The translations under genes were made by a program, and so were the position numbers. From sequence record PQ351811: DNA of 64,000 nt; one strand, written 5' to 3'. The notes under the pieces were generated by a model. The model made no database searches, had not been told where the DNA came from, and saw only the letters and a program-made list of their open reading frames with translations. The stretch is from Shigella phage SSG23. Positions 1 through 64,000 of this stretch are shown one piece after another. The number at the start of each line of letters is the position of its first letter. Position 1 is the stretch's first letter.

Positions 1-336
1 ATTTGCGCGTTTGGTTTTTGCAGCACGACGGGCAATTTGACGGCGTTTAGCTTTGCTTAGGCCAGTAGTCATGTAAGCATTACGCTCACGGGTTTTGCGA
101 TCTTTCTTACGTGCAACTTCCCCGCGTGCGTTTACATGTTTAACCATTGCTTCGTTTACGGTGATTCCGTCGATAATAGACAACATTGCTACAGCCAATT
201 CTGGCTCATCTTCGGCGATACCTTCAACGATTTTCAATAGTTCTTCTGACTCAAACATAGCCAACATGTCCAATTTTTCCTGTGCTTCCGGCAGAAAAGT
301 TTCCAAGTCAGCTTTAGGAGTAAAATCTTTAATCAT
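1..336 (-). CDS. prohead core protein, gp68-like (partial; C-terminus beyond window start)
   Basis: Reverse-strand ORF starting at ATG (plus 334-336) with AGGAAG RBS; translation MIKDFTPKADLETFLPEAQEK..., basic C-terminal part; lies after gp67 in T4 order. Confidence 0.4.
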   Translation of the reverse strand, partial: MIKDFTPKADLETFLPEAQEKLDMLAMFESEELLKIVEGIAEDEPELAVAMLSIIDGITVNEAMVKHVNARGEVARKKDRKTRERNAYMTTGLSKAKRRQIARRAAKTKRAN

Positions 337-348
337 GTTGGCTTCCTA

Positions 349-579
349 TTATTCGTCGTCTTCTTTGTCTTTTTTATCGTCTTTGCGATCTTCGTCTTCG
401 TCTTCATCGTCCTCATCATCGCGGTCTTTTTCTTCTTCACCTTCGATCATGACACTGGATGCGATTTCGACACGCTGGGATTCGATGATCTGGGCTTTTT
501 TAGCCTCCATGATCTTATCAAATTCTTTTTCGATCAGCGTTAGATCGCGAGTTTTAATTGCTTCGATAAATTGTTTCAT
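349..579 (-). CDS. prohead core protein gp67-like (acidic tail)
   Basis: 76 aa ORF directly downstream of portal gene; highly acidic C-terminus (DDEDDEDEDEDRKDDKKDKEDDE); T4 synteny 20-67-68. Confidence 0.5.
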   Translation of the reverse strand: MKQFIEAIKTRDLTLIEKEFDKIMEAKKAQIIESQRVEIASSVMIEGEEEKDRDDEDDEDEDEDRKDDKKDKEDDE

Positions 580-2145
580 TTAAAAATCCTCTATTTCATC
601 GGGAGTTTGTTTAAAGCGCGGATCGTTCGCTTCTTCTTCGATCTGTTTCTTCTCGGTGTCCATCTGGTCATCGGTATATTTCAGAATGTCACGCATCACT
701 GTCTGATTGGAGAAATACTTACCAATGTAAGGGGCGATACGTTCGATTAGACCGATTCGACGTTCTAAAATTTCCGCGTCTTTAACTTCTGTATAATAAG
801 AGTCCCGATGGAAAACCACCTTGATATTATTTATTTCACGATCCCAATCGTCTTCCGTAATTACATTTTTAAGGATCAGATTATATTTAAGCGGATCGCG
901 CAATACTTCCGAAAACTGTGATTGCAGAGTTCTAATGAATTTCGAAAATTCCAACTCATCGCGAGTAATTTCTGAACCGTCACCACCAATAACCATATTA
1001 GCATCGGAGAGATTGCTACGTGACAATGGTACACGCAACGCTTCATACAATTTACGGTTAAAGTAGCGAATATCATCGATATCACTCATACCAGATGCAC
1101 CGGGTAAAGTAGTAACATCGGTGATTGCTTTACCATCTCGACGCTGTAACCAGTAGTCCTCTGTCATTGATAGGTTTGCTTGCTGGTTTTTAAGTTTACC
1201 AGTCGATGCATCATAAACAACGCGGTTTTTAAAAGACTGTGCCACTGAGTTCATGTGCTGTGCAGCCTTGCGGTTGTTCATGTTTCCGGTATCAATAAAG
1301 AACACTCGGCGTTCCGGTGCACGAGTGATACGATAAACGACCATTGCGTCTTCCAACAATTTAAGCTGGTTTGCTGGCTTAACAGCCCGATGCAAATAAC
1401 CAATGATATATTTATCATCGCAATCCATCAAGCCGCTGTGAGCGTATGTAATGGCACTACGCGGGATTTTAACGCGACTATTAGGAGAGAATACTTGACC
1501 ACCTGCGCAATAAGAGCTATTGCCTACAGTGTAAATGAAATATTCTTTCGTTGCTTTATAAATTTTACCTTCCGGTGTGTCTTCTGTAATGATCTCGCGA
1601 ACATATTCAAGATTTCGCGGATCAAGCTGGCGTAATTCTACGATACCATCTTTTGGATTTTTACCGATGATCTTATGGAAGAAAATACGCGAATCGACAT
1701 ACCAGCGACGGAACATATCCTGACCGCGCTTATCAAACTGGATAGTGTTTAAAAGATCTTTAAATTCTTCATGAATGCGCTCTTTTACAGATTCACTAAA
1801 GCCAGTCGCCTCAAGATTTAATGAAACAACGTCATGACCGTCCTCAAATACAATCGCATCGTTAACGATATTTTGTACAGCGTTTTCGACTTCATGGTTA
1901 TTCATCAAACCGCGATATGTGTTAACTAATTGCTTAGTTGTACTGATTTTCTGGTCGGTGCTGTAAAATTGCTGGGTAAGAGAGTTCCACGCGCTAGCAG
2001 GTGAATTATCGTTAATTTCTACTTCCGTAGCACCATCATTGTTTTTAGGTGCGGCGATAGACTCTGCTTTATCTTTAATTTGTTCTTCGTATTTGTCGTT
2101 GTCAAAATCAGCCCAACGCGCAAGCATTTTTAATCTACTAAACAT
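580..2145 (-). CDS. gp20: portal vertex protein gp20
   Basis: 521 aa (T4 gp20 is about 524 aa); position between tail tube gene and prohead core genes. Confidence 0.8.
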   Translation of the reverse strand: MFSRLKMLARWADFDNDKYEEQIKDKAESIAAPKNNDGATEVEINDNSPASAWNSLTQQFYSTDQKISTTKQLVNTYRGLMNNHEVENAVQNIVNDAIVFEDGHDVVSLNLEATGFSESVKERIHEEFKDLLNTIQFDKRGQDMFRRWYVDSRIFFHKIIGKNPKDGIVELRQLDPRNLEYVREIITEDTPEGKIYKATKEYFIYTVGNSSYCAGGQVFSPNSRVKIPRSAITYAHSGLMDCDDKYIIGYLHRAVKPANQLKLLEDAMVVYRITRAPERRVFFIDTGNMNNRKAAQHMNSVAQSFKNRVVYDASTGKLKNQQANLSMTEDYWLQRRDGKAITDVTTLPGASGMSDIDDIRYFNRKLYEALRVPLSRSNLSDANMVIGGDGSEITRDELEFSKFIRTLQSQFSEVLRDPLKYNLILKNVITEDDWDREINNIKVVFHRDSYYTEVKDAEILERRIGLIERIAPYIGKYFSNQTVMRDILKYTDDQMDTEKKQIEEEANDPRFKQTPDEIEDF

Positions 2146-2169
2146 TATTCACCTCGAATTGGGAGAAAT

Positions 2170-2190
2170 TAAGCGGGGAACTTCTCCCCG
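2170..2190 (-). terminator. GC-rich hairpin between gp19 and gp20 (attenuator-like)
   Basis: Inverted repeat GCGGGGA-N5-TCCCCGC in the 58 bp intergenic gap; weak U-tract on minus transcript. Confidence 0.3.
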
Positions 2191-2203
2191 CATGATAATA
2201 TAT

Positions 2204-2698
2204 TTATTCTACCCAATCGATAGCAAAAGTAACTTCAAACGTTTCAACTTCGTTGTTTTGTTCCCAATCGAGGGTTACTTCACCAACGTTGGTCGGGAAA
2301 ATACCGTACAATGTTTTTTCGCTAGTTGATTCTGTGTTACGATTAAGTTGACGAACAATAGCTTGTTTCTTATATTGTGCCGGAGTTGCGCCAGTGATCG
2401 CCGATCCAGTGCCATGCGTCTGATCGCTCCATGCAACGATAGCATCACGGATCTTGTGCGCGTCATCGTTGAATACAGTGATGGTCCAGTCGTCGTATAC
2501 ACGGTCGCCAGCGATGTTAATTTTACGGTTTTGATAACCTATAGCGATTTTTTCTACGGTTGCAGCCGGGACAGTTGCCGCTTTACACATCAGCTTAAAG
2601 TTTTGCCCCAGATACGGGATCTCAACTTCAAACAGGTTAGGACGAGCAAAATCGCCAGACTCGAAACCGCGTGTAATATCATTCAAATCGAGTGCCAT
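2204..2698 (-). CDS. gp19: tail tube protein gp19
   Basis: 164 aa (T4 gp19 163 aa); immediately downstream of tail sheath gene. Confidence 0.8.
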   Translation of the reverse strand: MALDLNDITRGFESGDFARPNLFEVEIPYLGQNFKLMCKAATVPAATVEKIAIGYQNRKINIAGDRVYDDWTITVFNDDAHKIRDAIVAWSDQTHGTGSAITGATPAQYKKQAIVRQLNRNTESTSEKTLYGIFPTNVGEVTLDWEQNNEVETFEVTFAIDWVE

Positions 2699-2717
2699 AA
2701 TTGATATTCCTTAATAG

Positions 2718-2738
2718 AGCGGGGATTTTCTCCCCGCT
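2718..2738 (-). terminator. GC-rich hairpin between gp18 and gp19 (attenuator-like)
   Basis: Inverted repeat AGCGGGGA-N5-TCCCCGCT, near-copy of the hairpin at 2170-2190. Confidence 0.3.
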
Positions 2739-2771
2739 TGATTTAACTTTTAATCTATGCTAATTTACTGA

Positions 2772-4766
2772 TTATGCCTGGTTAGCTGGACCGATAATTT
2801 CGTCAAAATCAGCACCAGTTGCAACAGCAGTGAAATTGAGCATGATATAGTTGATCGATTTTGCTGGTTTGATGAACATACTAGCAACAAATTCGTTACG
2901 ATCAATTACATCCGGCGTGTTGTTCGTGGTGTCGCATTGTACTCGGAAGTCATAAATGCCACCCAGAGAGCGAATCGTGCTGAGGTATTGCGAAACCTCC
3001 ATACGGAAGGAAGCGCGAGTAAAGTTATCGTTGTTTTCAAACAGTTTGTATTTGCTTGAATCGCCGATATTCTTTTTCAGCATATTAAACAGACGACGAA
3101 CGTTAATGCGGTCAAACGGGCTAGGAACAGTCGTAGCGGTTTTATCACCCATCAGGATAAACCCTTCACCGCCAGCACCGATTACCGGGTTAATTGCGGC
3201 TTGATACAGACGATCACGGTGCGCCTTGCGAGGCTCAATTGCCAGCTTAACCACGTTCATGATCTGACCACGGTTATAACCTGCCGGACTCATCCACGGC
3301 TGCGATACAGCATCAGTACGAGCACACAAACCAGCGATATCAGCAGCCAACGGAATCCAACGGTTTACATCGTTATATTTGTCATACTGATATTTGTAGT
3401 TACCATCAATAACCGCGTAAGTGGTATTAATGTTCATGTTGTTTTCATTATAGTTTCCTGAACCTTCGCGCCATGCAATCAGGTTATCAATTGCAGTAGT
3501 CACCGGAATATTAACAACAGTGCTACGCGGCGGAGAAACCATTACTAAGCAATCCTGACGCTCATCACCGATAGAAACAGCATGTTTCTGTACGGTAGAG
3601 AATGCATCACCTTCACCAGCACATGCACCAGCGATCAGAAGGTTTACGTGAATAGATTCACGTTCAGCAAACAGATCCCAGCCTTGCATCATCGCACTAA
3701 CAAACGGATCAGCACCAACACCAGCGGTTGCTTCGTTGGCAGAAACACCACCAGCAAGAGAAATAATGCCACTGAAACCATCTACCCAACCCTGAGCGGT
3801 TGCATAAATGTACTGGCTAGCACCACGAGCAAAGAAGTCGTCCATATAGATAGAATTGCCGTAGACGTCTTTATCTCCTTTCAGAGTAGACAGTACATAG
3901 GATTCTACCACAACACCATCGCGACGAACAATAAACGCATATTGATTATCATTCTGCGGCGCATATGGAATCAGGTTGCGTGCTGCGGTGCGCTCGCCAC
4001 CATAAGGATACATGGTCAGATCCGGTGCAGTATTCTTAAACGCACTACGTGCCAGAATTTCAACTTCCAGCGAGTTGCCAATCTCACCAGCATAGATCGC
4101 GCTTACAGCTGGCATATCATACTTCTTGAGTTTAGTCAAGAAAGTTTGATTCGTGATATTGGCGCGGGAAGTTTCCATGTCAGTTAACAGAAGACCGGAG
4201 TCGACCACAATTCCAGATACAGTGATCGATGCACCTGAGTTACCGCTATCAGAAATGATTTCTACAGTGTATCCTTCCAGTTTTGGATATGCCCCGATTG
4301 TTTTTGCGTGTGCAATCAGCTTACCAGTTGGAATAAAAATACCTTTGATCTTACCTTCCGACGAAATTTTTGTAACCTTTCCGCCAGTTTCAATTTCAGA
4401 ACTTTTGTATTTTACTTTAATTGTATCGCCAACCTTATAGTTTGAACCTTCGTTTGTGATTTCAAACTCGACGTTACCAGCTAGGGTAGTTGCGTTTTTT
4501 GCTTTTTCTTTATTCAGTACACGAACAACACGCAGGTCATTACCGTACTGGAGGAAGTTAGCCCCGCTCATGAAATAGTCTGCGGTGTTATTATCCGGCT
4601 GACCAAATTTATTAACTAATTCAACTTCATTAGTTACTTGAATAATCTGGAAAGCTGGACCCCATTGGAATTTACCTACCAGTGCCGCGCGACCAGTCGC
4701 AGATTGCACAATGGTAGTGGAGAGAGTAGTTTCTTTCGTTTCGAAACCCGGTGATAATAGAGTCAT
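2772..4766 (-). CDS. gp18: tail sheath protein gp18
   Basis: 664 aa (T4 gp18 659 aa); position between terminase and tail tube genes. Confidence 0.85.
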   Translation of the reverse strand: MTLLSPGFETKETTLSTTIVQSATGRAALVGKFQWGPAFQIIQVTNEVELVNKFGQPDNNTADYFMSGANFLQYGNDLRVVRVLNKEKAKNATTLAGNVEFEITNEGSNYKVGDTIKVKYKSSEIETGGKVTKISSEGKIKGIFIPTGKLIAHAKTIGAYPKLEGYTVEIISDSGNSGASITVSGIVVDSGLLLTDMETSRANITNQTFLTKLKKYDMPAVSAIYAGEIGNSLEVEILARSAFKNTAPDLTMYPYGGERTAARNLIPYAPQNDNQYAFIVRRDGVVVESYVLSTLKGDKDVYGNSIYMDDFFARGASQYIYATAQGWVDGFSGIISLAGGVSANEATAGVGADPFVSAMMQGWDLFAERESIHVNLLIAGACAGEGDAFSTVQKHAVSIGDERQDCLVMVSPPRSTVVNIPVTTAIDNLIAWREGSGNYNENNMNINTTYAVIDGNYKYQYDKYNDVNRWIPLAADIAGLCARTDAVSQPWMSPAGYNRGQIMNVVKLAIEPRKAHRDRLYQAAINPVIGAGGEGFILMGDKTATTVPSPFDRINVRRLFNMLKKNIGDSSKYKLFENNDNFTRASFRMEVSQYLSTIRSLGGIYDFRVQCDTTNNTPDVIDRNEFVASMFIKPAKSINYIMLNFTAVATGADFDEIIGPANQA

Positions 4767-4797
4767 TAGAATTTCCTCATCTTTTTATGCATTATCG

Positions 4798-7118
<2,321 letters not shown>

Positions 7119-7131
7119 GATAAATTACCTC

Positions 7132-7995
7132 TTAAAATTCTTTTACAATACGTGGACCCGGTGGAGTCGGTGCAACTGGTACAGGAATATCACTAGAATA
7201 TGATTCTTTGATTGTTCCGTCCCATTCTTCTTGCTCAACATCACGTTTAACGACCTCATGATCCACGGATTCAAAATTGCCACTAGGATTTAATTCACGA
7301 GAATTAGCATGAAAATCAAGATAAATCGTTCTAATTTCCCCCTTAACGTCGGTAGCTGGAGGATAGATAAACCCGATAAATTCAAACATAATGGTCCATT
7401 CAAGACGGCGACGAGAAAACTTATCTTCGCCTACCTGTTCATCTGGAGTAATAGAACTAATCGTGACCTGAATATCTCGATCAATCCATACATCATTACC
7501 GTGTAGTTCTTTAATCTTACAGTTAAAATGAGGCTGGAAGTAAGGAAGAATCTGCTCAATTATCTGAAACATATCATCCTCGTTACGCGTATAAATCCCC
7601 AACTCGAAAGTAAACTTATATGGTACAGGATTATATTGTGTTACGCTCCTGATTCCATCAGCCGTATATTTTGGTGCTGTCTTATTTGCGATATTGGTTT
7701 TAAAGTTCTGGGCGTATGTCATATCAATCAAAGAAAGACACATGCGCGGTAAAATAGTTTCTACCTTTGCTACGTCTTCCTCACTTGAGATATTGTTATA
7801 TTTGTCCAGACTCATCATGAATTTTTCTTTCTTTGCGTAGGTGATAGGAACTTTAATAAAACGCTCACCGTCACTACGCACCCTTTTAATTTGTACGCCG
7901 GAGAATAAATTACCCAGCAATACAATATACCGTCTAATTGACGAATTATAGTGCCAACCGAACATTTGACCCCCTTGTTTATGAGTATTTATCAA
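7132..7995 (-). CDS. gp15: tail sheath stabilizer / tail completion protein gp15
   Basis: 287 aa at gp15 position in T4 order 13-14-15-16. Confidence 0.65.
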
Positions 7996-8732
7996 AAATC
8001 GGCGAAAGGTGAACCCTTGCCATTAATAGGATCAAATGGGTCAATAAAATCTTGTCCTTCGCTTCTGAATTGCTTATCTTCTTTGTACTGATCTAAGTTG
8101 ATATCTGTTAACCCGTCCAGATTAGTGATCGGTGCAAGATCCAGATCCGCGAACTCATCAACATTAATTCCCTCATTGCGTTGTAATTCTGGTCGCAATT
8201 CCTCACCGCTATACACGAATTTCTCTGCAATAATTTTACGCATGGCATTTTTTCCAGCCTGAAAAAACGGCTGATATGGCTCGACGTAATTTATTTCAAA
8301 GAGATCATTACTCATTGGAATATAAATCAAGTCACCTGATTTTGGCTCTTGATCATCTACTTGATGCTTGAATAGGTTGGGGTTAACCGTAAAAGTTAGT
8401 TCATCATTGGCTTGATAACCGAAACTAGAGAAGAAATTACCCGCTCCTTCATACCCATCAAATGAGTTAATATAAGCCGCAAATTTCCATGCTTTAGTAA
8501 ATTTGCTTTGAACATCCTCGCCAAAGATCATGTCTGGTTTGACAAATTCACGAGGGATGTAATATAATTCTACACCTCGCATCTGAATAGCTTCGGCGAC
8601 CATAACGTCGGCTAACGTCTGAGTATTTGTATATTTGTGAAAGTTCACATAAGGATTAAGAATCTCTGTTTGTCGTGTATTCTCATAATCCTTTTGCGAT
8701 TCAAGTCGAGCAAAAAGAGTGTTGTTAAACAT
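7992..8732 (-). CDS. gp14: neck protein gp14
   Basis: 246 aa at gp14 position. Confidence 0.65.
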
Positions 8733-8768
8733 ATGTTACTCCAAATGGGGGAATACTCCCCCAATAAA

Positions 8769-9701
8769 TCAAATCATGAGGATGCCGAACGGAGGATCTA
8801 ATAATTCTAGTTCTTGTCGCAATTTCTCAATATCGGCGCGTGCTTCTTCAATGATTCGGATACCATCCACGGTAACACCGCCGGGCAATTGCAGACCTTG
8901 ATGTTTAGCCATGATGGACCCCCACACTTCCTTAGTGAAAGCGGTTGCCATGTCTTTAACCCAGCGGTTATTATATGCGCCCTGCCTGTTCTCGCTGATC
9001 GGTCCCATGCCAGCAACAATCCCGCTTAAACCAGCAGTAGGATTATCATAAACGGCGCTAATCCCGCCAGCGGTAGAACACCCTCCTGCATGAGCATAAC
9101 CAGCAACCGCCCCCATCATGTCCGGTACATCAACATAACTTTTAACATACAATTCAACAACAATGAGATCTCCTTCTCGGAAGTTTCCTGTGATCTTAAG
9201 TTGTCCATTTGCGCTATTATACCAATAATCTGGCAGCGGATTGAGCATATTTTGCATAGTGGCTCGATAGCTCATAAGCTGTTCGAAATATCCCAGATCA
9301 CCGCCCATTGCATTTGGACCATAAAATTTACTACAGCCAGATCCTAAACCGCCATTTACACCCGCTAAACCCAACAGAAAGTCGGTAAACCACGGATAAA
9401 CGGCAGTACCATCCATCGTAGCCGCGCTACCTACGTTTGTTCGAATTATTTTAGTTACTGCGAATACTCCAGAATCGCTTAAATCAAATACCCCGTGTTG
9501 TGCTTGCTCTGCACTAACACGAAATACTTTATATCCTTTATTCACACCATCGAAATGATATTCCCCATAGAGTTCTAGTGCTCTCTGAATACAATCGTAA
9601 ATCTGGTCTTCTGTGACTTCGACGTTAATCACTGGTGCGCCTAAACGACGCAGAATAGCGTCTTTTAATTCTCTTGGGTTATTGGTTACATATCCTGACA
9701 T
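8769..9701 (-). CDS. gp13: neck protein gp13
   Basis: 310 aa (T4 gp13 309 aa) at gp13 position. Confidence 0.7.
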
Positions 9702-9710
9702 AATATCACC

Positions 9711-9745
9711 TATAAACGAAAAAGGGGCTTAACGCCCCTTTAATT
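9711..9745 (-). terminator. rho-independent terminator after fibritin gene
   Basis: Minus-strand RNA hairpin AAAGGGGCGTTAAGCCCCTTT followed by TTTCGTTTAT. Confidence 0.6.
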
Positions 9746-9747
9746 TC

Positions 9748-11517
9748 TTATACCGGAGAAATCCCAAAGAGGAACTCTTTAATTTGTACTGGCTGTGCTA
9801 CTGCTTCGGCAGATACACCCTTAATACGGATGTTAATCTGATCGCCCTTTTCAATATTTAGGAAAGCACTGGTAGAATAGCTGATCAATTCGTCTGTGCC
9901 GTAATGACCATTTTTCGCTTCATATACCATCTGTCCATTTTTGAAAATCGCAACAATGAATGTTGCATTATGTTGAGCGTGTACAGCGCAACGGAATACA
10001 CAACGGAATAAACCCTTGTCCTGAACGGTAACAACAGATTCACTTTTCACCATTTGACGCACATTAACTTCCGACGCCATGTCGTTAAGCGGAATCGGTT
10101 TATAAACATCCTGTTCGTTAAGTTCAACCGTAATGTCTGCGGTATTTTTAAATGCTCCAGCAGCATATGCAACTTGCACCCATTCGCCGTGCTTACGCAG
10201 ATAATGAAAACCGTCATCAGGAACATCATCTACTTTGTTTTCGTTAGATGTTTGTAACTCTTTGACGATTTTAATCACGCCTTTCTGAGTAAATGGATCA
10301 TCTGAACCATCATCACCATAGATATCACTTGACAGTTTAATAACGCCAGCGGTCAAACCTGATTCGCGATCACCTACAAGCTGTTCCATGTCCTGTACGC
10401 TTGCTTCTAACCGACCCTGAGTGTTTTCTACAACTTTAAGACGTCCGGCTAGAGTATGTCGATCTCTGTCAGTACCAATCTCATTGGAAAGTCGAGCAAC
10501 TTCACCGCGCAAACCGTCAGCACCGCTTACGCCAACAACCTGTTTAAGATCTAAAAATTCTCGCTCTGTGTTGGTTAATCGATAATCAAGGCTTCCCGCC
10601 GATTGAGGCGTTCCGATCTTGTTTTCAACTGCCAGAAGACGAGGACGAATACCAGAATCTACACCATTAACATCATCGTTTAGACGTTCATAATTAGTGC
10701 CTAGCGTAGTGACTTTAGTCCCGATATCAGGGATTGAATCAAACAAAATTGCTTTCTTGACTTCTAGAACTTCATTTGATAAGTTAGCAATGTTTCTTGC
10801 GTTGGTGCGGAGACGAACATACACATTTTCTTGTGTTGCAAGAGATGTGTCGCCGATCTCGCTGCGCATTTTGTTAACTTGTTTTGTTAACTCGCCTACG
10901 TCAGAATCTTGCCAGTCGTTTTCTAGCTGAACGATTCGGCGACCGTGGTCATTTAATGCTGCGGTATTCTGGATAACTCGGTATTTGATGCCGGAACCGG
11001 AATTACCCGCATCAGGAGAACCATTAATATTGAAGTTAGGATAAGAACCCATTTCTTGTTTGATGAAAGAAATATCATCATAGATTGTTCTTGTGCTCGG
11101 ATCGGCAGCGGGGCGATCACCAATCTTGATGTTAAGTTCTGATACAGCGTCTACCGTTGTTTGCAGCGTTTTTGCTGTTTCTCCTAAGTTCTCTTCGACG
11201 GATTCAACTTTTGCGACAGTCTGGTTAACCACATCAATGATACTTCCGTCAGAAATTGCCCCTAAAGTTGTTTTAATATCGTTAACCGCCGTTACAACTT
11301 CGTTAACTTTAGCGACGGTTGATTTTGCGTTTTCGTTTACGCGTGCAACGTTTTCTTGAATTGCAACCGGGGCGCGGTTAAGCGTCCCGTCATTGCCAGT
11401 CTGTGTCGTTGCTGCGCTTAAACATTCGCCATTCTTGATCCAATTAATCCGGTGCTGTCCTTCGCCTGGTACACCGTCAACATTTGGGATCTCGTGGATG
11501 TTTAATTGTTCAATCAT
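9748..11517 (-). CDS. wac: fibritin (wac) with extra C-terminal domain after a foldon-like motif
   Basis: 589 aa between gp13 and gp12; coiled-coil-like body; internal DGFHYLRKHGEWVQV resembles T4 foldon; about 130 further residues follow. Confidence 0.65.
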   Translation of the reverse strand: MIEQLNIHEIPNVDGVPGEGQHRINWIKNGECLSAATTQTGNDGTLNRAPVAIQENVARVNENAKSTVAKVNEVVTAVNDIKTTLGAISDGSIIDVVNQTVAKVESVEENLGETAKTLQTTVDAVSELNIKIGDRPAADPSTRTIYDDISFIKQEMGSYPNFNINGSPDAGNSGSGIKYRVIQNTAALNDHGRRIVQLENDWQDSDVGELTKQVNKMRSEIGDTSLATQENVYVRLRTNARNIANLSNEVLEVKKAILFDSIPDIGTKVTTLGTNYERLNDDVNGVDSGIRPRLLAVENKIGTPQSAGSLDYRLTNTEREFLDLKQVVGVSGADGLRGEVARLSNEIGTDRDRHTLAGRLKVVENTQGRLEASVQDMEQLVGDRESGLTAGVIKLSSDIYGDDGSDDPFTQKGVIKIVKELQTSNENKVDDVPDDGFHYLRKHGEWVQVAYAAGAFKNTADITVELNEQDVYKPIPLNDMASEVNVRQMVKSESVVTVQDKGLFRCVFRCAVHAQHNATFIVAIFKNGQMVYEAKNGHYGTDELISYSTSAFLNIEKGDQINIRIKGVSAEAVAQPVQIKEFLFGISPV

Positions 11518-12917
11518 TAGCGCACCCTTATGATATAGTTTAATGCCAGACTCTTGACGCGAGTCTCGTTAGCCGTTCTTACGGATCTTCCTGAGTCAAA
11601 GTTAACAGTAGAACCCCAATCATCCCCCTTACCGTTTTTATAGTTCGTGCTCCATTGACCGCGCTGTGCAGTAAATGCGCCACCATACCAACCGCGCCAG
11701 CGGTCAGCTACAGGGAATTTACCAGTAATTCTCTGCATTGCGTCTTCTTGATAAGAACCAAATCGACGGCCTGGATCAAAGTTTCGTCCATGATCGCAAC
11801 CACGAGCAACTAAACCGCGCATATCAGGAAGGTTAAAATTGTTACCTGACCCACCAAAGGTATAACCAATCGCAGAAAATAATTGCGGATATTGATTTTT
11901 ATTCAGTGAACGACCATTACAGATCAGAAAGTCGCCTCGATCAGCATTGAATCCAGAAAGGATAATACCACCAATTGGCATTGCGTGACTCGCTAATTCA
12001 TTTTTAGTAACAAACTGGTTGCCGTCTGAGTTAGAACCTTTATAGACGTTTCCGCTTACCGTACCGCCAGTGCTAGGAAGAACCTTAGCATTTGCTGATA
12101 GTGCAGCGTTAGCCTCACTTCCTACGGTGTCTCGTAGTTTAACAATACCGTATTGAGACGTTGTTGCCTTAGTGCTTGCAAACTTCTTAGCAGAAACAAC
12201 TACAGTATCATCAGAACCAGCATTCATCTGTGACTGGTTGGCGATCTTAACAGTACCCGCCTGATTCTCATTGGCGCGAGCATTTGCAAATGCATAAGGG
12301 CTAATTGCAAAACCTTCTCGAATCTGGCCTTGTAAAACTTGCGCATTGGTTGCTAACTGAACTAAACCTTGTGCGCTTTCGGTTGCTGTGTTTTGCTCTG
12401 GAATTAATCCCGGTACAATCTGTGCAATGGCAGTGTGCATCTTTTTCGGTGTTACTGCCATTGTGTCATCACTGCCAATCTTTGCTGCCTCAAGAGAACA
12501 TATCTTAATAGTCCCCTGAACGCTCTCTGACGCCTTTTTAGTGGTGAAGTAATGGTTTAGTGTGTCTGGACCGATTGCCATGTTCTCGTTGCTCTCTTGC
12601 AGCGATTCTTCCATCGTGGCAAATCGGGTGATGCCCTTTACTTCTTTTGTAGCATCTGGGCGTGACATTTTAACAGCCAGTGTTTTTGGAGTCACGATCT
12701 TATTATCTACAGTACCGTCGTTTACTTCTTCCTGAGTTGCGATTGCAGCGATCCCGGCTGTATCTTCCGTAGCGTCCGGTAATCCATTTACAGCAAAGCC
12801 GTTAATAGCGGCTAAAGCCGCTTGTACGTTGGTAATGCTTTGAGGCCAATCATTTACAGGGTTAAACTTGACGTATTGAGCATCGTCTTTTACGTGGTTA
12901 ATAGTATTGTTTGCCAT
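11517..12917 (-). CDS. gp12: short tail fiber protein gp12
   Basis: 466 aa; C-terminal tail-collar-like motif YPQLFSAIGYTFGGSGNNFNLPDMRGLVARG; position between gp11 and wac. Confidence 0.75.
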   Translation of the reverse strand: MANNTINHVKDDAQYVKFNPVNDWPQSITNVQAALAAINGFAVNGLPDATEDTAGIAAIATQEEVNDGTVDNKIVTPKTLAVKMSRPDATKEVKGITRFATMEESLQESNENMAIGPDTLNHYFTTKKASESVQGTIKICSLEAAKIGSDDTMAVTPKKMHTAIAQIVPGLIPEQNTATESAQGLVQLATNAQVLQGQIREGFAISPYAFANARANENQAGTVKIANQSQMNAGSDDTVVVSAKKFASTKATTSQYGIVKLRDTVGSEANAALSANAKVLPSTGGTVSGNVYKGSNSDGNQFVTKNELASHAMPIGGIILSGFNADRGDFLICNGRSLNKNQYPQLFSAIGYTFGGSGNNFNLPDMRGLVARGCDHGRNFDPGRRFGSYQEDAMQRITGKFPVADRWRGWYGGAFTAQRGQWSTNYKNGKGDDWGSTVNFDSGRSVRTANETRVKSLALNYIIRVR

Positions 12918-12928
12918 TATACATCACC

Positions 12929-13573
12929 TTATGCAATACGTTTGAAATAATATAGGGTAGTTCCAAATTTCTCTTCTGTACCCATTCGAGACCATGAACC
13001 ATAACCAACACGGGCAGGGGAATCAACATTTCCTGTGACTGTAATTCCGTACTTGTTGATATCGGTTGGTGGATGTTCAAGAGAATCGATATAATGAATT
13101 TCTAATTGGTCGTTGCTACTTCCTTTTCTTTTTACTTCCTTGAACATAATGTTTTTATTCATTAGTTCGGTAAATTTTTCCGTTACTTTCTCACATAGAG
13201 AAACGCCGGAAGACCCAACATCAACAATAAATGGATAACCCAAAACATCAATTAATACTTTCTTTGCTTCTGGGTTATGTTGACTATTAACACTTCCTGC
13301 AAATGTTAATGTTTCAATTTGCCCTGCCGATTGTGGTGCAGTTGAATTTGTTGTTACTAAAACGTCACCAATTCGGATCATTGACAATGAATAAAGGTCA
13401 TCAATTGCCGATTGAACGTTGTTTACATAGGAACCTTTTCTTGATTGATCGACATTAACGCCACCAATAGGACGAGAACCACCGATAACAGGATCTTTCG
13501 ATCCTGGATCGTATGAAATAAACGCCGCATCGCTGGAAAATACACTAGCTTTTGAACGTGTTTTCGAAATCAT
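12929..13573 (-). CDS. gp11: baseplate wedge protein gp11
   Basis: 214 aa (T4 gp11 219 aa) at gp11 position. Confidence 0.65.
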   Translation of the reverse strand: MISKTRSKASVFSSDAAFISYDPGSKDPVIGGSRPIGGVNVDQSRKGSYVNNVQSAIDDLYSLSMIRIGDVLVTTNSTAPQSAGQIETLTFAGSVNSQHNPEAKKVLIDVLGYPFIVDVGSSGVSLCEKVTEKFTELMNKNIMFKEVKRKGSSNDQLEIHYIDSLEHPPTDINKYGITVTGNVDSPARVGYGSWSRMGTEEKFGTTLYYFKRIA

Positions 13574-13574
13574 A

Positions 13575-15377
13575 TTAACCTACCCTTAGCCAACGATAGA
13601 CAGTTCTGTATGGAGGAAGAATACCCATCATTGATGGGTCAGTATTTCCCTGATTAACTTTTACGGTATCCTCGCGGTATTTGGTAAATGCTGGACCTAC
13701 TGCATCAGGGTCTACCTGACAACCGCCGATAATAATATTTCCGTTATCGTCTTTTACAAGAACTCGATCGTTGCTCTGTAATTCAGGAATCATATTTTTC
13801 TTGATCTGATATGCAACATCACCACCATTACCACCTGCGGTGTGTGTAGGTTGACCATGTGTATCGAGATCGTTGTTGTTTATTGCGAAGTTTTGATCGC
13901 TTGCATCGGATGACCAACCAGCCAGAAATTCACCTTCCGCATACCGTACCCATGTACCAAATCCCATATAGGTCGCTGGGTTGGCTGGGTTATGCGCATT
14001 TTCATAAATTGTACCTACAGGATGGAAAATGTCGAATATGGAATAGATATCCATCACACGACCTGTATAATCCTCCATTGGACGTTTAGTCGCTTGGCTT
14101 GGATTCAGGAAATCGGTATATTCAATTCGATTTGTCAGAGTAACTTCATCTTCGTTATTGAGATAAATTTTATCTGCTTTCTCTTTAATACCGCCTACAC
14201 CGTCCCATTCCATTAATGTTCCGATATCATTATTAAACCAGCGAATTGTGATAGTGTCTCGGTTATCCAGTGCTTTAGATAATTTAATACCAGTCACTAC
14301 ACTGTTTTCGTCAAACATTAATGAATAATCTTCGCCAGATTCCACCCATTGACCGCCAGCAAGCGCACAAGTTTCTTCTGTTTCGCCATCAGCACCCTCA
14401 CACACAAAAGAAGGTAAATCCGCGTCACCAGCTTTAATCATTTGCGTGCCGTTGATCAGCAATTCAAATGAATTTGGATTAATAAGATCTCGCTTACTTA
14501 CTCCCAATTCAGAATTGGTAAATTCTTTCTTATTCGCAAGTTCCCCAACCCAAACTTCACCGGGGATAGATTCCAAAGTGGTCATTCCGGTTTCATAAAC
14601 TCGGATTGTGTGGGTAATATAACTTGACCGGAAGGATGCGATCCCGTCCATATAAGTGATGATTTGAATGGTATCACCTGCCGAGCAAGGGAAGCGTAAT
14701 TTAATGCTTTTACCGTCCAGTGGGACAATATCACCGTTTTCACCGATAGAACCGTAGTTAGAATCATCGGTCAGATCCTTACCATAATAAAGCAAGTTAC
14801 CGCGATAATATACTTCAACATTTCGAATATTGTAAGTATTGGAACCAAACACATTGGGGAAGTCTGTTTGTCCTTCGGTTGCGATATAAACTTCTTTGGC
14901 GACGGTGCTTAAATCGGAAGTTGTTATAGTGTCAACTCGTTTATTTTCGACATATTCCCACCGACCGGGTGCACAATAAACCAATTCAACATCCATGAAA
15001 TCTTTATATAATTCACGGTTGATTGGCGACCCTTTAATGGTATCACCTTGTGCTGGCTTCAATGTTACGTTATGTGCAGCCCATGAGCGCCAAACATCAC
15101 GAAGTTTAATTGTTTTATTATAATCACTCGCGCTTCCTTTAGGCAATTCAACAGAAACAGCGTTGTTCGTTGTATTAATCGCCCATGCATCACCAAAATT
15201 TGGTTTTAATACTGGTTGTGTGTGAGTTTTCCACGCGCCGGATGCATGAGGGATATCACCATCCCCCAGCTTAGTATAAAGTTCAGAAAAGTTGTCATTA
15301 ATCTTTTGACCACCTTTTCTTAGATAATCACCTGTACCGTCATCAACAACGTTACCGATATTAATTAATTGTTTCAT
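13575..15377 (-). CDS. gp10: baseplate wedge protein gp10
   Basis: 600 aa (T4 gp10 602 aa) at gp10 position. Confidence 0.7.
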   Translation of the reverse strand: MKQLINIGNVVDDGTGDYLRKGGQKINDNFSELYTKLGDGDIPHASGAWKTHTQPVLKPNFGDAWAINTTNNAVSVELPKGSASDYNKTIKLRDVWRSWAAHNVTLKPAQGDTIKGSPINRELYKDFMDVELVYCAPGRWEYVENKRVDTITTSDLSTVAKEVYIATEGQTDFPNVFGSNTYNIRNVEVYYRGNLLYYGKDLTDDSNYGSIGENGDIVPLDGKSIKLRFPCSAGDTIQIITYMDGIASFRSSYITHTIRVYETGMTTLESIPGEVWVGELANKKEFTNSELGVSKRDLINPNSFELLINGTQMIKAGDADLPSFVCEGADGETEETCALAGGQWVESGEDYSLMFDENSVVTGIKLSKALDNRDTITIRWFNNDIGTLMEWDGVGGIKEKADKIYLNNEDEVTLTNRIEYTDFLNPSQATKRPMEDYTGRVMDIYSIFDIFHPVGTIYENAHNPANPATYMGFGTWVRYAEGEFLAGWSSDASDQNFAINNNDLDTHGQPTHTAGGNGGDVAYQIKKNMIPELQSNDRVLVKDDNGNIIIGGCQVDPDAVGPAFTKYREDTVKVNQGNTDPSMMGILPPYRTVYRWLRVG

Positions 15378-16228
15378 GTAGCAACCCCGATTTTAATAGT
15401 GTCTACGGCTTTAACTGCTAAACGAATATTTTCGCCAGTAGCCTTATACTCTGCATATACTTTATCGCCGGAACCGATGAAATAACGAACCGTGTATAGT
15501 TCATCTTCTGTCTTCTGCAAAACTGTATATTCCGTCGCATAAACTTTTCCGGCTTTAGAATCAATCATCAGTAGCGTTTCACTTGAACGCATTTTTGAAC
15601 CGGATATATTGCTAGCGGTAGTTAATAATTTGATGGAAACATATTCTGTTTTTGCGGCAATAGCAACGTTTGTTGCTACTCCAGTTACGTTAACTGTTTT
15701 ATCTAATGGCGTTGTTGTATCGGTAAACATACTTTCGATACCCAATCGCCATGTTACGCGACTACCTTCAACGGCAGTACACCAAACGGTGACTTTTGAA
15801 AATGGTTGTGTTATTGTAGCATCACCGGAATACCCGCTAATAGAATCACCTGCTTGAGTTCGAATATTGAGCGGTGTCGTCGTTGAAAGGCTACCGTTAC
15901 TATTTATGAATACAACACCCTCACCAACCTTTGCTTTAGGGAGGATAGCAATAAGTGCGCCTTGAGTTGTATCGATATCGTGTAGACTCCCAATCTCAAC
16001 AGCGGAACCAGCGTAGCTTTGGCGTGGATGCTTCTGATAGTATCCGGTTGCATGAATAACCATTCTTCCTACACCGTGGTCTACGTCTTTAAACCGTTGA
16101 TCAGCAAATGCGTCATATATTGAATCAAAGTTATCGTTAATTTTATTACCGCCATCATATAAGATATCGCCAGTCGATGGATTGCCGACCGTACCTGTGT
16201 CTATTCTTTTCTTTGGAACTTGTGCCAT
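15374..16228 (-). CDS. gp9: baseplate wedge protein gp9
   Basis: 284 aa (T4 gp9 288 aa) at gp9 position. Confidence 0.65.
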   Translation of the reverse strand: MAQVPKKRIDTGTVGNPSTGDILYDGGNKINDNFDSIYDAFADQRFKDVDHGVGRMVIHATGYYQKHPRQSYAGSAVEIGSLHDIDTTQGALIAILPKAKVGEGVVFINSNGSLSTTTPLNIRTQAGDSISGYSGDATITQPFSKVTVWCTAVEGSRVTWRLGIESMFTDTTTPLDKTVNVTGVATNVAIAAKTEYVSIKLLTTASNISGSKMRSSETLLMIDSKAGKVYATEYTVLQKTEDELYTVRYFIGSGDKVYAEYKATGENIRLAVKAVDTIKIGVAT

Positions 16229-16255
16229 TGTTTAATTCCTCATGTTATGATGTAT

Positions 16256-16263
16256 TATTTATA
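16256..16263 (-). promoter_or_regulatory. T4-type late promoter core TATAAATA upstream of gp9
   Basis: Plus TATTTATA = minus TATAAATA about 28 nt upstream of gp9 ATG, just downstream of the cassette terminator. Confidence 0.5.
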
Positions 16264-16271
16264 AAATACAT

Positions 16272-16300
16272 ACAAAAAAGCCGCCCACAAGGACGGCTTA
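16272..16300 (-). terminator. rho-independent terminator after methyltransferase-like gene
   Basis: Minus RNA hairpin GCCGTCC-TTGT-GGGCGGC followed by TTTTTTGT. Confidence 0.65.
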
Positions 16301-16303
16301 TAA

Positions 16304-17143
16304 TTAAATGTCAAACAAGTCTGAGAGCGTCCCAGACGCTGTTTCTTGTTCTGGTAAGGTAATCTCCTTACTTTCTTCTATTTGTTCGTTAGGACGCGAT
16401 TTAGGCGCTTCTACGGCTTCTTTCTCGTAATACCTAACCTCAACCACTTCTGTTAAAACGTTGGTACTGTGCCATTCATCGCGATAGATTGATGTATCGA
16501 TCCCACATCCGGCATAAGTCACCAAACCAGTTTGTTTGCTCCATTTTAGATATTTATTAGACTTCATTGTTCCGTCATAATAAGGTCTACCGGAATAAGC
16601 AAAACCAGCAGAACCAGCAGGAACAATAAAGTAACCAACATCAGCAAACTTCTGGCCTAATGTCATAACCTTAAATTCAAACTCACCGCCAGTATATTCA
16701 AATACATCCTTTGTGTCGGTTGTATTGATTTTCCCGAAAGGTGGATTGCTAATTACAACATCAAATTTTTCGTTTGATTCAAATTCGAATACATCGCTGG
16801 TGATCCATTCTGCTTCCGGTAATAGTCGTTTACCGATCCGCGCAAATTCTGGATTGAGTTCGACGCATACGATCTTTTCTGGCTTACAACGATGCAACAT
16901 ACAGAAAGATAAACGACCGATCCCAGCACACAAATCTAATACTTTTCCGGTGCAGTGTGCGTCAATGGTAAAATCCCATGCAAGACCCTCTGGAGTAAAG
17001 AATGCACCGGAACCACCTAGACCATCTCCATGATAGTTATTATAGCAAAACTCCTTTTCTTCATATGTCAATGGGCGATCTGAATTGATTAGCTCCATTG
17101 CCCGATCGTGTAATTTTTGTTCTTGTTTGGAAAGTCGTGCCAT
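16304..17143 (-). CDS. gamma-class N6-adenine amino-methyltransferase-like protein (SAM-dependent)
   Basis: 279 aa; FFTPEGL (motif X-like), VLDLCAGIGRL (motif I), VISNPPFG (motif IV, NPPF); inserted between gp9 and gp8. Confidence 0.6.
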   Translation of the reverse strand: MARLSKQEQKLHDRAMELINSDRPLTYEEKEFCYNNYHGDGLGGSGAFFTPEGLAWDFTIDAHCTGKVLDLCAGIGRLSFCMLHRCKPEKIVCVELNPEFARIGKRLLPEAEWITSDVFEFESNEKFDVVISNPPFGKINTTDTKDVFEYTGGEFEFKVMTLGQKFADVGYFIVPAGSAGFAYSGRPYYDGTMKSNKYLKWSKQTGLVTYAGCGIDTSIYRDEWHSTNVLTEVVEVRYYEKEAVEAPKSRPNEQIEESKEITLPEQETASGTLSDLFDI

Positions 17144-17472
17144 TATTTAACCTTTGCTGTTACGGTAACGCTATGCCCCAAATAAACATGAGACATAAAG
17201 AACACAAAGTTTTTAAATTGCGGATTCTTTCGAATAAACCGTTTCAATTTTCGAATACAAGTAATGCTATGGTCATAATTAGAGTAATTAAATTTGATAC
17301 CCTGTTCCATCATCACATTAACTTCATCTTGAGAATGCCACTTCTTATCATGGTCACAAAACCAATAGTTATCATGCCATTTTTCTTGAAGATGCAAGCC
17401 CCAAAACACTTTATACATTGGATGTTTTGGTTTACCCATTGTGTAATGCAGTTTAATATTTACGCGTGCCAT
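17143..17472 (-). CDS. hypothetical protein (His/Trp/Tyr-rich), cassette gene 2
   Basis: 109 aa ORF, start overlaps stop of upstream ORF and stop overlaps methyltransferase start (translationally coupled). Confidence 0.5.
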   Translation of the reverse strand: MARVNIKLHYTMGKPKHPMYKVFWGLHLQEKWHDNYWFCDHDKKWHSQDEVNVMMEQGIKFNYSNYDHSITCIRKLKRFIRKNPQFKNFVFFMSHVYLGHSVTVTAKVK

Positions 17473-17717
17473 TTTCTATCACTCCACATACCGAAAGTTG
17501 GATTATACACAAAATGTATAGCTTCATCAATAGTCTTGAATCGTTTAGTTACGTTAGCGCAATTGATACCCTCCCATAGTTCATCGGTGTAATCGGCTAG
17601 TGATGAATGAGTATGATCGATGAGTTCCCCGATCTTCTCACCGTTCGCGATCACCTCCCAACCGCAAGGGGATACCTGAATTGCTTCACAATTATCTGTA
17701 AATTTACGACGTGCCAT
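17460..17717 (-). CDS. hypothetical protein, cassette gene 1
   Basis: 85 aa ORF with GGAGG RBS, first gene after the minus-strand early-type promoter. Confidence 0.5.
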   Translation of the reverse strand: MARRKFTDNCEAIQVSPCGWEVIANGEKIGELIDHTHSSLADYTDELWEGINCANVTKRFKTIDEAIHFVYNPTFGMWSDRKWHA

Positions 17718-17746
17718 AATTTATCCTCCGTTGTTTATATGTGTGT

Positions 17747-17774
17747 ATTATACCTTACCAAATAAGATTGTCAA
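17747..17774 (-). promoter_or_regulatory. sigma70-type early promoter on minus strand driving the 3-gene cassette
   Basis: Minus strand GGGTGTTGACA, 16 bp spacer, TATAAT, then ACACACAT leader and GGAGG; same architecture as plus-strand early cassettes. Confidence 0.6.
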
Positions 17775-17786
17775 CACCCAAAATAG

Positions 17787-17816
17787 AAAAAGCCAACTCT
17801 CTCGAATTGGCTTTTA
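17787..17816 (-). terminator. rho-independent terminator after gp8
   Basis: Minus RNA hairpin AAGCCAATTCGAGAGAGTTGGCTT followed by TTTTCTATTTT. Confidence 0.65.
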
Positions 17817-17827
17817 AAATCATACAC

Positions 17828-18823
17828 TTAGAACTCAAACAACACAGAAACAAGCTCTGTTTGATCTAATGACCGAACGATAGGTTGTCGGTTTTCCATG
17901 TAGATCATTTCTCCTGAGTGTGGCTCTAAATCCTGTGGTTGATATTTGTCTTTAATCGCTTTAACGTCTGGGTCGCTAGGACGTGCTTTCTTCTCTAATG
18001 GATTAAGGATAATACTTAACTGACGGAAGCCAGTATTACCCACTAACGCTGACGTTGGGAATTGTGCGGAATCCATATAAGCCTGAAAACGCAAAGTTAC
18101 TACTTTCAGCCGATAAAGCAGATTATAGTCATTATACCAGGTGATCACATTGTCATAGCCCCAACGCGCCGGATCTTGTCGCAGTTCATCAGGGAACGGC
18201 ACAACAATATGCTCGTTGGTGCAACGGTTGATCGCCGCATCAGGCGGAATTGTGTACAAATATTCCCAACGATATCCGTCACCCATATCAATAGAATCGC
18301 CTTTCCCTACTGGTGGCGCGATTGATTCATGCGTAGGGGTCCATTTTCCACCCAATTTCAAACACTCTACTTTAGCGTCAATGCTTGAAATAGAACAATA
18401 ACCGCGATCAGGAACATCTGTCACTCGATACACCATCCAACCACTACCAACATCTGTACGGTTATATGGTGCAGAGTTTACGACAACAATGTCATTGATA
18501 AAGAACGTGCGCGGGTTATCCTGTCCGGTATCACCCCAATCTTTACGGGGGATAACCGCATCAAGAAGTGATTTGTTAATCTTAACCGCCCCCATCATAT
18601 GGGTCCACATATCAACAACGCCAGCCGTTGAATCGGTCGGATAAGGTGGGGCAAAGCCCACCTCTTTTTCGTTTTCTGACCACGGCTCCGAACGTCCAAA
18701 CGTTCCATAAATTGTAATTTGATTTGCCCCATCGCCTACAGAATTATAGAAATTCAGAAGTTTTTCTGTTCTGAATTTACTAGTAATGATTGAGCGATAG
18801 ATCACACTATTTTCATTAGCCAT
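17828..18823 (-). CDS. gp8: baseplate wedge protein gp8
   Basis: 331 aa (T4 gp8 334 aa) at gp8 position. Confidence 0.7.
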   Translation of the reverse strand: MANENSVIYRSIITSKFRTEKLLNFYNSVGDGANQITIYGTFGRSEPWSENEKEVGFAPPYPTDSTAGVVDMWTHMMGAVKINKSLLDAVIPRKDWGDTGQDNPRTFFINDIVVVNSAPYNRTDVGSGWMVYRVTDVPDRGYCSISSIDAKVECLKLGGKWTPTHESIAPPVGKGDSIDMGDGYRWEYLYTIPPDAAINRCTNEHIVVPFPDELRQDPARWGYDNVITWYNDYNLLYRLKVVTLRFQAYMDSAQFPTSALVGNTGFRQLSIILNPLEKKARPSDPDVKAIKDKYQPQDLEPHSGEMIYMENRQPIVRSLDQTELVSVLFEF

Positions 18824-21800
18824 TAATTTTCCTCTGTGTCGGATTCTTCGGATCGCGTGGATTCCCTATATTATCCTTCAACCGTTTGTCTACAAGTTCA
18901 CGGAACATAGAGAATGTTACCGCCGACTGGTCAAACAGTGGACTCATTGCAAATCTTCGTTCGCTTGCTTTAAGTCCGTGGAACAATTCGCTGTTCTCCT
19001 GATCATATTCAGGAGGAACCGGAAATTCATCACCAATTAAAGGTGAAGTCAAATATAATGCTTTTCCGGTAAGCGGGTCTTTCTTAATGTTTCCGTCAAC
19101 GTCAAGGTCTGCCACCCGATCAGGATACACGCTAGGCAATCCGCTGTCAAACTTATAGTTTTTCAGAGATTGAATTATAGTCTCGGTGTGCTTCATGCTT
19201 AACCCGCTGTTAATGAACATCGTAAGCAGGGTAACACCGATAAACCCAAAGCCGACAGGATGAACGAATCGCATTACATCATTTGCATAGCGCGAAACTG
19301 GCAATGCACTTTTAATCTTCATGGTGTATTGACTTCGTGAGCGGTTGATATAGTCGATTGAACTACTTAACAACTCTTTACCACGTACACCAACAAGGAT
19401 CATCCCCTCAAACGCTGTTTTCTCTGATTTGATCAATTGACCTTCTTCGAACCGCCCGATCAGGTTATGAATGGTTACTCGCCAGCGTAGGCGACCACCT
19501 TCATATTCCCTTTCAAGATACGTCACGTTAGCCCGTCCGGTTGGAGTATAGATCGTGCGACCTACGATATCCTCGTCAATGTTCGTTGAACTAACAACAA
19601 TATCATACTCTAGTCCGGCTTGTGATTCAACCTCAATTTCCACATCTTCATTATAAAGTAACTTAAACAAGAACTTATAAGAAGCCTCCACGCCCTTAGT
19701 GGAATAAAAATCCGATTTGCGGGATTCAAAGAATCTTACTACCGCATCTCGCTTGTTTTTATCTGCATAGATGTTTCGTTTGTTCATCTCTGACCAAAGA
19801 TACTCATATGCATCTTGCTCGCGTGGGTATTTGTTTTTAATCAGATTTTTTAGTTTATTATAATATGTTCCTGAACCATCACTTAAGAATTGCAGATAAT
19901 ATTCAGAGAATTTTCTGAAATTTTCGTTCTCAAGCAAAAAGCTATCCGGCGTCATCTTATTCAGTAAAGGCCGCAAATCTGGGTCTTGCTCTCTGTCATA
20001 ATGAACAGGAACCCAGGGAACCTCTCGGACCTGATTTTGCAGTTCAGCAACAAATGCAACATTTGTAGGCTTCCAATATACACCAACCTGATCACGAACA
20101 CGATAATTAAATTGATAAAATCCTATGATCTCCCCTGTGTTTTTATGGAACATTACACCGGATGCATATTGTTTGAATCCTTCAAATTTAACATTGTTCA
20201 GATAACAGGTCACTGTCCCCTTATCATAAACCTCTCGGTTAACCCTGTTTTGGTCAAGAATGCCGGAAGTATCAACTTCCTGAGTATAGATAACCTCTGG
20301 ATAAACAACCAACGGGCGATTATCATTTGTGATCCATACACGAACACCGTTTCGACGCATCCATGTATAATCAGCCTCATTATAATATGCTTGTGGTCCT
20401 AACTCCCAGATACGCAAATCATCATAACTTGCTCTGAAAGTCGTTTGATGTATTTTCTTATCAGTTAGATAAGTTGGCTCCTGAGAATATTTTACAGCTT
20501 CGCTTAATTCATATTTCGCGGCTGTTTCTGGATCTGGTAAAATGCTTTCGAAATGATGATTATAATGGCTTATGAACACCTCATCACCGTTTGTTGACAT
20601 ATTACTAAATCCGTGCTGAATATATTCTCTTTCTTGCGGAGTATTACCAAATACACGCTGAAAAGACAGACCATCACTCCCGATTAAGTATACACCCGCA
20701 TCATCTGACGGAACAACGTTTTCTGGTTTGGTCGGATCTTGATAACGCTGTTTAACTTCACCCGTAACAAATACCAGTAATTTTCCGTCAACAACATCCA
20801 TTTTCTGAATAACAGCTTTGTCATTTCCTGTTACTCGGATAATATCAGGGTCAAATATCTTTTCCCCAAATGTAGGCGAACCCTGAACGGTATCAACTGG
20901 AGTATTCTTAAGGCGAATCCGGCGAATAACATCCTTAGCACCAACCCACAAATAGTCATCACTGCACGCCATAGCTTCGGCGTATTTTGTGGTATCACCT
21001 GTTAATCTGGAAAATACACCAAAGACCTCAACATCAAACCCTAAGTCGTTTTCGTCACCAACCTTTGCAAAAGTGATCGTATCATCACTAAATCGAACAT
21101 CGTCCGCGCTCCATCGAGTATCGCTCGCTTGTCGTCCGTAAAAGATTCGGTCATATCCTAAAACGTAAGTAGTGGTTTTAGACTGATAAACGCATGTACG
21201 GGAAACCGGATTGCCTACACGGTCATTAAAAGCCTTGTATGCTTTCCATGATTGACCTTTATCATTTGACACTTTCACGATCGGCTGGAACCGTTCGAAA
21301 AGGTACAAAACACCGTTCATTTCCGCTAACATCGTGCGGTTTATATCAGTACAAACTTTTTCTATGTGGTCCTGTATTTCATGAAAGTTCTCATCAACTA
21401 CAATGTAGTTTGAGATATTTGTCATGTTTGCATATTCAGGGCTAAAGACAAAATCTTCCTTCATCAATGACGCTTGAATCAGGTCAGTATTAAACTTGAC
21501 ATACTCTCTGTTATCGTATGTAAATTTTTCCTTTATAAACTCGTTTGCAAGGTTGAACTCGCGCATCATAGAAAAATTATATGCGTTTGTTTTAAATGTC
21601 TGAAACTCTTCTGTCTCGACCCATTTACTTTGTTCAAATCCTTCTGCGGCTACTGCTACACGAAACTTGTAATAATATTCTGGAAAAAGGTTTTTATCCT
21701 CAAACCAGTTTTGATCGGCAGTATATCCCAGGTTTACCCAGCTTAACTCATCGACGGGGATGATCTCCCCGTCTCGCGTTCTGGTTTCGGCTAACTCCAC

Positions 21801-21902
21801 AAAATAAAAGAAGTTTTCGCCTACGTCATCCCATGTGATATACGCCTGATTAGCAGACAATTTTTCTATTGTCAAGCTAGTTACACTAGGCGCTTTAATC
21901 AT
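18816..21902 (-). CDS. gp7: baseplate wedge protein gp7
   Basis: 1028 aa (T4 gp7 1032 aa) between gp6 and gp8. Confidence 0.8.
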   Translation of the reverse strand: MIKAPSVTSLTIEKLSANQAYITWDDVGENFFYFVELAETRTRDGEIIPVDELSWVNLGYTADQNWFEDKNLFPEYYYKFRVAVAAEGFEQSKWVETEEFQTFKTNAYNFSMMREFNLANEFIKEKFTYDNREYVKFNTDLIQASLMKEDFVFSPEYANMTNISNYIVVDENFHEIQDHIEKVCTDINRTMLAEMNGVLYLFERFQPIVKVSNDKGQSWKAYKAFNDRVGNPVSRTCVYQSKTTTYVLGYDRIFYGRQASDTRWSADDVRFSDDTITFAKVGDENDLGFDVEVFGVFSRLTGDTTKYAEAMACSDDYLWVGAKDVIRRIRLKNTPVDTVQGSPTFGEKIFDPDIIRVTGNDKAVIQKMDVVDGKLLVFVTGEVKQRYQDPTKPENVVPSDDAGVYLIGSDGLSFQRVFGNTPQEREYIQHGFSNMSTNGDEVFISHYNHHFESILPDPETAAKYELSEAVKYSQEPTYLTDKKIHQTTFRASYDDLRIWELGPQAYYNEADYTWMRRNGVRVWITNDNRPLVVYPEVIYTQEVDTSGILDQNRVNREVYDKGTVTCYLNNVKFEGFKQYASGVMFHKNTGEIIGFYQFNYRVRDQVGVYWKPTNVAFVAELQNQVREVPWVPVHYDREQDPDLRPLLNKMTPDSFLLENENFRKFSEYYLQFLSDGSGTYYNKLKNLIKNKYPREQDAYEYLWSEMNKRNIYADKNKRDAVVRFFESRKSDFYSTKGVEASYKFLFKLLYNEDVEIEVESQAGLEYDIVVSSTNIDEDIVGRTIYTPTGRANVTYLEREYEGGRLRWRVTIHNLIGRFEEGQLIKSEKTAFEGMILVGVRGKELLSSSIDYINRSRSQYTMKIKSALPVSRYANDVMRFVHPVGFGFIGVTLLTMFINSGLSMKHTETIIQSLKNYKFDSGLPSVYPDRVADLDVDGNIKKDPLTGKALYLTSPLIGDEFPVPPEYDQENSELFHGLKASERRFAMSPLFDQSAVTFSMFRELVDKRLKDNIGNPRDPKNPTQRKING

Positions 21903-23803
21903 TGAGCAATTGCCTCCAGACTAATAGTTGTGTACTGAGGACGGAGATCGTTTTCAAACACGATCAACGAACCGTCTTTAGTAAAAATGTTATCAGCAAT
22001 CGGTTTAGCTGTCAACTCAATATATGAACCAGTAAAGCGATCGCTATTGATATTCAGTTTACCCAGATCCCATGAAATAAGGTCTTCATAATGCTTAACT
22101 TCTCCAACCTCAAAGTATAGGTCCGCACCGTCGATAATCTCTTTATCAAAATCAGTGCCGGAATAGTGCGGTAAAGCGATTGTAGAACCAACAGGGAAAG
22201 GTCCAACCAGCAATTTAGCTAAACCTGATTCTTTGTTCATCTCTGTACTTACATAATGGATCGGGTATTGTTTACCGTCCTTTTCGAAGTTGAACGAACT
22301 AGACTTGATTCCGCTCTTATACTGGTTTAAAAACTTGATTCCAGCCATAGGTGCTTTATAGAAGTTGTCGATCTCTCGCACCATCTCGATTTCTGCACTA
22401 GAACCTATCACAGATACATCAGCTTTGTCAATACGCGCAAGCATTTTAGACTTACTAAAGGTCTGGTTAAAAATTTCCACTTCATCGGTATAATATGCAT
22501 CAATCTGATCAATAACAGCACCGCGCAACCACTGCTCTGATTCTGATAAGTCATTGATTGAATAGGAAACTTTAATATTCTGTTTAATATACAGATAGCT
22601 AGGGTCAATGATGCTCGGTGTGATGGGGGCAAGATTATATTTTGCCAGATAATCACGCATATCTTCTTTTTGAACAGTTGTCAAGCGCAAGCCCGATTTA
22701 GGCTTAACAGCAACAAAAGCATAACCTGGTTTCTCTCGGTCGGTGAAACATTGTACCGCCTGAACAATACTACCAAAACGGCTAGAAACAAAAGCCTCGT
22801 AGTCGGAAGCAGTTACACAACGACGCTGAGATTCACGCATTACCGGAGCAAGTTCACGGATACGTTCGATTGATTCAGGATCACCACCACCATCTGCACC
22901 GACATAATCACGATCATTTGTCGGATTCTCAATAATTTTAACAATAGAGATAGATGCAAGGGTATCCGCATATGTAAAATTAACTGAACCGTTTGCTTCC
23001 GCGCCCTTAGTGCTGATATATTCGATAACAATATTAGCACCAGTTGACGGCTTAAGGCCACCAATATAATTTGCTTCCAGTGCCCCGCCAGCCGCAGATA
23101 AGGTTGATTCACCTTCACCAAAGAAAATTTCTGTATGTCCGTCTACGGTTTCACGCATATAGAAAATATTGCTTGCGCCAGTTGCATTAACAATACTTTC
23201 TCGTGTCCAGTCTTTCCATTCAGCACCGTCCACCCACAATTTAACCTGAGAGCGGTCAATATCAGGGTCACGGATCAGAATTTGTTTCTTCGGATCAAAT
23301 AACATTTCTGTACGAACAATACGACCTTGTGCGACTTTAAGCATAGGTGTATATAAACCATTTGAACCTAAAACGCTCACAACGTCTTCTGTAGTAACAA
23401 ATGGGTAAGAAGTCTGGCGATCCACACTTGCAATAAATTTAGTTCCTCGTGGGATTCGAATACTTGCCGGATTTCGTGGATGGGAAACATGCAACATAAT
23501 TGTAGTTGATGCACTAGTTTTACTCGCTGGCAAATATCCTAAATCTTGCGCAGCTTGAACAACTGAACTACGCTTAATTGCCGTTCTGATAAAAGATTCA
23601 TATAGCGCGGCGTTGGCGAATTGCTGAATATACAGAGTGTTATATGCGAGCAAGTCCATCAATACGTTAATGCCAGCACCATTAAAATCAAAATCTTTAA
23701 ATTCTTCCTGGTTTCTCATCCAGTCGGTTAATGCGCTTTTAATTTCATCGAATGTAGCAGCATTAAAAATATCAGGAATTTGTGTAATCTTTTGCTTTGT
23801 CAT
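21899..23803 (-). CDS. gp6: baseplate wedge protein gp6
   Basis: 634 aa (T4 gp6 660 aa) at gp6 position. Confidence 0.75.
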
Positions 23804-24093
23804 TTTATGAATACCTTCGGTGATGCCATAGCGACGGTATCGCCACAGCTAATACGATCTGCCATTTGAATTGCTTTCTTTCCGGTAACAAATACTTTCG
23901 GGGTACTGGCGACCGTAGTTCCCCCGTGTGTATCATAAGGTTTTGTTGTTTTTGTATGTGGTGTAATTGGGTCTCCTTCGACTAATACAGGGATACCCTC
24001 AACAAATACCTTAGATTGAGTTGCATTAATTACCGTAGGTGGGTAGTTTCCGTGCCCTGTAGTTTTAGCTTTATCGTAGGATAATCCAGCCAT
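23800..24093 (-). CDS. gp5.4: PAAR-repeat baseplate spike tip protein gp5.4
   Basis: 97 aa, same length as T4 gp5.4; small beta-rich protein between gp5 region and gp6. Confidence 0.65.
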
Positions 24094-24662
24094 TAAACAC
24101 CCCTATGTACATAATCTCTTAGTTGCTGCGCCCACACATCCCAATTTCCAAAAACAGTTTGGGTATACACTTTTTCTATCGTGTGTTCGGTTACTACTGG
24201 AGGCGGATTAGTTTCACCAGCACCCTCTCGACTGTTAGAACCACCACTATTTCCTTCACCGGAACCACCAGAAGACTCTGAAACAGATTGGATATAGGTT
24301 AGGGTTACTTTATAAGTATAAACCTCCTGTAGACGTGTAGGAGCGTTAAAATAATATAGATCTGCTGTAGTTGGATCTGGTAAATCATCAAAACTTCCGG
24401 CAGATTTTTTAATTCGATCTTTCGTTATATATTTAAGAGAATCCGCGCCAAGCGAAAAACTATCCCGATACTCACCAGATATTTTAGTTTCTTCAACGGT
24501 AACGCCCTTATTGGGGCGATACTCGCTGATCTTAAACTCTTTAATCGTGTATGTGGTATTTGCATCAGGTGGCGTTGCTTTATAAGAGAACACCACCTCA
24601 AAGATTTCTCGCTCGCTGATATCCTCCAATTTTGAACTCATAGGAAGAATTTCAACCATCAA
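24093..24662 (-). CDS. hypothetical baseplate-region protein (position of T4 5.1)
   Basis: 189 aa ORF between gp5 and gp5.4; Gly/Ser-rich segment [17 protein letters not shown]. Confidence 0.4.
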
Positions 24663-24667
24663 TTACC

Positions 24668-26467
24668 TCACCCAAGATCAATACGGCTACCATCAATTTT
24701 AACTGTACCCGATGCAATATCTTTAACGCTTGCACCACAATTACGGGACCAGTCACCATTAACCTGATCTGATTTAGTACCATTGACGGTCATGTTAAAA
24801 TTACCCTCAACGGTTAAATCATAGTTACCTTTAATTGTCTCGGTAGTATTACCCTCGATCATTAATTCAGCATTGCCCTTGACGTTAGCCGTCAAATTAG
24901 CGTCAAGTTGTGCGGTAACATCACCGACAACATGCATATTAGCTGTACCTTCAACTGTCTGATTAACATTGCCACGAATAAATTCAGTGACGTTACCATC
25001 AACGGTTTGCATCACATTACCCATATAATAAACTTGCGCGTCACCTTCAACAACAACTTGCAGATTGCCTTTAACGTTGACTTTGCGGCCTTGCTTAACG
25101 ATCAAATAATCATCACCTTCAATCTTTTCTACCCTCGTTCCGTCCGGTCTGGTTTCTTCAAATGTACCAGAAGGATGTTTGCGATGATAACGCTCGTGAG
25201 AAGGAGTATCATCAATCTCGATAATATGACCGCTCTCTGATTCGTATACGTGGTTATATGGATACCTTGCAGAATACGAACTCTTAGGCTCTTTAAACAT
25301 GATTCGTGTGTCTTGTGGGGTAAACGGTGCTTCTGGGTCTTCTTCTGCTCTCTGCGTCTTATAGGCAGCAATACGGGCGTTTCTCAAACGTGCTCGCGGA
25401 TCATCAGAAACAGATTCCTCTTTCTTAGGAGCAATTACGCCATATGATTCTAAGTTACCAGTTAAAATAATTTTAGATACACGGCTTGAACGTCCTGGAG
25501 TTTGATTAGCCCATACTGATTGACGTAATCCATCATAGGCTTGTTTCCATTCTTCCGCCAGCATTGCAGCAAGACTATTCTTAAATTTACCCAATCCGCC
25601 AACACCCATTTGAAACGCCATATTTTCTAATGCCATACGACGCGAGGCATTACATTTATTATAGACAGGTGCAATTCGTGGATGTTTGCGCATATCACGA
25701 CGAGTCTTTTCTATATCGTCAGCAAATACTTTACTAACTTCTTCGGCGGTAAGTCTTCCGTTTGTAACTTCACGCCCTACCAGCTTAGAAAGTTCATTAT
25801 TGATAATACCCAGATCACTGGTTTTCTTATAAATGATCAAATGCCCGATGCCTATTGTCGGATATCCTTCTGAATCAAGATACCATTTCTCGCGATATCC
25901 CTCATCGCCCCGCAGCATTTTTTCTATTGTGTATTCTGGGTTATCGTCAACCGGAATTTGATCTAATGGCTCGTCGTCTGGATTTACGGCAACTCCAGTG
26001 TTTTCATCTCGAATATAGACACTATCAGGTTTTGTTGTTTGTCCGGTTTCTGGGTTAATACCGCCACGGGCAAGAATATTAACATCATTACCAATATAGC
26101 GCGGGTATGCACCAGAAGGGTCGCAAAAACCTTCTGTAGTGAGTGGTTTCTCTGTATATTGTCCGGCAATAGTACCCAGAATAACGCAGTTTAAATAACG
26201 TTCATCTAAGGCCAAACCAAATACCATTGAACCTTCAACAATACCAGTAGGGCTTTGACCTATACCGGAGATCGCCGCGCTTGTAATATCTTGTACTGGC
26301 GTAATCCATAATAGATCTTCGGTTGGAAGACCTTGAATGTCACCGTGTGCGGATAGCGAAGGATGTATACCATGAATCCTAACCTGAACTCGGCCTAACA
26401 TTAATGGGTCTTCCCTGTTTTCTACAATTCCGGTAAACCATTTAACGGAGTTATTAAACATTAGCAT
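24668..26467 (-). CDS. gp5: baseplate hub + tail lysozyme gp5
   Basis: 599 aa; lysozyme motif GYPTIGIGHLI (cf. T4 lysozyme YYTIGIGHLL); C-terminal VxGNxxxx beta-helix repeats. Confidence 0.85.
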   Translation of the reverse strand: MLMFNNSVKWFTGIVENREDPLMLGRVQVRIHGIHPSLSAHGDIQGLPTEDLLWITPVQDITSAAISGIGQSPTGIVEGSMVFGLALDERYLNCVILGTIAGQYTEKPLTTEGFCDPSGAYPRYIGNDVNILARGGINPETGQTTKPDSVYIRDENTGVAVNPDDEPLDQIPVDDNPEYTIEKMLRGDEGYREKWYLDSEGYPTIGIGHLIIYKKTSDLGIINNELSKLVGREVTNGRLTAEEVSKVFADDIEKTRRDMRKHPRIAPVYNKCNASRRMALENMAFQMGVGGLGKFKNSLAAMLAEEWKQAYDGLRQSVWANQTPGRSSRVSKIILTGNLESYGVIAPKKEESVSDDPRARLRNARIAAYKTQRAEEDPEAPFTPQDTRIMFKEPKSSYSARYPYNHVYESESGHIIEIDDTPSHERYHRKHPSGTFEETRPDGTRVEKIEGDDYLIVKQGRKVNVKGNLQVVVEGDAQVYYMGNVMQTVDGNVTEFIRGNVNQTVEGTANMHVVGDVTAQLDANLTANVKGNAELMIEGNTTETIKGNYDLTVEGNFNMTVNGTKSDQVNGDWSRNCGASVKDIASGTVKIDGSRIDLG

Positions 26468-26478
26468 AATTAATCACC

Positions 26479-27033
26479 TTACACATCAGCCTTTTCCATT
26501 TCTCGAATGAATGCGTTAATAAATTGTTTAATTTGTGTAGGATCTATGATCTTGATCTTGCGTCGTTCCTCGTTGCGGAGGATCGCATCTTCCAGTGTGT
26601 CTACCGCCGACAGTGCACCATGAAACTGCAAATGACGGTGATGAATATCCCCTTTGTCATACCAATTGCTTGAGCCTTTCGGATACTCGGTAAGATTCCA
26701 ATACTTGTTTCCGTCAATATCAACGTGGTATAATACTTGATTTCCTCCTACATTTGCATATCGTTGTTCGGCTGATTCATATGCTGTCTCTTGATCGGTG
26801 ATCCAGTCATGAAACGGATCGTATACGTCATTAAGCATCAGCAAGATCCAATAAAGTTGCTGGTTTCCGTATACTTCATATGCAACTTGTTCCGGTCGTG
26901 GACTACCTTGAATGTAATATGTTTGTATGTTATAATCAGAAATTATTGCGTTGAAATATGCGCGGTAATTGCGCACAATGTCAGTAATCATCTTGCCGTT
27001 GTATTCTATGGCAGGGAAGAAAGAAAAGAGCAT
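26479..27033 (-). CDS. gp53: baseplate wedge protein gp53
   Basis: 184 aa (T4 gp53 196 aa) immediately upstream of gp5. Confidence 0.6.
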   Translation of the reverse strand: MLFSFFPAIEYNGKMITDIVRNYRAYFNAIISDYNIQTYYIQGSPRPEQVAYEVYGNQQLYWILLMLNDVYDPFHDWITDQETAYESAEQRYANVGGNQVLYHVDIDGNKYWNLTEYPKGSSNWYDKGDIHHRHLQFHGALSAVDTLEDAILRNEERRKIKIIDPTQIKQFINAFIREMEKADV

Positions 27034-27065
27034 TTTAGCACCCTCAATTGATAAATAGTATTATG

Positions 27066-27073
27066 TATTTATA
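27066..27073 (-). promoter_or_regulatory. T4-type late promoter core TATAAATA upstream of gp53
   Basis: Plus TATTTATA = minus TATAAATA about 33 nt upstream of gp53 ATG, inside an 8-bp inverted repeat AGCACCCT...AGGGTGCT. Confidence 0.5.
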
Positions 27074-27088
27074 ATAAAGGGTGCTAAA

Positions 27089-27562
27089 ATGGGAGGATCT
27101 AACACTTATAAGGGCAAGTATGTTCCTGAGAATAAGGAAAAGTATAAAGGGGATATACGGAAAATCACATACCGTTCAAGTTGGGAAAGATGGATCATGC
27201 AGTGGCTAGACCGCAATCCTAGAGTTGCGAAATGGGGATCTGAGACCGTAGTAATTCCTTATGAGTCATCAACAGACGGAAAAAGACACAGATACTTTAT
27301 GGATTTTTACGTTAAGTTTGATGATGGCAAGGAGCATTTATGGGAAGTTAAACCAGCTAAAGAGACAAGGCCACCGGAAAAGCCAAAAAGAATGACCGCG
27401 AAGACAAAGCAACGGTATATGCATGAAGTATGGACGTACACAAAAAATACCGAAAAATGGTTAGCTGCCGTGAAATTATGCCAAAAGCATAACATGGAGT
27501 TTAAGATCATAACCGAACATGCATTAAAGAAAGTATTTGGCTTTAAAGGGCTTAACAAATAG
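27089..27562 (+). CDS. gp4: head completion protein gp4
   Basis: 157 aa (T4 gp4 150 aa); adjacent to gp2 as in T4. Confidence 0.65.
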   Translation: MGGSNTYKGKYVPENKEKYKGDIRKITYRSSWERWIMQWLDRNPRVAKWGSETVVIPYESSTDGKRHRYFMDFYVKFDDGKEHLWEVKPAKETRPPEKPKRMTAKTKQRYMHEVWTYTKNTEKWLAAVKLCQKHNMEFKIITEHALKKVFGFKGLNK

Positions 27563-27573
27563 AGGATAATATT

Positions 27574-28395
27574 ATGAGCGTATTTGAAATAATCACAGAA
27601 GACGAAAAGCCGTCTCCCCAAAAACGAAAGTCTAAACAGTGGGTCGAATTGGGTGTAGAATTTGCAAAAGCAAAAGCCAAAGGCATGACAGCTAAAGCAT
27701 TTGCAGATTCTAAGGGAATAGCCTATGCGACTTTCACTAAAAGTATGTCTCGTTATGCCAGCGAAATTAAAACAGCAATAGAAGTTGAAAAACTAAAAGG
27801 GAAAGGTGCAAAGGGTCTCAATAAGCAGCAACGCGCAATGATGATGATTAATGATTTTCGTGCGTCTATGCGTGCTGTATCAAAGAGTCGTCCTAAAGAA
27901 AAATCACAGGAATGGTTTACTAAAACAATAAAAGCGGGAATAAAGGGACACCAGATTGTAAAACCGCAAGTAGGGCGAATCTATACTTTTATGTATGATG
28001 CGAAGTATAAAGACACTTTGCCATATTGGGATGTTTTCCCGCTGATCATTTGTCTGGGTGATTCTAAGACAAAGGCGGGTAATACTGTAATGTTGGGTCT
28101 TAACTTACACTATGTAACGCCTAAAGCCCGTCAGCAGTTTCTGGAAGCACTTTTAAAGCAATATGCATCTACTCCTACCTTGAGCAATAAAACACGCTTG
28201 AAGATTAAATGGAGCGATGTAAAAGGTATGCGTGGTAGTGATCACATGATCAAAGCATACTTACCGGGACACATTAAAACAAAACTTGTGGAGATTAGCC
28301 CGAAAGACTGGAGCAATATTATCTATATGCCAACATATCAGTTTATGTCAAAAGGCAAGAAATACGACGCAAGGAAAGTTTGGAAGGATGCATAA
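27574..28395 (+). CDS. gp2: DNA end protector protein gp2
   Basis: 273 aa (T4 gp2 274 aa), basic protein, position next to gp4. Confidence 0.7.
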   Translation: MSVFEIITEDEKPSPQKRKSKQWVELGVEFAKAKAKGMTAKAFADSKGIAYATFTKSMSRYASEIKTAIEVEKLKGKGAKGLNKQQRAMMMINDFRASMRAVSKSRPKEKSQEWFTKTIKAGIKGHQIVKPQVGRIYTFMYDAKYKDTLPYWDVFPLIICLGDSKTKAGNTVMLGLNLHYVTPKARQQFLEALLKQYASTPTLSNKTRLKIKWSDVKGMRGSDHMIKAYLPGHIKTKLVEISPKDWSNIIYMPTYQFMSKGKKYDARKVWKDA

Positions 28396-28399
28396 GATT

Positions 28400-28427
28400 A
28401 AGCCCGTCGTTGACGGGCTTTTTTATT
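28400..28427 (+). terminator. rho-independent terminator after gp2
   Basis: Hairpin AAGCCCGTCGTTGACGGGCTT followed by TTTTTATTAT. Confidence 0.7.
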
Positions 28428-28680
28428 ATAGATCGATAGCATGAGCATAACCATGTAAGAAGTCTTTTAATTCTTCCTTATTGGTAACACGCTGTAAAAT
28501 CTCTAATGCCTTGTCGCGATCACGTAATGCACCTGAAAGGGATTTTATTTGATCATCCCTTTCTGCAATCTGCTTAAGCAGATCTGTATTGCATTTAGAC
28601 AAATAGAGAACTTCACCCCGCAATGTTGCTAATTCGTTATCCAAACGATCATAGAGTTTTAACAAAATGTCTTCTGTCAT
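28426..28680 (-). CDS. hypothetical coiled-coil protein
   Basis: 84 aa minus-strand ORF between gp2 and gp3; helical heptad-like sequence. Confidence 0.45.
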   Translation of the reverse strand: MTEDILLKLYDRLDNELATLRGEVLYLSKCNTDLLKQIAERDDQIKSLSGALRDRDKALEILQRVTNKEELKDFLHGYAHAIDL

Positions 28681-28869
28681 AAGAAGTCCTCGTATAGTAC
28701 CCGTTTTATTTATTACTGTATAAAAATATAGTTATTGGTTAAAACATAACCAAAACGAAGAAAGATCTTTAGAATAATAAAAATTTGTTTCGGTTAAAAA
28801 GTAGTCAGTGCCTCCGGCACGTCGCAAAGCGACAATTGTTAATAAATATTTTCATTTGAGGAATCGAAA

Positions 28870-29460
28870 ATGTCCAATCTCTTTAATTATGCTAACCCTA
28901 GCAACTGGCAGATTGCCATTCCAGATGGTCAACTAACAAAAGGCTTTACTTTAAATGCTCAAGGTGTTACACTTCCGGCTATAACCATTCCACCGACTAA
29001 ACAAGTTGCTGGTCAATATGGTTTGGCGGTCGCTGATTATCCTTCCAGTCATGTAGAGTTTGACCCGTTGGTAGTCCGGTTTATTGTCGATGAGCATTTG
29101 GAAAGCTATCTAAATCTTTACACATGGATGCTTTCTATAGTAGACTACAATAACGGTAACTCCACCGCGTGGAAGGATTCAATGCCGGAAGCCGTTCAAG
29201 TTCACATGATGGACAATGAACGCCGTAACATTGTATGCACCTTTAACTTTTATGGTTGTTGGTGTTCACAATTGGGGGAACTTGAGTTAACATACACCGA
29301 TGATATGCATGAATCTCTGGTGTGTACTGCAATTCTTCCATTTAAAACAATGAGCATTGAACGTGATGGTCAACTGATCGTTCCTCGCCCAGCAATTCAG
29401 GCGGCGGATCGTCAGCGAGTGGAAGGAATTAAAGCTATGCACCCTGCTTTTAGAAAGTAA
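28870..29460 (+). CDS. gp3: tail tube terminator / tail completion protein gp3-like
   Basis: 196 aa (T4 gp3 176 aa) between gp2 and gp1 as in T4 order 1-3-2-4. Confidence 0.55.
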   Translation: MSNLFNYANPSNWQIAIPDGQLTKGFTLNAQGVTLPAITIPPTKQVAGQYGLAVADYPSSHVEFDPLVVRFIVDEHLESYLNLYTWMLSIVDYNNGNSTAWKDSMPEAVQVHMMDNERRNIVCTFNFYGCWCSQLGELELTYTDDMHESLVCTAILPFKTMSIERDGQLIVPRPAIQAADRQRVEGIKAMHPAFRK

Positions 29461-29475
29461 CAAGAGGCTTATATT

Positions 29476-30132
29476 ATGAAATTGATTGCACTTTGTGGTA
29501 AAAAACGCGTAGGAAAAGACACTGCCGCGTTAATCATTGATGGACACAGTTATCAACTGGCAGCACCGATCAAAGAAATCTTATGCGAATGTCAACCAGA
29601 CTTAGGTCTGACTTATCTTGACTTTGACGGGTTGGGGCGTGACAGAGAAGCCGATCTAGGTATTGATACCTACACCGCGCACAAGTGGTTTATTCAGTGT
29701 CTTCTTATGCTAGATTCGAAGTATGGCGGTAGCTCTTTTACTTGTGATCGTCTGGCTGAGATTTACAAGGTCGTTAATGAGATCGGAGAAAAACATAATA
29801 ACGTCTGGTCTATTCGTCTCATGTTAACCACTCTCGGTACTGACATAATGGTTAACTTGATTAATCCGCTTTATTGGTGTAATCTCTTCGTGAATGAGTT
29901 TATGAAGCGCAAAAATGAAGAAGGGTATTTTGTAGTAGTTGATGTGCGTCAGCCTATTGAAATTGCTCTCATGCGTACTATGGGTGCTAAGGTGTTGCAT
30001 ATTCAGCGTGATACTGGTATTGTATCGACTCACTCCACCGAAAAAGGAATTTTGCCTATTGACGGTGAAACCATTATCATAAATAATGGTACATTAGAAG
30101 AATTTGAAAGCGCGATTCTCGCGAACCTTTAA
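29476..30132 (+). CDS. gp1: deoxynucleoside monophosphate kinase gp1
   Basis: 218 aa; N-terminus MKLIALCGKKRVGKDT matches T4 gp1 MKLIFLSGVKRSGKDT (P-loop). Confidence 0.85.
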   Translation: MKLIALCGKKRVGKDTAALIIDGHSYQLAAPIKEILCECQPDLGLTYLDFDGLGRDREADLGIDTYTAHKWFIQCLLMLDSKYGGSSFTCDRLAEIYKVVNEIGEKHNNVWSIRLMLTTLGTDIMVNLINPLYWCNLFVNEFMKRKNEEGYFVVVDVRQPIEIALMRTMGAKVLHIQRDTGIVSTHSTEKGILPIDGETIIINNGTLEEFESAILANL

Positions 30133-30164
30133 TAAAAAGTTATCAACAAGTAGGAGATGTGAAT

Positions 30165-30425
30165 ATGTCCAATCAGCATGAACAAATGATTAATGTCCTG
30201 AAAGTACGTCTGTTTGACACTCAAGAAAAAGCCGCATTCTTAGAAGGCCAACTGAAAGATCGTGAGCGTGTCTTGATGGAACTGGTACGCATTCTGGGTA
30301 TTCAGCCAGACGAAAACGGCACTGTTTCCCTTGATGCTATTGTCGAAGAAGTAAAAGCACTTCTCCCTAAAGACGAAGCAGCGGAAGACGATAAAGAGGA
30401 AGTAGAACTGATCACGGAGGCTTGA
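30165..30425 (+). CDS. 57A: tail fiber assembly chaperone gp57A-like
   Basis: 86 aa coiled-coil acidic protein directly after gp1 (T4 57A is 79 aa); ATG start chosen after TAGGAG RBS. Confidence 0.5.
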   Translation: MSNQHEQMINVLKVRLFDTQEKAAFLEGQLKDRERVLMELVRILGIQPDENGTVSLDAIVEEVKALLPKDEAAEDDKEEVELITEA

Positions 30426-30427
30426 TT

Positions 30428-30892
30428 ATGACCCCGTTTCGAGAATCCGTTAAAGGTACATATGCGGCGGTTAAATTCACTGAGGATACACTAGACCGCA
30501 TTGAAAAATTGCAGGAGTTCTACAATCTGCCTAATGCCGTTCCTCGTGATAAACTTCATAGTACGATCTTATATTCTCGTGTTTATGTTCCGTTTATCCC
30601 AGAAGATGGTGAAAAGTTTTTAGGCTCTCTATGCCATCTGAAAGTGTTTGAAACTCAATCCGGTACTAATGCACTTGTGCTGGCATTTGAAAGCGACTAC
30701 ATGCAATTCAGACACGATATCGGCACTGCTTTAGGTGCGACGTGGGATTATCCTGAATATGTACCGCATATCACGCTTTCTTATGATGTTGGTGCGCGTA
30801 AATTTGGCACTGACCTAGAGTTCGATTTAGAGATTGTCCGATCTCATGAATATGTCGAAGATCTAGACCTGGAGTGGACGACCAAACTGTAA
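30428..30892 (+). CDS. acb1: 2H phosphoesterase, 57B/Acb1-like (anti-CBASS cyclic-nucleotide phosphodiesterase)
   Basis: 154 aa; two H-x-T/S-x motifs (HSTIL, HITLS) typical of 2H/LigT fold; same position as T4 57B. Confidence 0.6.
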   Translation: MTPFRESVKGTYAAVKFTEDTLDRIEKLQEFYNLPNAVPRDKLHSTILYSRVYVPFIPEDGEKFLGSLCHLKVFETQSGTNALVLAFESDYMQFRHDIGTALGATWDYPEYVPHITLSYDVGARKFGTDLEFDLEIVRSHEYVEDLDLEWTTKL

Positions 30893-30899
30893 TTCTATA

Positions 30900-30930
30900 C
30901 CCCGAAATTTTTTCGGGGTTTTTTGTTTTT
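30900..30930 (+). terminator. rho-independent terminator
   Basis: Hairpin CCCCGAAATTTTTTCGGGG followed by TTTTTTGTTTTT. Confidence 0.75.
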
Positions 30931-30935
30931 ATGTG

Positions 30936-30964
30936 TTGACAACCATAAACGACTATAGCATAAT
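30936..30964 (+). promoter_or_regulatory. early promoter cassette P1 (TTGACA-N17-CATAAT + conserved leader)
   Basis: GTGTTGACA...TATAGCATAAT, then CACATCGAAACGAAACAC and AGGAGAATCAAAAAAATG. Confidence 0.65.
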
Positions 30965-31004
30965 GCACACATCGAAACGAAACACACTTAGGAGAATCAA
31001 AAAA

Positions 31005-31382
31005 ATGATGATGATGTTTAAAGATAAATTCGAATGTCACTATACCCGTAACTTTGACTTAGTATCCCGCTACTACATTCATAAAGAAACTGGCACGCAA
31101 GTAGTTCTTGAATCTCACAGCGAAGTCGGATTCGATTCAACGAAAGTAGCAATTAGTGCTCGCTTCTGGGATAACGGAAAATTTGCTTATATTGCCTGGA
31201 ACGACGACGAAAATGTAATTACAGTAGCTTTCGGTGATGACTACTACACTAAAAAGACTTTTGATAGCAAGCCATCAAATGAATACCTGAAAGCGTATGT
31301 TCAGCACATGTTCCAACGTGTTCTGACCGGAATGGAAATCAATGTCATGAAAGACATTGTAGACGAAGTAAAATATTCTTAA
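31005..31382 (+). CDS. hypothetical protein
   Basis: ORF-track ORF 30933-31382 trimmed to first ATG after the RBS of the promoter leader. Confidence 0.55.
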   Translation: MMMMFKDKFECHYTRNFDLVSRYYIHKETGTQVVLESHSEVGFDSTKVAISARFWDNGKFAYIAWNDDENVITVAFGDDYYTKKTFDSKPSNEYLKAYVQHMFQRVLTGMEINVMKDIVDEVKYS

Positions 31383-31388
31383 AAACAG

Positions 31389-31417
31389 TTGACAACATGA
31401 AACGGGGGTAGTAAGAT
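31389..31417 (+). promoter_or_regulatory. early promoter cassette P2 with palindromic spacer
   Basis: TTGACA, 17 bp spacer, TAAGAT; inverted repeat GGGGGTA/TACCCCC spans the -10. Confidence 0.6.
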
Positions 31418-31448
31418 ACCCCCACAAACAAACGAAAGGAGAATCAAA

Positions 31449-31607
31449 ATGAAATTTATCGGTAAAACTTTTATGTTCGTAGCTGGTACTCTGTTTACTG
31501 CAACTCTGATAGCTGGTGGGTTGGATATCTTTACTGCCTTTGAAACTTTCGGGTATACTGTAGCGTCGGGTGCTCTCTTCGGATTAGGTTTAGCGATTAG
31601 CAAATAA
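31449..31607 (+). CDS. small hydrophobic membrane protein (52 aa)
   Basis: Short ORF (below ORF-track cutoff) after GGAGAATCAAAATG; MKFIGKTFMFVAGTLFTATLIAGG... Confidence 0.45.
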   Translation: MKFIGKTFMFVAGTLFTATLIAGGLDIFTAFETFGYTVASGALFGLGLAISK

Positions 31608-31616
31608 GGTGATAAT

Positions 31617-31811
31617 ATGGAATTGGATATGGTTAACGCAAAATTTATGGGTAAAGATAAGAAAGGTACAACATTTGTTATTAACAAAACATTGCTTCGC
31701 TCTGACCTTAAGTGGGTAACACAACAATTTGCGGAAGTCAATGAGGCTGTAGTGACCTGCTTTGTCGGTGATAAGAAAGTTTTTGAAATTGACCGTCGTG
31801 GGGGTGTCTAA
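31617..31811 (+). CDS. hypothetical protein
   Basis: 64 aa ORF with RBS, tightly packed. Confidence 0.45.
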   Translation: MELDMVNAKFMGKDKKGTTFVINKTLLRSDLKWVTQQFAEVNEAVVTCFVGDKKVFEIDRRGGV

Positions 31812-32008
31812 TGATCACTAAACTGTTTAGCAATACTTTGTTTCTGATTGCATTTGTTTTCTTTCTGTGTCTGATCATCGGTGTGATTGCAGTCGGTAGT
31901 TATTCCGGTATTACACTAGATGATTTTTGTACATTGGTTTTCTTCTCAAGTGTTCCTACACTCCTGATCGCTGTATGTGGTGCTTTTAGATGGATCTGTG
32001 ATCTATGA
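31811..32008 (+). CDS. small membrane protein
   Basis: 65 aa, two hydrophobic segments; start overlaps previous stop. Confidence 0.5.
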   Translation: MITKLFSNTLFLIAFVFFLCLIIGVIAVGSYSGITLDDFCTLVFFSSVPTLLIAVCGAFRWICDL

Positions 32009-32111
32009 CTGAACAGGAACGAATGATGTTGATAGGTGGACCGGAGTTCACTAAATTTGATGCAATTCTTATTGCGTTGGGGTTTCTTATGATCTGTTGT
32101 ATGGTGGCGCT

Positions 32112-32333
32112 ATGAGTAGCATAAAATATTTTGCTTTCTTGTGTTTTATGATGTTCTTTACATTCTTAGCATGTGTATTCTTTACATGGCTTGCTCATGT
32201 TGATAATGCAACCGGACCGTTTTACTTCTTTTGTGTGCTGTCGGTGTTGACTGGTGCTCTTGTTACGTGGATGATTCGAGATTGTTACGGAATGTATAAG
32301 TTTGAAAAGACTCGACCGAAATGGGGCAAATGA
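32112..32333 (+). CDS. small membrane protein
   Basis: ORF 32097-32333 trimmed to ATG after GGTGG; hydrophobic. Confidence 0.45.
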   Translation: MSSIKYFAFLCFMMFFTFLACVFFTWLAHVDNATGPFYFFCVLSVLTGALVTWMIRDCYGMYKFEKTRPKWGK

Positions 32334-32515
32334 TGAAACTATTTGCGTGGCTAATTATTTTAAATGTAATTATTAAGACTGTTCTCGCTGGTTTACTGAT
32401 GATACATAGCACGGAACCAGAAGAAGCATTAACGTATTGTGTTGCTTATGTGTTGGGATTCTTGCTTACTGCGTGGATGTGTGATGAATATCGAAGAATT
32501 GAGGTAAAACCATGA
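32330..32515 (+). CDS. small membrane protein
   Basis: ORF 32321-32515 trimmed; hydrophobic; overlaps neighbours by 4 nt. Confidence 0.45.
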   Translation: MMKLFAWLIILNVIIKTVLAGLLMIHSTEPEEALTYCVAYVLGFLLTAWMCDEYRRIEVKP

Positions 32516-32730
32516 AGATGACTTTTTATATCTTAGCAAGTATCATGCTTGTGATCTCTTCTGCACTATTTGCATTTCTTACCGTTTGGGGGATCTGCAC
32601 TGATGCGAAGCCGTGGGATATCGTAGAAAACACTGTTATGTTTATTATCAGTCTCATGTGTCTGTTTGATGCATTTAACTCTATCAAAGAAGAAGATCAA
32701 AAACGTCGCGAAAGAAAGCTATATAAATAA
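32512..32730 (+). CDS. small membrane protein
   Basis: 72 aa, two hydrophobic helices, charged C-terminus. Confidence 0.5.
   Translation: MKMTFYILASIMLVISSALFAFLTVWGICTDAKPWDIVENTVMFIISLMCLFDAFNSIKEEDQKRRERKLYK
32722..32729 (+). promoter_or_regulatory. candidate late promoter core TATAAATA (plus strand)
   Basis: Exact TATAAATA at end of preceding ORF, upstream of ORF-free structured region; could be chance in AT-rich DNA. Confidence 0.3.
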
Positions 32731-32735
32731 TAGTG

Positions 32736-32907
32736 AACTAAAACAGCGCGGTTAGAATGATTTGGACGTCACCTAGCCGCATTTATTGCAGCGTATGGGG
32801 TTAATCCGGTACGCTAAAGCATTCACTTGCTAGGCCGCTAGCAGGTTGGAGACAAGGAAGATTCGCTACCTTCCCTATAAGCCACTCTTCGGAGTGGCTT
32901 TTTTATT
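32736..32907 (+). ncRNA. candidate structured non-coding RNA / long 3'-UTR
   Basis: About 170 nt with no plausible ORF; several local hairpins (GCGTA/TACGC, TGCTAG/CTAGCA, GGAAG/CTTCC) ending in the terminator. Confidence 0.25.
32879..32907 (+). terminator. rho-independent terminator
   Basis: Hairpin AAGCCACTCTTCGGAGTGGCTT followed by TTTTTATT. Confidence 0.75.
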
Positions 32908-32932
32908 GCCTAAAATTTTTTAAAAAAAGTTG

Positions 32933-32961
32933 TTGACACCAAATCGTGCCTATAGCATAAT
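32933..32961 (+). promoter_or_regulatory. early promoter cassette P3
   Basis: GTTGTTGACA, 17 bp spacer, CATAAT, then CACCCATCGAAACGAAACAC leader and GGAGAATCAAATTATG. Confidence 0.65.
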
Positions 32962-33007
32962 ACACCCATCGAAACGAAACACACTTTCTTAAACGGAGAA
33001 TCAAATT

Positions 33008-33193
33008 ATGGCACGTCGCATCACTAAAGCACTGAAAGCAGTAAGCAAAGAAAACGTAGTAGCTATTCTGGTAATCTGGGGTTATAACGAAGAATCCGCT
33101 AAACAGAAAGTTGAAGCGGGGTTTGAACTGGCAGTAAAAGCAATGCCGAATGATGACTCTGTAGGGCTGGCAAATTATATCGCATATTTCTGA
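33008..33193 (+). CDS. hypothetical protein
   Basis: 61 aa ORF immediately after promoter-leader cassette. Confidence 0.55.
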   Translation: MARRITKALKAVSKENVVAILVIWGYNEESAKQKVEAGFELAVKAMPNDDSVGLANYIAYF

Positions 33194-33201
33194 TAAAAGT
33201 G

Positions 33202-33231
33202 TTGACAGGGGGAGGATAACTCCCCTACAAT
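33202..33231 (+). promoter_or_regulatory. early promoter cassette P4 with palindromic spacer
   Basis: TTGACA, GGGGGAGGATAACTCCCC palindrome, TACAAT, then CATCAACGAAACGGGAGAATCAAAATG. Confidence 0.6.
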
Positions 33232-33260
33232 ACAACCATCAACGAAACGGGAGAATCAAA

Positions 33261-33482
33261 ATGATCAACTTTAAAGAAGCAGCGAAAGAAATTATCGACT
33301 TTGAGCGCGAATTGTTTGAAATGGAACCAAATATGAGCAAACTGGAACTGGCTAACCAGATCTGGTACTCTAAAATGAATCCATCTGATCGCCTAGAAGT
33401 TATGAACATTGTAGGCGAAGTGAAAGGTAGTGCACTAATGAAACTCCGCGCTTGCCACGCTTACATCGCTGATCAACTGTAA
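33261..33482 (+). CDS. hypothetical protein
   Basis: 73 aa ORF after promoter cassette. Confidence 0.55.
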   Translation: MINFKEAAKEIIDFERELFEMEPNMSKLELANQIWYSKMNPSDRLEVMNIVGEVKGSALMKLRACHAYIADQL

Positions 33483-33493
33483 GAGGGTATATT

Positions 33494-33682
33494 ATGGGGG
33501 AGAAACCATTAGTACAACTAAGAGTACGCTATAACCAGATTTTAGCATTACTTAAGGCTGAGGGTGTAGATCCATCGGACCGCGAGGCTGTAAAAGCGTG
33601 TCTATCTGATACGGTACAACCAAAACAAAACTATGCTTGTTATATGTACTTTCAAAATCGATTGAATAACGTTAAGTGTTGA
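33494..33682 (+). CDS. hypothetical protein
   Basis: 62 aa ORF with RBS. Confidence 0.5.
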   Translation: MGEKPLVQLRVRYNQILALLKAEGVDPSDREAVKACLSDTVQPKQNYACYMYFQNRLNNVKC

Positions 33683-33691
33683 GGTGATACT

Positions 33692-33880
33692 ATGGAAGAC
33701 AAAATTGAACAATTACGCGAATCCGCTAAAGAGCATGGTATGAGCGAAGAGTTTGTAGAATGGTTTATTTCTAAAAAGGCTGATTCCTGCGGGTGCTTTA
33801 ACTTCATTACTATGTCCATTATGTGGGAAGGTTGGAAAGGTGCAGTAGAAACTGCTCTAGAAATTATGAAAAAAGACTAA
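33692..33880 (+). CDS. hypothetical protein
   Basis: 62 aa ORF with RBS. Confidence 0.5.
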   Translation: MEDKIEQLRESAKEHGMSEEFVEWFISKKADSCGCFNFITMSIMWEGWKGAVETALEIMKKD

Positions 33881-33888
33881 AAAAGTTG

Positions 33889-33917
33889 TTGACAATGGGT
33901 CGGGTGTATAGCATAAT
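33889..33917 (+). promoter_or_regulatory. early promoter cassette P5
   Basis: GTTGTTGACA, 17 bp spacer, CATAAT inside GGGTGTAT/ATACACCC inverted repeat, then CATCGAAACGAAACAC leader. Confidence 0.65.
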
Positions 33918-33959
33918 ACACCCATCGAAACGAAACACGAACTACTAAGGAGTATCAAA

Positions 33960-34286
33960 ATGAAACCAGTATCTGTTAAAGTTATCTTCTCTGAATCTTC
34001 TGTATTCGCTAACGCAAACGAAGTATTCCACTTCGAAGACTTCGAGCGTAAAGCACTGGACGCGGCAGCAAAAGCCTATGAAAGCGAATATGACAAAACT
34101 CAAATCGAGGTTACATTCGAAGACGGCACTACTTACGCTTGCCGCCTTGACCTGGGTGATCGTCTGTCTGGCTTCCGTCACCATGTAGAGAAGACAATCG
34201 CTTTCTCTAAAACCGAAAAAGGAAAACACTACTTTTCTGTATTCGGTACTGAAAATCTGGATTTCTTGAAAACGGTTTCTTTCTAA
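33960..34286 (+). CDS. hypothetical protein
   Basis: 108 aa ORF after promoter cassette. Confidence 0.55.
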   Translation: MKPVSVKVIFSESSVFANANEVFHFEDFERKALDAAAKAYESEYDKTQIEVTFEDGTTYACRLDLGDRLSGFRHHVEKTIAFSKTEKGKHYFSVFGTENLDFLKTVSF

Positions 34287-34294
34287 GGTATATT

Positions 34295-34477
34295 ATGAAA
34301 AAGATTAATTGGTTAGCGAACATAGGCGCGGTATGCGCCTTTAACATCCTCGGATGGATAATGTTACATTTTGATGATCGCGTTTCAAAATGTGAAGGTG
34401 GATTGATTCTAGGATCTGCTAGTGTTTTCATTATGCTGTATGCAATTATAGTTGACTTAAACCGCGAGGATTGTTAA
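34295..34477 (+). CDS. small membrane protein
   Basis: 60 aa, hydrophobic. Confidence 0.5.
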   Translation: MKKINWLANIGAVCAFNILGWIMLHFDDRVSKCEGGLILGSASVFIMLYAIIVDLNREDC

Positions 34478-34478
34478 T

Positions 34479-34679
34479 ATGAAAATTAATAATAGTGCCA
34501 TCAGATTTTCGAGCGTATATGCTAGTTTCATTGCGCTGGTCTGTATGTTTGTTTTTATTCCTGTTGTACTTCTTGGATATTGTGATATTGAAGTAGCATT
34601 GATTGCTGGGATCTATATGTGGGTTGCGGTCTTTGTTCTTTCAATTGTAATGTGCAAGATTATTGACTATACTGATTAA
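34479..34679 (+). CDS. small membrane protein
   Basis: 66 aa, two hydrophobic helices. Confidence 0.5.
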   Translation: MKINNSAIRFSSVYASFIALVCMFVFIPVVLLGYCDIEVALIAGIYMWVAVFVLSIVMCKIIDYTD

Positions 34680-34697
34680 CTGTGTGAGGATTATATT

Positions 34698-35018
34698 ATG
34701 AGCAAACTGTTTGAAACTCCGCGCGAAATTCTGATTGATAAACTGAAAGAGCGTGGTTTTAAGATCAAAGATGCAACCAAATACAGCAGAATTGATGAAA
34801 TTAAGTTGCATTCTCTTGATGAACTGGTAGAATATGTTGCGGCAGTGGCTGATCCGCAGTTTGATGTTATTGTAGGTGACGTTGAATATCTCGATAATGT
34901 ATATTCATTCTTCACTTATGGTAAAATTGTGTCTGTGAAAATTTCATTCTGTGAAAATGTGGAGGTACTTGCTAGTGAACCAGAAGAACCAACTAACAAC
35001 GGTCCTACGGCAGCGTAA
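34698..35018 (+). CDS. hypothetical protein
   Basis: 106 aa, after TGTGAGGATTATATTATG translation-initiation motif. Confidence 0.5.
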   Translation: MSKLFETPREILIDKLKERGFKIKDATKYSRIDEIKLHSLDELVEYVAAVADPQFDVIVGDVEYLDNVYSFFTYGKIVSVKISFCENVEVLASEPEEPTNNGPTAA

Positions 35019-35289
35019 CAAGGAAGACCGCCTGATTTATGCGCTGGCTGTTATCCTAGAAAAAGAATTACCGGATCTTGAGGTAGTCTTTACTGACAGA
35101 CCAGTAGGCCAACGTTACGGCGGATATGATAGCCTAGTTTATCCTTCATATAGCCTTGAAATGTGGGTAGAAGATTTTAAAAACCTGGCTGATACATCTA
35201 AACCGCTTTATCTATGGGATGTTGAGTATAATTGCGATCCTAACTGGCCTGGTATTAATGTTTATGCGTCTATGACTTTGAAGGTGTGA
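34951..35289 (+). CDS. hypothetical protein (start uncertain; may begin at GTG near 34975)
   Basis: 112 aa ORF overlapping previous gene; GGAGG RBS upstream of an in-frame GTG. Confidence 0.4.
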   Translation: MKMWRYLLVNQKNQLTTVLRQRNKEDRLIYALAVILEKELPDLEVVFTDRPVGQRYGGYDSLVYPSYSLEMWVEDFKNLADTSKPLYLWDVEYNCDPNWPGINVYASMTLKV

Positions 35290-35291
35290 TA

Positions 35292-35450
35292 ATGATTGAA
35301 CAAATGTTAACTGCAACGGTAATGGCTTTCTGTATGGTTGTTGTTATGATTGCAATGATCCCTAAAGAGAGAATGAGTCTTCTTGTCGCTGTCTGTGTGG
35401 GTGTTGTTTGCGGATGGTTTGGAATCGCTTTAGAACAAGCTCTGCGTTGA
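35292..35450 (+). CDS. small membrane protein (52 aa)
   Basis: Short hydrophobic ORF below track cutoff, starts 2 nt after previous stop. Confidence 0.4.
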   Translation: MIEQMLTATVMAFCMVVVMIAMIPKERMSLLVAVCVGVVCGWFGIALEQALR

Positions 35451-35511
35451 TTAACAAAGCGGGTAGGGGAATGTACTACCCGCACTAAATTAGCTAACTG
35501 GAGGGCTTTCT

Positions 35512-35700
35512 ATGGCGTTTTATCTATGGTTGATTATAGTATGCTTTGTGCTGGGGTTGTGCTTCTATACTGGCGTATTCTGTTTGATTGGCTGGATAAA
35601 CGGAGGATTCTCTAGTATCATTTTGCTTGCCGGATCAATCGCCTCGTTTCTGTTGATATGGCTTTTTTCTTATTTGTTTGGTGAATGGGATTTATTATGA
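35512..35700 (+). CDS. small membrane protein
   Basis: 62 aa, two TM-like helices. Confidence 0.5.
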   Translation: MAFYLWLIIVCFVLGLCFYTGVFCLIGWINGGFSSIILLAGSIASFLLIWLFSYLFGEWDLL

Positions 35701-35876
35701 ACAAATATATGTTTTGGGCGATCCTTGCCTATGTTGTGATTGCGGTAGTCTGGGGACTCTGTGTTATTGTCGCTTCCCTGATCTGGTGGGAATCACTTGG
35801 CGTGGGTTGCTTGATTAGTGGTGCATCCTCTCTTATTATGGGTGTGATTGTTGGGTTTCTTGTGTCGGGGGATTGA
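35685..35876 (+). CDS. small membrane protein
   Basis: 63 aa, hydrophobic, overlapping neighbours. Confidence 0.5.
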   Translation: MGFIMNKYMFWAILAYVVIAVVWGLCVIVASLIWWESLGVGCLISGASSLIMGVIVGFLVSGD

Positions 35877-36094
35877 CAATGGTTTTCTTCGGTCTTATTA
35901 TAATGGTGCTTAATGTCATTTGTGGCGTTGCTATGTTAGCTATGGCCTTTACTGTTCCTATGTCTGTTGATAGCGCCGCATCCGTAGGCGTGTTGGGAAT
36001 TGTAAACCTGTTTACCGCCCTAGCATGTTGGATCACCGGACGAGATGAGGTAATGTATTACTTTTATAAACGTAAACAGAGAAAAGGAAAATAA
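35873..36094 (+). CDS. small membrane protein
   Basis: 73 aa, hydrophobic, basic C-terminus. Confidence 0.5.
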   Translation: MTMVFFGLIIMVLNVICGVAMLAMAFTVPMSVDSAASVGVLGIVNLFTALACWITGRDEVMYYFYKRKQRKGK

Positions 36095-36095
36095 T

Positions 36096-36287
36096 ATGAG
36101 ATTTGCATTTGGTTTTACCGTGATGTTGATTATTGCTCTGAGTATGTGTACCGGAATGCTTGTATTTGGTCTTGCAAACGGATTTAGCATTTATAATGAT
36201 CCGTGGGTTGATTGGGGGATGGTTGCTGTTAATGCGATCCTGATTGGTGCTAATACAAGAACTCTATGCAGGATCACAGGAATCTAA
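36096..36287 (+). CDS. small membrane protein (holin candidate by position)
   Basis: 63 aa hydrophobic protein directly upstream of the endolysin gene. Confidence 0.4.
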   Translation: MRFAFGFTVMLIIALSMCTGMLVFGLANGFSIYNDPWVDWGMVAVNAILIGANTRTLCRITGI

Positions 36288-36315
36288 ATATTATCACTCA
36301 CAAAGGGGGTGAATA

Positions 36316-36705
36316 ATGTTTAAATTATCTAAAAGAAGCAAAGATCGGCTTGTTGGCGTACATCCAGACCTGGTAAAAGTCGTTCATCGTGCATTAGAAC
36401 TGACTCCGGTCGATTTTGGTATTACGGAAGGTGTGCGTAGTCTAGAAACGCAAAAGAAATATGTTGCGGAAGGTAAATCTAAGACTATGAAATCTCGTCA
36501 TCTTCACGGTTTCGCGGTTGACGTTGTAGCGTATCCTAAAGATAAGGATACATGGAACATGAAATATTACCGCATGATCGCTGATGCATTTAAACAAGCT
36601 GGTCGAGAATTGGGTGTTCCTGTTGAATGGGGTGGAGATTGGACCAGTTTCAAAGATGGTCCTCATCTACAATTGCCACACAGCAAATACCCAGATCCAA
36701 AATAA
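36316..36705 (+). CDS. endolysin, peptidase M15 (L-alanyl-D-glutamate peptidase / VanY-like)
   Basis: 129 aa; SRHLHGFAVDV and DGPHLQL motifs typical of zinc D,D/L,D-peptidase M15 fold; no signal peptide. Confidence 0.75.
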   Translation: MFKLSKRSKDRLVGVHPDLVKVVHRALELTPVDFGITEGVRSLETQKKYVAEGKSKTMKSRHLHGFAVDVVAYPKDKDTWNMKYYRMIADAFKQAGRELGVPVEWGGDWTSFKDGPHLQLPHSKYPDPK

Positions 36706-36767
36706 AATATTAACCATCAACGGGGAGACAATCTAAGGATCTCTCCCCGTTCACTGGAGACTTTACC

Positions 36768-37253
36768 ATGAATATTGATGTAAAATTAGAAAGTAAAGAT
36801 TTGATTTATGCTGCGTGTGTATCTGCCGTAAATGGCATCATAGAACGCCGTAAGCGACGCAATTTTGCTGATGACCTAGATTCCATAGTCTCAATCAATT
36901 TAGGCCGTCAGACAGGGCATACAGACGCTACAATCAAGTTATATGACCATTATACGCGAAAAGGCTATAGTGTCTTTATCGTTTCAACGACGCGGGAACA
37001 TGCCAAAACGATCCGAGATCGCGGTCGCGGTGAAAATGTCAACATTTCAAATGTAGATTGCACGTCGATCCGAACTTTCCTGAATCCGATCACTTGGCGA
37101 GGTCGTAGTCTTGACAAAACAATTTTTATCCTAGATACTACCATGCGCGGATTTACTGACAGCGTATTGCAGTTTTTAGAGTTAAATCGACTTAGTGTTG
37201 GGATGGGTAATGTAGAAGACCAACCTATTTTCATTGGCTTAGGTATCAACTAA
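36768..37253 (+). CDS. hypothetical protein
   Basis: 161 aa ORF with GGAG RBS. Confidence 0.5.
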   Translation: MNIDVKLESKDLIYAACVSAVNGIIERRKRRNFADDLDSIVSINLGRQTGHTDATIKLYDHYTRKGYSVFIVSTTREHAKTIRDRGRGENVNISNVDCTSIRTFLNPITWRGRSLDKTIFILDTTMRGFTDSVLQFLELNRLSVGMGNVEDQPIFIGLGIN

Positions 37254-37378
37254 TGAAAAATAAAGATAGCGTAGCTCGTCGATTCCGTGCTACAATCAAT
37301 AAGAATCGTAAAGTCCAACCTGATAAACTCTATGGGGTTTTGGTTGGAAAAGTTAATGACGAACGTCCTGATCTATAA
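37253..37378 (+). CDS. possible small basic protein (41 aa)
   Basis: Short ORF in the gap before GrcA, start overlapping previous stop (TAATG); unsupported otherwise. Confidence 0.25.
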   Translation: MKNKDSVARRFRATINKNRKVQPDKLYGVLVGKVNDERPDL

Positions 37379-37390
37379 AAGAGGTGAATT

Positions 37391-37807
37391 ATGGAATTTA
37401 AAGCAATTCAAATCATGAAAGGTGAGCATAAAGGTACTATTATTGGTGGACACTTCGCGCCTATGATTCTGGTATCCGAACCGAAAGCACTGATCGGCGC
37501 TAAAGTAATTGTTAGTAAAACTTTCGCAGAAGACCATGTGATCACCGCAGAAGACGTCGATTCGCTGGAACTGCACACAACTAGCTTCCGTCCTGTTGTT
37601 GTAGATAATGGTGCTCCGGTTGTCGAAGGTGGTCAACACCTAAATGTTAACGTATTGTTACGAGAAATGTTGCTGGACGCGGTTGAACATCCTGAGAAGT
37701 ACCCGCAGCTTACAATTCGCGTTTCTGGTTACGCAGTGCGCTTCAATAGTCTGACTCCAGACCAGCAGCGTGACGTGATCGCGCGTACCTTTACCGAATC
37801 TCTCTAA
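37391..37807 (+). CDS. grcA: autonomous glycyl radical cofactor GrcA (YfiD-like)
   Basis: 138 aa; C-terminal [12 protein letters not shown]...[35 protein letters not shown], glycyl-radical motif RVSGY; as I recall it, near-identical to E. coli GrcA. Confidence 0.9.
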
Positions 37808-37817
37808 TTTTTCATCA

Positions 37818-37849
37818 AGCCAATCCGAAAAGGGTTGGCTTTTTCTTTA
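37818..37849 (+). terminator. rho-independent terminator
   Basis: Hairpin AAGCCAATCCGAAAAGGGTTGGCTT followed by TTTTCTTTAT. Confidence 0.75.
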
Positions 37850-37893
37850 TAGTGTGATACGATGCAATCTCTTAATCAACTGAGGGTTTAATT

Positions 37894-38592
37894 ATGCATA
37901 CAATGGTTAAAATGGTCTTTGGATCTCACTTATACGGCCTTGATACTGAAAATTCCGATAAAGATTATCGTGGTATCTTTGTTCCAACTGCGAAAGAAAT
38001 TATCTTAGGATCGATGAAAGAACACTATGACCAAAGCACTAGCGGTCAAGGTATCAAGAACACCAAAGACGATATTGATGTTAATATGTTCAGTCTAAAA
38101 AGGTTTATCAACCTGGCATGTAAAGGTGATATTGGCGCTATTGACATTGTGCACGCGCCTAGTAACATGTTGATTGAATCCTCCAGAGAATGGGAATACA
38201 TCCGAACACATCGCGATAAATTCTATCATGTTGGTATGTGGGGTTGTTCTGGCTATCTCAAAAAGCAGGTAGCCAAATCTGAAAAGTATTTCAGTAACTG
38301 GAAAGATCTTTCTCATGCTCTGCGTGTTGGTTATCAGCTACTTGAAATCTATCAGACAGGTGATCTACAATTCCCACTCGCTCGACGTTCTTCTATTTTA
38401 GCGTGTAAGTTAGGAGAAAGAACCTTTGATAATGTGCGGGAAGAATTGAAAGATCTCTACGAACGTGTTAAACTCGCGCGTGAAGAGGCAAAGAAAAACG
38501 GGATGCCAGAAGAACCAGATGTTGACTTTTGGAAAGATTTATTAGAATATATTCATCTGACCGTTGTTCTTGAACACTATACCCGTGGTTAG
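37894..38592 (+). CDS. pol-beta superfamily nucleotidyltransferase-like protein
   Basis: 232 aa; N-terminal GSHLYGLDTENSDKD fits the GS-x(9-13)-D-x-D nucleotidyltransferase signature. Confidence 0.55.
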   Translation: MHTMVKMVFGSHLYGLDTENSDKDYRGIFVPTAKEIILGSMKEHYDQSTSGQGIKNTKDDIDVNMFSLKRFINLACKGDIGAIDIVHAPSNMLIESSREWEYIRTHRDKFYHVGMWGCSGYLKKQVAKSEKYFSNWKDLSHALRVGYQLLEIYQTGDLQFPLARRSSILACKLGERTFDNVREELKDLYERVKLAREEAKKNGMPEEPDVDFWKDLLEYIHLTVVLEHYTRG

Positions 38593-38613
38593 TTAATATA
38601 GGAGATTAATAAA

Positions 38614-38808
38614 ATGCAAGTTTATACCAATAGCAATAAAGGACAAGATATTACGCCCGGAAAGATGTATGATTTTACCCCGGCACGAGACGACGAAAAT
38701 CCACCGACAATCGGTTACATCAAAGATGATATAGGTTATCGTATTACGATACTTCTTGATGGTGGATGTTCTCATCTTCGCGGTGATAAATGGGAGTTAG
38801 TACCATGA
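38614..38808 (+). CDS. hypothetical protein, YGYIKDD paralog 1
   Basis: 64 aa; shares TPxKxYxFTP...GYIKDD...CSHL motif with next two ORFs. Confidence 0.5.
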   Translation: MQVYTNSNKGQDITPGKMYDFTPARDDENPPTIGYIKDDIGYRITILLDGGCSHLRGDKWELVP

Positions 38809-39050
38809 TGTATGTTATGACACCTTATAGTAGTAGATCTTACATCACCCCAAATAAACTGTATAAGTTTACGCCAGATGAAAGAATGTCTACCTACGGT
38901 TACATCAAAGATGATAAAGGATACGAACTTTTTATTTCTCTGAAAAGTTGTGCATACCTTGATGACCGTCCGTGGACACTGATCGAAAAACCAAAACAAC
39001 CTGAGAATAAAGGTCTTTGGAATGTGCTAAAAAAATTCTTGAAAAAGTAG
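38805..39050 (+). CDS. hypothetical protein, YGYIKDD paralog 2
   Basis: ORF 38790-39050 trimmed to ATG overlapping previous stop (ATGA). Confidence 0.5.
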   Translation: MMYVMTPYSSRSYITPNKLYKFTPDERMSTYGYIKDDKGYELFISLKSCAYLDDRPWTLIEKPKQPENKGLWNVLKKFLKK

Positions 39051-39079
39051 TTGACAGCATGAAACGGGGGTAGTAATAT
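39051..39079 (+). promoter_or_regulatory. early promoter cassette P6 with palindromic spacer
   Basis: TTGACA, spacer with GGGGGTA/TACCCCC palindrome, TAATAT, then CATCGAAACAACAACGGAGTATTAAAATG. Confidence 0.6.
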
Positions 39080-39110
39080 ACCCCCATCGAAACAACAACG
39101 GAGTATTAAA

Positions 39111-39449
39111 ATGAGTGTTAAAGAAGTGTTTGTTTATACCGACTATGACGGGTGCGCCTATATCACCGCCGGAAAACTTTACCGATGTGAAATTATTCAT
39201 GGTACATTAGGTCGAATTATGTGCGATCCGGTTACAAAATTGTGGAAAAGCAATCCTAGTGAGCGAGAAACTCTTATTAACCTAGATCCAGACGGTTGTT
39301 CACATTTGGACTATAGAAAATGGCATATCGTGACACATGATGCTTATGGTATTCATCTTGCTACTAAAGAATTAACTATAGAGAAATTCAAGTTTAAAGA
39401 AATCCCGTTTGTATACTGGCTTCGCAATTTGTTCAAGAAAGGAGAATAA
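39111..39449 (+). CDS. hypothetical protein, YGYIKDD paralog 3
   Basis: 112 aa; AGKLYRCE...DPDGCSHLDYRKWHIV resembles the preceding two ORFs. Confidence 0.5.
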   Translation: MSVKEVFVYTDYDGCAYITAGKLYRCEIIHGTLGRIMCDPVTKLWKSNPSERETLINLDPDGCSHLDYRKWHIVTHDAYGIHLATKELTIEKFKFKEIPFVYWLRNLFKKGE

Positions 39450-39450
39450 A

Positions 39451-39873
39451 ATGGAAACAATTAATGTACATGTTCGTCGTAGCAAGCTGCGTCGATTCTT
39501 CGAAACTGAAATGCGCAAAACTAATGCACAGATCAAAGAAAAGTGCTTGAATGATGGTTACGGTGAGTATATTTTCATTCGCTTTAGTCCGCATATGATC
39601 GACCGTCTAACCGATCGTCATATCGATGAACATAAGACAATGGAACTATTCAATAAGGTAGAAACTCGTTTACCTGAGATCTTCAAGTTCTTGAAAATGG
39701 AAGACCGACCTAACCGACTAGAAATCACTGACGGTAACATGTGGATCGGGATGACAGTAGATCTAATCGAAGACGGTAAACCGTATTACGGGCTATGCTG
39801 CCGAATGATTATAGAGAATCCAAAGCGACTGGCGGGTAAAATGTCGGCGGTTGTTTTGAAAGTGGACCAATAA
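39451..39873 (+). CDS. hypothetical protein
   Basis: ORF 39409-39873 trimmed to ATG after AAGGAGAATAAA RBS. Confidence 0.5.
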   Translation: METINVHVRRSKLRRFFETEMRKTNAQIKEKCLNDGYGEYIFIRFSPHMIDRLTDRHIDEHKTMELFNKVETRLPEIFKFLKMEDRPNRLEITDGNMWIGMTVDLIEDGKPYYGLCCRMIIENPKRLAGKMSAVVLKVDQ

Positions 39874-39895
39874 TGGAAATTGGTTAAATTAATGC

Positions 39896-39923
39896 TTGAC
39901 TTTCTGGTGATAGGGCTATATTA
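39896..39923 (+). promoter_or_regulatory. possible promoter (TGCTTGACT ... TATATT)
   Basis: TTGACT with a 15-16 bp spacer to TATATT upstream of the secreted SLT-like gene; spacing suboptimal. Confidence 0.35.
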
Positions 39924-39958
39924 TGGAATCAGAAAGTTAAGCCAAACAGGAGAAATTG

Positions 39959-40549
39959 ATGTTAAAAGTTCTAAAAGCGATAGTATTGAGTCTGTCACTA
40001 GCCGTTGGTGCTACACACGCATCGACTAGCGCACCGATCAAAAAAGCGCCGATAGACAACTTTACAGCACACCAACTAGATAATTTACATTTCGCCTATC
40101 AATACGGTGAGCAATTCGAGAAAAGCGGTAAGTTGAAAAATGACCATCCGAATATTCGCTATAACGGAAAGGGTTTAGGTCACATCCTGGCGGGTATCGC
40201 ATGGCAAGAATCAAGCGCGGGTGCAAACTTAGCACCAAAGAAAAATCATCATGCTTATGGATTATTTCAAAATTACCTTAAAACGGTGAAAGCGAAAAAT
40301 GCAAAGCGCGGTGTTAAAATGAGTGATCGCCAGACTATCAACTTTATCATGAATCGCGAGGTTTCTGCATTCTACGCGATGGATGAGTTAGCATACTGGC
40401 TGGATGTTCGAAACGGTAATATTCGACTCGCGCTAGCTTCTTACAATGCAGGATGGAACTATAAAGCCGGGTTAGGTTATGCTGATGACGTACTAAAAAA
40501 GGCTAACCATCTAAAGAGTAAAGGCATTCTTAAAACTAAACGCTATTGA
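39959..40549 (+). CDS. secreted lytic transglycosylase-like protein (SLT domain)
   Basis: N-terminal signal peptide (LSLAVGATHA); AWQESS...GLFQ resembles the SLT catalytic ES...GLMQ motif. Confidence 0.55.
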   Translation: MLKVLKAIVLSLSLAVGATHASTSAPIKKAPIDNFTAHQLDNLHFAYQYGEQFEKSGKLKNDHPNIRYNGKGLGHILAGIAWQESSAGANLAPKKNHHAYGLFQNYLKTVKAKNAKRGVKMSDRQTINFIMNREVSAFYAMDELAYWLDVRNGNIRLALASYNAGWNYKAGLGYADDVLKKANHLKSKGILKTKRY

Positions 40550-40556
40550 GGAATCT

Positions 40557-40916
40557 ATGAAAAAGTTGACAGTAATTGCTATGATTGCTATGATGCTCTC
40601 GGCTGGTGCGCTTGCTAGTAATGAGCGCCCTTATCCAAAGTTCGAATACAAAGGGTTTGAGATCAACAAAAAGATCATTAAAACCTTCTGTGATAATGAT
40701 AACATGTGTAGCGATTTTATCGCACTTGAACTTGACGAAGCGTACAAACAAGGTCGAGACGAAAAACGAAAAAATCGAGCGTGGGATCTAAGTATTGCCA
40801 GCTTTGCTAAAACAAAACGTAACTTGTGTGATACTGCCCCGGATAAGCAATTGTGTTTTGCATATCGTGACACACTGTTAAGCCGTTTTATGGCTGGGTT
40901 GTCTTCCCGTGACTAA
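40557..40916 (+). CDS. secreted hypothetical protein
   Basis: 119 aa with N-terminal signal peptide (MKKLTVIAMIAMMLSAGALA), Cys-containing. Confidence 0.5.
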   Translation: MKKLTVIAMIAMMLSAGALASNERPYPKFEYKGFEINKKIIKTFCDNDNMCSDFIALELDEAYKQGRDEKRKNRAWDLSIASFAKTKRNLCDTAPDKQLCFAYRDTLLSRFMAGLSSRD

Positions 40917-40931
40917 TTAGAGGTTTATATT

Positions 40932-41387
40932 ATGATTATTGATACTGTAAAGGGCGATCTCATCGCCCTGTTTAAACAAGGAAACGGTCATTTAATTCAT
41001 GGTTGTAATTGTTTTCATACTATGGGCGCTGGTATTGCTGCGGATATCGCAAAAGAGTTCCCGCAAGCGTTAGAGATTGACAAGCAAACTTCTCGCGGTA
41101 AGGTAGAAAAGCTGGGTGGGTTTAGTGTCTGGACGCATCAAGTTAATGGTTATAACTGGTGTGGGGTGAATCTCTATACCCAATTCCGACCGGGTCCAAA
41201 TGCTGAATATAGTGCTATCCTGAAAGGATTTGAGTCTCTCAATGATGTTTTTGAAGGTGCTATACAGCCTTTCTATATTCCTAAAATCGGTTGCGGTATC
41301 GGTGGCCTTGAGTGGGAATGCGTAGAAGAAATCATTAATATTGCTACTCCAGATATCAATATTGTGGTGGTTGAATATGGCAAATAA
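40932..41387 (+). CDS. macro domain protein (ADP-ribose binding/processing)
   Basis: 151 aa; HGCNCFHTMGAGIA and KIGCGIGGL glycine-rich motifs characteristic of macro domains. Confidence 0.65.
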   Translation: MIIDTVKGDLIALFKQGNGHLIHGCNCFHTMGAGIAADIAKEFPQALEIDKQTSRGKVEKLGGFSVWTHQVNGYNWCGVNLYTQFRPGPNAEYSAILKGFESLNDVFEGAIQPFYIPKIGCGIGGLEWECVEEIINIATPDINIVVVEYGK

Positions 41388-41571
41388 AAATGATCTATAT
41401 TCCGGCGATTGGGTTAAACGTCAGACTGTAGAAAACGTAACTTGTTTTCGTTGTTTCACTGAATACAATATAAAAACCGCTCCTGTTAGTGTTCCAAAGA
41501 CAGACGGGTATTATATTAAAGAACCGCATTGCCCTAAATGTAAATGTCGATTATATTGGAGTCATCTATGA
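41377..41571 (+). CDS. small zinc-ribbon protein
   Basis: ORF trimmed to ATG; CFRCF...CPKCKC (two CxxC pairs). Confidence 0.45.
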   Translation: MANKNDLYSGDWVKRQTVENVTCFRCFTEYNIKTAPVSVPKTDGYYIKEPHCPKCKCRLYWSHL

Positions 41572-41786
41572 AGAAGCCTAATACCGCTCACATGAAGGAA
41601 AACTGCCGATGTGGTAGATGTGGTTGGCCTATTATCTTCACTTGCTGTAACGACGATATGCAGCGTTTACCGTGGGGAATGTGGGATTGGTGGATGTATT
41701 GCAGCAATAAAGGATGTATTCACCATGAAGGCGAAGGAGTGTTTCAAGAAACGCCTGATTGGGTGGAGGTGATAGAAAATGCTTGA
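41568..41786 (+). CDS. small Cys-rich (zinc-binding) protein
   Basis: ORF trimmed to ATG after GGAG; CRCGRCGW...CCNDD...CSNKGC. Confidence 0.45.
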   Translation: MKKPNTAHMKENCRCGRCGWPIIFTCCNDDMQRLPWGMWDWWMYCSNKGCIHHEGEGVFQETPDWVEVIENA

Positions 41787-42072
41787 GACTATCATTAACC
41801 TTGTTATGTGGACTTTTAATTTCGTTATTGTTATTATTGCGGGTATTGAGATCGTCAAGCAATATCTGTTACAATCCAGAAATAAACATGTTGTAATTGA
41901 TATGGATTCTCAAGGAAATAAGCTGATCCTGCTAGAAGACGGTCGGGAATATTGGGTAGGTTATCCAAAGACACTACGCGGATTTATCTTTGCTATGGGT
42001 GTTTGCTTCTTTTTCCTTTGTATCTGGGTTTATGTTGGTTTAGGTCTTGCTGGATTTTTGGAGATTAATTAA
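41779..42072 (+). CDS. small membrane protein
   Basis: 97 aa, two hydrophobic helices. Confidence 0.45.
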   Translation: MLETIINLVMWTFNFVIVIIAGIEIVKQYLLQSRNKHVVIDMDSQGNKLILLEDGREYWVGYPKTLRGFIFAMGVCFFFLCIWVYVGLGLAGFLEIN

Positions 42073-42668
42073 TGGCTCAACTATATTTCTACTATGCATC
42101 TATGAACGCTGGCAAATCAACTTCCCTGCTACAAAGTGCTTATAACTATACCGAACGTGATATGCGAGTATTAATTCTTAAACCAGCGATTGATAATCGT
42201 GATTCAGATAGTGAAGTTGTTTCCCGAATTGGTCTAAGTGCTCCAGCGATCACCTTCACTAAATCGGATGATCTTTTCGATTTGGTTTATCGTGAATCAC
42301 TGGGTAAGCGTAGACCAGATCGCTGGCGTCCTGATGCTGTATTTGTAGATGAAGCCCAATTTATGACTAAAGAACATGTTTTAGGCTTATGTGCACTGGT
42401 TGATGATGCCAATATCCCTGTTTTGTGCTATGGCCTTCGCACTGACTTTAAAGGCAATCTATTTGAGGGATCTGCGGCATTAATGGCATTGGCTGATAAA
42501 CTGGTTGAAATGAAGGGTATTTGTCATTGCGGTAAGAAAGCAACTATGGTCCTTCGCGTAGATAAAGATGGTAATGTTATTCGCGATGGTGCTCAAATAG
42601 AAGTTGGTGCAGAGGATAAATATGTTTCTGTGTGCCGTAAACATTTTATTGACGGAACTACCAACTAA
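42072..42668 (+). CDS. tk: thymidine kinase
   Basis: 198 aa; MAQLYFYYASMNAGKSTSLLQSAYNY... matches the bacterial/T4 thymidine kinase N-terminus and P-loop; C-terminal CHCGKKA zinc motif. Confidence 0.9.
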   Translation: MAQLYFYYASMNAGKSTSLLQSAYNYTERDMRVLILKPAIDNRDSDSEVVSRIGLSAPAITFTKSDDLFDLVYRESLGKRRPDRWRPDAVFVDEAQFMTKEHVLGLCALVDDANIPVLCYGLRTDFKGNLFEGSAALMALADKLVEMKGICHCGKKATMVLRVDKDGNVIRDGAQIEVGAEDKYVSVCRKHFIDGTTN

Positions 42669-42736
42669 GAGTTAATCATAAATAAAGCCCCAGATTATAA
42701 ATATAACTGAATATTTTCAATCTGGGGGAATGACTT

Positions 42737-43039
42737 ATGTCATTTATTCGTAAAACTCTAACAGCGGCAATATGCTTGACTGCGGTCGGAAGTGTCAGTG
42801 CTGATCAATATGATCCAACTGGTGACTTTACTGATTATTTCGACGGTGCAATGATAGTATATGTAAACAAAATATCTCCTTCCATTGAAACCAGCCAGAA
42901 ATTTCATGCCCATATTATGAAGATGTATGCTCGTAGTAAATGTATGGATTCTAAGCAGTGTTTTATTATGGGGGAATATGCCGCAAAACAATTTGTTATG
43001 TTGTATAATGTGGAGAATCGAGAACATGAAATTCAGTGA
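42737..43039 (+). CDS. secreted hypothetical protein
   Basis: 100 aa, N-terminal signal peptide (LTAAICLTAVGSVSA), two Cys. Confidence 0.5.
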   Translation: MSFIRKTLTAAICLTAVGSVSADQYDPTGDFTDYFDGAMIVYVNKISPSIETSQKFHAHIMKMYARSKCMDSKQCFIMGEYAAKQFVMLYNVENREHEIQ

Positions 43040-43424
43040 TTTTCGAAAGACGTCCGAAGAGGGGAAAGCTAATAAAGTTGACCGCTTTATCGGTGAATGT
43101 CTGATGAGTGTTACTTATATGCATTCTGCGCATTTTGGGGTGACTGGTCCAGGATCTTATGCAAAACATAAGGCTCTAGAAGAGTTCTATCTTGAAATGC
43201 AAGAATTGGTTGATAATTTCACTGAAACCAATATTGGGATCACTGGTCGTTATCAACCAACGTTGGTCGTCCGCAAGGAGATTAGCGAAATTGCCTATTT
43301 GCAAGAGTTAACGCAAATGGCTAGTGAGATTTATAATGATGTTGATAGCTCGTTACAGAGCGTTTTAGATGATATCAAAGTTCTATGCTTTAAAACAATT
43401 TATAAACTCACTCGACTGGCTTAA
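43026..43424 (+). CDS. Dps/ferritin-like protein
   Basis: ORF trimmed to ATG after GGAG; HSAHFGVTGPGSYAKHKALEEFY...ELVDNFTE resembles the Dps ferroxidase-site pattern. Confidence 0.45.
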   Translation: MKFSDFRKTSEEGKANKVDRFIGECLMSVTYMHSAHFGVTGPGSYAKHKALEEFYLEMQELVDNFTETNIGITGRYQPTLVVRKEISEIAYLQELTQMASEIYNDVDSSLQSVLDDIKVLCFKTIYKLTRLA

Positions 43425-43445
43425 TGTCAGTCACAAGGGGGATAC

Positions 43446-45593
43446 ATGCCAGCAGAAATTAAAAACACTACAATTAACTCTCAAATTTGGCTTCCTCATA
43501 CTTTTGAATGTTCGATTGTTGCCGAGTCGGATGACCCGGAGAAAAGACGAAAAGGATATTTATGGAAAAAGAACGATAAGTTGATCACAATGACCGATGG
43601 TCCGTCTTTTCCGCTAAAGTCTGTTAAAGAGGAAGATAAAACAGGTTGGTCTGTTAATGTTCGTGGTTTTGCTCAAGATGATGAAAATCTTTCTGGCGAA
43701 TCCGTAGATATCGGTACGGAAAACTTCACCTTTGAACTTTTTGATAATCCATATGTGGAACATGTATACCCGCCTACGTCTTTTAATATTGGTGATGAAA
43801 TCAAGGCAAAGATTGTTTTTCGTAGTCATATCCAGCCTAATATTTCGGTTGACCTTTATTATAATGATGGTTTGGTTGATTCCGTTGACGGTGATCTGGG
43901 GTTAGACCATCGTGAATTTAAAATTGCAAAATTCGCGTGGCCTGAATTTTCCGGTACATATAAAATGGAATTGAGTGATGAACATGGTGAGGTTAAGTTT
44001 GTATATCCTTTCTATGCAAATATCACTGAAAATAAGGAAGTATTCAACGTACAAAAATATGCACCTGCCTATTTTACAGTAGAGGATGATGCACCGAATC
44101 AGGCGGAATATACTATTGTCCGATATCGACTAGAGCGCAATGATGGTAGTTTGGTTTATGAGTCTAAAGATAAGACTCTATACGTGACTAAACACGCTCA
44201 ACCGTCCGATGCTGGGGTTTATATTGCTTTTGTTCGTGCATATAAGGTTGTTAATGGACCTGGTGCTGGGACCGAATATGTGGATGGTGAAAAACATCGA
44301 TTCACAGTTAACGTAAAAGAAAACGAATTTTTTAGCCGTGATTTTAGTGCTATTGATTTTCGTTATCCTTCTGGGTCTACTGTAAACCTTGATATGCCAG
44401 TGATGCAAGCCGATAGCTCATGGAATCGTCATTATGGTATGCTTACTAACAACGTTTACTTTACGTGGATGCTTGGCGGTAAGAAACTACAAAGTAAAAA
44501 ATATGGTGATGAAGGATATGACCGAATCACATTATCTGGATTGCAATATGATAACAGCGTTGCGCTTCAATTGTTGGTTGCTCCTGCCAATCCAGCGGGT
44601 GAACAGGTGATTCCTAACGGTCGCCCATTATTTTATGATCGTCGTATGCTTGAGATTTATGATAAAGAGTATGATTATCGTAATATTGAAGTGGGTGAAC
44701 CGATTGTTCTCAAGATCGTAGATCCTGAACCGCCAGCTAGTGATGATCCTGAACAAACGCGAACTTTGGTTATCACCAAAAACGACGTTAAAGTAACGGA
44801 ACTTCCACTAGGTACTAAGGAATATAAGATCACCGACTCTGCGGACCGAGACCATAACGGCATCTGGGCGCATGAATATCGTGATAGTCCGAGTAAAGAT
44901 CCATTTAGTGCACATACTGATTTTGATATTGCTGGTCGTTCGACCTATCATGTTGAAGTAGTGCCGAATATGGAGTTTGACGGTCCTCATCCTGTGCAGG
45001 TGACGGAGGGTGATACCCTGACGCTAGAAGCAACCATGCTAAAACCGCCAGCCTCATATGTTCCGACTTATGAGTTTAGTAAAAACGGTGTTAAAATGGA
45101 AATGGAAGACCCAAGAAGTCCGATTTACCGTAAAGCAAACGTTACGCTAGAGGATGCTGGTGTTTATCGATTTGTTGCATTTGCTGATAAAAACAGCAAC
45201 GATGAACTAGATCCTGGCGAGATTGTCGGGTATACAAAATATGTTCAGGTTGTAGTTAATAAACGTCCTGTGCGACCGGATGAACCTAGACCGGAAGTTA
45301 AAATTGTTACTATGTTTAACGAGTTTAGCAAAGGTCGATTTAGTCCGTGTCCGTATTGGGTAATTGATGAGCTTGTCGAATTGATGGAAGACCCGCATGG
45401 CTGGATGGATAAACTTGAAGATTCTGTCTACTATGACTGGCAAATCACTATCTTTAATGAGTTCCTAAAAGGCAAGGATTTGTATCTTCAAGATTCGTGT
45501 AATGGTTACTGGGCGATTGTCCGCCAGAAGGATATGTCTATTGAAACTGGCTATGGTCGATTCAAACACTACTATACAAATGGACGTGAATAA
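43446..45593 (+). CDS. large acidic protein with Ig-like repeat signatures
   Basis: 715 aa; repeated D-x-G-x-Y beta-sandwich-like motifs (PSDAGVYIAFVRAY, LEDAGVYRFVAFAD). Confidence 0.55.
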   Translation: MPAEIKNTTINSQIWLPHTFECSIVAESDDPEKRRKGYLWKKNDKLITMTDGPSFPLKSVKEEDKTGWSVNVRGFAQDDENLSGESVDIGTENFTFELFDNPYVEHVYPPTSFNIGDEIKAKIVFRSHIQPNISVDLYYNDGLVDSVDGDLGLDHREFKIAKFAWPEFSGTYKMELSDEHGEVKFVYPFYANITENKEVFNVQKYAPAYFTVEDDAPNQAEYTIVRYRLERNDGSLVYESKDKTLYVTKHAQPSDAGVYIAFVRAYKVVNGPGAGTEYVDGEKHRFTVNVKENEFFSRDFSAIDFRYPSGSTVNLDMPVMQADSSWNRHYGMLTNNVYFTWMLGGKKLQSKKYGDEGYDRITLSGLQYDNSVALQLLVAPANPAGEQVIPNGRPLFYDRRMLEIYDKEYDYRNIEVGEPIVLKIVDPEPPASDDPEQTRTLVITKNDVKVTELPLGTKEYKITDSADRDHNGIWAHEYRDSPSKDPFSAHTDFDIAGRSTYHVEVVPNMEFDGPHPVQVTEGDTLTLEATMLKPPASYVPTYEFSKNGVKMEMEDPRSPIYRKANVTLEDAGVYRFVAFADKNSNDELDPGEIVGYTKYVQVVVNKRPVRPDEPRPEVKIVTMFNEFSKGRFSPCPYWVIDELVELMEDPHGWMDKLEDSVYYDWQITIFNEFLKGKDLYLQDSCNGYWAIVRQKDMSIETGYGRFKHYYTNGRE

Positions 45594-45602
45594 AACATAA
45601 TC

Positions 45603-45636
45603 AAAAGCCATCCGAAAGGGTGGCTTTTTCGTTTTT
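45603..45636 (+). terminator. rho-independent terminator
   Basis: Hairpin AAGCCATCCGAAAGGGTGGCTT followed by TTTTCGTTTTT. Confidence 0.75.
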
Positions 45637-45641
45637 AGGTG

Positions 45642-45670
45642 TTGACAACCGGATCGTGGTATAGCATAAT
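45642..45670 (+). promoter_or_regulatory. early promoter cassette P7
   Basis: GGTGTTGACA, 17 bp spacer, CATAAT, then CACACATCGACAACAAAAGGAGAACCAAAATG. Confidence 0.65.
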
Positions 45671-45700
45671 GCACACATCGACAACAAAAGGAGAACCAAA

Positions 45701-45910
45701 ATGATTAATCCCGTAGCCGCAGCACTTGCTTCCGAAGAAACTTTGAAGTATATGGTAGAACACGCAGCAAAGAAGGGAGAAATTGTTACTGCCGATGAGA
45801 TCGTAGAAACCATGCTTCGCGATCCGAAGGGTAACACAGCAAAGTTTTTCGGTGATCATCTTAAGCTGGCTTACAAAACAATTATGGAGACCGTAAAGAA
45901 TGCAAAATGA
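45701..45910 (+). CDS. hypothetical protein
   Basis: 69 aa ORF after promoter cassette. Confidence 0.5.
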   Translation: MINPVAAALASEETLKYMVEHAAKKGEIVTADEIVETMLRDPKGNTAKFFGDHLKLAYKTIMETVKNAK

Positions 45911-46238
45911 TGTAATTGAAGTTATTATGAATCAATATCAAAACCGGATTAAATCGGGGCGAATCACCGAAGAAAAGGCGAAACGGATCATCGAAAGATA
46001 CGCCGAAGCAACTAAAGGCGCGCCATCAGCTAACAGAATCATGATTCTTAAATGTCTGGTGCTTTCTGGTGACGATATGCCTATTCATGCAAAGAGTGCA
46101 ACCGATTTTCATAAGACCTATCGCCAGTGTGATGTAATTTTTACTTCTGGCTTAGGTAGTTATGACTCTATTATGTGGAATTTAATGCACCTTGATCCGA
46201 TTATCTGGGATGTACTTTCAGAGGAGGGCTACAATTGA
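45900..46238 (+). CDS. hypothetical protein
   Basis: 112 aa ORF, overlapping neighbours. Confidence 0.5.
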   Translation: MQNDVIEVIMNQYQNRIKSGRITEEKAKRIIERYAEATKGAPSANRIMILKCLVLSGDDMPIHAKSATDFHKTYRQCDVIFTSGLGSYDSIMWNLMHLDPIIWDVLSEEGYN

Positions 46239-46585
46239 ACATTGATATTCAGCGATTAATTGATCATCTTCATGCGGGAATACCTTATCATGGCGACGTT
46301 ACCCGCGATATTCTTGATGTTCTGGGATATACCCAGCAAGTGATCAACGAAAAGCAAGCATTAGAATCACGGATCGACGAGGCAATAGGAAACATTGCAA
46401 CCGAAGATGAATTAGATAATCACTTTGGACCTGTTCTCGATGCTCTTATGGCTGCGCGTGATACTAAGCTGAAACAAGATAAACAAGAATTTATCCTTGA
46501 TGGTTTAGCTCGTTATCACAATGCAATTGATATTATGAATAACCAGCATGATTATGCTATTAGTGTTTTGAGGGGTATGGCATGA
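46235..46585 (+). CDS. hypothetical protein
   Basis: 116 aa ORF, overlapping neighbours by 4 nt. Confidence 0.5.
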   Translation: MNIDIQRLIDHLHAGIPYHGDVTRDILDVLGYTQQVINEKQALESRIDEAIGNIATEDELDNHFGPVLDALMAARDTKLKQDKQEFILDGLARYHNAIDIMNNQHDYAISVLRGMA

Positions 46586-46866
46586 AAGACACAAACGAAT
46601 TTAACGGCATTCAGGTAAGCCCGAATTTTATTGTTCCGTCACTGGTGACTAAGCTGAATGGTCATATGGTCGCTTTGTCTTCCACACCGCCAGAATCAGG
46701 AAAGTTTATTACTATCGTAGTTTATGCAGGGCAAATTTTCTCTCATGATTGCTGCATGAAAAATGGTGAACTGATGGTTGCAAATTATGACTACGGCGAC
46801 CTTGATTGGGAAGTTTTAGGTCTGGCTAAAGGTGCTGAAATTCTGGGCTATCTTCGATTAGTTTAA
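46582..46866 (+). CDS. hypothetical protein
   Basis: 94 aa ORF. Confidence 0.5.
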   Translation: MKDTNEFNGIQVSPNFIVPSLVTKLNGHMVALSSTPPESGKFITIVVYAGQIFSHDCCMKNGELMVANYDYGDLDWEVLGLAKGAEILGYLRLV

Positions 46867-46884
46867 AAATTTTCTTAGAAAGTG

Positions 46885-46913
46885 TTGACAGCGATCCGGT
46901 GTTATTGCATAAT
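46885..46913 (+). promoter_or_regulatory. early promoter cassette P8
   Basis: AGTGTTGACA, 17 bp spacer, CATAAT, then CACCCATCGAAACGAGATACAC and GGAGAATCAAAAATG. Confidence 0.65.
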
Positions 46914-46954
46914 ACACCCATCGAAACGAGATACACTTTCTAGGAGAATCAAAA

Positions 46955-47176
46955 ATGGCAACTGTTAAAATTATCAAATCTTCCGCTGGCTTCGGTTTCA
47001 TGCGTGGTGCTAAGTACCCGATGATTATTGAAAACGTTGCCATCGAAGATGGTATGGCTAAAGTGACCAGCCGTCAATTGTTCGAAGCTGGTGTTAAAAC
47101 TGCTGAATCATGGGCGCTTCGCTATCCTAACAAAACATGGTCTTTCTTCCTGAATGGTGAAGCTGAGATCATCTAA
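46955..47176 (+). CDS. hypothetical protein
   Basis: 73 aa ORF after promoter cassette, upstream of gp38-like gene. Confidence 0.5.
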   Translation: MATVKIIKSSAGFGFMRGAKYPMIIENVAIEDGMAKVTSRQLFEAGVKTAESWALRYPNKTWSFFLNGEAEII

Positions 47177-47230
47177 GTAATATTATCAATCAATGCCCCT
47201 TAATTGGGGCTTTTCTTGTGAGGAAACTTT

Positions 47231-48010
47231 ATGGCAATTAAAGCAGGTTGGGTCGGATCATCGGCTGTGTCCGAGACTGGTCAACGGTGGATGAGCGCCG
47301 CAATGCAAGCTGTACGCTTAGGCCGTCCGGCGTATATGTCAGCGATGGTCGGACGCTCTAAAGAGATTCATTATAGCATTGGCGCTAGTAACTCTTACAA
47401 TAAAGACACTCTTATTAACTGGATGAAAGCACAAGGATCTACTCCGGTAGTAATTACTATCACAGGTAATATTGTTTCCCAATCTACTGGCGTTCCTTGT
47501 CTTGATTTCCCTAGCTCACTAACAAATGAATATGTAACACTCATTATTAACTCTGGTGTTCATGTCTGGGGGCGTGGTGGTAATGGTGGCAATAACTCCG
47601 CTGGTGGTGCTGGTGGTAATGCAATTAACAACGGTATAGGCACACGCTTGCGCATCACAAATAACGGCGCTATTTGCGGTGGCGGTGGCGGCGGTGGCGG
47701 CGGGTATTATTCTCCTTTTTCACAAATGAAATTGACTTTTGGTGGAGGGGGCGGTCGTCCATTTGGTGCTGCTGGTGGGTCTGCTAATATGGAACAGGGT
47801 GCTACTGCTGGTACTATTTCCGCGCCAGGTAAAGGGTCTGTCAACGGTGTATATAATGGCGGTAACGGTGGTGATGCTGGTGGTGCTGGTGGTAAATGTA
47901 ATATCCGTGGACAGGGGTCGGAATATAATGGCGGAGCGGCTGGTAAGGCTGTTACTGGCAATGCCCCTCGCTGGGATAAAGTAGGCACGATCTACGGTGC
48001 TCGTGTGTAA
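47231..48010 (+). CDS. gp38-like glycine-rich receptor-binding adhesin
   Basis: 259 aa; N-terminus GWVGSSAVSETGQRWMS and runs GGGGGGGGGYY, FGGGGGRPFG, GGNGGDAGGAGG resemble T2/T6/S16-type gp38 glycine-rich motifs. Confidence 0.55.
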   Translation: MAIKAGWVGSSAVSETGQRWMSAAMQAVRLGRPAYMSAMVGRSKEIHYSIGASNSYNKDTLINWMKAQGSTPVVITITGNIVSQSTGVPCLDFPSSLTNEYVTLIINSGVHVWGRGGNGGNNSAGGAGGNAINNGIGTRLRITNNGAICGGGGGGGGGYYSPFSQMKLTFGGGGGRPFGAAGGSANMEQGATAGTISAPGKGSVNGVYNGGNGGDAGGAGGKCNIRGQGSEYNGGAAGKAVTGNAPRWDKVGTIYGARV

Positions 48011-48016
48011 TTTTAT

Positions 48017-48048
48017 GGGCTATCCTTCGGGGTAGCCTTTTTTGTTTT
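48017..48048 (+). terminator. rho-independent terminator
   Basis: Hairpin GGGCTATCCTTCGGGGTAGCC followed by TTTTTTGTTTT. Confidence 0.75.
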
Positions 48049-48053
48049 GGGTG

Positions 48054-48081
48054 TTGACAAAGATAATCACAATGCTATAAT
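48054..48081 (+). promoter_or_regulatory. early promoter cassette P9 (extended -10)
   Basis: GTGTTGACA, 16 bp spacer, TGCTATAAT, then AAGGAGAATCAAAGATG. Confidence 0.65.
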
Positions 48082-48110
48082 GCACGCATACCAACTAAGG
48101 AGAATCAAAG

Positions 48111-48401
48111 ATGACCACTGAACAATTAATCAAACATATCCGCAACATTATTTGGGATCTGTCTGGTGATAAAGAGGAACAAGCTGAACGCATTTTAGCT
48201 AAACTCTATAAGCGCCGTGACCGTGGAGTATCAGCAAAGAAAGTGGAAACTTTCAAAGAGTTATCTTTCATCGAAGCTAAAAGGGATGGATTGATTTATC
48301 AGTTGACAGATGGTTACTGGTGCTATGATAATACTCGTTATGACACAGCAACTGATGCATTAAAAGCATGTAATGACCATCTTCGCAAAACTACCATTTG
48401 A
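48111..48401 (+). CDS. hypothetical protein
   Basis: 96 aa ORF after promoter cassette. Confidence 0.5.
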   Translation: MTTEQLIKHIRNIIWDLSGDKEEQAERILAKLYKRRDRGVSAKKVETFKELSFIEAKRDGLIYQLTDGYWCYDNTRYDTATDALKACNDHLRKTTI

Positions 48402-48411
48402 GGATTATATT

Positions 48412-48609
48412 ATGAAGGTTAAAACATTGGCTGATATGGATGAGATCGAGACTCAAGTACACGCGGCGTTAGTCGGTTATGAGTTCGGTCGATTCCTTAA
48501 TAAGTTCCATGATTATAAATGTTTAAATTGTGGTGCTCATAACGCAATTGGTGCTTGCTGTATTAATCCTGTTATAGTACCATATAAAAGAAATGAAACA
48601 GAAGAGTGA
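48412..48609 (+). CDS. small zinc-ribbon-like protein
   Basis: ORF trimmed to ATG after GAGGATTATATTATG motif; CLNCGAHNAIGACC. Confidence 0.45.
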   Translation: MKVKTLADMDEIETQVHAALVGYEFGRFLNKFHDYKCLNCGAHNAIGACCINPVIVPYKRNETEE

Positions 48610-48619
48610 GGAATATAGA

Positions 48620-49054
48620 ATGAAAAAGTTGATGGCGACCTTTCATGATATGCGAGATCTACCAGGTTTAGAACATGTCGATTTTCCTGTTACTATGGAA
48701 GTGTCGGAATATGACGGTTATCATGATATTCTGTTTATTAAAAACACTGAGTTTATCCGCTTATGCGCTAAACCTGCTGTGCTATACCCAGAAGGAAACC
48801 GGACAGCGGTCAGAAAAACAAATTCTGTTAAATTAGCATTTAGTTCAGATGTTGACTTGGAACCAGCTTTCGGATATACTCCGGTCGAGATCACAAAATC
48901 GAATACTTCATTCGTGAAAGTTGGAGAGAAAACGCATATTTCAACTATGCAAGACGGTACACAATACCTATGGTCCGATTTCTGCCAGCGTTATGAGCGT
49001 TTATCATGGGCTACCCGCTTATGGCGTGTTGAGTATAAGGAGATCACAAAATGA
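48620..49054 (+). CDS. hypothetical protein
   Basis: ORF trimmed to ATG after GAGGAATATAGA RBS. Confidence 0.5.
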   Translation: MKKLMATFHDMRDLPGLEHVDFPVTMEVSEYDGYHDILFIKNTEFIRLCAKPAVLYPEGNRTAVRKTNSVKLAFSSDVDLEPAFGYTPVEITKSNTSFVKVGEKTHISTMQDGTQYLWSDFCQRYERLSWATRLWRVEYKEITK

Positions 49055-49305
49055 TCACCGGATATATTCCATATTCAACGACAAAACACATTGTCGGTTT
49101 TGAAAACATAGAAAAGTCTTGCTTTCCTCTCAAGGTTGAAGTAGACTTTATTACAGCGAACGGATGGGCTTACGTTACCGTGGAAGAGATGAAACGCTTA
49201 GGGTGGGAAAATTGCATACACCTACCGCATCTTATCCTAGATGTTCGCGCTGGTGAGATTGATATTGATGGAAAGATCTATGGAGACAATGTAAATGAAA
49301 ATTGA
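49051..49305 (+). CDS. hypothetical protein
   Basis: 84 aa ORF, translationally coupled. Confidence 0.45.
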   Translation: MITGYIPYSTTKHIVGFENIEKSCFPLKVEVDFITANGWAYVTVEEMKRLGWENCIHLPHLILDVRAGEIDIDGKIYGDNVNEN

Positions 49306-49555
49306 AATTATTGACCGTGCTGGGTATACTTTCATGGAAAAAGTTAAACTTCCTATCATTGTTGAAGGTCGCCCCTACTATCAAGGATTCTTTATAACGA
49401 CCAGAGAACTACGAAAGGCTGGTGTTCCTGTTGAATCCTGTTTCTGTGATGATTATGAATGGTGTTTCAGTGGCTTACGTGCGTGCAAAGCCAAAGAAGA
49501 AGCACGAAAAACATCATGGTTTACTCGCTTTAATAACTGGTTGAGGAAGCTGTGA
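49295..49555 (+). CDS. hypothetical protein
   Basis: 86 aa ORF; GYTF motif shared with next ORF. Confidence 0.45.
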   Translation: MKIEIIDRAGYTFMEKVKLPIIVEGRPYYQGFFITTRELRKAGVPVESCFCDDYEWCFSGLRACKAKEEARKTSWFTRFNNWLRKL

Positions 49556-49893
49556 TGAACGAACCGAAAATGTATTTGTTGCTGAATGATTCAGGATATA
49601 CCTTTCTACAAGGTGTCGAGCGTGATTCCCGTCCGATTGTATATGGCAAGGAACATCCGACCATTCCTGGGGTCATTCTTGTTACGACAACATCACTGCG
49701 TCGAGTGTCGGAAAGTCCATACCTACAAAACGTAAAGCAAGACCGAGAATGGGCTTTCGAGTTAGGTAAAGATCTTGTTGAGTGGGTAAACTGTGAAGAC
49801 AAGAACCAACGAAATCATGAAAAGAAGATTGCACGACTTGAACATAGAAGAAAACTTGATGAAATCAAAAACAGGATTCTACAATCAATGTAA
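49552..49893 (+). CDS. hypothetical protein
   Basis: 113 aa ORF; GYTFLQGVERDSRPIV resembles the previous ORF. Confidence 0.45.
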   Translation: MMNEPKMYLLLNDSGYTFLQGVERDSRPIVYGKEHPTIPGVILVTTTSLRRVSESPYLQNVKQDREWAFELGKDLVEWVNCEDKNQRNHEKKIARLEHRRKLDEIKNRILQSM

Positions 49894-50113
49894 CAGGGTA
49901 TTCATTGTCCTTCTGGATTCAGAAAACTATCCAGAACTCTCTAAAACGCGTTTTCCGTGCGTTGTTGAAGCACACAAGGCATATGCACCAGATAAACAGT
50001 TTATCGTGATGGCGAGCGAAATAGAGCGGTTAGGGGCGATTCCTAAACATGATGAATATGTGTTTCGTAAGGCGTTCTCTGTGCCTCATTTTGGTGTAGA
50101 GTTAATTCACTAA
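49859..50113 (+). CDS. hypothetical protein (start uncertain)
   Basis: ORF 49793-50113 trimmed to an internal ATG to limit overlap with the previous gene. Confidence 0.4.
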   Translation: MKSKTGFYNQCNRVFIVLLDSENYPELSKTRFPCVVEAHKAYAPDKQFIVMASEIERLGAIPKHDEYVFRKAFSVPHFGVELIH

Positions 50114-50129
50114 AATCATAAAAAAGTTG

Positions 50130-50158
50130 TTGACAGGGGATCGCCGATCCCCTATACT
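50130..50158 (+). promoter_or_regulatory. early promoter cassette P10 with palindromic spacer
   Basis: TTGACA, spacer GGGGATCGCCGATCCCC (perfect palindrome), TATACT, then CACATCAAAACGAAACAC leader. Confidence 0.65.
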
Positions 50159-50199
50159 ACACACATCAAAACGAAACACACTTTTTAAGGAGAATCAAA

Positions 50200-50478
50200 A
50201 TGAGCAACCTGTCTTTCGCTAAAGTAGAAATTTCTAAAACTCGCGGTGGCATCAAAATCAAAACTTCCAATATCACTTCCTGCCGTGGTTGCGACCAGTT
50301 TGCGCGTGACCTTGCTGTGAAGCTGGGTATGAAAACCTTTACGGTGGAGAGCGGATCTAACTGGACCACTCTGATTGTTACTGCCGCTTGGATCAATGGC
50401 GAGTATGTAGAAAAAGCATACTTTGACATTTTCTATGACTATGAAGAAAAATGCTTTTACGCACTGCAAGACATGTAA
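50200..50478 (+). CDS. hypothetical protein
   Basis: 92 aa ORF after promoter cassette. Confidence 0.5.
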   Translation: MSNLSFAKVEISKTRGGIKIKTSNITSCRGCDQFARDLAVKLGMKTFTVESGSNWTTLIVTAAWINGEYVEKAYFDIFYDYEEKCFYALQDM

Positions 50479-50488
50479 GGAGGATAAT

Positions 50489-50797
50489 GTGACAACACAA
50501 GATATTGTTAATGTGCTTTATATTTGGCCTACTGGTGCAATGATCTCGTATCTTATATTCTGCTTGTATGCCAGATTCGACAAGAACACGAAAGAGATCG
50601 ATACAGGAGCATTTTGTATTGCTGCAATCATCTGGCCTATAACGTGGACCGTAGTTTATGTTGTTATGTGTTATAAAGGGCTGAAATGTTTTGGTTTGAT
50701 GATCGCGGGTAAACCGGAAGCGAAGCCGCGCAAGCATACCGGATTTACCCCAAAACAAGAAGACGACGGTCGATATAAACCGGAAGAAGATTTTTAA
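50489..50797 (+). CDS. membrane protein (GTG start)
   Basis: ORF 50423-50797 trimmed to GTG after AAGGAGG RBS; hydrophobic helices. Confidence 0.45.
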   Translation: MTTQDIVNVLYIWPTGAMISYLIFCLYARFDKNTKEIDTGAFCIAAIIWPITWTVVYVVMCYKGLKCFGLMIAGKPEAKPRKHTGFTPKQEDDGRYKPEEDF

Positions 50798-50805
50798 AAA
50801 AACAG

Positions 50806-50834
50806 TTGACATGAAAATGCGGTTATCCTATAAT
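50806..50834 (+). promoter_or_regulatory. early promoter cassette P11 (consensus TTGACA-N17-TATAAT)
   Basis: CAGTTGACA, 17 bp spacer, TATAAT, then GAGGATTATATTATG. Confidence 0.7.
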
Positions 50835-50868
50835 AGCCGCATCAAATGAACGATGTGAGGATTATATT

Positions 50869-51177
50869 ATGTTTATCTCTTCTGCTACTCCAGTTAAAGT
50901 TTATGGCGAAACTGTGTATCTTCCGGCTGGCTATCGCTATGTTATTGTTGACCGTTACGGTGTAGTATATGCTTTTAAAGGCCGTCCGGTTGAGATTGAT
51001 GCTGAATATTGTACATGGGGATATAAAGCCGCATACATGGATATTCCTGATCTTGGAGTGCGCTTAGGAAGATTTGATAATGATGTTAAACCATGCTTGA
51101 TTAAGTATGCATCCTATGGTAAAACTGTTAAACCAAATAGCGTCGGCTGGATTGATGACGGCGTTAACGTGAAATAA
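50869..51177 (+). CDS. hypothetical protein
   Basis: 102 aa ORF after promoter. Confidence 0.5.
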   Translation: MFISSATPVKVYGETVYLPAGYRYVIVDRYGVVYAFKGRPVEIDAEYCTWGYKAAYMDIPDLGVRLGRFDNDVKPCLIKYASYGKTVKPNSVGWIDDGVNVK

Positions 51178-51191
51178 TGTGAGGTGAATTT

Positions 51192-51485
51192 ATGTTGTCT
51201 ACTCGTAAAATGGTTGTTGGTGTCGCTGAAAATGCTTTAGAAATCGCTGATGAGGCTTTGACCGTCGCTTATGTTCGACGTGAAGAACTGCTACTGAAAC
51301 ACGCGGACCTGTTGGCTGAAATGAAAGAGACTGCGAAAGCTGGTAAAAGCACGCTCGCGATCGCCATTAAACTTGCTGGTAGTGAAGATGAGATCGTGGA
51401 TATCCACACTAAGATCAAGGAAGTGGAAAAACACTATGAAATGCTGCGACACAATCTTGATGAACTTGGGGTAAATCATGGCTAA
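51192..51485 (+). CDS. hypothetical protein
   Basis: 97 aa helical ORF. Confidence 0.5.
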   Translation: MLSTRKMVVGVAENALEIADEALTVAYVRREELLLKHADLLAEMKETAKAGKSTLAIAIKLAGSEDEIVDIHTKIKEVEKHYEMLRHNLDELGVNHG

Positions 51486-51699
51486 GTTACGATCTGGACG
51501 AGTTTTAACTCTGGTTGAATTGAGAGAAAAGGGATTAGACCCCGATTCTGTCGGTATTAGACCTATTAATTACATTCTGTTTCTAGAGGGTAAACTCTTT
51601 ACTAATGCTCATTCAGCATTAAATGCACCACATTTTTATAAGTGCAATGACTTTAACGGCTATATCGTTCCAGAATATTTCTTAGAATTTGATGATTAG
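51478..51699 (+). CDS. hypothetical protein
   Basis: 73 aa ORF. Confidence 0.45.
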   Translation: MAKLRSGRVLTLVELREKGLDPDSVGIRPINYILFLEGKLFTNAHSALNAPHFYKCNDFNGYIVPEYFLEFDD

Positions 51700-51985
51700 T
51701 ATAAAACACTCACCGACCGGAAAGGGGTCGGTGATCTTTAATGACGATAAGCCGTTAATCTTAATTCGAAATGGTGACTGGACATTACATGATACCCGTG
51801 TTACTATCCATTCACCGCCTAAAGAGATTCAACGGGAATTGGTTAGGATTGCCCTAACCGACAAGCATAAAGATGCGGTAGGTTATTCTCTTCTGAAATT
51901 GGGTGTTGACTTTCCTTTCGAGTATACGCTAACATTCAGAGAGCAGTCAGTGAAGCTAACAGAGATTCTATTCTCTGAGATATGA
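51692..51985 (+). CDS. hypothetical protein
   Basis: ORF 51689-51985 trimmed to ATG. Confidence 0.45.
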   Translation: MISIKHSPTGKGSVIFNDDKPLILIRNGDWTLHDTRVTIHSPPKEIQRELVRIALTDKHKDAVGYSLLKLGVDFPFEYTLTFREQSVKLTEILFSEI

Positions 51986-51995
51986 GGATTATATA

Positions 51996-52424
51996 ATGGT
52001 TTATCCAACTCCTAGTAAGATTTACATTGATGATACCCATTTTATGGTTGATATGATGGGTATAAAGTTTAGTGGTAATGTTAAAATTGTAGAGTGGGAA
52101 TTGCACGGTCAACCTGTCATCGATTATGACCATTACATTCCTTTTTTGGGTGATGACAATTTTGTCTCGTTTGACCATGAAGGTTACATGATCTTTGAAC
52201 AGTCTGACGTACCTTTGTATCTGGCAATGATGCAAATTCCTACGAAGGTTTCTGTTGTTGAGGGTGATTGCGATTGCTGCGGTTGGTATACTGTAACAGA
52301 TATTAAGTTGCCATCCGGTAAAGAACTCTACAACGAAGACCATTTTGGAAACTGTAACTTTCCGTGTGATTGGGATGAATTTTTCGAACTGGTAGAAACT
52401 GAAAGAACTTATTTAAGGAAGTGA
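51996..52424 (+). CDS. hypothetical protein
   Basis: 142 aa ORF after ATGAGGATTATATAATG motif. Confidence 0.5.
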   Translation: MVYPTPSKIYIDDTHFMVDMMGIKFSGNVKIVEWELHGQPVIDYDHYIPFLGDDNFVSFDHEGYMIFEQSDVPLYLAMMQIPTKVSVVEGDCDCCGWYTVTDIKLPSGKELYNEDHFGNCNFPCDWDEFFELVETERTYLRK

Positions 52425-52426
52425 TA

Positions 52427-53239
52427 ATGAAGAAAGTATTAGGTTTAATTCCCTATACTGGCAATAAAGAAAAGTTATTACCGACAATTAGTAAGTATTT
52501 CCCTAAGCACTACAAACGCTTTGTTGATGCCTTTTGTGGTGGCTTGAGCGTGTCTCTGTACGTCGAAGGTGATGTGCTGGCTAATGACTATGATCACCAA
52601 TTAATTGACGCTTACAAGGCCATTGACGAGTGTCCTGATCCGGTTTCTACGATCAAGCGGATTATTGCCGAAAATGGTTTGTCTCGCGAAGATAAAGACG
52701 CTTACATGACATTCCGTAAGAAGTATAACGAGAATCCAGATCCGCTATCGCTGTTTGTGTTGATTCAGCATAGTTTTAGCAACATTAACCGCCATAACCG
52801 GAAGGGCGAATTTAATGCTAATTTTGGTCGCCGGACTTTTAACGAAAACGCGGTAGAGCGTGTCCTGAATTTTAAGGAAGAAAACAAAGACGGTCGAATC
52901 ATTTTTACTTCTGGACGATATGACGAGATCGAGATCTTGCCAGGTGATTTCGTTTATTTGGACCCGCCGTATCTTATCACTTCTGCGGAATATAATAAGT
53001 TCTGGAGTGACGAGGAAGAGATTAAATTCTATCAGTGGGTAGAATCTATTATGGCGCGTGGTTTTCAGTTTGGTATCAGTAATGTCACGCATCATAAGGG
53101 AAAGGTAAATGATCATCTTCTTGACTTTATCAAGCGGAATGATCTAAACTGCGTCCTGTTGAATAAGACCTATTGCCTAGATCGTTCAGGTGGCAAGTCT
53201 TCTGATACGCAAGAAGTTTATGTAACTAACGTAGATTGA
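52427..53239 (+). CDS. dam: DNA adenine methyltransferase (Dam-like, alpha class)
   Basis: N-terminus KKVLGLIPYTGNKEKLLP, FVDAFCGGLSVSL (motif I) and YLDPPY (motif IV), closely resembling T4 Dam. Confidence 0.85.
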   Translation: MKKVLGLIPYTGNKEKLLPTISKYFPKHYKRFVDAFCGGLSVSLYVEGDVLANDYDHQLIDAYKAIDECPDPVSTIKRIIAENGLSREDKDAYMTFRKKYNENPDPLSLFVLIQHSFSNINRHNRKGEFNANFGRRTFNENAVERVLNFKEENKDGRIIFTSGRYDEIEILPGDFVYLDPPYLITSAEYNKFWSDEEEIKFYQWVESIMARGFQFGISNVTHHKGKVNDHLLDFIKRNDLNCVLLNKTYCLDRSGGKSSDTQEVYVTNVD

Positions 53240-53247
53240 GGTATAAT

Positions 53248-53529
53248 ATGGTAGAAATTTTTGGTTTTGAAGGTTACAACTGTAAGTATTGCCAGAATGC
53301 AAAGCGCCTTTGTGAATCGCGTAAGATCCCTTACATCTACATTCCGGTTAATGATGGTGTAGACGAAAACGGTCGTCCGGTAAAGATTGATTCTATCATT
53401 GCCGACATTCAGGATCGCGCAGGGGTAGAAGTTATTGCCACCATGCCGCAGATTTTCTATAATGGTGATTATATAGGTGGTTTTGATGAGTTCAGATCCT
53501 TTGTAGTCAAAAACAAGATTAATGGTTAA
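53248..53529 (+). CDS. nrdC: glutaredoxin/thioredoxin NrdC-like
   Basis: CKYC active site and MPQIFYNGDYIGGFDEF as in T4 NrdC. Confidence 0.75.
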   Translation: MVEIFGFEGYNCKYCQNAKRLCESRKIPYIYIPVNDGVDENGRPVKIDSIIADIQDRAGVEVIATMPQIFYNGDYIGGFDEFRSFVVKNKING

Positions 53530-53553
53530 ATACCTTCTTTGGAGGGTGAATTT

Positions 53554-54027
53554 ATGTTACTGACTGCTAAGAGTGCTAAAGAGTACAAACAAGAACTATT
53601 CGAAAAACAAGGGGGCATTTGCCCCCTTTGTCAATTACCACTTTTTGAGGATATGAGCAAAAACCATCTTGACCATGATCATGATCTAGATGGGAAAGGG
53701 CAAGGCCGCGTAAGGGGATTGCTTCATTCGTGTTGCAACCGCCTAGAAGGATCGTTGACCGGAGACTTTAAACGGTTTGGTGTTGGTGCTTTAGGTGCTG
53801 ATTTCGTTGTTTGGGCTACAAACTATGTTAATTACATCAAAGGAGACTACACCAACAATCATTTACATCCTCAATATGCTGTTGATAAAGTAAAACGATT
53901 TTCACGCTTGACACGCGCGGAGATGGTTGCTATTATGGACGCAGAAGGTTTCGATTACTGCGACGCTGATACACGAGAAGAAATCACGAAGAAGTATAAG
54001 AAACAATTCATACAAAGATTAAGATAG
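53554..54027 (+). CDS. gp49: recombination endonuclease VII (gp49)
   Basis: MLLTAK..., GGICPLCQLPL, NHLDHDHDLDGKGQGRVRGLLHSCCN match T4 endo VII zinc and H-N-H-like motifs. Confidence 0.85.
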   Translation: MLLTAKSAKEYKQELFEKQGGICPLCQLPLFEDMSKNHLDHDHDLDGKGQGRVRGLLHSCCNRLEGSLTGDFKRFGVGALGADFVVWATNYVNYIKGDYTNNHLHPQYAVDKVKRFSRLTRAEMVAIMDAEGFDYCDADTREEITKKYKKQFIQRLR

Positions 54028-54030
54028 TAG

Positions 54031-54059
54031 TTGACAATAAGAAATGGGAGTAGTAAAAT
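54031..54059 (+). promoter_or_regulatory. early promoter cassette P12 with palindromic spacer
   Basis: TTGACA, spacer with GGGAGTA/TACTCCC inverted repeat, TAAAAT, then GGAGAATCAACAATG. Confidence 0.6.
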
Positions 54060-54090
54060 ACTCCCATCTAATCAAGAAGGAGAATCAACA

Positions 54091-54351
54091 ATGCGTAAGA
54101 TGTTTAAAGCTGGTGTGGCCTATGTTTTTAAATCTGAGCAAGCACATAAAGACTTCTTAGATGATGAATACGAAGGGGTGAAAGATACCTACGAAGTCAT
54201 CAAGAATGGGTTTACTGTTCTTAAAGTGTCACCTGTTGGTTATGTAAGTGAAATAGCGGTTGATGGGAAAACATACACCGCTAAAGACTTTGACCCGCGT
54301 TGGGAATTTATGCTGCTTCCGTGTGAGCGCATTCTGTTCCGTGCTGTTTAA
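54091..54351 (+). CDS. hypothetical protein, paralog family A member 1
   Basis: ORF trimmed to ATG after leader; FKAGVAYVFKSEQ...GFTVLKV...DGKTYTAKDF. Confidence 0.5.
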   Translation: MRKMFKAGVAYVFKSEQAHKDFLDDEYEGVKDTYEVIKNGFTVLKVSPVGYVSEIAVDGKTYTAKDFDPRWEFMLLPCERILFRAV

Positions 54352-54377
54352 TTAGTGAAATGATAGAGGATTATATT

Positions 54378-54938
54378 ATGGTACAGAAAACGTATAAATT
54401 GTATCCGGCTAAGTCTTCAAATGATGCTGTTTTTGAACGAGGTCGTTATTACACTTTCCGTAGTGCAGAAACAGCCGCAGAATTTATCAAACGATGTCCG
54501 CAACATAATAAGTTCTTGTATGACGTGCTTTGTAACGGCTTTAAAGTTCTCACTGTTGATGCGATGGGGCGTGTGTATCTGGTAGAAACTCATGGGTATG
54601 AAGGTGCATCTGTTCTGATTGCTGCAAACGAGCGCAAATACTTTAAACGCATCACTAAAAAGCAGTTTGAAGAAATGAAACCAGTTAAGAAAGAAGAATC
54701 TCTGGAAGATCTGATTAACTTGTTTGGTAAAGTTCGCTCTATCTCCTTTGCGATTGAAGATGACATTACCGACAATAAAATCTTTGTCAAGAACGCGGAA
54801 GACCTGAAAGAGTTCCTTATTGAAAATAGATCTCGACTGGAAACCTTTCTTGAAAGTGAAATTATTCGACATGATACCTACGCTAAATTCAGCGCCGAGA
54901 AAGTGGAAGAACTGAAAGAGATTAAAAAGTCACTTTAA
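54378..54938 (+). CDS. hypothetical protein, paralog family A member 2
   Basis: FERGRYYTFRSAE...GFKVLTVD...NERKYFKRITK; charged C-terminal helix. Confidence 0.5.
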   Translation: MVQKTYKLYPAKSSNDAVFERGRYYTFRSAETAAEFIKRCPQHNKFLYDVLCNGFKVLTVDAMGRVYLVETHGYEGASVLIAANERKYFKRITKKQFEEMKPVKKEESLEDLINLFGKVRSISFAIEDDITDNKIFVKNAEDLKEFLIENRSRLETFLESEIIRHDTYAKFSAEKVEELKEIKKSL

Positions 54939-54941
54939 CGC

Positions 54942-54970
54942 TTGACATGATGAAACGGGAGTAGTAAGAT
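54942..54970 (+). promoter_or_regulatory. early promoter cassette P13 with palindromic spacer
   Basis: GCTTGACA, spacer with GGGAGTA/TACTCCC, TAAGAT, then GAGAGGATTATATTATG. Confidence 0.6.
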
Positions 54971-55001
54971 ACTCCCATCTAAACAACGAGAGGATTATAT
55001 T

Positions 55002-56180
55002 ATGGCTAAATTCTTTGAAGGTCATTACTATGCATTCCGTGAAGGCGGTAAAGATGAGTTTCTAGACTTTTCTCGCTATTCAATTATTCTGACCGATGCT
55101 TCGCGCCGTGGTCATATTCGAGTTGCTGAAATCGTAGAAAAGGGCTTTAAAGTATTAGAAAAAGATGACCACGGTCATGTTATTACTATTGAAGCTGGAG
55201 ATGTAGTTTATTCCGCTGAGGATATCGTTTATTATTGGTCTACTATGATTATGCACAATGAGCGCAAATACTTTAAACGTATCTCAAAAGAGGCATACGA
55301 AGCGATGAACAAGAAAGAGGATGCAATGCCGACTTACTTTGAAAAAGGTAAATGTTATTCGTTTACCCCAGAAGGTTTGCAAGAATTTAAGCGATTCTGG
55401 GGAGAGCATGACCCAGAACACAAAGAAGCCATGAAACTTGCTGATTTTGTCGAATATGGCTTTTTGGTTGAAGAAGAATTGCACGGATCAGCTACCATGA
55501 TCACCGCGAAAGGTGAAACCGTTAAGGCAGATCGTTTTTGTGATCAATGGGCTTGTGTGTTTGACGGTGGCGAATTTGAATACTTCGCGGAAATCACCAA
55601 CCATCAATTTCATTCTATGCAAGCGGAAGGTCAGCGATTTAAAGTAGGCGAACGCTACAAGCCAAATCAGCATAATTTGCCTCATTGGTTTAACACTGAA
55701 ACCGTATCCAGCCATGTTATTGAAATTGTTCAAAAGCTGGAACATGGATTTAAGGTAACTAAAGTAGATCCTTTCGGAAGTGTTGACGCGGTTGAAGTTG
55801 ATGGTGTAGAATATACTCCCAAATCTTTCGGGCTTTGCTGGTATCATCTGATCAGCAATGATGAACGTTATAACTTTGTTGAACTGCCATCTGAACCGGA
55901 AGAAGCACTAGAGGATCATGATCATCTATCTGAACTGGTTAAGCTGTTTGGTGATCTGCCGGATGGTGTAGGGGTGGCGGTAATGGGTGAAGGTGCGGTT
56001 ATCCGAAACCTGAAAGACTTTAAAAAGTTCTTGATTGACATGCTGCCTAAACTTGATGATAATCTCGATACAGATATTCAGAATCGCAAAGAAATTGTTA
56101 AAGAGACTGAAAAAGAGATCGAAGCGATTCGAGCAATTCGCCAGAAGGTGAAAGCAGTAAAGAAAAAAGTTCGTGCTTGA
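55002..56180 (+). CDS. hypothetical protein, paralog family A member 3 (internally repeated)
   Basis: 392 aa; repeats of the family A domain (FEGHYYAFREG...GFKVLEKD..., NERKYFKRISK, ...GFKVTKVD...); C-terminal coiled coil. Confidence 0.55.
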   Translation: MAKFFEGHYYAFREGGKDEFLDFSRYSIILTDASRRGHIRVAEIVEKGFKVLEKDDHGHVITIEAGDVVYSAEDIVYYWSTMIMHNERKYFKRISKEAYEAMNKKEDAMPTYFEKGKCYSFTPEGLQEFKRFWGEHDPEHKEAMKLADFVEYGFLVEEELHGSATMITAKGETVKADRFCDQWACVFDGGEFEYFAEITNHQFHSMQAEGQRFKVGERYKPNQHNLPHWFNTETVSSHVIEIVQKLEHGFKVTKVDPFGSVDAVEVDGVEYTPKSFGLCWYHLISNDERYNFVELPSEPEEALEDHDHLSELVKLFGDLPDGVGVAVMGEGAVIRNLKDFKKFLIDMLPKLDDNLDTDIQNRKEIVKETEKEIEAIRAIRQKVKAVKKKVRA

Positions 56181-56204
56181 CATGCGAAGGGAGTATGCTA
56201 TAAT
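56177..56204 (+). promoter_or_regulatory. early promoter cassette P14 (extended -10, palindromic)
   Basis: GCTTGACA, 16 bp spacer, TGCTATAAT flanked by GGGAGTAT/ATACTCCC. Confidence 0.65.
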
Positions 56205-56234
56205 ACTCCCACTTAACAACGAGAGGATTATATT

Positions 56235-56729
56235 ATGTGGGTACAAGATGTTTGGTATACTGTAACTAAAGAAAACCTTGACGCATTCAGCGACCAATCT
56301 TGCGCTAATAGTTCAATTGCTGGTATCCTTACTGATGTGTTTGGTGGTGTTGATAAAATTCGTTTTAAAGTTGTTGTTGGTTCGATGGGGGGTGTAAAAG
56401 ACCTATACACCGAAGATAAAGACCTTGATCTTGAACTTCGTCTTCGTATTGATAATGCAAGTCTAGGTTATTGGTTTGAAGATAACGAATATGAATACTT
56501 CACCCCAGCAATTAAAGTTTTTGCGACTAAACTGGAAGCTGTACTAAATATCCGACCAATTAATGTTGACGGTTATATTATCAAAAATATTCAGGATTGG
56601 GAGTTGTATCTAGATCAGATTATCCGAAATAGTAAGCAGGAAGCCGCTAATAAGAAGCGACAAGAGATTAAACAGCTTAAGGCTGAACTGGAAGCTAAAG
56701 AAAAAGAATTAGCAGAACTGGTAAAATAA
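56235..56729 (+). CDS. hypothetical protein
   Basis: 164 aa with C-terminal coiled coil (KQLKAELEAKEKELAEL). Confidence 0.5.
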   Translation: MWVQDVWYTVTKENLDAFSDQSCANSSIAGILTDVFGGVDKIRFKVVVGSMGGVKDLYTEDKDLDLELRLRIDNASLGYWFEDNEYEYFTPAIKVFATKLEAVLNIRPINVDGYIIKNIQDWELYLDQIIRNSKQEAANKKRQEIKQLKAELEAKEKELAELVK

Positions 56730-56738
56730 CTATCAACG

Positions 56739-56762
56739 AGCGGGAGAAATCCCGCTTTTTCA
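56739..56762 (+). terminator. rho-independent terminator
   Basis: Hairpin GCGGGAGAAATCCCGC followed by TTTTTC. Confidence 0.6.
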
Positions 56763-56773
56763 TAGGTGATACA

Positions 56774-58636
56774 ATGGAAAAACTAATCAAAGACATTACA
56801 GAGATCGCAACGGGTAAAGAAAACGAAGTAAGCAAAGAGAACGCGAACAAAGACGCGCGAACATTCCCGACACGTCGAGATCTGATTGCTGGTGCTGTGT
56901 CTAAACAGATTGCTAAAACCGTGTTACCTGAGCACATCTATAAAGCGCATGTAGACGGTGATATTCATTATCATGATATGGATTATGCACCCGCTATGCC
57001 GTTTACTAACTGCTGTCTTGTTAATCTCAAAGACATGTTAGAGAATGGTTTTAAATTGGGTAGCGCACAAATCGAAAGTCCTAAATCGATCGGCGTTGCT
57101 TGTGCTGTAACCGCTCAAATTATCGCACAGGTGGCAAGTCATCAATATGGCGGGACCACAATTGCAAACATCGATCAGGTTTTAGCGCCATACGTTGAGA
57201 AAACATATCATAAACACCTTGCTGATGCAGAAACCTACGGAATCAAAGCTGATACTCTCTATGCACAAGAGAAGACAGAAAAAGAAACGCTAGACGGATA
57301 TCAGGCGTTGGAATATGAGATCAACACTTTGTTCTCTACCAACGGTCAAACACCTTTTGTGACTTTAACCTTTGGTATGGGTACTAGCTGGGAAGAAAAA
57401 CTGATTCAGAAAGCGATCCTGAAAGTTCGAACTAAAGGTTTAGGTAAAGATGGTATAACTCCGGTGTTTCCTAAGCTGGTGATGTTCTTAGAAGAAGGAT
57501 TAAACCTTAAACCGGAAGATCCGAACTACGACATTAAGCAACTTGCATTGGAATGTTCTAGTAAGCGTCTTTACCCTGATTATATCTCTGCGAAGAATAA
57601 CCGTAGTATCACTGGATCTAGTGTTCCGGTTAGCCCGATGGGTTGTCGTAGCTTCCTGGGTGTGTGGCATAATGAGAAAGGCGAAGAAGTATTAGATGGA
57701 CGTAATAACTTAGGTGTTGTGACTCTGAATCTTCCGCGTATTGCACTTATTGCCGCGCGTCGTGCTGGTAAAGCGTCTGTAATGCGCAGAATTGAGCTAT
57801 TCGAACAAGAGCTAGCTAATCGTCTGCCTATTTGCTTTGATGCGCTCATGAGTCGCGTAGACGCTTTAAAAGGGGCTAAAGCCAATGTTGCTCCTGTACT
57901 GTATACCGAAGGTGCATTTTTCCGTATTCATCAAAACGATGAAATTTTGGAAGTGCTGAAAGATGGTCGCGCTAGTATCTCTCTTGGGTATATTGGTTTA
58001 CATGAAGTGTTGAGCGTCCTGTTTGGTGTTCATCCGTTTGATTCGGAAGATGCGCAGCGATACGGTAAACATATTCTTAAAATCCTGCGTCATTATACTG
58101 AAAAATGGAAGGACGAAACCGGACTTGGGTTTAGTCTTTACGGCACGCCAGCCGAGAGCCTTTGTTATCGATTTAATCGACTGGACCGAGAGCAATTTGG
58201 TATTGTTAAGGGTGCTACCGATAAAGACTGGTACACCAACTCATTCCACCTTGACGTAGACCGGAAAGTTACACCGTTTGAGAAAATCGACTTTGAGAAA
58301 GACTATCACTGGCTGGCGTCTGGTGGTATGATCTCTTATGTTGAGTTCCCGGACATGAAAAACAACATTAAAGGGCTTGAAACTGTAGTAGACTATGCAA
58401 TGGATAAATTGCACTACTTCGGTGTTAATACTCCTTCTGATGTATGTCATGTATGCGGATCTACTAAGGAAATGAGAGCGACCGAGTCTGGTTTTGTTTG
58501 CCCTGATTGCGGCAATGACAATCTGGAAAAGATGAATGTTATCCGTCGCGTTAGTGGATATCTTGGATCTGTTGACCTGCGTCCATTCAACCACGGGAAA
58601 CACTCCGAGATGGTAAACCGCGTTAAACACATGTAA
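56774..58636 (+). CDS. nrdD: anaerobic ribonucleoside-triphosphate reductase NrdD
   Basis: 620 aa; C-terminal zinc ribbon CHVCGS...CPDCGNDN and glycyl-radical motif RRVSGYLGS. Confidence 0.9.
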   Translation: MEKLIKDITEIATGKENEVSKENANKDARTFPTRRDLIAGAVSKQIAKTVLPEHIYKAHVDGDIHYHDMDYAPAMPFTNCCLVNLKDMLENGFKLGSAQIESPKSIGVACAVTAQIIAQVASHQYGGTTIANIDQVLAPYVEKTYHKHLADAETYGIKADTLYAQEKTEKETLDGYQALEYEINTLFSTNGQTPFVTLTFGMGTSWEEKLIQKAILKVRTKGLGKDGITPVFPKLVMFLEEGLNLKPEDPNYDIKQLALECSSKRLYPDYISAKNNRSITGSSVPVSPMGCRSFLGVWHNEKGEEVLDGRNNLGVVTLNLPRIALIAARRAGKASVMRRIELFEQELANRLPICFDALMSRVDALKGAKANVAPVLYTEGAFFRIHQNDEILEVLKDGRASISLGYIGLHEVLSVLFGVHPFDSEDAQRYGKHILKILRHYTEKWKDETGLGFSLYGTPAESLCYRFNRLDREQFGIVKGATDKDWYTNSFHLDVDRKVTPFEKIDFEKDYHWLASGGMISYVEFPDMKNNIKGLETVVDYAMDKLHYFGVNTPSDVCHVCGSTKEMRATESGFVCPDCGNDNLEKMNVIRRVSGYLGSVDLRPFNHGKHSEMVNRVKHM

Positions 58637-58640
58637 ATTT

Positions 58641-58673
58641 CAGCCGATCCGAAAGGGTCGGCTTTTTCGTTTT
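58641..58673 (+). terminator. rho-independent terminator
   Basis: Hairpin CAGCCGATCCGAAAGGGTCGGCTT followed by TTTTCGTTTT. Confidence 0.75.
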
Positions 58674-58679
58674 GGGGTG

Positions 58680-58707
58680 TTGACAACATGATTAGATAAT
58701 GTATAAT
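58680..58707 (+). promoter_or_regulatory. early promoter cassette P15
   Basis: GGGGTGTTGACA, 16 bp spacer, TATAAT, then CTCACATCGAAAACAACGAGAGGACAACATG. Confidence 0.65.
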
Positions 58708-58736
58708 GCTCACATCGAAAACAACGAGAGGACAAC

Positions 58737-59276
58737 ATGATGATGTTTTGTGTACTGAGCAAAGAAGTTAAACTTCGTAAACTGGAAATTGGCGATGGTG
58801 TTGTTGTTAAAATGCACGCTAGCACATTGACTAGTTTTAATTTAAAGGAAAGTTTTTTTATTAGAGGAACGGTGGTTAATATCTGCTGGAGTAAAGGCGA
58901 AGGAATCCGTAGCTTTTGCGTAATTGACGATGATAATAACCTGTATGTGATTCGCTATCATAATAATTCTATATTGGTCTATACCGACAATTCACGAGAA
59001 TTGTATACTCTTGAATTTGTTAAGCGTACTGATTGCGATCGATTTGTTCGTGCTTATGAAGAAGATGGCTGTTTTGCGACTGAAACAGAAACACATGAAT
59101 ATGTTCCTATGGAAGTAGGAGCCGAAATTAAACACAAGATCACGGATCGTATTTTTAAGGTTGTGGCGGTTGCTCATACTCAATTTGTAGCGCAAGCGCC
59201 GGATGAAGAATTTATTATCTACAATATTGGTAATGCAAGTTCTCACTTTCATAATGTACAATATCGCGATCTTTGA
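58737..59276 (+). CDS. hypothetical protein
   Basis: 179 aa ORF after promoter cassette. Confidence 0.5.
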   Translation: MMMFCVLSKEVKLRKLEIGDGVVVKMHASTLTSFNLKESFFIRGTVVNICWSKGEGIRSFCVIDDDNNLYVIRYHNNSILVYTDNSRELYTLEFVKRTDCDRFVRAYEEDGCFATETETHEYVPMEVGAEIKHKITDRIFKVVAVAHTQFVAQAPDEEFIIYNIGNASSHFHNVQYRDL

Positions 59277-59287
59277 AATAATGTGAG

Positions 59288-59839
59288 GTGACTATGAAAT
59301 CATTAAACCGTAAACGTAAAGCACAACGACACATGGAACACGCAAAATCAATTAATGTTGATATGACATTAGAACATATTGATGATGATTCATGTTATGA
59401 TGATGAACCAACAAATAAGATCCCTGTATGGATGGTTACGGTAAGAATTGACAATAAACAGATCGAAGAGACACACGATGCTTTAGCCTTGTTTCACGAA
59501 TGGCATCCGGTTAATATCGGGTGGGAGGAAAACAAAGCAAAAGGTCAATACTTCCTCACCTGTTCGTGTGGTGTAGCCGGATGCGCTGGGTATTGGGAAC
59601 CTGTTGTGATTCGGGTTAAAAAGGATACTGTACAATGGTCTGTGCGTAAAGAGCAGGGATACAGCAAAGGTGTGATCGGTACTGGCGAGAATGTGATTTA
59701 TCTTAAACGTAAAGATTACGAAGAGTGCCGGAAGTTTATTTTGAATATGCTGCGTTCTTATCCAGATGACAATTTCATGTTTGCCGGAGAGTACCTACCA
59801 GGCCGCCTGTGGTTGAAATCTCTCGAAAAATTTAAATAA
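59288..59839 (+). CDS. hypothetical protein
   Basis: 183 aa ORF with GAGGTGA RBS. Confidence 0.5.
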   Translation: MTMKSLNRKRKAQRHMEHAKSINVDMTLEHIDDDSCYDDEPTNKIPVWMVTVRIDNKQIEETHDALALFHEWHPVNIGWEENKAKGQYFLTCSCGVAGCAGYWEPVVIRVKKDTVQWSVRKEQGYSKGVIGTGENVIYLKRKDYEECRKFILNMLRSYPDDNFMFAGEYLPGRLWLKSLEKFK

Positions 59840-59843
59840 ATGC

Positions 59844-59872
59844 TTGACGGGGATCGCGAGATCCCCTATACT
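59844..59872 (+). promoter_or_regulatory. early promoter cassette P16 with palindromic spacer
   Basis: GCTTGACG, spacer GGGGATCGCGAGATCCCC, TATACT, then CACACATCAAGACGAGATAC and GGAGAATCAAATATG. Confidence 0.6.
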
Positions 59873-59914
59873 ACACACATCAAGACGAGATACAACTTTA
59901 CAGGAGAATCAAAT

Positions 59915-60067
59915 ATGTGGACTTTACTGATTTGGGAAACTGAAAACGCACAAGTAGAAATCCGTGAATACGAATACCTAAGCCCAGCTTATCTATTGGC
60001 ATCTCGCGGCGGTTACTATAAAGCGCAGATTGTAAACGAGTTCGGGGTAATTGAATATGAGTTCTGA
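59915..60067 (+). CDS. small hypothetical protein (50 aa)
   Basis: ORF 59840-60067 trimmed to ATG after promoter leader. Confidence 0.4.
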   Translation: MWTLLIWETENAQVEIREYEYLSPAYLLASRGGYYKAQIVNEFGVIEYEF

Positions 60068-60560
60068 TACATACGGCAAACTACGCTATGCCGATATTAA
60101 AGATTGTGATATGGTTAATGGTGAGGGAGTGAGAGTCTCCCTTTACGTTACCGGATGTTCACACGCATGTGATGGTTGCTTTAATTCCAGTATACTCAAT
60201 CCTAAGAACGGGGAACCATTCACCGATGATACAATGGGATTGATTCTGGATCTGCTTAGACCTGATTTTATTCAGGGGCTAACATTCTTAGGTGGAGATC
60301 CACTGTATAAACGCAATTTAAAGGGTGTACAGCGGATCATCGATGAAGTAAAATCATGGATGCCAAATAAAGATATTTGGCTATGGTCCGGTTATACCCT
60401 TGACCAATTGAATGATGAGCAAAGAAAAATTGTAGAATCGGTTGACATGTTCATCGATGGGCGTTATATTAAAGATATGCCAACGAAGAAGCCGTGGCGG
60501 GGGTCTGACAATCAAGTACAATACAAGATTGTTAATAGTATTCCCGTGAAAATTATTTGA
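60057..60560 (+). CDS. nrdG: anaerobic ribonucleotide reductase activating protein NrdG (radical SAM)
   Basis: DCDMVNGEGVRVSLYVTGCSHACDGCFN: CxxxCxxC radical-SAM cluster motif. Confidence 0.85.
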   Translation: MSSDTYGKLRYADIKDCDMVNGEGVRVSLYVTGCSHACDGCFNSSILNPKNGEPFTDDTMGLILDLLRPDFIQGLTFLGGDPLYKRNLKGVQRIIDEVKSWMPNKDIWLWSGYTLDQLNDEQRKIVESVDMFIDGRYIKDMPTKKPWRGSDNQVQYKIVNSIPVKII

Positions 60561-60570
60561 GGTGATTATT

Positions 60571-61098
60571 ATGGAATGGGAAGTTGGTAAAACTTACAAG
60601 ATTGAATGCGAAGCGTCGAAAGCCGAACTGACTAAATTTTCGTCGTCTATTAACAGATGTATTGTTGACTTGTTGGCTGGTCGCCCGTTTAGGGTAGAAG
60701 ACCTTGACGATGATGGTGATGTTAGAGAAATTACTATTATTGGTAGTAATTTCGACTCTATGACGTTAAAAGAATCCCCTATTGGTTGTTCTGGTGTGTG
60801 GTTTTGGTCGGGTGAGCGTCGTTTCTTTACCGAAGTTACTATTGAACCTAAGATTCCAGAATCGGAAGAAAAAGAAGAAGACCTAACTTTAGAACGTCTG
60901 GGTCTGCTTATGGAAGCCTACGACATTCAGTTGATCGATAAGACAGGATTGCACAATAGCATTGCTAAAATCACTACCCTAGAAGGTATTAAGAGCGTAC
61001 TGGATGGTATGCCTAGCCGGATCGGTGCTATCCGCGAATACAAGCAAACGCGCGACCGTATGATCCAATTAGAATCACGTATCAAAAATGAGAGATGA
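60571..61098 (+). CDS. hypothetical protein, paralog family B member 1
   Basis: Starts MEWEVGKTYKIE...; shares W-E-x-G-K-T-Y and RPF motifs with the next three ORFs. Confidence 0.5.
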   Translation: MEWEVGKTYKIECEASKAELTKFSSSINRCIVDLLAGRPFRVEDLDDDGDVREITIIGSNFDSMTLKESPIGCSGVWFWSGERRFFTEVTIEPKIPESEEKEEDLTLERLGLLMEAYDIQLIDKTGLHNSIAKITTLEGIKSVLDGMPSRIGAIREYKQTRDRMIQLESRIKNER

Positions 61099-61102
61099 TA
61101 AT

Positions 61103-61588
61103 ATGAAATGGGAAGAAGGTAAGACCTATAAGTTGGGTGGAGAATACGAAAAGAGTATTTTGCGTGATTGTTGGCGTTACGAACGAAGACCTAATATTGA
61201 TGGTATGTTTACATATCTCGATAAACCATTTATTGTTGCTACGGTAGACCGTTGGGGTAATGTACGTTCAATCTATAATCACGAAGGGGATTATATTAGT
61301 TCTATCGATGTTGGTGATAATATATGGTTTTCCGATGGCGACCGAGCGTGCTTCAAAGAAGTTTTATTGCCTGGTCATGAGCATGATCTAATTGATCTTC
61401 TCAAATTGGCGATGGATAATTATAAAATTCGCTTTGAATGCAAATCACATGCGGCTATCGGTGCTAATGCATTGCGTCATATCTCCAGTTTTGAAGAGTT
61501 GAAAGATTTTCTTGACAAAATGCCGGAAAGAGTGCAAGCTATACAGGAAGCAGAGAAAGCATTAAACGAACTTGATAAAATCGGTTAA
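61103..61588 (+). CDS. hypothetical protein, paralog family B member 2
   Basis: Starts MKWEEGKTYKLGG... Confidence 0.5.
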   Translation: MKWEEGKTYKLGGEYEKSILRDCWRYERRPNIDGMFTYLDKPFIVATVDRWGNVRSIYNHEGDYISSIDVGDNIWFSDGDRACFKEVLLPGHEHDLIDLLKLAMDNYKIRFECKSHAAIGANALRHISSFEELKDFLDKMPERVQAIQEAEKALNELDKIG

Positions 61589-61600
61589 GGGGAATATATT

Positions 61601-62425
61601 ATGAAATGGGAAATTGGTAAAACTTACACTTGGAAAGATGAAAAAGCTAAAACTGAGTTTATTACTAACGGTGAAGGTGTTCTTTCTCCACTTAACAGCG
61701 ATATTAGTGCAGCTATTGGTGACAAGCCATTTACCATCATCGAGATCGAGGGTAATGGTTGGATTGATGTAATAGAACTCGATGGGGTTGAGCATACGGC
61801 GAAAACTGCTACAGGAAAAGACATTTGGACTGCAACATATTTCTTTAGTCCATTCGATAGAAAATTCTTTCGTGAAGTTGAAGAAGTTCCCCAGAAATGG
61901 GAGGTTGGTAAAACTTATACTTGGAAAGATGCGAATGCTATGACCGACTTCTGTCATTATGCTGAAAACGTATCTAATCTTAATTATGTTATTGCACGAG
62001 CAATAAATTATAGACCTTTTACTGTTAAAAATGTTCGTCCATGTGGGCAAATTGATGTAATTGAAATTGATGGTAAAGACCATACTCTAATGAGTGCAAC
62101 CGAAGATAGCGACCATAAAGGAACTAGCTGGTTTATTGATTCTGATAGAAAATTCTTTCAAGAAGTAGAAGAATTGGAAGTTATAACCACTGATTCTAAG
62201 ATCGTTGGGCAATTGAAGCGTCTGTTTAGTAGTCGTTATGGCCTAACAATGGTTAAATTTGGCGAAGCAAATGAAGGTAAAACCTTTGAACGTTTCGATG
62301 ATTTCATCACAGCACTTGACAAGATGGACGAAATCATGCAAGATCGACAGAAGATTAAAGACCTTCAAGAAGACATTAACCGTCGTGAAGTTGAATTTTT
62401 GATTGGTAAAGAGCGAGGATGGTAA
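61601..62425 (+). CDS. hypothetical protein, paralog family B member 3 (two tandem domains)
   Basis: Two copies of the domain: MKWEIGKTYTWKD...FFREVEE and KWEVGKTYTWKD...FFQEVEE. Confidence 0.55.
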   Translation: MKWEIGKTYTWKDEKAKTEFITNGEGVLSPLNSDISAAIGDKPFTIIEIEGNGWIDVIELDGVEHTAKTATGKDIWTATYFFSPFDRKFFREVEEVPQKWEVGKTYTWKDANAMTDFCHYAENVSNLNYVIARAINYRPFTVKNVRPCGQIDVIEIDGKDHTLMSATEDSDHKGTSWFIDSDRKFFQEVEELEVITTDSKIVGQLKRLFSSRYGLTMVKFGEANEGKTFERFDDFITALDKMDEIMQDRQKIKDLQEDINRREVEFLIGKERGW

Positions 62426-62426
62426 T

Positions 62427-62909
62427 ATGTTTGTTGCTGGCGTGACCTATCAGTGGAAAGATAAGAAAACGAGAGAAGATTTTGCAAACTTTAGCGTTGC
62501 AAATGATGCAATAGCAGAGTTTATCGGCGACCGTCCATTTAAAGTTATTGCATTTGATCACCATGCATCGGATGTGGATTATGTTTCTGTGATTGAAATT
62601 GATGGCAAGGTGTACACCTGCTGCAATGTTGATGATGTACGGGAATACGCGCACAACTGGTTTTTGCAATCAGAAGAACGTCATTTTAAAGTGGTATCGG
62701 CAGAACTGACCACTGATGCAATGTTGGAACAATTTTTTAACAACTACGAAGTTTCTGTACGTCGATATGGTGAAGAGGAAGTATTTAAAATTGATGACTA
62801 TAATCAGTTTAAACGAGTATTCGCCACTAAGATCCAACGTGATATTGAACGCGAGAAGCGCATCAAGGAACTGGAAGAAGAACTGGAAAGATTAAAGGCT
62901 GAGAAATGA
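62427..62909 (+). CDS. hypothetical protein, paralog family B member 4
   Basis: MFVAGVTYQWKDKKTREDF...GDRPFKVIAF...VIEIDGKVYT; C-terminal coiled coil. Confidence 0.5.
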   Translation: MFVAGVTYQWKDKKTREDFANFSVANDAIAEFIGDRPFKVIAFDHHASDVDYVSVIEIDGKVYTCCNVDDVREYAHNWFLQSEERHFKVVSAELTTDAMLEQFFNNYEVSVRRYGEEEVFKIDDYNQFKRVFATKIQRDIEREKRIKELEEELERLKAEK

Positions 62910-63175
62910 TCGAGATATACGGCATACCGAAAGAGGCTTATCATTGTTATGGTTGTATTGGTGCAATGAAGCTACTGGATGATCTGGGTATTCCGTATAC
63001 ACTTAAACCAGTATTCAAGCAGGTCGGGGTTGACATTATTCCCGACCGTGATATGATTGAAGAACTGGCGGGGAGGCTGAACTCAAAGAGCCTCCGGTTT
63101 GTATACCCCCAGATATTCATTGACAACGAGCACATTGGAGGCTATAAAGAACTGAGGGCGATTTATGATTATTGA
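62906..63175 (+). CDS. glutaredoxin-like protein (NrdH-like)
   Basis: 89 aa; CYGC redox motif and YPQIFIDNEHIGGYKEL. Confidence 0.6.
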   Translation: MIEIYGIPKEAYHCYGCIGAMKLLDDLGIPYTLKPVFKQVGVDIIPDRDMIEELAGRLNSKSLRFVYPQIFIDNEHIGGYKELRAIYDY

Positions 63176-63323
63176 GAATTTAGTTTCGGTGTTCATTATT
63201 GCTTTATTTGCTATAATGGCTTTACCGTTGAATAAGTGTAAACACTGTAACGGAACAGGATTGCGTGGTGATGGGTGTTGCGCTCATTGTCATGGATCTG
63301 GTAAAGTAAGTATCATTAAGTAA
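63165..63323 (+). CDS. small membrane-anchored zinc-finger protein (52 aa)
   Basis: Short ORF below track cutoff; N-terminal hydrophobic helix, CKHCNGTG and CAHCHGSG; coordinates by eye. Confidence 0.3.
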   Translation: MIIENLVSVFIIALFAIMALPLNKCKHCNGTGLRGDGCCAHCHGSGKVSIIK

Positions 63324-63344
63324 TTCTTGAGCGAGGAATATATT

Positions 63345-63632
63345 ATGTTAGTACACAATGCAATCGCACACATGGTTTACTCTCGATTTGGACGCATGGA
63401 AGAAATCAGTATTACCGATGCAGATTTAGATCTGATGCAAGTAGAAGGTCAGACATATCTGAAAAATAACGGCGTGAATATCGGTAAAGCGCGTGTGCGT
63501 GAATTGTTGGTTGAATATATTCTCTCTGAATTTGGCATTAGTGCTTTCGGTGTGAAAGAGATTGCACCAAAGCGAGAAATCTCTGATAAGATGATCAAGA
63601 AATGCCAGAAAGCACGACGTAAGGGTTTCTAA
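63345..63632 (+). CDS. hypothetical protein
   Basis: ORF 63327-63632 trimmed to ATG after GAGGAATATATT RBS. Confidence 0.45.
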   Translation: MLVHNAIAHMVYSRFGRMEEISITDADLDLMQVEGQTYLKNNGVNIGKARVRELLVEYILSEFGISAFGVKEIAPKREISDKMIKKCQKARRKGF

Positions 63633-64000
63633 TGAAGATTGAAACATTAATCGCATTGCCAGCGGCGGGGAAAACTGATGCTATACTTTCCCACGTCCTA
63701 GAGACAAAAGAAAAAGCGGTTATTGCTTCGCCATCTCGTGTTTTAAGTGAACAATCTTACAATAAGTTTAAAAGAATGGGCGGTCGTGCTGTCTTGATTG
63801 ATAGCACAAGACTAAGAAGCCTTAAGACAGTGCAAGCGTCGATAATGCAATCAGTTAAAGACGGCGCTGATGTGATATTCATTACACACACCGCGTTATC
63901 TAATATGGAACGTTCAAAAATGTTTGGTGAATATGCTCTTTACATTGATGAAGTTCCTCAACTGGTCGAATTTAATGAATATCCGTTTAAGTCTAATCTT
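63632..64000 (+). CDS. P-loop NTPase (partial; continues beyond window end)
   Basis: MKIETLIALPAAGKTDAIL (Walker A) and ALYIDEVP (Walker B-like); start overlaps previous stop. Confidence 0.45.
   Translation, partial: MKIETLIALPAAGKTDAILSHVLETKEKAVIASPSRVLSEQSYNKFKRMGGRAVLIDSTRLRSLKTVQASIMQSVKDGADVIFITHTALSNMERSKMFGEYALYIDEVPQLVEFNEYPFKSNL

Follow-up and report, generated by a model that had tools for sequence, protein, structure and literature searches.

The 64,000-nucleotide stretch of Shigella phage SSG23 that we analysed (record PQ351811; hereafter the window) carries on its plus strand sixteen near-consensus sigma70 early promoters, P1 to P16, which sit in a 38-kb block of genes on the same strand. 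Sequence comparison identified the phage as a Krischvirus (an RB49-like T4-type phage). Over the stretches searched, the window was 100% identical to Shigella phage SFHK24, while RB49, phi1, JSE and GEC-3S were 93–97% identical to it. The promoter numbering is our reconstruction of that used in an earlier note on this DNA, based on the -35 motif TTGAC[AG], and it fits the span given there, since 31389 is the start of P2 and 59872 the end of the P16 -10. All sixteen promoters match the two hexamers at 10–12 of 12 positions, with spacers of 16–18 nt and a predicted +1 that is in every case an A lying 7 nt past the -10. The 25 nt upstream of the promoters have a mean A+T content of 70%, compared with 60% for the region (64–80% in the hairpin-bearing cassettes described below). 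A Shine-Dalgarno (SD) sequence and ATG follow 23–40 nt beyond the predicted +1, giving stop-to-ATG distances of 54–112 nt. The genes concerned are mostly annotated as hypothetical in related genomes.

Ten of the sixteen promoters contain a stable GC-rich hairpin, one more (P8) has a weak one, and the other five have none. When the 33-nt segment from the spacer to +3 was folded as RNA, this yielded -10.0 to -14.0 kcal/mol for P2, P4, P5, P6, P10–P14 and P16, -7.2 kcal/mol for P8, and -0.7 to -6.9 kcal/mol for P1, P3, P7, P9 and P15. Since -10 kcal/mol was reached by 1.9% of all 33-nt windows in the 64 kb, hairpins are enriched at these promoters far beyond chance. Two anatomies were seen. In the spacer type (P4, P10 and P16; n = 3) the stem fills the space between -35 and -10, whereas in the -10-straddling type (P2, P5, P6, P8 and P11–P14; n = 8, P8 being weak) the loop contains the -10 hexamer and the discriminator forms the 3' arm, from position -7/-8 to -1. 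This arm ends at -1 because the predicted +1 A sits 7 nt after the -10. The predicted arm end agrees with the early-promoter logo of RB49, in which C is favoured at -3 to -1 and which is said to agree with 5'-end mapping. The earlier note had placed a palindrome in the spacer of P2, P4, P6, P10, P12, P13, P14 and P16. Folding bore out a hairpin at all eight, and the palindromes it quoted are present at the mapped positions (GGGGATCGCCGATCCCC at 50136–50152, GGGGGTA..TACCCCC at 31404–31423 and 39066–39085, and GGGAGTA..TACTCCC at 54046–54065, 54957–54976 and 56189–56210), but only those of P4, P10 and P16 truly lie in the spacer, and the hairpins of P5, P11 and, weakly, P8 had been missed. A search of the whole window with Rfam covariance models at the gathering score gave no matches.

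Features of the early-promoter cassettes and related hairpins in the window; each promoter range begins with the first nucleotide of its -35
Feature	Coordinates	Strand	Details
P1 terminator-type cassette	30899–30964	+	terminator 30899–30919 and T-tract; promoter 30936–30964, no embedded hairpin
P2 promoter	31389–31417	+	TTGACA, 17-nt spacer, TAAGAT; stop codon of upstream gene ends 6 nt ahead of -35
P2 hairpin	31404–31423		straddling, GGGGGTA gtaaga TACCCCC; -12.5 kcal/mol alone
P3 terminator-type cassette	32879–32961	+	terminator 32879–32900, UUCG loop, T-tract; promoter 32933–32961
P4 promoter	33202–33231	+	18-nt spacer, TACAAT
P4 hairpin	33209–33225		spacer type, GGGGAG gataa CTCCCC
P5 promoter	33889–33917	+	CATAAT
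P5 hairpin	33902–33923		straddling, GGGTGTAT agcata ATACACCC
P6 promoter	39051–39079	+	TAATAT; upstream stop codon adjoins -35
P6 hairpin	39066–39085		straddling, GGGGGTA gtaata TACCCCC
P7 terminator-type cassette	45603–45670	+	terminator 45603–45628, GAAA loop; promoter 45642–45670
P8 promoter	46885–46913	+	CATAAT
P8 hairpin	46898–46918		straddling, weak/decayed, GGTGT..ACACC, 5 bp; -4.1 kcal/mol alone
P9 terminator-type cassette	48017–48081	+	terminator 48017–48038, UUCG loop; promoter 48054–48081
P10 promoter	50130–50158	+	TATACT
P10 hairpin	50136–50152		spacer type, GGGGATC gcc GATCCCC; type of phi1 PeSL211/210
P11 promoter	50806–50834	+	TATAAT
P11 hairpin	50817–50842		straddling, ATGCGGTTAT cctata ATAGCCGCAT, one T·G pair
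P12 promoter	54031–54059	+	TAAAAT
P12 hairpin	54044–54067		straddling, ATGGGAGTA gtaaaa TACTCCCAT
P13 promoter	54942–54970	+	TAAGAT
P13 hairpin	54957–54976		straddling, GGGAGTA gtaaga TACTCCC
P14 promoter	56177–56204	+	16-nt spacer, TATAAT; stop codon of upstream ORF overlaps -35
P14 hairpin	56189–56210		straddling, GGGAGTAT gctata ATACTCCC
P15 terminator-type cassette	58642–58707	+	terminator 58642–58663, GAAA loop; promoter 58680–58707
P16 promoter	59844–59872	+	TTGACG, TATACT
P16 hairpin	59849–59866		spacer type, GGGGATC gcga GATCCCC, GNRA loop
Stand-alone G(n)-loop-C(n) hairpin	36720–36750	+	ACGGGGAGA..TCTCCCCGT, between two cistrons; -17.1 kcal/mol
Stand-alone hairpin	2167–2199	-	
Stand-alone hairpin	2710–2742	-	
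Stand-alone hairpin	8734–8766	-	

The embedded hairpins and canonical terminators were found to exclude one another. A 9–11 bp hairpin and a T-tract lie upstream of each of P1, P3, P7, P9 and P15, as the earlier note had reported, and its observation that the palindrome promoters lack an upstream terminator also held. In the hairpin-type cassettes the stop codon of the upstream gene lies between 18 nt upstream of the -35 and 4 nt inside it, so near that a separate terminator has no room, and the intergenic regions are 54–88 nt long, compared with about 100–112 nt for the terminator type. In the window, 10 cases had a hairpin only, 6 a terminator only, 2 neither and none both (Fisher p=0.0015); the corresponding counts were 24, 11, 9 and 0 for the whole of the RB49-like genome OZ035808.1 (p=2e-5), and 95, 36, 71 and 0 for 202 promoter-like hits in all sequences compared. 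With 9 of the 44 early promoters of the RB49-like genome showing neither signal, the hairpin is not an obligatory element. Furthermore, no U-tract directly follows the embedded hairpins on the sense strand, so that a defining feature of an intrinsic terminator is missing there: their T-tail scores were 1.5–2.8, as opposed to 3.3–5.7 for nine canonical plus-strand terminators in the 28–59 kb stretch, in line with what had been noted earlier.

The stems are conserved as stems. In the comparison of orthologues, 7 of 133 stem columns (5%) were variable, against 25 of 79 other spacer and loop columns (32%; Fisher p=5e-7), a level of conservation that equals that of the hexamers. Among paralogues the arms covary (GGGGGTA/TACCCCC, GGGAGTA/TACTCCC, GGGTGTAT/ATACACCC, GCGGTTAT/ATAGCCGC, GGGGATC/GATCCCC and GGGGAG/CTCCCC), with one pair being G-C in 13 distinct copies, A-T in 14, T-A in 6 and G·T in 1. 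Internal transition mismatches were of the G·T or T·G kind five times and A·C once, an excess which suggests that pairing is preserved on the sense strand, although the 5:1 count is by itself not significant. Four-base loops of spacer-type stems read GCGA, GGGA and GAAA on the sense strand, all of GNRA form.

Judged by sequence and position, the embedded palindromes are the promoter-early stem-loop (PeSL) cassettes of RB49/phi1-type phages, which are already known from phi1 and RB49 (Arbiol et al. 2010, PMC2839356; Comeau et al. 2014, PMC4122927, where the name 'GN-loop-CN' is used). Positional orthologues of the window promoters lie between genes in phi1 and RB49-like genomes: 530-nt flanks align at 86–98% to these loci, and the promoter cores are shared. 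Promoter activity has been published for phi1 PeSL206/205 (PMC2839356). In the same paper, the stem-loop of phi1 PeSL211/210 is reported to have depressed lacZ expression to an extent similar to the rrnB T1 terminator, in a single reporter test of one spacer-type stem-loop (PMC2839356). The phi1 record reads TTGACA GGGGATCGGTGATCCCC TTATAAT in this intergenic region, and by its sequence the tested stem-loop, GGGGATCGGTGATCCCC, is a spacer-type palindrome like that of P10. The earlier note had judged the palindromes unlikely to terminate, which is reasonable from the missing U-tract but conflicts with the reported lacZ result. It had seen the complementarity with terminators correctly from the raw sequence and had not recognised the element as a published one.

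On balance, the PeSL stem-loop probably folds in read-through RNA, where it terminates or attenuates the transcript coming from upstream and protects its 3' end. PeSLs are compact intergenic cassettes in which a G(n)-loop-C(n) stem-loop is built from nucleotides of a near-consensus sigma70 early promoter. As the stem-loop is predicted to stop at or before -1 of its own promoter, it would be absent from the transcript starting there and would form only in read-through RNA of the gene upstream. There it could replace the separate hairpin and T-tract found at other promoters, ending or attenuating the transcript and leaving it with a 3' hairpin for protection. Small early genes or gene groups may in this way each become a transcription unit of their own, saving some 35–40 bp of separate terminator. 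Published work also describes the repeated cassettes as crossover points for modular gene shuffling. We infer that the effect goes beyond RNA stabilisation to true termination or attenuation, and that the -10-straddling type acts like the spacer type. Several points weigh against termination. In the established model of intrinsic termination, hairpins without a U-tract should be poor terminators, and low T-tail scores are what we see on the sense strand after these stems; the reduced lacZ expression could also reflect RNA processing; and some early promoters of the RB49-like genome, as counted above, manage with neither signal. A literature search yielded no 3'-end data on Krischvirus transcripts. 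It seems unlikely that PeSLs are efficient terminators by a non-canonical route, in which an A/U-rich -10 sequence or leader might weaken the RNA-DNA hybrid, or a phage factor or a polymerase bound at the overlapping promoter might help, or that the palindromes, as DNA hairpins, drive loop inversion and cassette exchange. If true, either would make the PeSL a dual RNA/DNA element, more than a promoter into which a terminator has been fitted.

The covariation, G·T excess and stem conservation would fit equally well if the hairpin had no effect on RNA polymerase and acted only after transcription, blocking 3'-to-5' exonucleases once an endonuclease, possibly host RNase E in the A-rich leader or phage RegB at the GGAG SD, had cut downstream. 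We regard this as unlikely overall, though quite conceivable. The stems lack a following U-tract, a GGAG or GAGG SD lies within 23–36 nt after each hairpin, and related genomes carry an annotated regB at the equivalent position. Moreover, hairpins of the promoter class also stand alone just upstream of SDs inside operons, where termination would do harm; the stand-alone hairpin at 36720–36750 has neither a promoter nor a T-tract. A pure 3' stabiliser, however, should not reduce downstream expression, so the rrnB T1-like effect reported by Arbiol et al. for a spacer-type stem-loop upstream of lacZ speaks against it (PMC2839356), and strict exclusivity with true terminators is more natural if both elements do one job. 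A role of the palindrome as DNA, with RNA effects secondary, seems improbable. It might form a hairpin or cruciform, serve as a recognition site for recombination (PeSL-to-PeSL exchange or mini-circle formation), or be a supercoiling-dependent promoter switch. Arbiol et al. placed one crossover within a loop and speculated about a recombination protein binding GGGG...CCCC (PMC2839356). In our comparisons, homology between genomes breaks at PeSLs at 59823 (P16), 50203 (P10), 45660, 48087 and 58758, most clearly at P16 among the megablast comparisons, where the upstream ORF has only 49% protein identity to its GEC-3S counterpart, compared with 97% DNA identity downstream. Related genomes have an endonuclease VII gene close by. 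Orthologous loops also occur as reverse complements (GCGA/TCGC at P16, GGT/ACC at P10), which hints at template switching between the arms, a process that can also produce covariation in a DNA palindrome without selection on RNA. Yet PeSL spans, which make up 4.7% of the region, contain no more than about 5 of the 41 distinct megablast breakpoints, a modest enrichment, and shared promoter and leader homology suffices for recombination without the stem. Stems of 6–8 bp are short for spontaneous cruciform extrusion, and a role as DNA leaves both the failure of hairpins and terminators to co-occur and the sense-strand G·T bias unexplained.

The earlier note had also offered an operator for a dimeric regulator, and dyad symmetry overlapping core promoter elements is indeed the classical position of a repressor, while RB49-type phages lack MotA and the shut-off of their early transcription is less well understood. 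That a phage or host regulator switches this subset of early promoters is nonetheless most improbable. An operator should have a conserved half-site, but here the half-sites differ and covary among copies, with at least six arm sequences; the palindromes adopt at least two registers relative to -35 and -10, with loops of 3 to 6 nt; in the straddling type the -10 hexamer itself forms the centre of the dyad; similar hairpins are found where there is no promoter; and the mutual exclusion of hairpins and terminators would be unaccounted for. It is this exclusivity, together with stem conservation, covariation, the G·T excess and the stand-alone copies, that favours an RNA hairpin over an operator, and a stem-loop in read-through RNA was the option raised in that note that best fits the evidence. 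It is likewise very unlikely that the straddling hairpins terminate antisense transcription and so shield early genes from opposite-strand transcripts. Their minus-strand tails are richer in T (GTTTCATG.. and TTCTTATT..; T-tail 2.9–4.0 compared with 1.5–2.2 in the sense direction), a simple terminator scan flags 31425–31402 and 54069–54042 on the minus strand, and the annotation of phage TB34 has terminators opposite genes, at least one of which coincides with an embedded hairpin. Against this, the natural T·G/G·T variants would become A·C mismatches in antisense RNA, spacer-type hairpins lack a T-rich tail on both strands, the same-strand block shows no sign of antisense promoters or genes, and the exclusivity with sense-strand terminators is left without an explanation.

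Set beside known systems, the embedded hairpins resemble canonical intrinsic terminators in being GC-rich, similarly stable (-10 to -13 kcal/mol here, -10 to -16 for the terminators) and located at the 3' end of a gene, with GNRA loops in some members of both, and they fill the terminators' functional slot, never alongside them; they differ in having no U-tract and in overlapping a promoter. Intercistronic hairpins of phage T4 RNA, reportedly described by Tuerk et al. in 1988 as stable and bearing UUCG or GNRA tetraloops, and REP-type 3' stabilisers of bacteria are similarly short, very stable, placed between cistrons and without a U-tract. Both are thought to protect upstream mRNA and, unlike PeSLs, are not built into a promoter core; the stand-alone hairpins of the window, on either strand, are comparable examples. 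The early promoters of coliphage N4 resemble PeSLs in that their core holds inverted repeats with stems of 5–7 bp, which the virion RNA polymerase recognises in the form of extruded DNA hairpins; here, by contrast, the sigma70 hexamers and their spacing are standard, and extrusion of a spacer-type stem would destroy that spacing. With the published PeSLs themselves we found no essential difference beyond small variants in loops and non-stem spacer positions. Common to both are the near-consensus TTGACA-N16-18-TATAAT promoter with its A/T-rich upstream region; a G(n)-loop-C(n) stem-loop that lies in the spacer, covers the -10 or precedes the -35 (here three, eight including the weak one, and five, the last as terminators); an upstream gene's stop codon at one end and the SD and start codon of a small ORF at the other; and a location in the hyperplastic early regions of RB49/phi1-type T4-like phage. 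The pattern described here is a correct rediscovery of an element known since 2010, to which we add, in quantitative terms only, the exclusivity statistics, the stem-versus-spacer conservation, the G·T/A·C count and the end of the 3' arm at -1. PeSLs, which have been proposed to drive modular gene shuffling in T4-type phages, exemplify two overlapping regulatory signals, with 20–25 nucleotides doubling as promoter core of the downstream gene and 3' hairpin of the upstream one.

Listing every TTGAC[AGT] with a -10-like hexamer 16-18 nt downstream recovered 16 strong intergenic promoters on the + strand of the window and reproduced, in order, the near-consensus sigma70 early promoters designated P1 to P16 (P2 at 31389; the -10 of P16 ending at 59872), in a subset of which an earlier note had described GC-rich palindromes. 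The palindromes quoted there were found in the sequence. When each promoter was folded as RNA from its spacer down to about +3, P2, P4, P5, P6, P10, P11, P12, P13, P14 and P16 gave energies of -10.0 to -14.0 kcal/mol, P8 gave -7.2 kcal/mol, and P1, P3, P7, P9 and P15 gave -0.7 to -6.9 kcal/mol. Since just 1.9% of the 33-nt windows across the 64 kb attain -10 kcal/mol, finding 10 of 16 promoters at or below this value is far outside chance. The earlier list of hairpin-bearing promoters was correct in what it named but incomplete, missing the strong hairpins of P5 and P11 and the weak one of P8. As had also been claimed, all five hairpin-less promoters are preceded by a 9-11 bp hairpin with a T-tract, in some cases with a GAAA or UUCG loop, and an upstream terminator of this kind was found at none of the hairpin-bearing promoters. 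The palindrome observation is thereby confirmed and extended, and the interpretation attached to it was partly right. The promoter-embedded hairpins are the promoter-early stem-loop (PeSL) of Arbiol et al. 2010 (PMC2839356), an element already known. A separate promoter-like site at 30059-30093 (TTGACG, 17-nt spacer, AATAAT), located within the last part of the dNMP kinase gene, carries an A/T-rich 8-bp palindrome, ACCATTAT cataa ATAATGGT, which is neither GC-rich nor of the PeSL stem type.

For a count of how hairpins and terminators are distributed in the window and in one related genome, terminators were called by a T-run-anchored fold in place of counting Ts beyond the final base pair of a 55-nt fold. 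Among window promoters with C at -1 and a purine at +1, 10 had only a hairpin, 6 only a terminator, 2 neither and 0 both (Fisher p=0.0015). The corresponding numbers were 24, 11, 9 and 0 in the complete RB49-like genome OZ035808.1 (p=2e-5), and 95, 36, 71 and 0 among 202 promoter-like hits in the window and related sequences. Hairpin and terminator thus act like two ways of doing a single job. The class with neither includes visibly decayed copies, such as GGGGGTA..TACCCaC; in the decayed PeSLs of OZ035808.1 one stem arm is lost or carries a disrupting substitution (TACCCaC, TACTaCC), and the hairpin is therefore dispensable at some sites.

Hairpin-type cassettes, in which the stem-loop lies inside the promoter, follow two designs (see table), exemplified by TTGACA GGGGATCgccGATCCCC TATACT for the spacer type and GGGGGTA gTAAGA TACCCCC for the straddling type. 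Early 5' ends of RB49 were reportedly mapped by Desplats and colleagues in 2002. An A stands 7 nt after the -10 in 16/16 promoters, and Nolan et al. 2006 described a preference for C at -3 to -1 in RB49 early promoters, with a consensus that agrees with 5'-end mapping; transcription starts were predicted from this 7-nt rule and that statement combined. With the 3' arm ending at about -1 relative to the predicted start, the hairpin should lie outside the transcript of its own promoter, and its RNA form would be possible only in transcripts reading through from the upstream gene. The upstream stop codon in these cassettes lies between 18 nt upstream of the -35 and 4 nt inside it, the TGA of P14 sitting within TTGACA, and intergenic lengths are 54-88 nt as compared with about 100-112 nt in terminator-type cassettes. 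The sense-strand sequence after the stems is TATACT.., ATCGAAAC.. or ACAAAC.., with T-tail scores of 1.5-2.8 for embedded hairpins versus 3.3-5.7 for the canonical terminators scored from that stretch; stem energies are similar in the two.

Hairpins of the form G(n)-loop-C(n) also stand alone in the window, for example ACGGGGAGA..TCTCCCCGT and AGCGGGGA gaaaa TCCCCGCT, and a nearly identical stem, CGGGGA-GAAA-TCCCCG, sits in promoter spacers of related genomes. Stand-alone and promoter-embedded hairpins form one hairpin class, which is independent of the promoter.

Hairpin classes and related sites (window coordinates unless an accession is given; L010 and L011 are loci of OZ035808.1)
Feature	Position	Strand	Description
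Spacer-type hairpins	P4, P10, P16	+	stem starts at or beside the last -35 base and ends at the base directly preceding the -10
Straddling-type hairpins	P2, P5, P6, P8, P11-P14	+	distal spacer half serves as 5' arm; loop made up of most of the -10 hexamer; final one or two bases of that hexamer, with the discriminator, form the 3' arm
Stand-alone G(n)-loop-C(n) hairpin	36720-36750	+	between cistrons, just 5' of a Shine-Dalgarno sequence; no promoter, no T-tract
Stand-alone G(n)-loop-C(n) hairpins	2167-2199, 2710-2742, 8734-8766	minus	in minus-strand gene block, between cistrons and just 5' of Shine-Dalgarno sequences; no promoter, no T-tract
Terminator-like sites on antisense	31402-31425, 54042-54069 and other -10-straddling hairpins	minus	T-richer tails
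Decayed PeSLs	OZ035808.1 46116, 72519, 72832 (L010, L011)	minus	promoter and conserved leader intact

Megablast of 49000-56500 and 36000-60900 against GenBank phages returned Shigella phage SFHK24 (PQ351812.1) at 100% identity and about 50 Krischvirus genomes, including RB49, phi1, JSE and GEC-3S, at 93-97%; on these identities we assign the palindrome-bearing stretch to an RB49-like T4-type phage, within its hyperplastic early region. G+C of the window is about 40%, and coding strand and GC skew both switch near 26 kb, where a divergent junction (~26000-27100) separates minus-strand ORFs ending near 26479-27033 from the + strand early block. Between about 27 kb and 64 kb every gene lies on the + strand, most of them small ORFs of unknown function; the window yielded no tRNA genes and no match to any Rfam family. 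Related loci were taken from GenBank phage records, a Dam-protein search of IMG/VR having given only 2. Within ORF 43446-45593 (715 aa), a variable large gene ending at the terminator-type cassette P7, the stretch 43538-45555 had no megablast match in RB49-like, LF73P4, GEC-3S, phi1 and ECD7-like loci. Shigella phage JK32 does contain it, with a ~712-aa hypothetical protein annotated there. A GGCGGTGGCGGCGG-type repeat (47662-47700) encodes a glycine-rich run within ORF 47231-48010, known in related genomes as the gp38 adhesin.

In ungapped orthologue comparisons, scored as the share of variable columns, 7 of 133 stem columns outside the hexamers varied (5%), against 17 of 57 non-stem spacer columns (30%) and 8 of 22 loop columns (36%; stem versus other spacer and loop columns, p=5e-7), with 2 of 60 for the -35 and 0 of 60 for the -10 hexamer; P4, owing to a 1-nt indel, contributed columns without usable orthologues that slightly inflate all denominators and leave the contrast unchanged. 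These counts indicate that the stem is under purifying selection. For strand, stems were scored with G·T and A·C treated alike, and internal transition mismatches were T·G or G·T five times independently (in P11, in one variant each of P11 and P12, and in two phi1 PeSLs) and A·C once, a direction that fits sense-strand RNA (or sense-strand single-stranded DNA) and is not significant alone. Spacer-type four-base loops read GCGA, GGGA and GAAA (GNRA) on the sense strand, and TCGC in one orthologue. The bias towards a G-rich 5' arm and a C-rich 3' arm (G:C 164:22 vs 23:163) proved invalid as evidence for strand-specific RNA, because a palindrome reads G-first on both strands; it tells which palindrome class is used, not the relevant strand, and strand information is carried only by the G·T versus A·C mismatches and the loop sequences.

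We propose that the hairpin acts as an RNA element of read-through transcripts that would substitute for a separate terminator, and that overlaying it on the promoter would keep the cassette short and portable. Arbiol et al. 2010 (PMC2839356) proposed that transcription arriving from upstream is terminated or attenuated by the stem-loop. In our view this is somewhat probable, mainly because of the exclusivity with terminators and of a reporter result in that paper: the PeSL211/210 stem-loop, a single construct, placed between a strong promoter and lacZ, reportedly cut expression about as much as rrnB T1. As the only experiment available, this construct contradicts the earlier view that the palindromes are unlikely to terminate. 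The lack of a U-tract speaks mainly for a different role, in which the hairpin would do no more than stabilise the 3' end once the RNA has been cut downstream, for instance by RNase E or by RegB at a GGAG Shine-Dalgarno; this is possible but doubtful, as the lacZ result and the terminator exclusivity favour termination or attenuation instead. A literature search for transcriptome or 3'-end data on Krischvirus or RB49 found nothing relevant. RNase III normally needs roughly two helical turns, and processing by this enzyme was set aside because stems of 6-10 bp fall well below that.

Covariation bears on the suggestion in the earlier note that the palindromes are operators. One pair among distinct straddling cores was G-C 13, A-T 14, T-A 6 and G·T 1 times and another G-C 27, T-A 4, A-T 1 and T·G 1, and three spacer-class pairs took the states A-T/G-C, G-C/T-A/A-T and C-G/A-T/T-A; these are paralogues, kin by descent and recombination, so that copy counts are not counts of independent events, and pairing can be restored by template switching within palindromes without RNA selection. 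Because pairing is kept while sequence varies, a single sequence-specific operator is disfavoured, and we regard a regulator-binding role as extremely improbable. Termination on the antisense strand is also very unlikely, even though straddling hairpins have T-richer minus-strand tails (T-tail score 2.9-4.0). These tails account for the opposite-strand terminators called at such hairpins by simple scans and in the TB34 phage annotation, which sets terminator features opposite to the gene strand. A DNA-level role in recombination, compatible with the other readings, has modest support and a low probability. Homology breakpoints coincide with PeSLs, most clearly at P16 (59288-59839 and 59823), where the protein of the ORF upstream is only 49% identical to its GEC-3S counterpart and the DNA beyond the promoter shares about 97% identity with six related genomes; so sharp a change exactly at P16 is consistent with recombination at the cassette. 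Some loop variants are, moreover, reverse complements of each other on unchanged stems: GCGA at P16 (59856-59859) versus TCGC in the related locus L004 (29495 region), and GGT against ACC when P10 (50143-50145) is compared with L001, L002, L005 and L008. Such inverted loops suggest palindrome-mediated loop inversion or template switching, although at P10 a path of stepwise substitution is also possible.

Termination or attenuation of read-through transcription, the reading we prefer, is the published one. In phi1 and RB49, Arbiol et al. 2010 (PMC2839356) described repeated motifs, about 50 in each genome, with components that include a consensus sigma70 promoter and an A/T-rich upstream region, and Comeau et al. 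2014 (PMC4122927) termed them composite promoter-terminator motifs with a 'GN-loop-CN' stem. The window promoters are positional orthologues of sites in phi1, RB49-like phages, GEC-3S, JK32 and LF73P4, with nearly identical cores, and the same promoters and terminators are annotated in the GEC-3S record. In the phi1 record PeSL211/210, which lies upstream of ORF210, reads TTGACA GGGGATCGGTGATCCCC TTATAAT and so carries the same spacer-type palindrome as P10 of the window.

What the first reader, a model, noticed from the sequence alone, without database searches (positions are those of the whole stretch)
31449..36287. Arrays of very small hydrophobic proteins, one ending directly at the M15 endolysin
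Two runs of tightly packed, often overlapping ORFs of 50-78 aa with one or two transmembrane-like segments occur at 31449-32730 (six ORFs) and 35292-36287 (five ORFs). The last, at 36096-36287, is immediately upstream of the peptidase M15 endolysin gene, which is the usual position of a holin or antiholin. The number and packing of these membrane peptides is striking; candidates include holin/antiholin, superinfection-exclusion factors or membrane-defence inhibitors.
Basis: partly seen in the sequence, partly recalled or inferred. Interest (0 to 1): 0.4.

Follow-up and report, generated by a model that had tools for sequence, protein, structure and literature searches.

The report
Early small membrane proteins, not holins
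Thirteen real genes of unknown function, each encoding a tiny inner-membrane protein, crowd a variable early-gene region of an RB49-like coliphage; they end next to the endolysin gene, but the phage's holin and antiholin lie elsewhere.

Summary
The window is a Krischvirus (an RB49-like relative of T4), 100% identical to Shigella phage SFHK24. Thirteen plus-strand genes of 36-73 aa encode strongly hydrophobic proteins: twelve two-helix hairpins and one single-pass protein. One ORF inside run A is the soluble antitoxin Dmd. This 2.9% of the genome holds 12 of its 17 small TM proteins (p about 1e-8 to 1e-11). The genes are under purifying selection (dN/dS about 0.26). They are unrelated to one another and have no homologues outside the genus.

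The holin reading is not supported. A canonical T holin, an RI antiholin (window 42737-43039, unannotated in the record) and spanins exist elsewhere. The blocks lie behind sigma70-type early promoter cassettes (PeSLs), and block A shares an operon with dmd. C5 does not co-occur with this endolysin family in other phages. A conserved hairpin hides the endolysin's ribosome-binding site, as in T4 gene e.

The best reading is early accessory inner-membrane proteins, possibly acting like Imm or against host defence, but the function is untested. RB49's TM predictions were tabulated in 2006. Interest is modest.

The parts
31389..31448 (+). PeSL-type early promoter cassette ahead of block A: TTGACA-17-TAAGAT, a GGGGG...CCCCC stem-loop, and the leader GGAGAATCAAA before the ATG
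   Evidence: Corresponds to the published RB49 early promoter Pe:60244. PeSLs are defined in PMC2839356.
31449..31607 (+). A1, 52 aa, weakly hydrophobic two-helix membrane protein; first gene of the dmd operon
   Evidence: KD maximum 1.67. TMHMM 7-29 and 33-50 for RB49ORF124c. phrog_16462. dN/dS 0.05.
31617..31811 (+). dmd antitoxin. It is soluble and is not one of the membrane proteins, but it is co-transcribed with block A.
   Evidence: PHROG Dmd E 7e-29. 43% identity to T4 Dmd, E 2e-13. No TM segment.
31811..32008 (+). A2, 65 aa, two-TM hairpin; the most variable member
   Evidence: KD maximum 3.30. TMHMM 5-27 and 42-64. dN/dS 0.57. Alleles are 74-97% identical.
32005..32115 (+). A3, 36 aa, single-pass membrane peptide
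   Evidence: KD maximum 2.57. TMHMM gives one helix for RB49ORF121c. phrog_15282.
32112..32333 (+). A4, 73 aa, two-TM hairpin with a basic C-terminal tail (six K/R)
   Evidence: phrog_15290.
32321..32515 (+). A5, 64 aa as annotated (probably starts at 32333, giving 60 aa as in relatives); two-TM hairpin
   Evidence: The PHROG match covers residues 5-64. Relatives are annotated as 60 aa.
32512..32730 (+). A6, 72 aa, two-TM hairpin with a conserved MKM start and a highly charged C-terminus; last gene of the operon
   Evidence: dN/dS 0.04 among close relatives. Two allele classes at 68% identity with dS 1.16.
32879..32905 (+). Intrinsic terminator that closes the block A transcription unit (and the candidate small RNA upstream of it)
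   Evidence: Published RB49 terminator 58720-58737.
33889..33959 (+). PeSL early promoter cassette (TTGACA-17-CATAAT plus the conserved leader). It is the nearest strong promoter upstream of blocks B and C and the endolysin.
   Evidence: Published RB49 Pe:57746, score 37.4.
34295..34477 (+).
   Evidence: RB49ORF112c. phrog_16425.
34479..34679 (+). B2, 66 aa, two-TM hairpin. It has no blastn match in RB49, W115 or Brandy; by eye it resembles RB49p110. RB49 carries an extra TM gene (p111) at this position.
35292..35450 (+). C1, 52 aa, two-TM hairpin. Its basic loop (PKERMS) suggests an inverted topology.
   Evidence: (RB49ORF107c).
35459..35483 (+). GC-rich stem-loop between C1 and C2, with no promoter and no T-run; a possible attenuator or stability element
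   Evidence: minimum free energy -18.3 kcal/mol, z -2.0.
35512..35700 (+). C2, 62 aa, two-TM hairpin with no Lys or Arg at all
35697..35876 (+). C3, 59 aa, two-TM hairpin
35879..36094 (+). C4, 71 aa, two-TM hairpin plus a basic tail (YKRKQRKGK). It is the most constrained member, and residues 42-71 are invariant even in the alleles that are 80% identical.
   Evidence: 0 non-synonymous against 77 synonymous differences.. AlphaFold2 model with helices 2-25 and 30-69, pLDDT 77.
36096..36287 (+). C5, 63 aa, two-helix hairpin directly upstream of the endolysin; an ORFan restricted to the genus
   Evidence: AlphaFold2 model with helices 2-30 and 36-61, pLDDT 66. The only significant fold matches are its own orthologues.
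36278..36330 (+). RNA hairpin that sequesters the Shine-Dalgarno sequence and AUG of the endolysin. Its 5' arm carries TCTAAATA, one mismatch from the T4 late promoter.
   Evidence: Minimum free energy -13.3 kcal/mol, z -3.8 to -4.8. The structure is lost if the 5' end is at 36296. 49 nt are invariant in 7 genomes. The T4 gene e precedent is in PMC3014915.
36316..36705 (+). Endolysin, Peptidase_M15_4 (L-alanyl-D-glutamate peptidase type); no TM or signal segment
   Evidence: Pfam E 4e-12, PHROG endolysin E 1e-68. KD profile.
42737..43039 (+). rI antiholin (100 aa), unannotated in PQ351812. It shows that the antiholin role is already filled.
   Evidence: Pfam PF24205 Antiholin, 81.8 bits against a cut-off of 27. 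RB49 has the late promoter Pl:48756 directly upstream of its rI.

Best explanation
The region encodes thirteen genuine accessory proteins of 36-73 aa that are restricted to the genus Krischvirus and insert into the host inner membrane. Twelve are helical hairpins, mostly N-in/C-in with periplasmic loops of only 3-14 residues, and one is single-pass. They lie in the hyperplastic interval between 57B (Acb1) and the endolysin, which is syntenic with the 57B-to-e interval of T4. They are organised as three translationally coupled blocks behind sigma70-type PeSL early promoters.

Block A forms one operon with the antitoxin gene dmd. Blocks B and C lie in the unit that reads on into the endolysin gene. 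The proteins are therefore made in the first minutes of infection. The endolysin ORF at the end of the same early transcript is kept silent by a hairpin over its ribosome-binding site.

They are not the lysis holin or antiholin, because T, RI and the spanins are encoded elsewhere. Almost nothing protrudes from the bilayer, so they most likely act through helix-helix contacts within the membrane or through short cytoplasmic tails. The most likely purpose is to remodel or guard the envelope of the freshly infected cell. That could mean Imm-like superinfection immunity or neutralising membrane-embedded host defence or host proteins.

Shown: the genes, their hydrophobicity and topology, selection, clustering, restriction to the genus, and the presence of T and RI elsewhere. 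Predicted: early transcription and the regulatory hairpin. Inferred: the biological role.
For: - Real genes: annotated in 58 Krischvirus genomes. Pooled dN/dS is 0.26, and 0.13-0.5 for most genes between divergent alleles (A1 and B2, with few substitutions, 0.7-0.95), with TM character preserved.
- Membrane hairpins: KD profiles, published TMHMM, AlphaFold2 models and charge distribution.
- Clustering: p = 2e-11.
- Thirteen unrelated families: separate PHROGs and no pairwise similarity.
- Restricted to the genus: tblastn against 50,697 phage records, word-index searches of 5.8 billion proteins for C5, C4 and A6, and exhaustive HMMER for C5.
- Early expression: PeSL cassettes at 31389, 32933, 33202 and 33889 match the published RB49 promoters Pe:60244, 58699, 58430 and 57746, and PeSL promoter and terminator activity was tested experimentally. 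No late promoter is predicted between RB49 52.4 and 64.5 kb, whereas rI has one.
- Lysis roles filled elsewhere: T holin at 206 bits, RI at 82 bits, spanins.
- Decoupling from the endolysin: the hairpin over the SD and AUG is invariant in 7 genomes. It parallels T4 gene e and a Bragavirus M15 endolysin.
- Anti-defence neighbourhood: Acb1 at 30428-30892 (174 bits) and Dmd.
- T4 Imm and Sp have no homologue in this genome.
- Mosaic allele exchange: A6 dS is 1.16 against 0.15-0.23 for its neighbours.
Against: - No expression or phenotype data exist for any of the thirteen. The timing rests on promoter predictions.
- No late promoter is predicted for the endolysin either. TCTAAATA has a mismatch at a normally conserved position, so the timing argument is incomplete.
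- Holins are extremely diverse, so the lack of homology cannot exclude a holin-like activity.
- C4, A4 and A6 have the generic class II holin layout: two TM helices, N-in/C-in, with a charged C-tail. A6 also begins M-K-M, reminiscent of a dual start.
- The adjacency of C5 to the endolysin is conserved in every Krischvirus examined.
- The Imm-like or anti-defence role is guilt by association. T4-type genomes pack many unrelated early genes tightly, so operon membership is weak evidence.
Confidence: 0.6

Rival explanations
1. C5 (perhaps with C4) is a holin, pinholin or antiholin that works with the adjacent M15 endolysin.
For: - C5 ends 28 nt before the endolysin in all Krischviruses examined.
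- C4 has two TM helices plus a strongly basic C-tail, and C5 has a weakly hydrophobic second helix.
- Holin families are too diverse for homology searches to exclude membership.
Against: - A canonical T holin, an RI antiholin and spanins are present.
- The context is early promoters with no predicted late promoter.
- The endolysin is translationally insulated from the upstream genes by a conserved hairpin.
- C5 and C4 are absent from the other 1200 phages that carry this endolysin family. Other T4-like phages with the same endolysin have soluble upstream genes.
- Holin Pfam hits score only 10-14 bits against cut-offs of 27-29, no better than hits to unrelated TM families.
- The endolysin has no SAR or signal segment that would call for a pinholin.
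Confidence: 0.1
2. The translationally coupled blocks (A2-A6, C2-C5) encode subunits of one or two heteromeric intramembrane complexes, such as a channel or scaffold, rather than independent effectors.
For: - ATGA-type start/stop overlaps and gaps of 1-2 nt occur within blocks.
- Gene order and content of block C are invariant across all relatives, including the ~90%-identity metagenomic ones.
- All members are similarly sized hairpins.
Against: - Tight overlaps are the norm for unrelated neighbours in T4-type genomes.
- Members of block A show independent allele mosaicism: A6 was exchanged without A2-A4 and vice versa. That argues against obligate co-adapted subunits.
- B2 is replaced or expanded in some genomes.
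- No co-folding test could be run.
Confidence: 0.1
3. They are host-takeover factors aimed at host physiology rather than at phage-phage or phage-defence conflict. Examples would be inhibitors of membrane transporters, FtsH-type proteases, respiration or division.
For: - Predicted early expression.
- Purely intramembrane architecture, similar to small bacterial membrane regulators (from memory: AcrZ, MgrB, KdpF).
- Strong constraint on C4, A1 and A6 suggests conserved targets.
Against: - Restriction to the genus and mosaic, fast-turnover alleles fit conflict genes better than conserved housekeeping targets.
- The neighbouring genes of known function are anti-defence genes (Acb1, Dmd).
Confidence: 0.15
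4. The ORFs are not functional genes. They are hydrophobic reading frames produced by T-rich composition in a junk-like variable region.
For: The + strand at 34-36 kb is T-rich (AT skew -0.16). No family has a known function.
Against: - dN/dS is well below 1, with dozens of synonymous changes: C4 0/77, A6 18/112, A1 12/76 (non-synonymous/synonymous).
- The frames are intact in 10 genomes or contigs.
- Most starts have RBS-like motifs.
- TM character is preserved across alleles that are 65-80% identical.
Confidence: 0.02

Closest known systems
T4 Imm (immunity to superinfection; 83 aa, two TM helices, early gene)
   Same: It is a small two-TM inner-membrane protein made early by a T4-type phage (for sequence and hydrophobicity; role as summarised in PMC7677548). 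This genome has no Imm homologue, so the role is open.
   Different: No sequence similarity to any of the thirteen. The genomic position differs: T4 imm lies between genes 42 and 43. No exclusion phenotype has been tested for the Krischvirus genes.
T4 e.3, e.4 and trna.4 (uncharacterised predicted membrane proteins in the syntenic 57B-to-e interval)
   Same: Same genomic interval between 57B and the endolysin gene, predicted TM proteins and unknown function. This shows that membrane ORFans upstream of the endolysin are a general feature of T4-type hyperplastic regions.
   Different: T4 has three or four such proteins, mostly 100-130 aa and mixed with tRNAs and soluble genes. Krischvirus has thirteen, all 73 aa or shorter, in three tight blocks. 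There is no sequence relationship: the tblastn found no T-even hit.
Class II holins and pinholins (for example lambdoid S21-type; phiP27 L28/L29 next to a related M15 endolysin)
   Same: Small size, two TM helices, N-in/C-in topology and a charged C-terminus in C4, A4 and A6. A6 begins M-K-M. C5 sits directly upstream of an endolysin.
   Different: Predicted early rather than late expression. T holin and RI are already present. No family match. No co-occurrence with the endolysin outside the genus. The phiP27 holins are unrelated to the thirteen.
PeSL-flanked ORFan cassettes of RB49 and phi1 (Arbiol et al. 2010, PMC2839356)
   Same: Same phage group and same architecture: ORFans in a hyperplastic region bounded by sigma70-like early promoters plus GGGG...CCCC stem-loops.
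   Different: That work addressed how such cassettes shuffle, not what they encode. It never mentions membrane proteins. Here blocks of 5-7 genes share one cassette, rather than one ORFan per cassette.
T4 T holin / RI antiholin lysis-timing pair
   Same: Both are present in this phage: T in the genome and RI in the window.
   Different: They are different proteins at different loci, with large periplasmic domains. None of the thirteen resembles them or has a periplasmic domain.

Membership tests
Holin (any class), as partner of the adjacent endolysin | Small protein with at least one TM helix and a charged, hydrophilic C-terminus | tested here: met
   C4, A4 and A6 have two TM helices plus tails with 6-7 K/R. 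C5 has two helices and a short tail with two Arg. This feature is generic and not diagnostic.
Holin (any class), as partner of the adjacent endolysin | Expressed late, from a late promoter or late transcript | tested here: not met
   Only sigma70-type PeSL early promoters lie upstream. There is no TATAAATA before block C, and no late promoter is predicted in RB49 between 52.4 and 64.5 kb. This is based on prediction; no transcript data exist.
Holin (any class), as partner of the adjacent endolysin | Sequence membership of a described holin family | tested here: not met
   Best Pfam holin hits score 10-14 bits against cut-offs of 27-29. Nothing was found in NCBIfam, and the PHROGs are of unknown function.
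Holin (any class), as partner of the adjacent endolysin | Genetic linkage with the endolysin that is maintained across phages carrying that endolysin | tested here: not met
   Linkage is seen only within Krischvirus. Bragavirus phiP4-3, Klebsiella phage RCIP0006, KaOmega, phiP27 and Yersinia 574 have unrelated or soluble upstream genes.
Holin (any class), as partner of the adjacent endolysin | Forms lethal membrane lesions at a programmed time and is needed for endolysin release | not testable with these tools
   Requires induction or complementation assays. The genome already encodes a Phage_holin_T protein at 206 bits.
T4-like antiholin RI (PF24205) | Match to the family model; N-terminal SAR or signal segment plus a periplasmic domain | tested here: not met
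   None of the thirteen matches, and none has a periplasmic domain. The true RI is at window 42737-43039 (82 bits).
T4 Imm superinfection-immunity protein | Sequence homology to Imm | tested here: not met
   tblastn and phmmer of T4 Imm against the whole genome give nothing better than E = 1.9.
T4 Imm superinfection-immunity protein | Small early inner-membrane protein with two TM helices | tested here: met
   Twelve hairpins of 52-73 aa behind early promoters. The architecture and the predicted timing match.
T4 Imm superinfection-immunity protein | Blocks DNA entry of superinfecting phage | not testable with these tools
   Needs superinfection or exclusion assays.
T4 Spackle (Sp, gp61.3) | Secreted periplasmic helical protein that inhibits the gp5 tail lysozyme | tested here: not met
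   There is no Sp homologue in the genome. The thirteen have no periplasmic domain, with loops of 3-14 residues.
PeSL + ORFan cassette (Arbiol 2010) | Sigma70-consensus early promoter with an adjacent stem-loop, flanking ORFans in a hyperplastic region of an RB49-type genome | tested here: met
   Cassettes at 30899-31001, 31389-31448, 32879-33005, 33202-33260 and 33889-33959.

The most novel reading that the evidence does not exclude
Krischviruses lack Imm and Spackle. They may instead carry a modular, recombining toolkit of 13 almost purely intramembrane hairpin micro-proteins, made in the first minutes of infection. Individual members could block DNA entry by superinfecting phages, or switch off membrane-anchored host defence effectors by helix-helix binding inside the bilayer. 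Block C might instead form a heteromeric early membrane complex. Either case would define new families of intramembrane anti-defence or exclusion factors.
Probability: 0.2. Interest if true: 0.6.

Novelty: new member of a known kind. Interest (0 to 1): 0.3.

Why it matters
Small membrane ORFans are a large and almost unstudied part of the unexplained gene content of T4-type phages. Here nearly three quarters of one phage's small membrane proteins are concentrated in 4.8 kb. They sit between two proven anti-defence genes (Acb1, Dmd) and the endolysin, are under selection, and are exchanged as alleles. That makes a compact, well-defined target for deletion and expression screens for new superinfection-exclusion or anti-defence mechanisms that act inside the membrane.

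As things stand it is a catalogued feature with no known function, not a surprise. The genes have been annotated since the RB49 genome was published, and their TM predictions were tabulated in 2006. The practical value of this check is negative: annotators should not label C5 a holin because of where it sits.

Tried and rejected
- Homology searches for function found nothing usable. PHROGs gave 13 separate families of unknown function. Pfam at E up to 1 gave only sub-threshold TM noise. NCBIfam and PADLOC gave nothing usable.
- Wider searches found only Krischvirus sequences. These were a tblastn of all thirteen against 50,697 phage records, the 5.8-billion-protein search for C5, C4 and A6, and exhaustive HMMER for C5. 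In one search the extra hits were short stretches in proteins of 900-3000 aa, which I took as spurious.
- Paralogy among the thirteen was rejected: every pairwise E-value was 0.1 or higher in a 13-sequence database.
- A holin-endolysin cassette acquired by horizontal transfer was rejected. The neighbours of the closest foreign endolysins are unrelated.
- AlphaFold2 plus Foldseek against viral structures recovered only the proteins' own orthologues (E 4e-8 and 7e-6). Everything else was a generic hairpin at E of 0.4 or more, so fold gives no functional lead.
- Homologues of T4 Imm and Sp as occupants of the exclusion role were not found.
- A relationship between the conserved non-coding element at 32731-32905 and T4 rnaC or rnaD, tRNAs or any Rfam family was not found.
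- An exact late promoter in front of block C or the endolysin is absent.
- My first enrichment test used a wrong gene count (25 CDS). It was recomputed with the correct 22.
- Two literature searches failed on a term-length rule.

Full report
**Identity of the window**

A megablast of 31000-37300 finds 58 phage records, all Krischvirus (RB49-like members of the T4 family Straboviridae). One is a 100% match, Shigella phage SFHK24 PQ351812. I assembled the whole 168,820-bp record from fetched loci. The window equals record positions 3342-67341 exactly. The finding therefore concerns a published, annotated genome.

**Checking the observation**

All the ORFs described are present on the + strand. 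They are annotated as CDS in SFHK24, RB49, JSE, W115, Makalu_003, Brandy and phiS. Kyte-Doolittle analysis of every annotated CDS between 31005 and 37807 shows thirteen strongly hydrophobic small proteins:

- Block A: A1 31449-31607 (52 aa), A2 31811-32008 (65), A3 32005-32115 (36), A4 32112-32333 (73), A5 32321-32515 (64) and A6 32512-32730 (72).
- Block C: C1 35292-35450 (52), C2 35512-35700 (62), C3 35697-35876 (59), C4 35879-36094 (71) and C5 36096-36287 (63).

The ORF at 31617-31811 inside the first run is not hydrophobic. It is Dmd, the antitoxin against RnlA/LsoA (PHROG E 7e-29; 43% identical to T4 Dmd). C5 ends 28 nt before a Peptidase_M15_4 endolysin at 36316-36705.

Independent support for the TM calls comes from two sources. 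Published TMHMM calls exist for the RB49 orthologues (PMC1524935, Additional File 2). ORF103c, 104c, 106c, 107c, 110c-112c, 118c-120c, 122c and 124c each have two helices, and ORF121c has one. ORF105c, the orthologue of C3, is not in the list, and ORF106c appears twice. AlphaFold2 models C4 and C5 as two-helix hairpins (pLDDT 77 and 66).

**Is it more than chance?**

In a census of all 283 annotated proteins, 21 have a 19-residue KD window of 1.9 or more. Of the 17 that are 100 aa or shorter, 12 lie in window 31811-36287, which is 2.9% of the genome. With the weaker A1 included, 13 of the 22 CDS in the interval are TM against 9 of 261 elsewhere (Fisher p = 2e-11). Among small CDS only, the counts are 12 of 19 against 5 of 101 (p = 2e-8).

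The genes are under purifying selection. Across seven genomes the pooled dN/dS is 0.26, against 0.15 for soluble controls. C4 shows 0 non-synonymous and 77 synonymous differences, and A1 and A6 are about 0.05. In three more divergent metagenomic relatives (about 90% nucleotide identity) all thirteen persist with their hydrophobicity intact. For most genes, dN/dS between divergent alleles is 0.13-0.5; A1 and B2, which have very few substitutions, give 0.7-0.95 and are uninformative. They are real genes.

**What they are not related to**

Each protein falls into its own small PHROG of unknown function. All-against-all BLASTP gives no pair better than E = 0.1, so they are not paralogues. Pfam, NCBIfam and PADLOC give no hit at or near threshold. 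The few holin-family hits score 10-14 bits against cut-offs of 27-29, and they sit among equally weak hits to unrelated TM families.

A tblastn of all thirteen against 50,697 phage records finds only the same 58 Krischviruses. Searches of about 5.8 billion proteins with C5, C4 and A6 return only proteins at least 80% identical, the longest of them on contigs of about 165-175 kb. An exhaustive HMMER search of 1.84 billion representatives with C5 adds nothing credible. Foldseek against viral structures returns only their own orthologues.

**The holin question**

T4-type phages keep the holin gene t far from the endolysin gene. This genome has the full canonical set:

- a 218-aa Phage_holin_T protein next to the long tail fibre genes (record 105130-105786; 206 bits against a cut-off of 22);
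- two spanin genes (record 131001-131773);
- rIIA and rIIB;
- an RI antiholin.

RB49 annotates rI after tk. The window carries the intact orthologue at 42737-43039, which the SFHK24 record fails to annotate. It matches Pfam Antiholin PF24205 at 82 bits against a cut-off of 27. The holin and antiholin roles are therefore already filled.

The M15 endolysin family occurs in 1258 phage records, but C5 and C4 do not travel with it. Two other T4-like phages have the same enzyme type. In Bragavirus phiP4-3 the endolysin sits at the T4-like position (nudE ... lys ... denV, regB, vs, tk, rI). RCIP0006 is a 174-kb Klebsiella phage whose locus is mostly unannotated. In both, the upstream gene is soluble (149 and 133 aa) and there is no TM array. 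The closest foreign endolysins, about 63% identical, are preceded by unrelated holins (phiP27 L28/L29), by a soluble protein (KaOmega) or by nothing (Yersinia 574). None resembles the thirteen.

**Transcription context**

The interval carries repeated cassettes. Each is a stem-loop, then TTGACA-17-CATAAT, then a conserved leader ending GGAGAATCAAA before the ATG. These are the PeSL elements (promoter-early stem-loop) described for RB49 and phi1 as strong sigma70-type early promoters joined to terminators. PeSLs flank ORFans in hyperplastic regions and mediate their shuffling (PMC2839356).

The window cassettes at 31389, 32933, 33202 and 33889 correspond to the published RB49 early promoters Pe:60244, Pe:58699, Pe:58430 and Pe:57746. 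The inferred units are:

- P(31389) drives A1, dmd and A2-A6, ending at the terminator at 32879-32905 (published RB49 terminator 58720-58737).
- P(33889) drives the LPD25-domain gene, B1, B2, two soluble genes, C1-C5 and the endolysin, and continues towards the terminator after vs.6.

No exact TATAAATA precedes block C or the endolysin. The published late-promoter list has nothing between RB49 52.4 and 64.5 kb, although it does place Pl:48756 directly in front of rI. The thirteen proteins are therefore predicted to be early products. Block A is co-transcribed with an antitoxin that must act immediately after infection.

**How an endolysin can sit at the end of an early operon**

The C5-endolysin junction folds into a hairpin that pairs the Shine-Dalgarno sequence and the AUG of the endolysin with the last codons of C5. 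The free energy is -13.3 kcal/mol, z is -3.8 to -4.8, and 0 of 200 shuffles fold as well. The 49 nt around it are invariant in seven genomes, while adjacent C5 codons vary.

The 5' arm contains TCTAAATA, one mismatch from the T4 late-promoter consensus. An RNA starting just downstream, at 36296, loses the structure (-3.3 kcal/mol, z -0.35). This is the logic documented for T4 gene e, where early read-through transcripts are translationally silent and late transcripts start inside the 5' strand (PMC3014915). The T4 e leader folds at -15.1 kcal/mol, z -3.7. That review lists RB49 and phi-1 among phages with 'no apparent gene e', so the M15 leader was not examined there. The Bragavirus M15 endolysin has an even stronger AUG-sequestering hairpin whose 5' arm begins at AATAAATA (-15.8 kcal/mol, z -6.3).

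The late start site is inferred, not shown. If the hairpin acts as predicted, C5 and the endolysin are decoupled in translation despite being neighbours.

**Architecture and evolution**

I combined the TMHMM boundaries with charge counts. About ten of the twelve hairpins have basic N- and C-termini and short, neutral or acidic loops of 3-14 residues. That implies an N-in/C-in topology with almost nothing exposed to the periplasm. There are some exceptions and special features:

- C1 has a basic loop and may be inverted.
- C2 has no Lys or Arg.
- A4, A6 and C4 carry basic cytoplasmic tails of 13-18 residues.
- C4 residues 42-71 (TM2 plus the tail) are invariant even between alleles that are 80% identical.
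- A6 keeps its MKMTFY start and charged tail between alleles that are 68% identical.

In the divergent relatives the membrane proteins are 65-97% identical, while the soluble neighbours are 97-99% identical. The pattern is mosaic. L018 matches the window at A2-A4 (97-100%) but not at A6 (68%), and L019 shows the reverse. A6's dS of 1.16, against 0.15-0.23 for its neighbours, points to allele replacement by recombination rather than rapid local change. B2 has no blastn match in RB49, W115 or Brandy. By eye it resembles RB49p110, and an additional two-TM gene (RB49p111) sits beside it there.

**Neighbourhood**

The interval is syntenic with T4's 57B to ipI, the tRNAs, rnaD and rnaC, e.8-e.2, nudE and e. 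T4 also has predicted membrane proteins of unknown function there: e.3, e.4 and trna.4. The Krischvirus array is therefore an extreme case of a general trend.

The gene annotated as 57B or 'RNA ligase' immediately upstream is Acb1, the anti-CBASS nuclease (174 bits), and dmd lies inside block A. T4's two superinfection-exclusion proteins, Imm and Spackle (roles as summarised in PMC7677548), have no homologue anywhere in this genome.

**Interpretation**

The best-supported reading is that these are early, accessory inner-membrane micro-proteins of a hyperplastic region, not lysis proteins. Their near-total burial in the bilayer suggests they act by helix-helix contacts or through short cytoplasmic tails.

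Several features fit genes involved in conflict, such as Imm-like superinfection immunity or neutralisation of membrane-embedded defence effectors: predicted early timing, anti-defence neighbours, the absence of Imm and Sp, restriction to the genus and allele mosaicism. This last step is inference, and host-takeover targets are a reasonable alternative.

A holin-like activity of C4, C5 or A6 cannot be excluded from sequence, but nothing specific supports it and several independent lines argue against it.

**Novelty**

The genes have been in GenBank since the RB49 genome was published. Their TM predictions were tabulated in 2006, and W115's annotators already label most of them 'putative membrane protein'. 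The literature I could search contains no discussion of the clustering or of their function. I rate this as catalogued members of a known kind, small early phage membrane ORFans, with modest interest.

Noticed in passing
window 32722-32908 (+): The 277-nt 'gap' after block A is not empty. An invariant TATAAATA (the T4 late-promoter consensus, overlapping the A6 stop codon) is followed by about 165 nt that fold very stably (-65.9 kcal/mol, z -4.3, 0 of 200 shuffles as stable). This stretch is GC-richer than its flanks (0.47 against 0.38) and ends at the intrinsic terminator at 32879-32905. It is 98% conserved in 7 genomes, more than the flanking genes, and most of the variation falls in a predicted hairpin loop. 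It is present but unannotated in all 58 Krischvirus records. It has no Rfam family, is not a tRNA, and shows no similarity to T4 rnaC or rnaD, although the locus is syntenic with theirs. It is a candidate new small RNA.
   Followed up: partly
window 36278-36330 (+); also L012 5950-6020 and L016 980-1045 (-): The non-homologous M15 endolysins of Krischvirus and Bragavirus carry the same kind of SD/AUG-sequestering leader hairpin as T4 lysozyme gene e, with a late-promoter-like motif in the 5' arm. The published survey of e leaders skipped RB49 and phi-1 as having 'no apparent gene e'. The regulatory logic seems to have survived replacement of the enzyme.
   Followed up: partly
window 42737-43039 (+): An intact rI antiholin gene (100 aa, 94% identical to RB49 RI, PF24205 82 bits) is missing from the PQ351812 annotation. 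The record instead calls a 51-aa minus-strand ORF and an over-long rI.-1 (window 42927-43424).
   Followed up: yes
window 30428-30892 (+): The gene annotated as '57B' or 'RNA ligase' just upstream of the region is Acb1, the anti-CBASS nuclease (Pfam 174 bits). Together with dmd it marks this hyperplastic region as partly an anti-defence locus.
   Followed up: partly
window 31811-32730 compared with L017-L019: Block A alleles are mosaic among relatives: A2-A4 and A5-A6 are exchanged independently. A6 has a dS of 1.16 against about 0.2 for neighbouring soluble genes, which indicates recombination with distant lineages inside one operon.
   Followed up: partly
L009 6059-6634 (JSE) and L011 6816-7391 (phiS); L019 8892-9419: Some relatives carry an extra gene near the endolysin. 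In JSE and phiS a 191-aa ORF lies between the endolysin and vs.8. I took it by eye to be an HNH/AP2-type homing endonuclease and did not run a family scan. In L019 a gene with a weak HNH_3 Pfam hit lies after vs.6. SFHK24 and RB49 lack both.
   Followed up: no
window 32903-33004 (-): The 33-aa minus-strand CDS annotated in PQ351812 (record 36244-36345) lies across the PeSL terminator and promoter and is probably spurious.
   Followed up: no
window 35873-35901 (+): A near-consensus sigma70 promoter match (TTGACA-17-TATTAT, 11 of 12) spans the C3 stop and the C4 start. If active, it would give a transcript covering C5 and the endolysin only. It may be a chance match.
   Followed up: no
window 41779-42072 (+) and four other loci outside the region: The few small TM proteins elsewhere in the genome also have no known function. 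They include a 97-aa protein just before tk, a 52-aa TM plus CxxC protein at window 63165-63323, and 36-47-aa peptides at record 84579, 90851 and 162044.
   Followed up: partly

Follow-up and report, generated by a model that had tools for sequence, protein, structure and literature searches.

A candidate structured non-coding RNA at the 3′ end of the early dmd operon in Krischvirus phages

The segment at positions 32731-32907 of the 64-kb stretch of phage DNA analysed here (the window) is read most readily as a structured non-coding RNA, specific to the genus Krischvirus and transcribed from the + strand. It would form the 3′ end of an early operon transcript and would also give rise to a discrete late RNA. 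We regard this reading as evenly poised between right and wrong, the case for it being built from sequence comparison and predicted folding. The segment, termed the element below, is absent from Rfam, from the genome records examined and from the literature searched.

Genomic setting and anatomy of the element

The window derives from a Krischvirus, an RB49-like myovirus of the T4 type. Over 32500-33010 its sequence matches Shigella phage SFHK24 at 100% identity, and RB49, Phi1, JSE, GEC-3S and around 50 others at 95-97%; all of these belong to the genus Krischvirus. On the + strand, gene 1 (dNMP kinase) is followed by 57A and 57B and next by a terminator at 30899-30919. Then come early promoters at 30936 and 31389, two small ORFs, dmd and finally five small hydrophobic ORFs, of which the last stops at 32730 and is followed by the structured element. 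The early dmd operon (30936-32730, + strand) comprises the two promoters, ORFs of 125 and 52 aa, dmd itself (31617-31811, + strand; Pfam Dmd, PF17587, E = 1.5e-14) and the five hydrophobic ORFs. We found no terminator in this operon upstream of 32879. Early transcripts are expected to read into the element, since nothing terminates them between the promoters at 30936 and 31389 and position 32879.

The last upstream ORF (32512-32730, + strand) encodes 72 aa and ends with a TAA at 32728-32730, which places the stop where the original prediction had it. This ORF is confined to Krischvirus. A search of 5.8 billion proteins returned only six clusters, of 85-90% identity, whose contigs gave variants and no distant relative. 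On the other side of the element a strong sigma-70 early promoter (32933-32961, + strand; TTGACA, a 17 nt spacer, CATAAT) serves ORF 33008-33193 (+ strand; 61 aa, DUF7421). This is the next transcription unit, and its ORF also occurs in T1-like siphophages. The promoter belongs to a repeated PeSL-type cassette and lies outside the structured RNA; in a self-search of the window the cassette at 32923-32989 recurs at 30953, 33879-33938, 46907 and 50120-50184. ARAGORN found no tRNA genes in the 64-kb window.

Positions 32731-32902 are the longest stretch of the window without an ORF of at least 30 aa in any of the six frames, and the earlier expectation that no credible ORF precedes the terminator is borne out. 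The + strand RNA from 32731 to 32907 has a folding energy of −65.1 kcal/mol, compared with −46.3 ± 4.0 kcal/mol for 200 dinucleotide shuffles (z = −4.66), and none of the 200 was as stable. The G+C content of the element is 0.47, against approximately 0.38 in its flanks. The − strand of 32731-32907 folds strongly as well (z = −4.19), so that folding energy alone cannot assign the strand. The stable hairpins that had been predicted are recovered both in these energies and in the RNAalifold consensus, which retains H1, H2, H3 and the terminator.

The anatomy given here is that on which single-sequence folding and alignment folding (RNAalifold) agree. A 5′ leader (32731-32747, + strand; UAGUGAACUAAAACAGC) contains two more in-frame stops, TAG and TGA, and has a single indel site after 32742, where the genomes have no insertion, an A or a G. 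Hairpin H1 (32748-32780, + strand) consists of 8 bp, an internal loop and 4 bp, with an apical loop UUGGAC. Its 12 pairs are 100% paired and the stem is invariant across the genomes, the sole change being C32767 to U in the loop of one variant (L014). In hairpin H2 (32790-32815, + strand) a lower stem of 7 bp carries an apical stem of 3 bp (GGG/YCC), and the capping loop differs among the genomes in both length and sequence. Depending on the genome, the apical pair is G-U, A-U or G-C, and the loop has at least nine variants with indels of 1-2 nt, several of them GNRA, including GUGA and GUAA. Hairpin H3 (32826-32845, + strand) is formed by 8 bp, CUUGCUAG/CUAGCAGG, around a GCCG loop. All eight pairs are invariant, and the loop carries substitutions at 32834 (L012) and 32835 (L017).

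A purine-rich linker (32846-32855, + strand; UUGGAGACAA) that contains GGAG and is invariant across the genomes connects H3 to H4. We considered the GGAG at 32849 as a RegB/S1 site and rejected it. The sequence, GGAGACAAGGA, matches the single-stranded consensus GGAGRAYARAA (PMC1702504) poorly: position 6 is C, which substrates very rarely have, position 7 is a purine and position 10 is G. The 3′ portion of the site falls within the H4 stem. Hairpin H4 (32856-32874, + strand) has 5 bp, GGAAG/CUUCC, and a 9-nt loop, AUUCGCUAC. Its calculated probability is 0.83-0.88 in an RNA starting at the late promoter, and the change A32858 to G in L014 yields a G-U pair. H4 excludes an alternative helix, P1, in which 32731-32739 pair with 32859-32868 and close the four-arm fold of the RNAalifold consensus. 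P1 reaches a probability of about 0.5 only for an RNA starting at 32731, and has a probability of 0 with a late-promoter start or in a longer mRNA. We therefore rejected this cloverleaf-like fold, which is energetically possible only from the exact 32731 start and is invariant, with no covariation support.

The element ends with an intrinsic terminator (32879-32907, + strand), as had been predicted. A hairpin at 32879-32900, AAGCCACTC-TTCG-GAGTGGCTT, with a UUCG loop is followed by U6, the T-run extending to approximately 32907. A G+C-rich hairpin thus stands directly before TTTTTT, as in Rho-independent termination. The stem has nine pairs (seven G/C-rich and two A-U; five G-C) with 100% conserved pairing, and the U-run is of 5-7 nt in the variants. 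FL15 has the loop in inverted form, CGAA, and L019 has UUAG, both with an intact stem. This terminator is already annotated in the phages GEC-3S, G2248 and Makalu.

Conservation of the fold and distribution of the element

Variability was compared in an alignment of 21 genomes covering 32321-33193; the wider comparison set has 22 genomes. Within the element 10% of stem columns are variable, and 22% of those in loops and linkers. For third codon positions the proportions are 27% in the downstream ORF, the best-conserved neighbor, 40% in ORF 32321-32515 and 63% in ORF 32512-32730, or 44% when pooled. The stems are less variable than the third positions of the downstream ORF (Fisher p = 0.007), than all third positions (p = 3e-9) and than the loops and linkers of the element (p = 0.035).

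Pairing is kept at all 8 variable stem columns. In the 18 distinct sequences 99.7% of 754 pair-cells hold standard pairs, compared with 29-49% when the partners are slid by 1-3 columns. At the H2 pair 32791-32814, 15 sequences have G-C, one has G-U and two have A-U, a compensatory change passing via G-U. Two further H2 pairs, 32790-32815 and 32793-32812, change from A-U to G-U and from G-C to G-U respectively. The four one-sided changes (at 32790, 32812, 32814 alone and 32858) are all A-to-G or C-to-U on the + strand. They indicate an RNA of the + strand, because each gives a G-U pair on that strand and an A-C mismatch on the other. The loops of H2, H3 and the terminator drift, and H1, the linkers and the H4 loop are invariant. 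As far as the aligned sequences go, this pattern of conservation supports an RNA read from the + strand.

Covariation here means one compensatory pair in one helix, the invariant helices (H1, H3 and the terminator) being neutral, and it is thin since no known copy falls below 95% identity. The check by folding and covariation that accompanied the original prediction therefore came out in part: four hairpins with pairing maintained, and a single compensatory pair. The genomes are close relatives and the region is a recombination mosaic, so that a recent common origin may account for part of the low diversity; conservation is likewise good in the promoter cassette and the downstream ORF. The value of 2/500 from the shuffle control in this analysis of selection is not to be read as a probability.

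The element is present as a single copy in 58 of 58 Krischvirus records, at 95-100% identity, in a low-stringency blastn search of 50,697 phage records. In that search (the 'distant' setting), matches outside Krischvirus were only terminator look-alikes of 25-35 nt. A self-search of the window gave no second copy. Searches of 5,426 complete E. coli genomes and 72,556 plasmids gave no match, which argues that the element is not an RNA captured from the host or a plasmid. Scans of IMG/VR with 17-mers found two Krischvirus contigs, the remaining matches being chance occurrences within unrelated coding sequence, and a scan of JGI metagenomes found two further Krischvirus contigs. Metagenomic and IMG/VR sources together provided nine more distinct variants, of which the most divergent differ by 15-18% in the upstream ORF.

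The Rfam scan, also proposed with the original prediction, was negative: none of 4227 families matched at gathering thresholds anywhere in the window. At E ≤ 10 the region gave no tRNA, ribozyme, riboswitch or CRISPR-repeat family, and the best sub-threshold score was 25.7 bits against a threshold of 100. ARAGORN relaxed to thresholds of 90% and 80% gave no tRNA in the region. None of the genome records examined has an RNA annotated at this locus. A few automatic annotations place 'hypothetical proteins' over the element, in a frame and of a length that are not conserved. The literature that we searched contains no transcriptome of the RB49 group and no earlier description of the element.

The candidate late promoter and likeness to known RNAs

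An exact copy of the T4-type late promoter core, TATAAATA, lies at 32722-32729 on the + strand, as the original prediction stated. It overlaps the codons TAT AAA TA(A) (Tyr-Lys-stop) at the end of ORF 32512-32730. In T4 late transcription an octamer at −13 to −6 constitutes the entire promoter (PMC1524935), and for this copy a start at approximately 32735-32737 is predicted. The window has 5 copies against 5.98 ± 2.32 expected, which is not above chance; the computed expectation is also below the roughly eight chance copies given earlier. Each of the other four copies precedes the start codon of a late gene by 27-33 nt. Three are on the − strand, located 31, 27 and 32 nt before gp18 (tail sheath), a gp9-like baseplate gene and gp53 respectively. 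The second copy on the + strand lies 33 nt before an unannotated 100-aa ORF that corresponds to a T4-like antiholin RI (Pfam, E = 3e-23). The copy at 32722 is the only one in the window that does not front a late gene, where some six chance copies are expected.

Given that the other four copies all occupy late-gene promoter positions, the octamer at 32722 is probably a working late promoter. Of 22 genomes, 21 have it unchanged, even at its three synonymous-free sites, and 63% of the third positions of the ORF that contains it are variable. In the metagenomic contig L042 a 14-nt deletion removes the octamer and leaves the element intact. The 17 late promoters of RB49 predicted by Nolan et al. 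do not include this site. A late RNA of approximately 170 nt starting near 32735 is plausible; late initiation of the T4 type depends in vivo on gp55, gp33 and gp45.

The small stable RNAs of T4 provide the closest comparison. In T4 (NC_000866) rnaC is at 70908-71046 and rnaD at 71053-71171; past 57B, the strand bears first the tRNA cluster, next rnaD and rnaC, and finally a terminator. In T4, Aes508 (Aeromonas), ZZ1 (Acinetobacter) and Roth01 (Klebsiella) a tRNA cluster follows 57B on its strand at a distance of 0.9-3 kb, and RB43-type phages have none downstream of 57B. The Krischvirus element is 1.84 kb downstream of 57B in a tRNA-free phage, with intervening genes that differ from those of the T4-type tRNA loci. 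T4 has a copy of TATAAATA approximately 340 nt upstream of its tRNA cluster. RNAC and RNAD are classed as late RNAs (PMC9697503). A 2010 review of post-transcriptional control in T4 lists no trans-acting sRNA or riboswitch that had been functionally characterised, and gives RNAC and RNAD no known role (PMC3014915).

The element shares with RNAC and RNAD that it is small (119-139 nt in T4), structured, non-coding and located downstream of 57B on the early-gene strand, with an intrinsic terminator after it and TATAAATA upstream. RNAC and RNAD (the species 1 and 2 RNAs) are released from a tRNA precursor by processing, and rnaC has a tRNA-like T-arm. The element, in contrast, has no tRNA neighbors and no T-loop, and is a putative primary transcript or 3′ UTR. 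A covariance model built from the element (R1; 138 positions, 35 pairs) was searched in the loci downstream of 57B. No sequence or structural similarity to rnaC or rnaD was found with R1 at E ≤ 10, and blastn gave no Tequatrovirus match. One R1 match at 28534-28660 (− strand; 15.8 bits) has many broken pairs and was judged a chance occurrence. Rfam has no model for RNAC or RNAD. The element would be a positional and formal analogue of these RNAs, and homology is not supported.

A diverged but true homologue of rnaC or rnaD, or a degenerate tRNA at the ancestral locus, is accordingly a very improbable origin for the element. The relative position and strand downstream of 57B are those of the stable-RNA clusters of T4 and three other genera, the size is similar, a terminator follows as it does rnaC, and the optional helix P1 would give a four-arm shape. 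Yet R1 at E ≤ 10 found nothing in the T4, Aes508, ZZ1, Roth01, RB43 and EC-F2 loci. There is no T-loop and no acceptor or CCA signature, ARAGORN finds nothing at 80%, the Rfam tRNA model is absent at E ≤ 10, and P1 is not favoured in realistic transcripts.

Some enterobacterial sRNAs derived from 3′ UTRs share the terminator of their mRNA. The element resembles them in lying directly past the last stop, in using the operon's own terminator with its U-tail, and in possibly being served by an internal promoter that lies within the upstream ORF or at its end. It differs from them in that the putative promoter is of the gp55-type phage late class and not one for a host sigma factor, and in that no seed-target pairing was found within the window. 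The PeSL cassettes of RB49 and phi1, which recur in the hyperplastic regions, consist of one stem-loop and a promoter right after the upstream stop (Arbiol et al. 2010, PMC2839356). The terminator hairpin at 32879-32900 with the sigma-70 promoter at 32933-32961 has this form, which applies to 32879-32989 only. The 148-nt part that holds H1 to H4 is single-copy, contributes four extra conserved hairpins and lies outside the PeSL definition. The Rfam families EF3314_EF3315, RNAI and Ysr49 score 22-26 bits against thresholds of 47-100, and have only generic hairpins and a terminator in common with the element.

Readings of the element and their significance

On the reading that we favour, the element would be expressed twice. 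Early in infection it would be the 3′ end of the sigma-70-driven dmd operon transcript. Late in infection it would be transcribed separately from the gp55-type promoter TATAAATA, from a start near 32735 to the terminator. The resulting discrete RNA of approximately 170 nt, shielded by its hairpins and terminator, would accumulate as a stable small RNA. It may be a folded scaffold that is bound by a protein or an RNA-processing factor, a decoy or sponge of the kind supposed for RNAC and RNAD of T4. The contrast between the drifting loops of H2, H3 and the terminator and the unchanging H1, linkers and H4 loop makes such a scaffold role seem the most likely. An antisense role mediated by the loops is less likely; antisense targets within the 64-kb window were limited to complementary matches of 10-11 nt, at chance frequency.

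The alternative that stands nearest to this is a purely cis-acting 3′ UTR, which we consider possible rather than probable. The hairpins and terminator would block 3′-to-5′ exonucleases and perhaps RNase E entry, and would set the half-life of the early mRNA for dmd and the membrane proteins; a separate RNA would have no function, and TATAAATA would be a by-product of Tyr-Lys-stop codons. The observations are compatible with it to an equal degree, and it does not exclude an sRNA. The element directly follows the last ORF of the early operon and has no early promoter of its own, contig L042 retains it in the absence of the octamer, the number of octamers is at chance level, and evolution that preserves structure and strand is equally expected of a 3′ UTR. 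The other operon ends, however, use a bare terminator 7-30 nt past the stop, such as that at 30899-30919 after 57B, and only the dmd operon unit has the 148 extra nt. The unpaired linkers are invariant in sequence, a constraint that a mere exonuclease barrier does not need, and the window contains no other TATAAATA outside promoters. The original prediction of an sRNA or a structured 3′ UTR is supported in part, for a non-coding, structured region that is conserved in keeping with a + strand RNA and has a plausible late promoter and a good terminator. It is limited by thin covariation, by the overlap of the octamer with Tyr-Lys-stop and by the persistence of the element in L042.

The remaining explanations fare less well. 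It is unlikely that the element is a functionless spacer or the decayed remnant of a lost gene or of an ancestral tRNA cluster, conserved only through kinship and PeSL recombination. All copies are at least 95% identical, the adjoining promoter cassette and downstream ORF are highly conserved too, the upstream ORF diverges in mosaic patches, and PeSL-mediated shuffling is documented in Krischvirus (PMC2839356). Against such passive conservation, the stems are less variable than the third positions of the best-conserved flanking ORF and than the element's own loops, and all stem changes keep pairing in a strand-specific manner. The fold has z = −4.7 with a raised G+C content (0.47 vs approximately 0.38), and there is no residual similarity to tRNA, protein or other phage sequence. 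We find it still harder to accept a micropeptide, encoded from the ATG at 32757 by a 15-codon ORF (32757-32804; MIWTSPSRIYCSVWG). That ATG is 27 nt past the octamer, within the 27-33 nt spacing of the four true late genes, and the first 10 codons are invariant. It lacks, however, the GAGG-type Shine-Dalgarno sequence present at the four real late genes, and the AUG is sequestered within the invariant hairpin H1. Indels of 1-2 nt change the length to 15, 19, 24 or more than 52 codons, and all substitutions within the ORF are non-synonymous. Least probable of all is an element acting at the level of DNA, for instance as an origin of replication, as a site of recombination or packaging, or as a binding site for a protein. 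Both strands of the inverted repeats fold equally well and recombinogenic PeSL cassettes adjoin them, but substitutions of the G-U type are tolerated only if it is the + strand RNA that folds. Origins of the T4 type require an A+T-rich unwinding element, unlike this segment, which is locally G+C-rich, single-copy and without repeats or iterons.

A more specific form of the scaffold proposal would be that Krischvirus replaced an ancestral cluster of tRNAs and RNAC-RNAD with one late stable RNA that acts as a folded decoy for a host factor targeting RNA, for example an RNase or a defence nuclease. We think this unlikely. As context, Krischvirus has no tRNA genes, and the element is co-located with dmd and the small membrane proteins in what would be an anti-host early operon.

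Should the element function only as a stabilising 3′ UTR, it would be a routine regulatory detail. If the RNA is real, approximately 60 Krischvirus genome annotations are without it and some bear spurious protein calls over it. Several Krischvirus phages are used or have been proposed for therapy. Genetic work on a compact, single-copy, genus-wide structured RNA with well-defined ends would be straightforward in RB49, Phi1 or JSE, in which the late promoter could be silenced by synonymous changes and the hairpins removed with the terminator kept. If the decoy reading were true, this would be the first small RNA of a T4-type phage to which a function could be assigned, and would offer a handle on the 50-year-old question of the role of RNAs of the RNAC/RNAD type.

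Variation within and beside the RNA element

The RNA element is a predicted structured non-coding segment (32731-32907, + strand) with hairpins H1 to H4 and an intrinsic terminator at 32879-32907. The apex of H2 (32797-32805) is the variability maximum of its 870-nt neighborhood, with at least nine variants in length and sequence among 22 otherwise near-identical genomes. These include GUUAA, GUGA, GUAA, CGA and AUUGA, and a GGG/YCC mini-stem closes the apex in every variant. The variability fits both relaxed constraint and diversifying selection. In phage FL15 (L006 553-556, corresponding to window 32888-32891) the terminator has a CGAA tetraloop in place of UUCG, on the same stem. CGAA is the exact reverse complement of UUCG, and the change is a loop inversion within a perfect palindrome.

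A further variant affects the T4-type late-promoter core (32722-32729, + strand), which overlaps the 3' end of the ORF at 32512-32730. The metagenomic Krischvirus contig L042 (MAVA01000028.1) has a 14-nt deletion (TATATAAATAATAG) in the region homologous to window 32700-32735, and the A-run of the ORF is longer by two A's. Together these changes alter the C-terminus of the protein from KRRERKLYK to KNVARES and remove the late-promoter core, while the RNA element is kept and is identical to that of the related phage JSE. The altered sequence may be genuine variation, or it may have arisen by misassembly.

The window's second least-coding stretch is the gap at 28396-28869, between the end of gp2 (28395) and the start of gp3 (28870), where there are only two short 'hypothetical' ORFs, both on the - strand. 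The covariance model built from the RNA element gave a weak match here at 28534-28660 (- strand; 15.8 bits, E ~0.013). Many of its pairs are broken, and we judged it to be a chance match.

Small genes around dmd and downstream of tk

Six very small ORFs (36-78 aa) lie in series at 31449-32730 (+ strand), directly around the antitoxin gene dmd. Most are strongly hydrophobic and are translationally coupled through overlapping ATGA/TGATG junctions. None of the six has a Pfam match. Their products may be a group of early proteins that act on the membrane and are expressed together with the Dmd antitoxin.

Just 3' of tk (region 42696-43039), a 100-aa ORF with a signal peptide (42737-43039, + strand) starts 33 nt past a copy of TATAAATA. 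It matches Pfam PF24205 (E = 3e-23) and is a T4-like antiholin RI. It is unannotated in the record of Shigella phage SFHK24, which has instead a CDS on the - strand at 42758-42913. The start of the following gene, placed at 42927 in that record, makes it over-long; the true start is more likely the ATG at 43026.

Mobile cassettes and probable gene exchange

An early-promoter/5'-UTR cassette occurs in multiple copies across the window, at 30953-30989, 32923-32989, 33879-33938, 45660-45681, 46907-46941 and 50120-50184. Its layout, 5' to 3', is an A/T tract, TTGACA, 17 nt, CATAAT and the conserved leader 'CCCATCGAAACGAAAC'. These are PeSL mobile regulatory cassettes, known from RB49/phi1 (PMC2839356).

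Just 3' of the RNA element, the small early gene at 33008-33193 (+ strand) encodes a 61-aa DUF7421 protein. Its 75-80% identity to proteins of T1-like siphophages, e.g. ISF002 and pSf-2, points to horizontal exchange of this gene between unrelated coliphage families.
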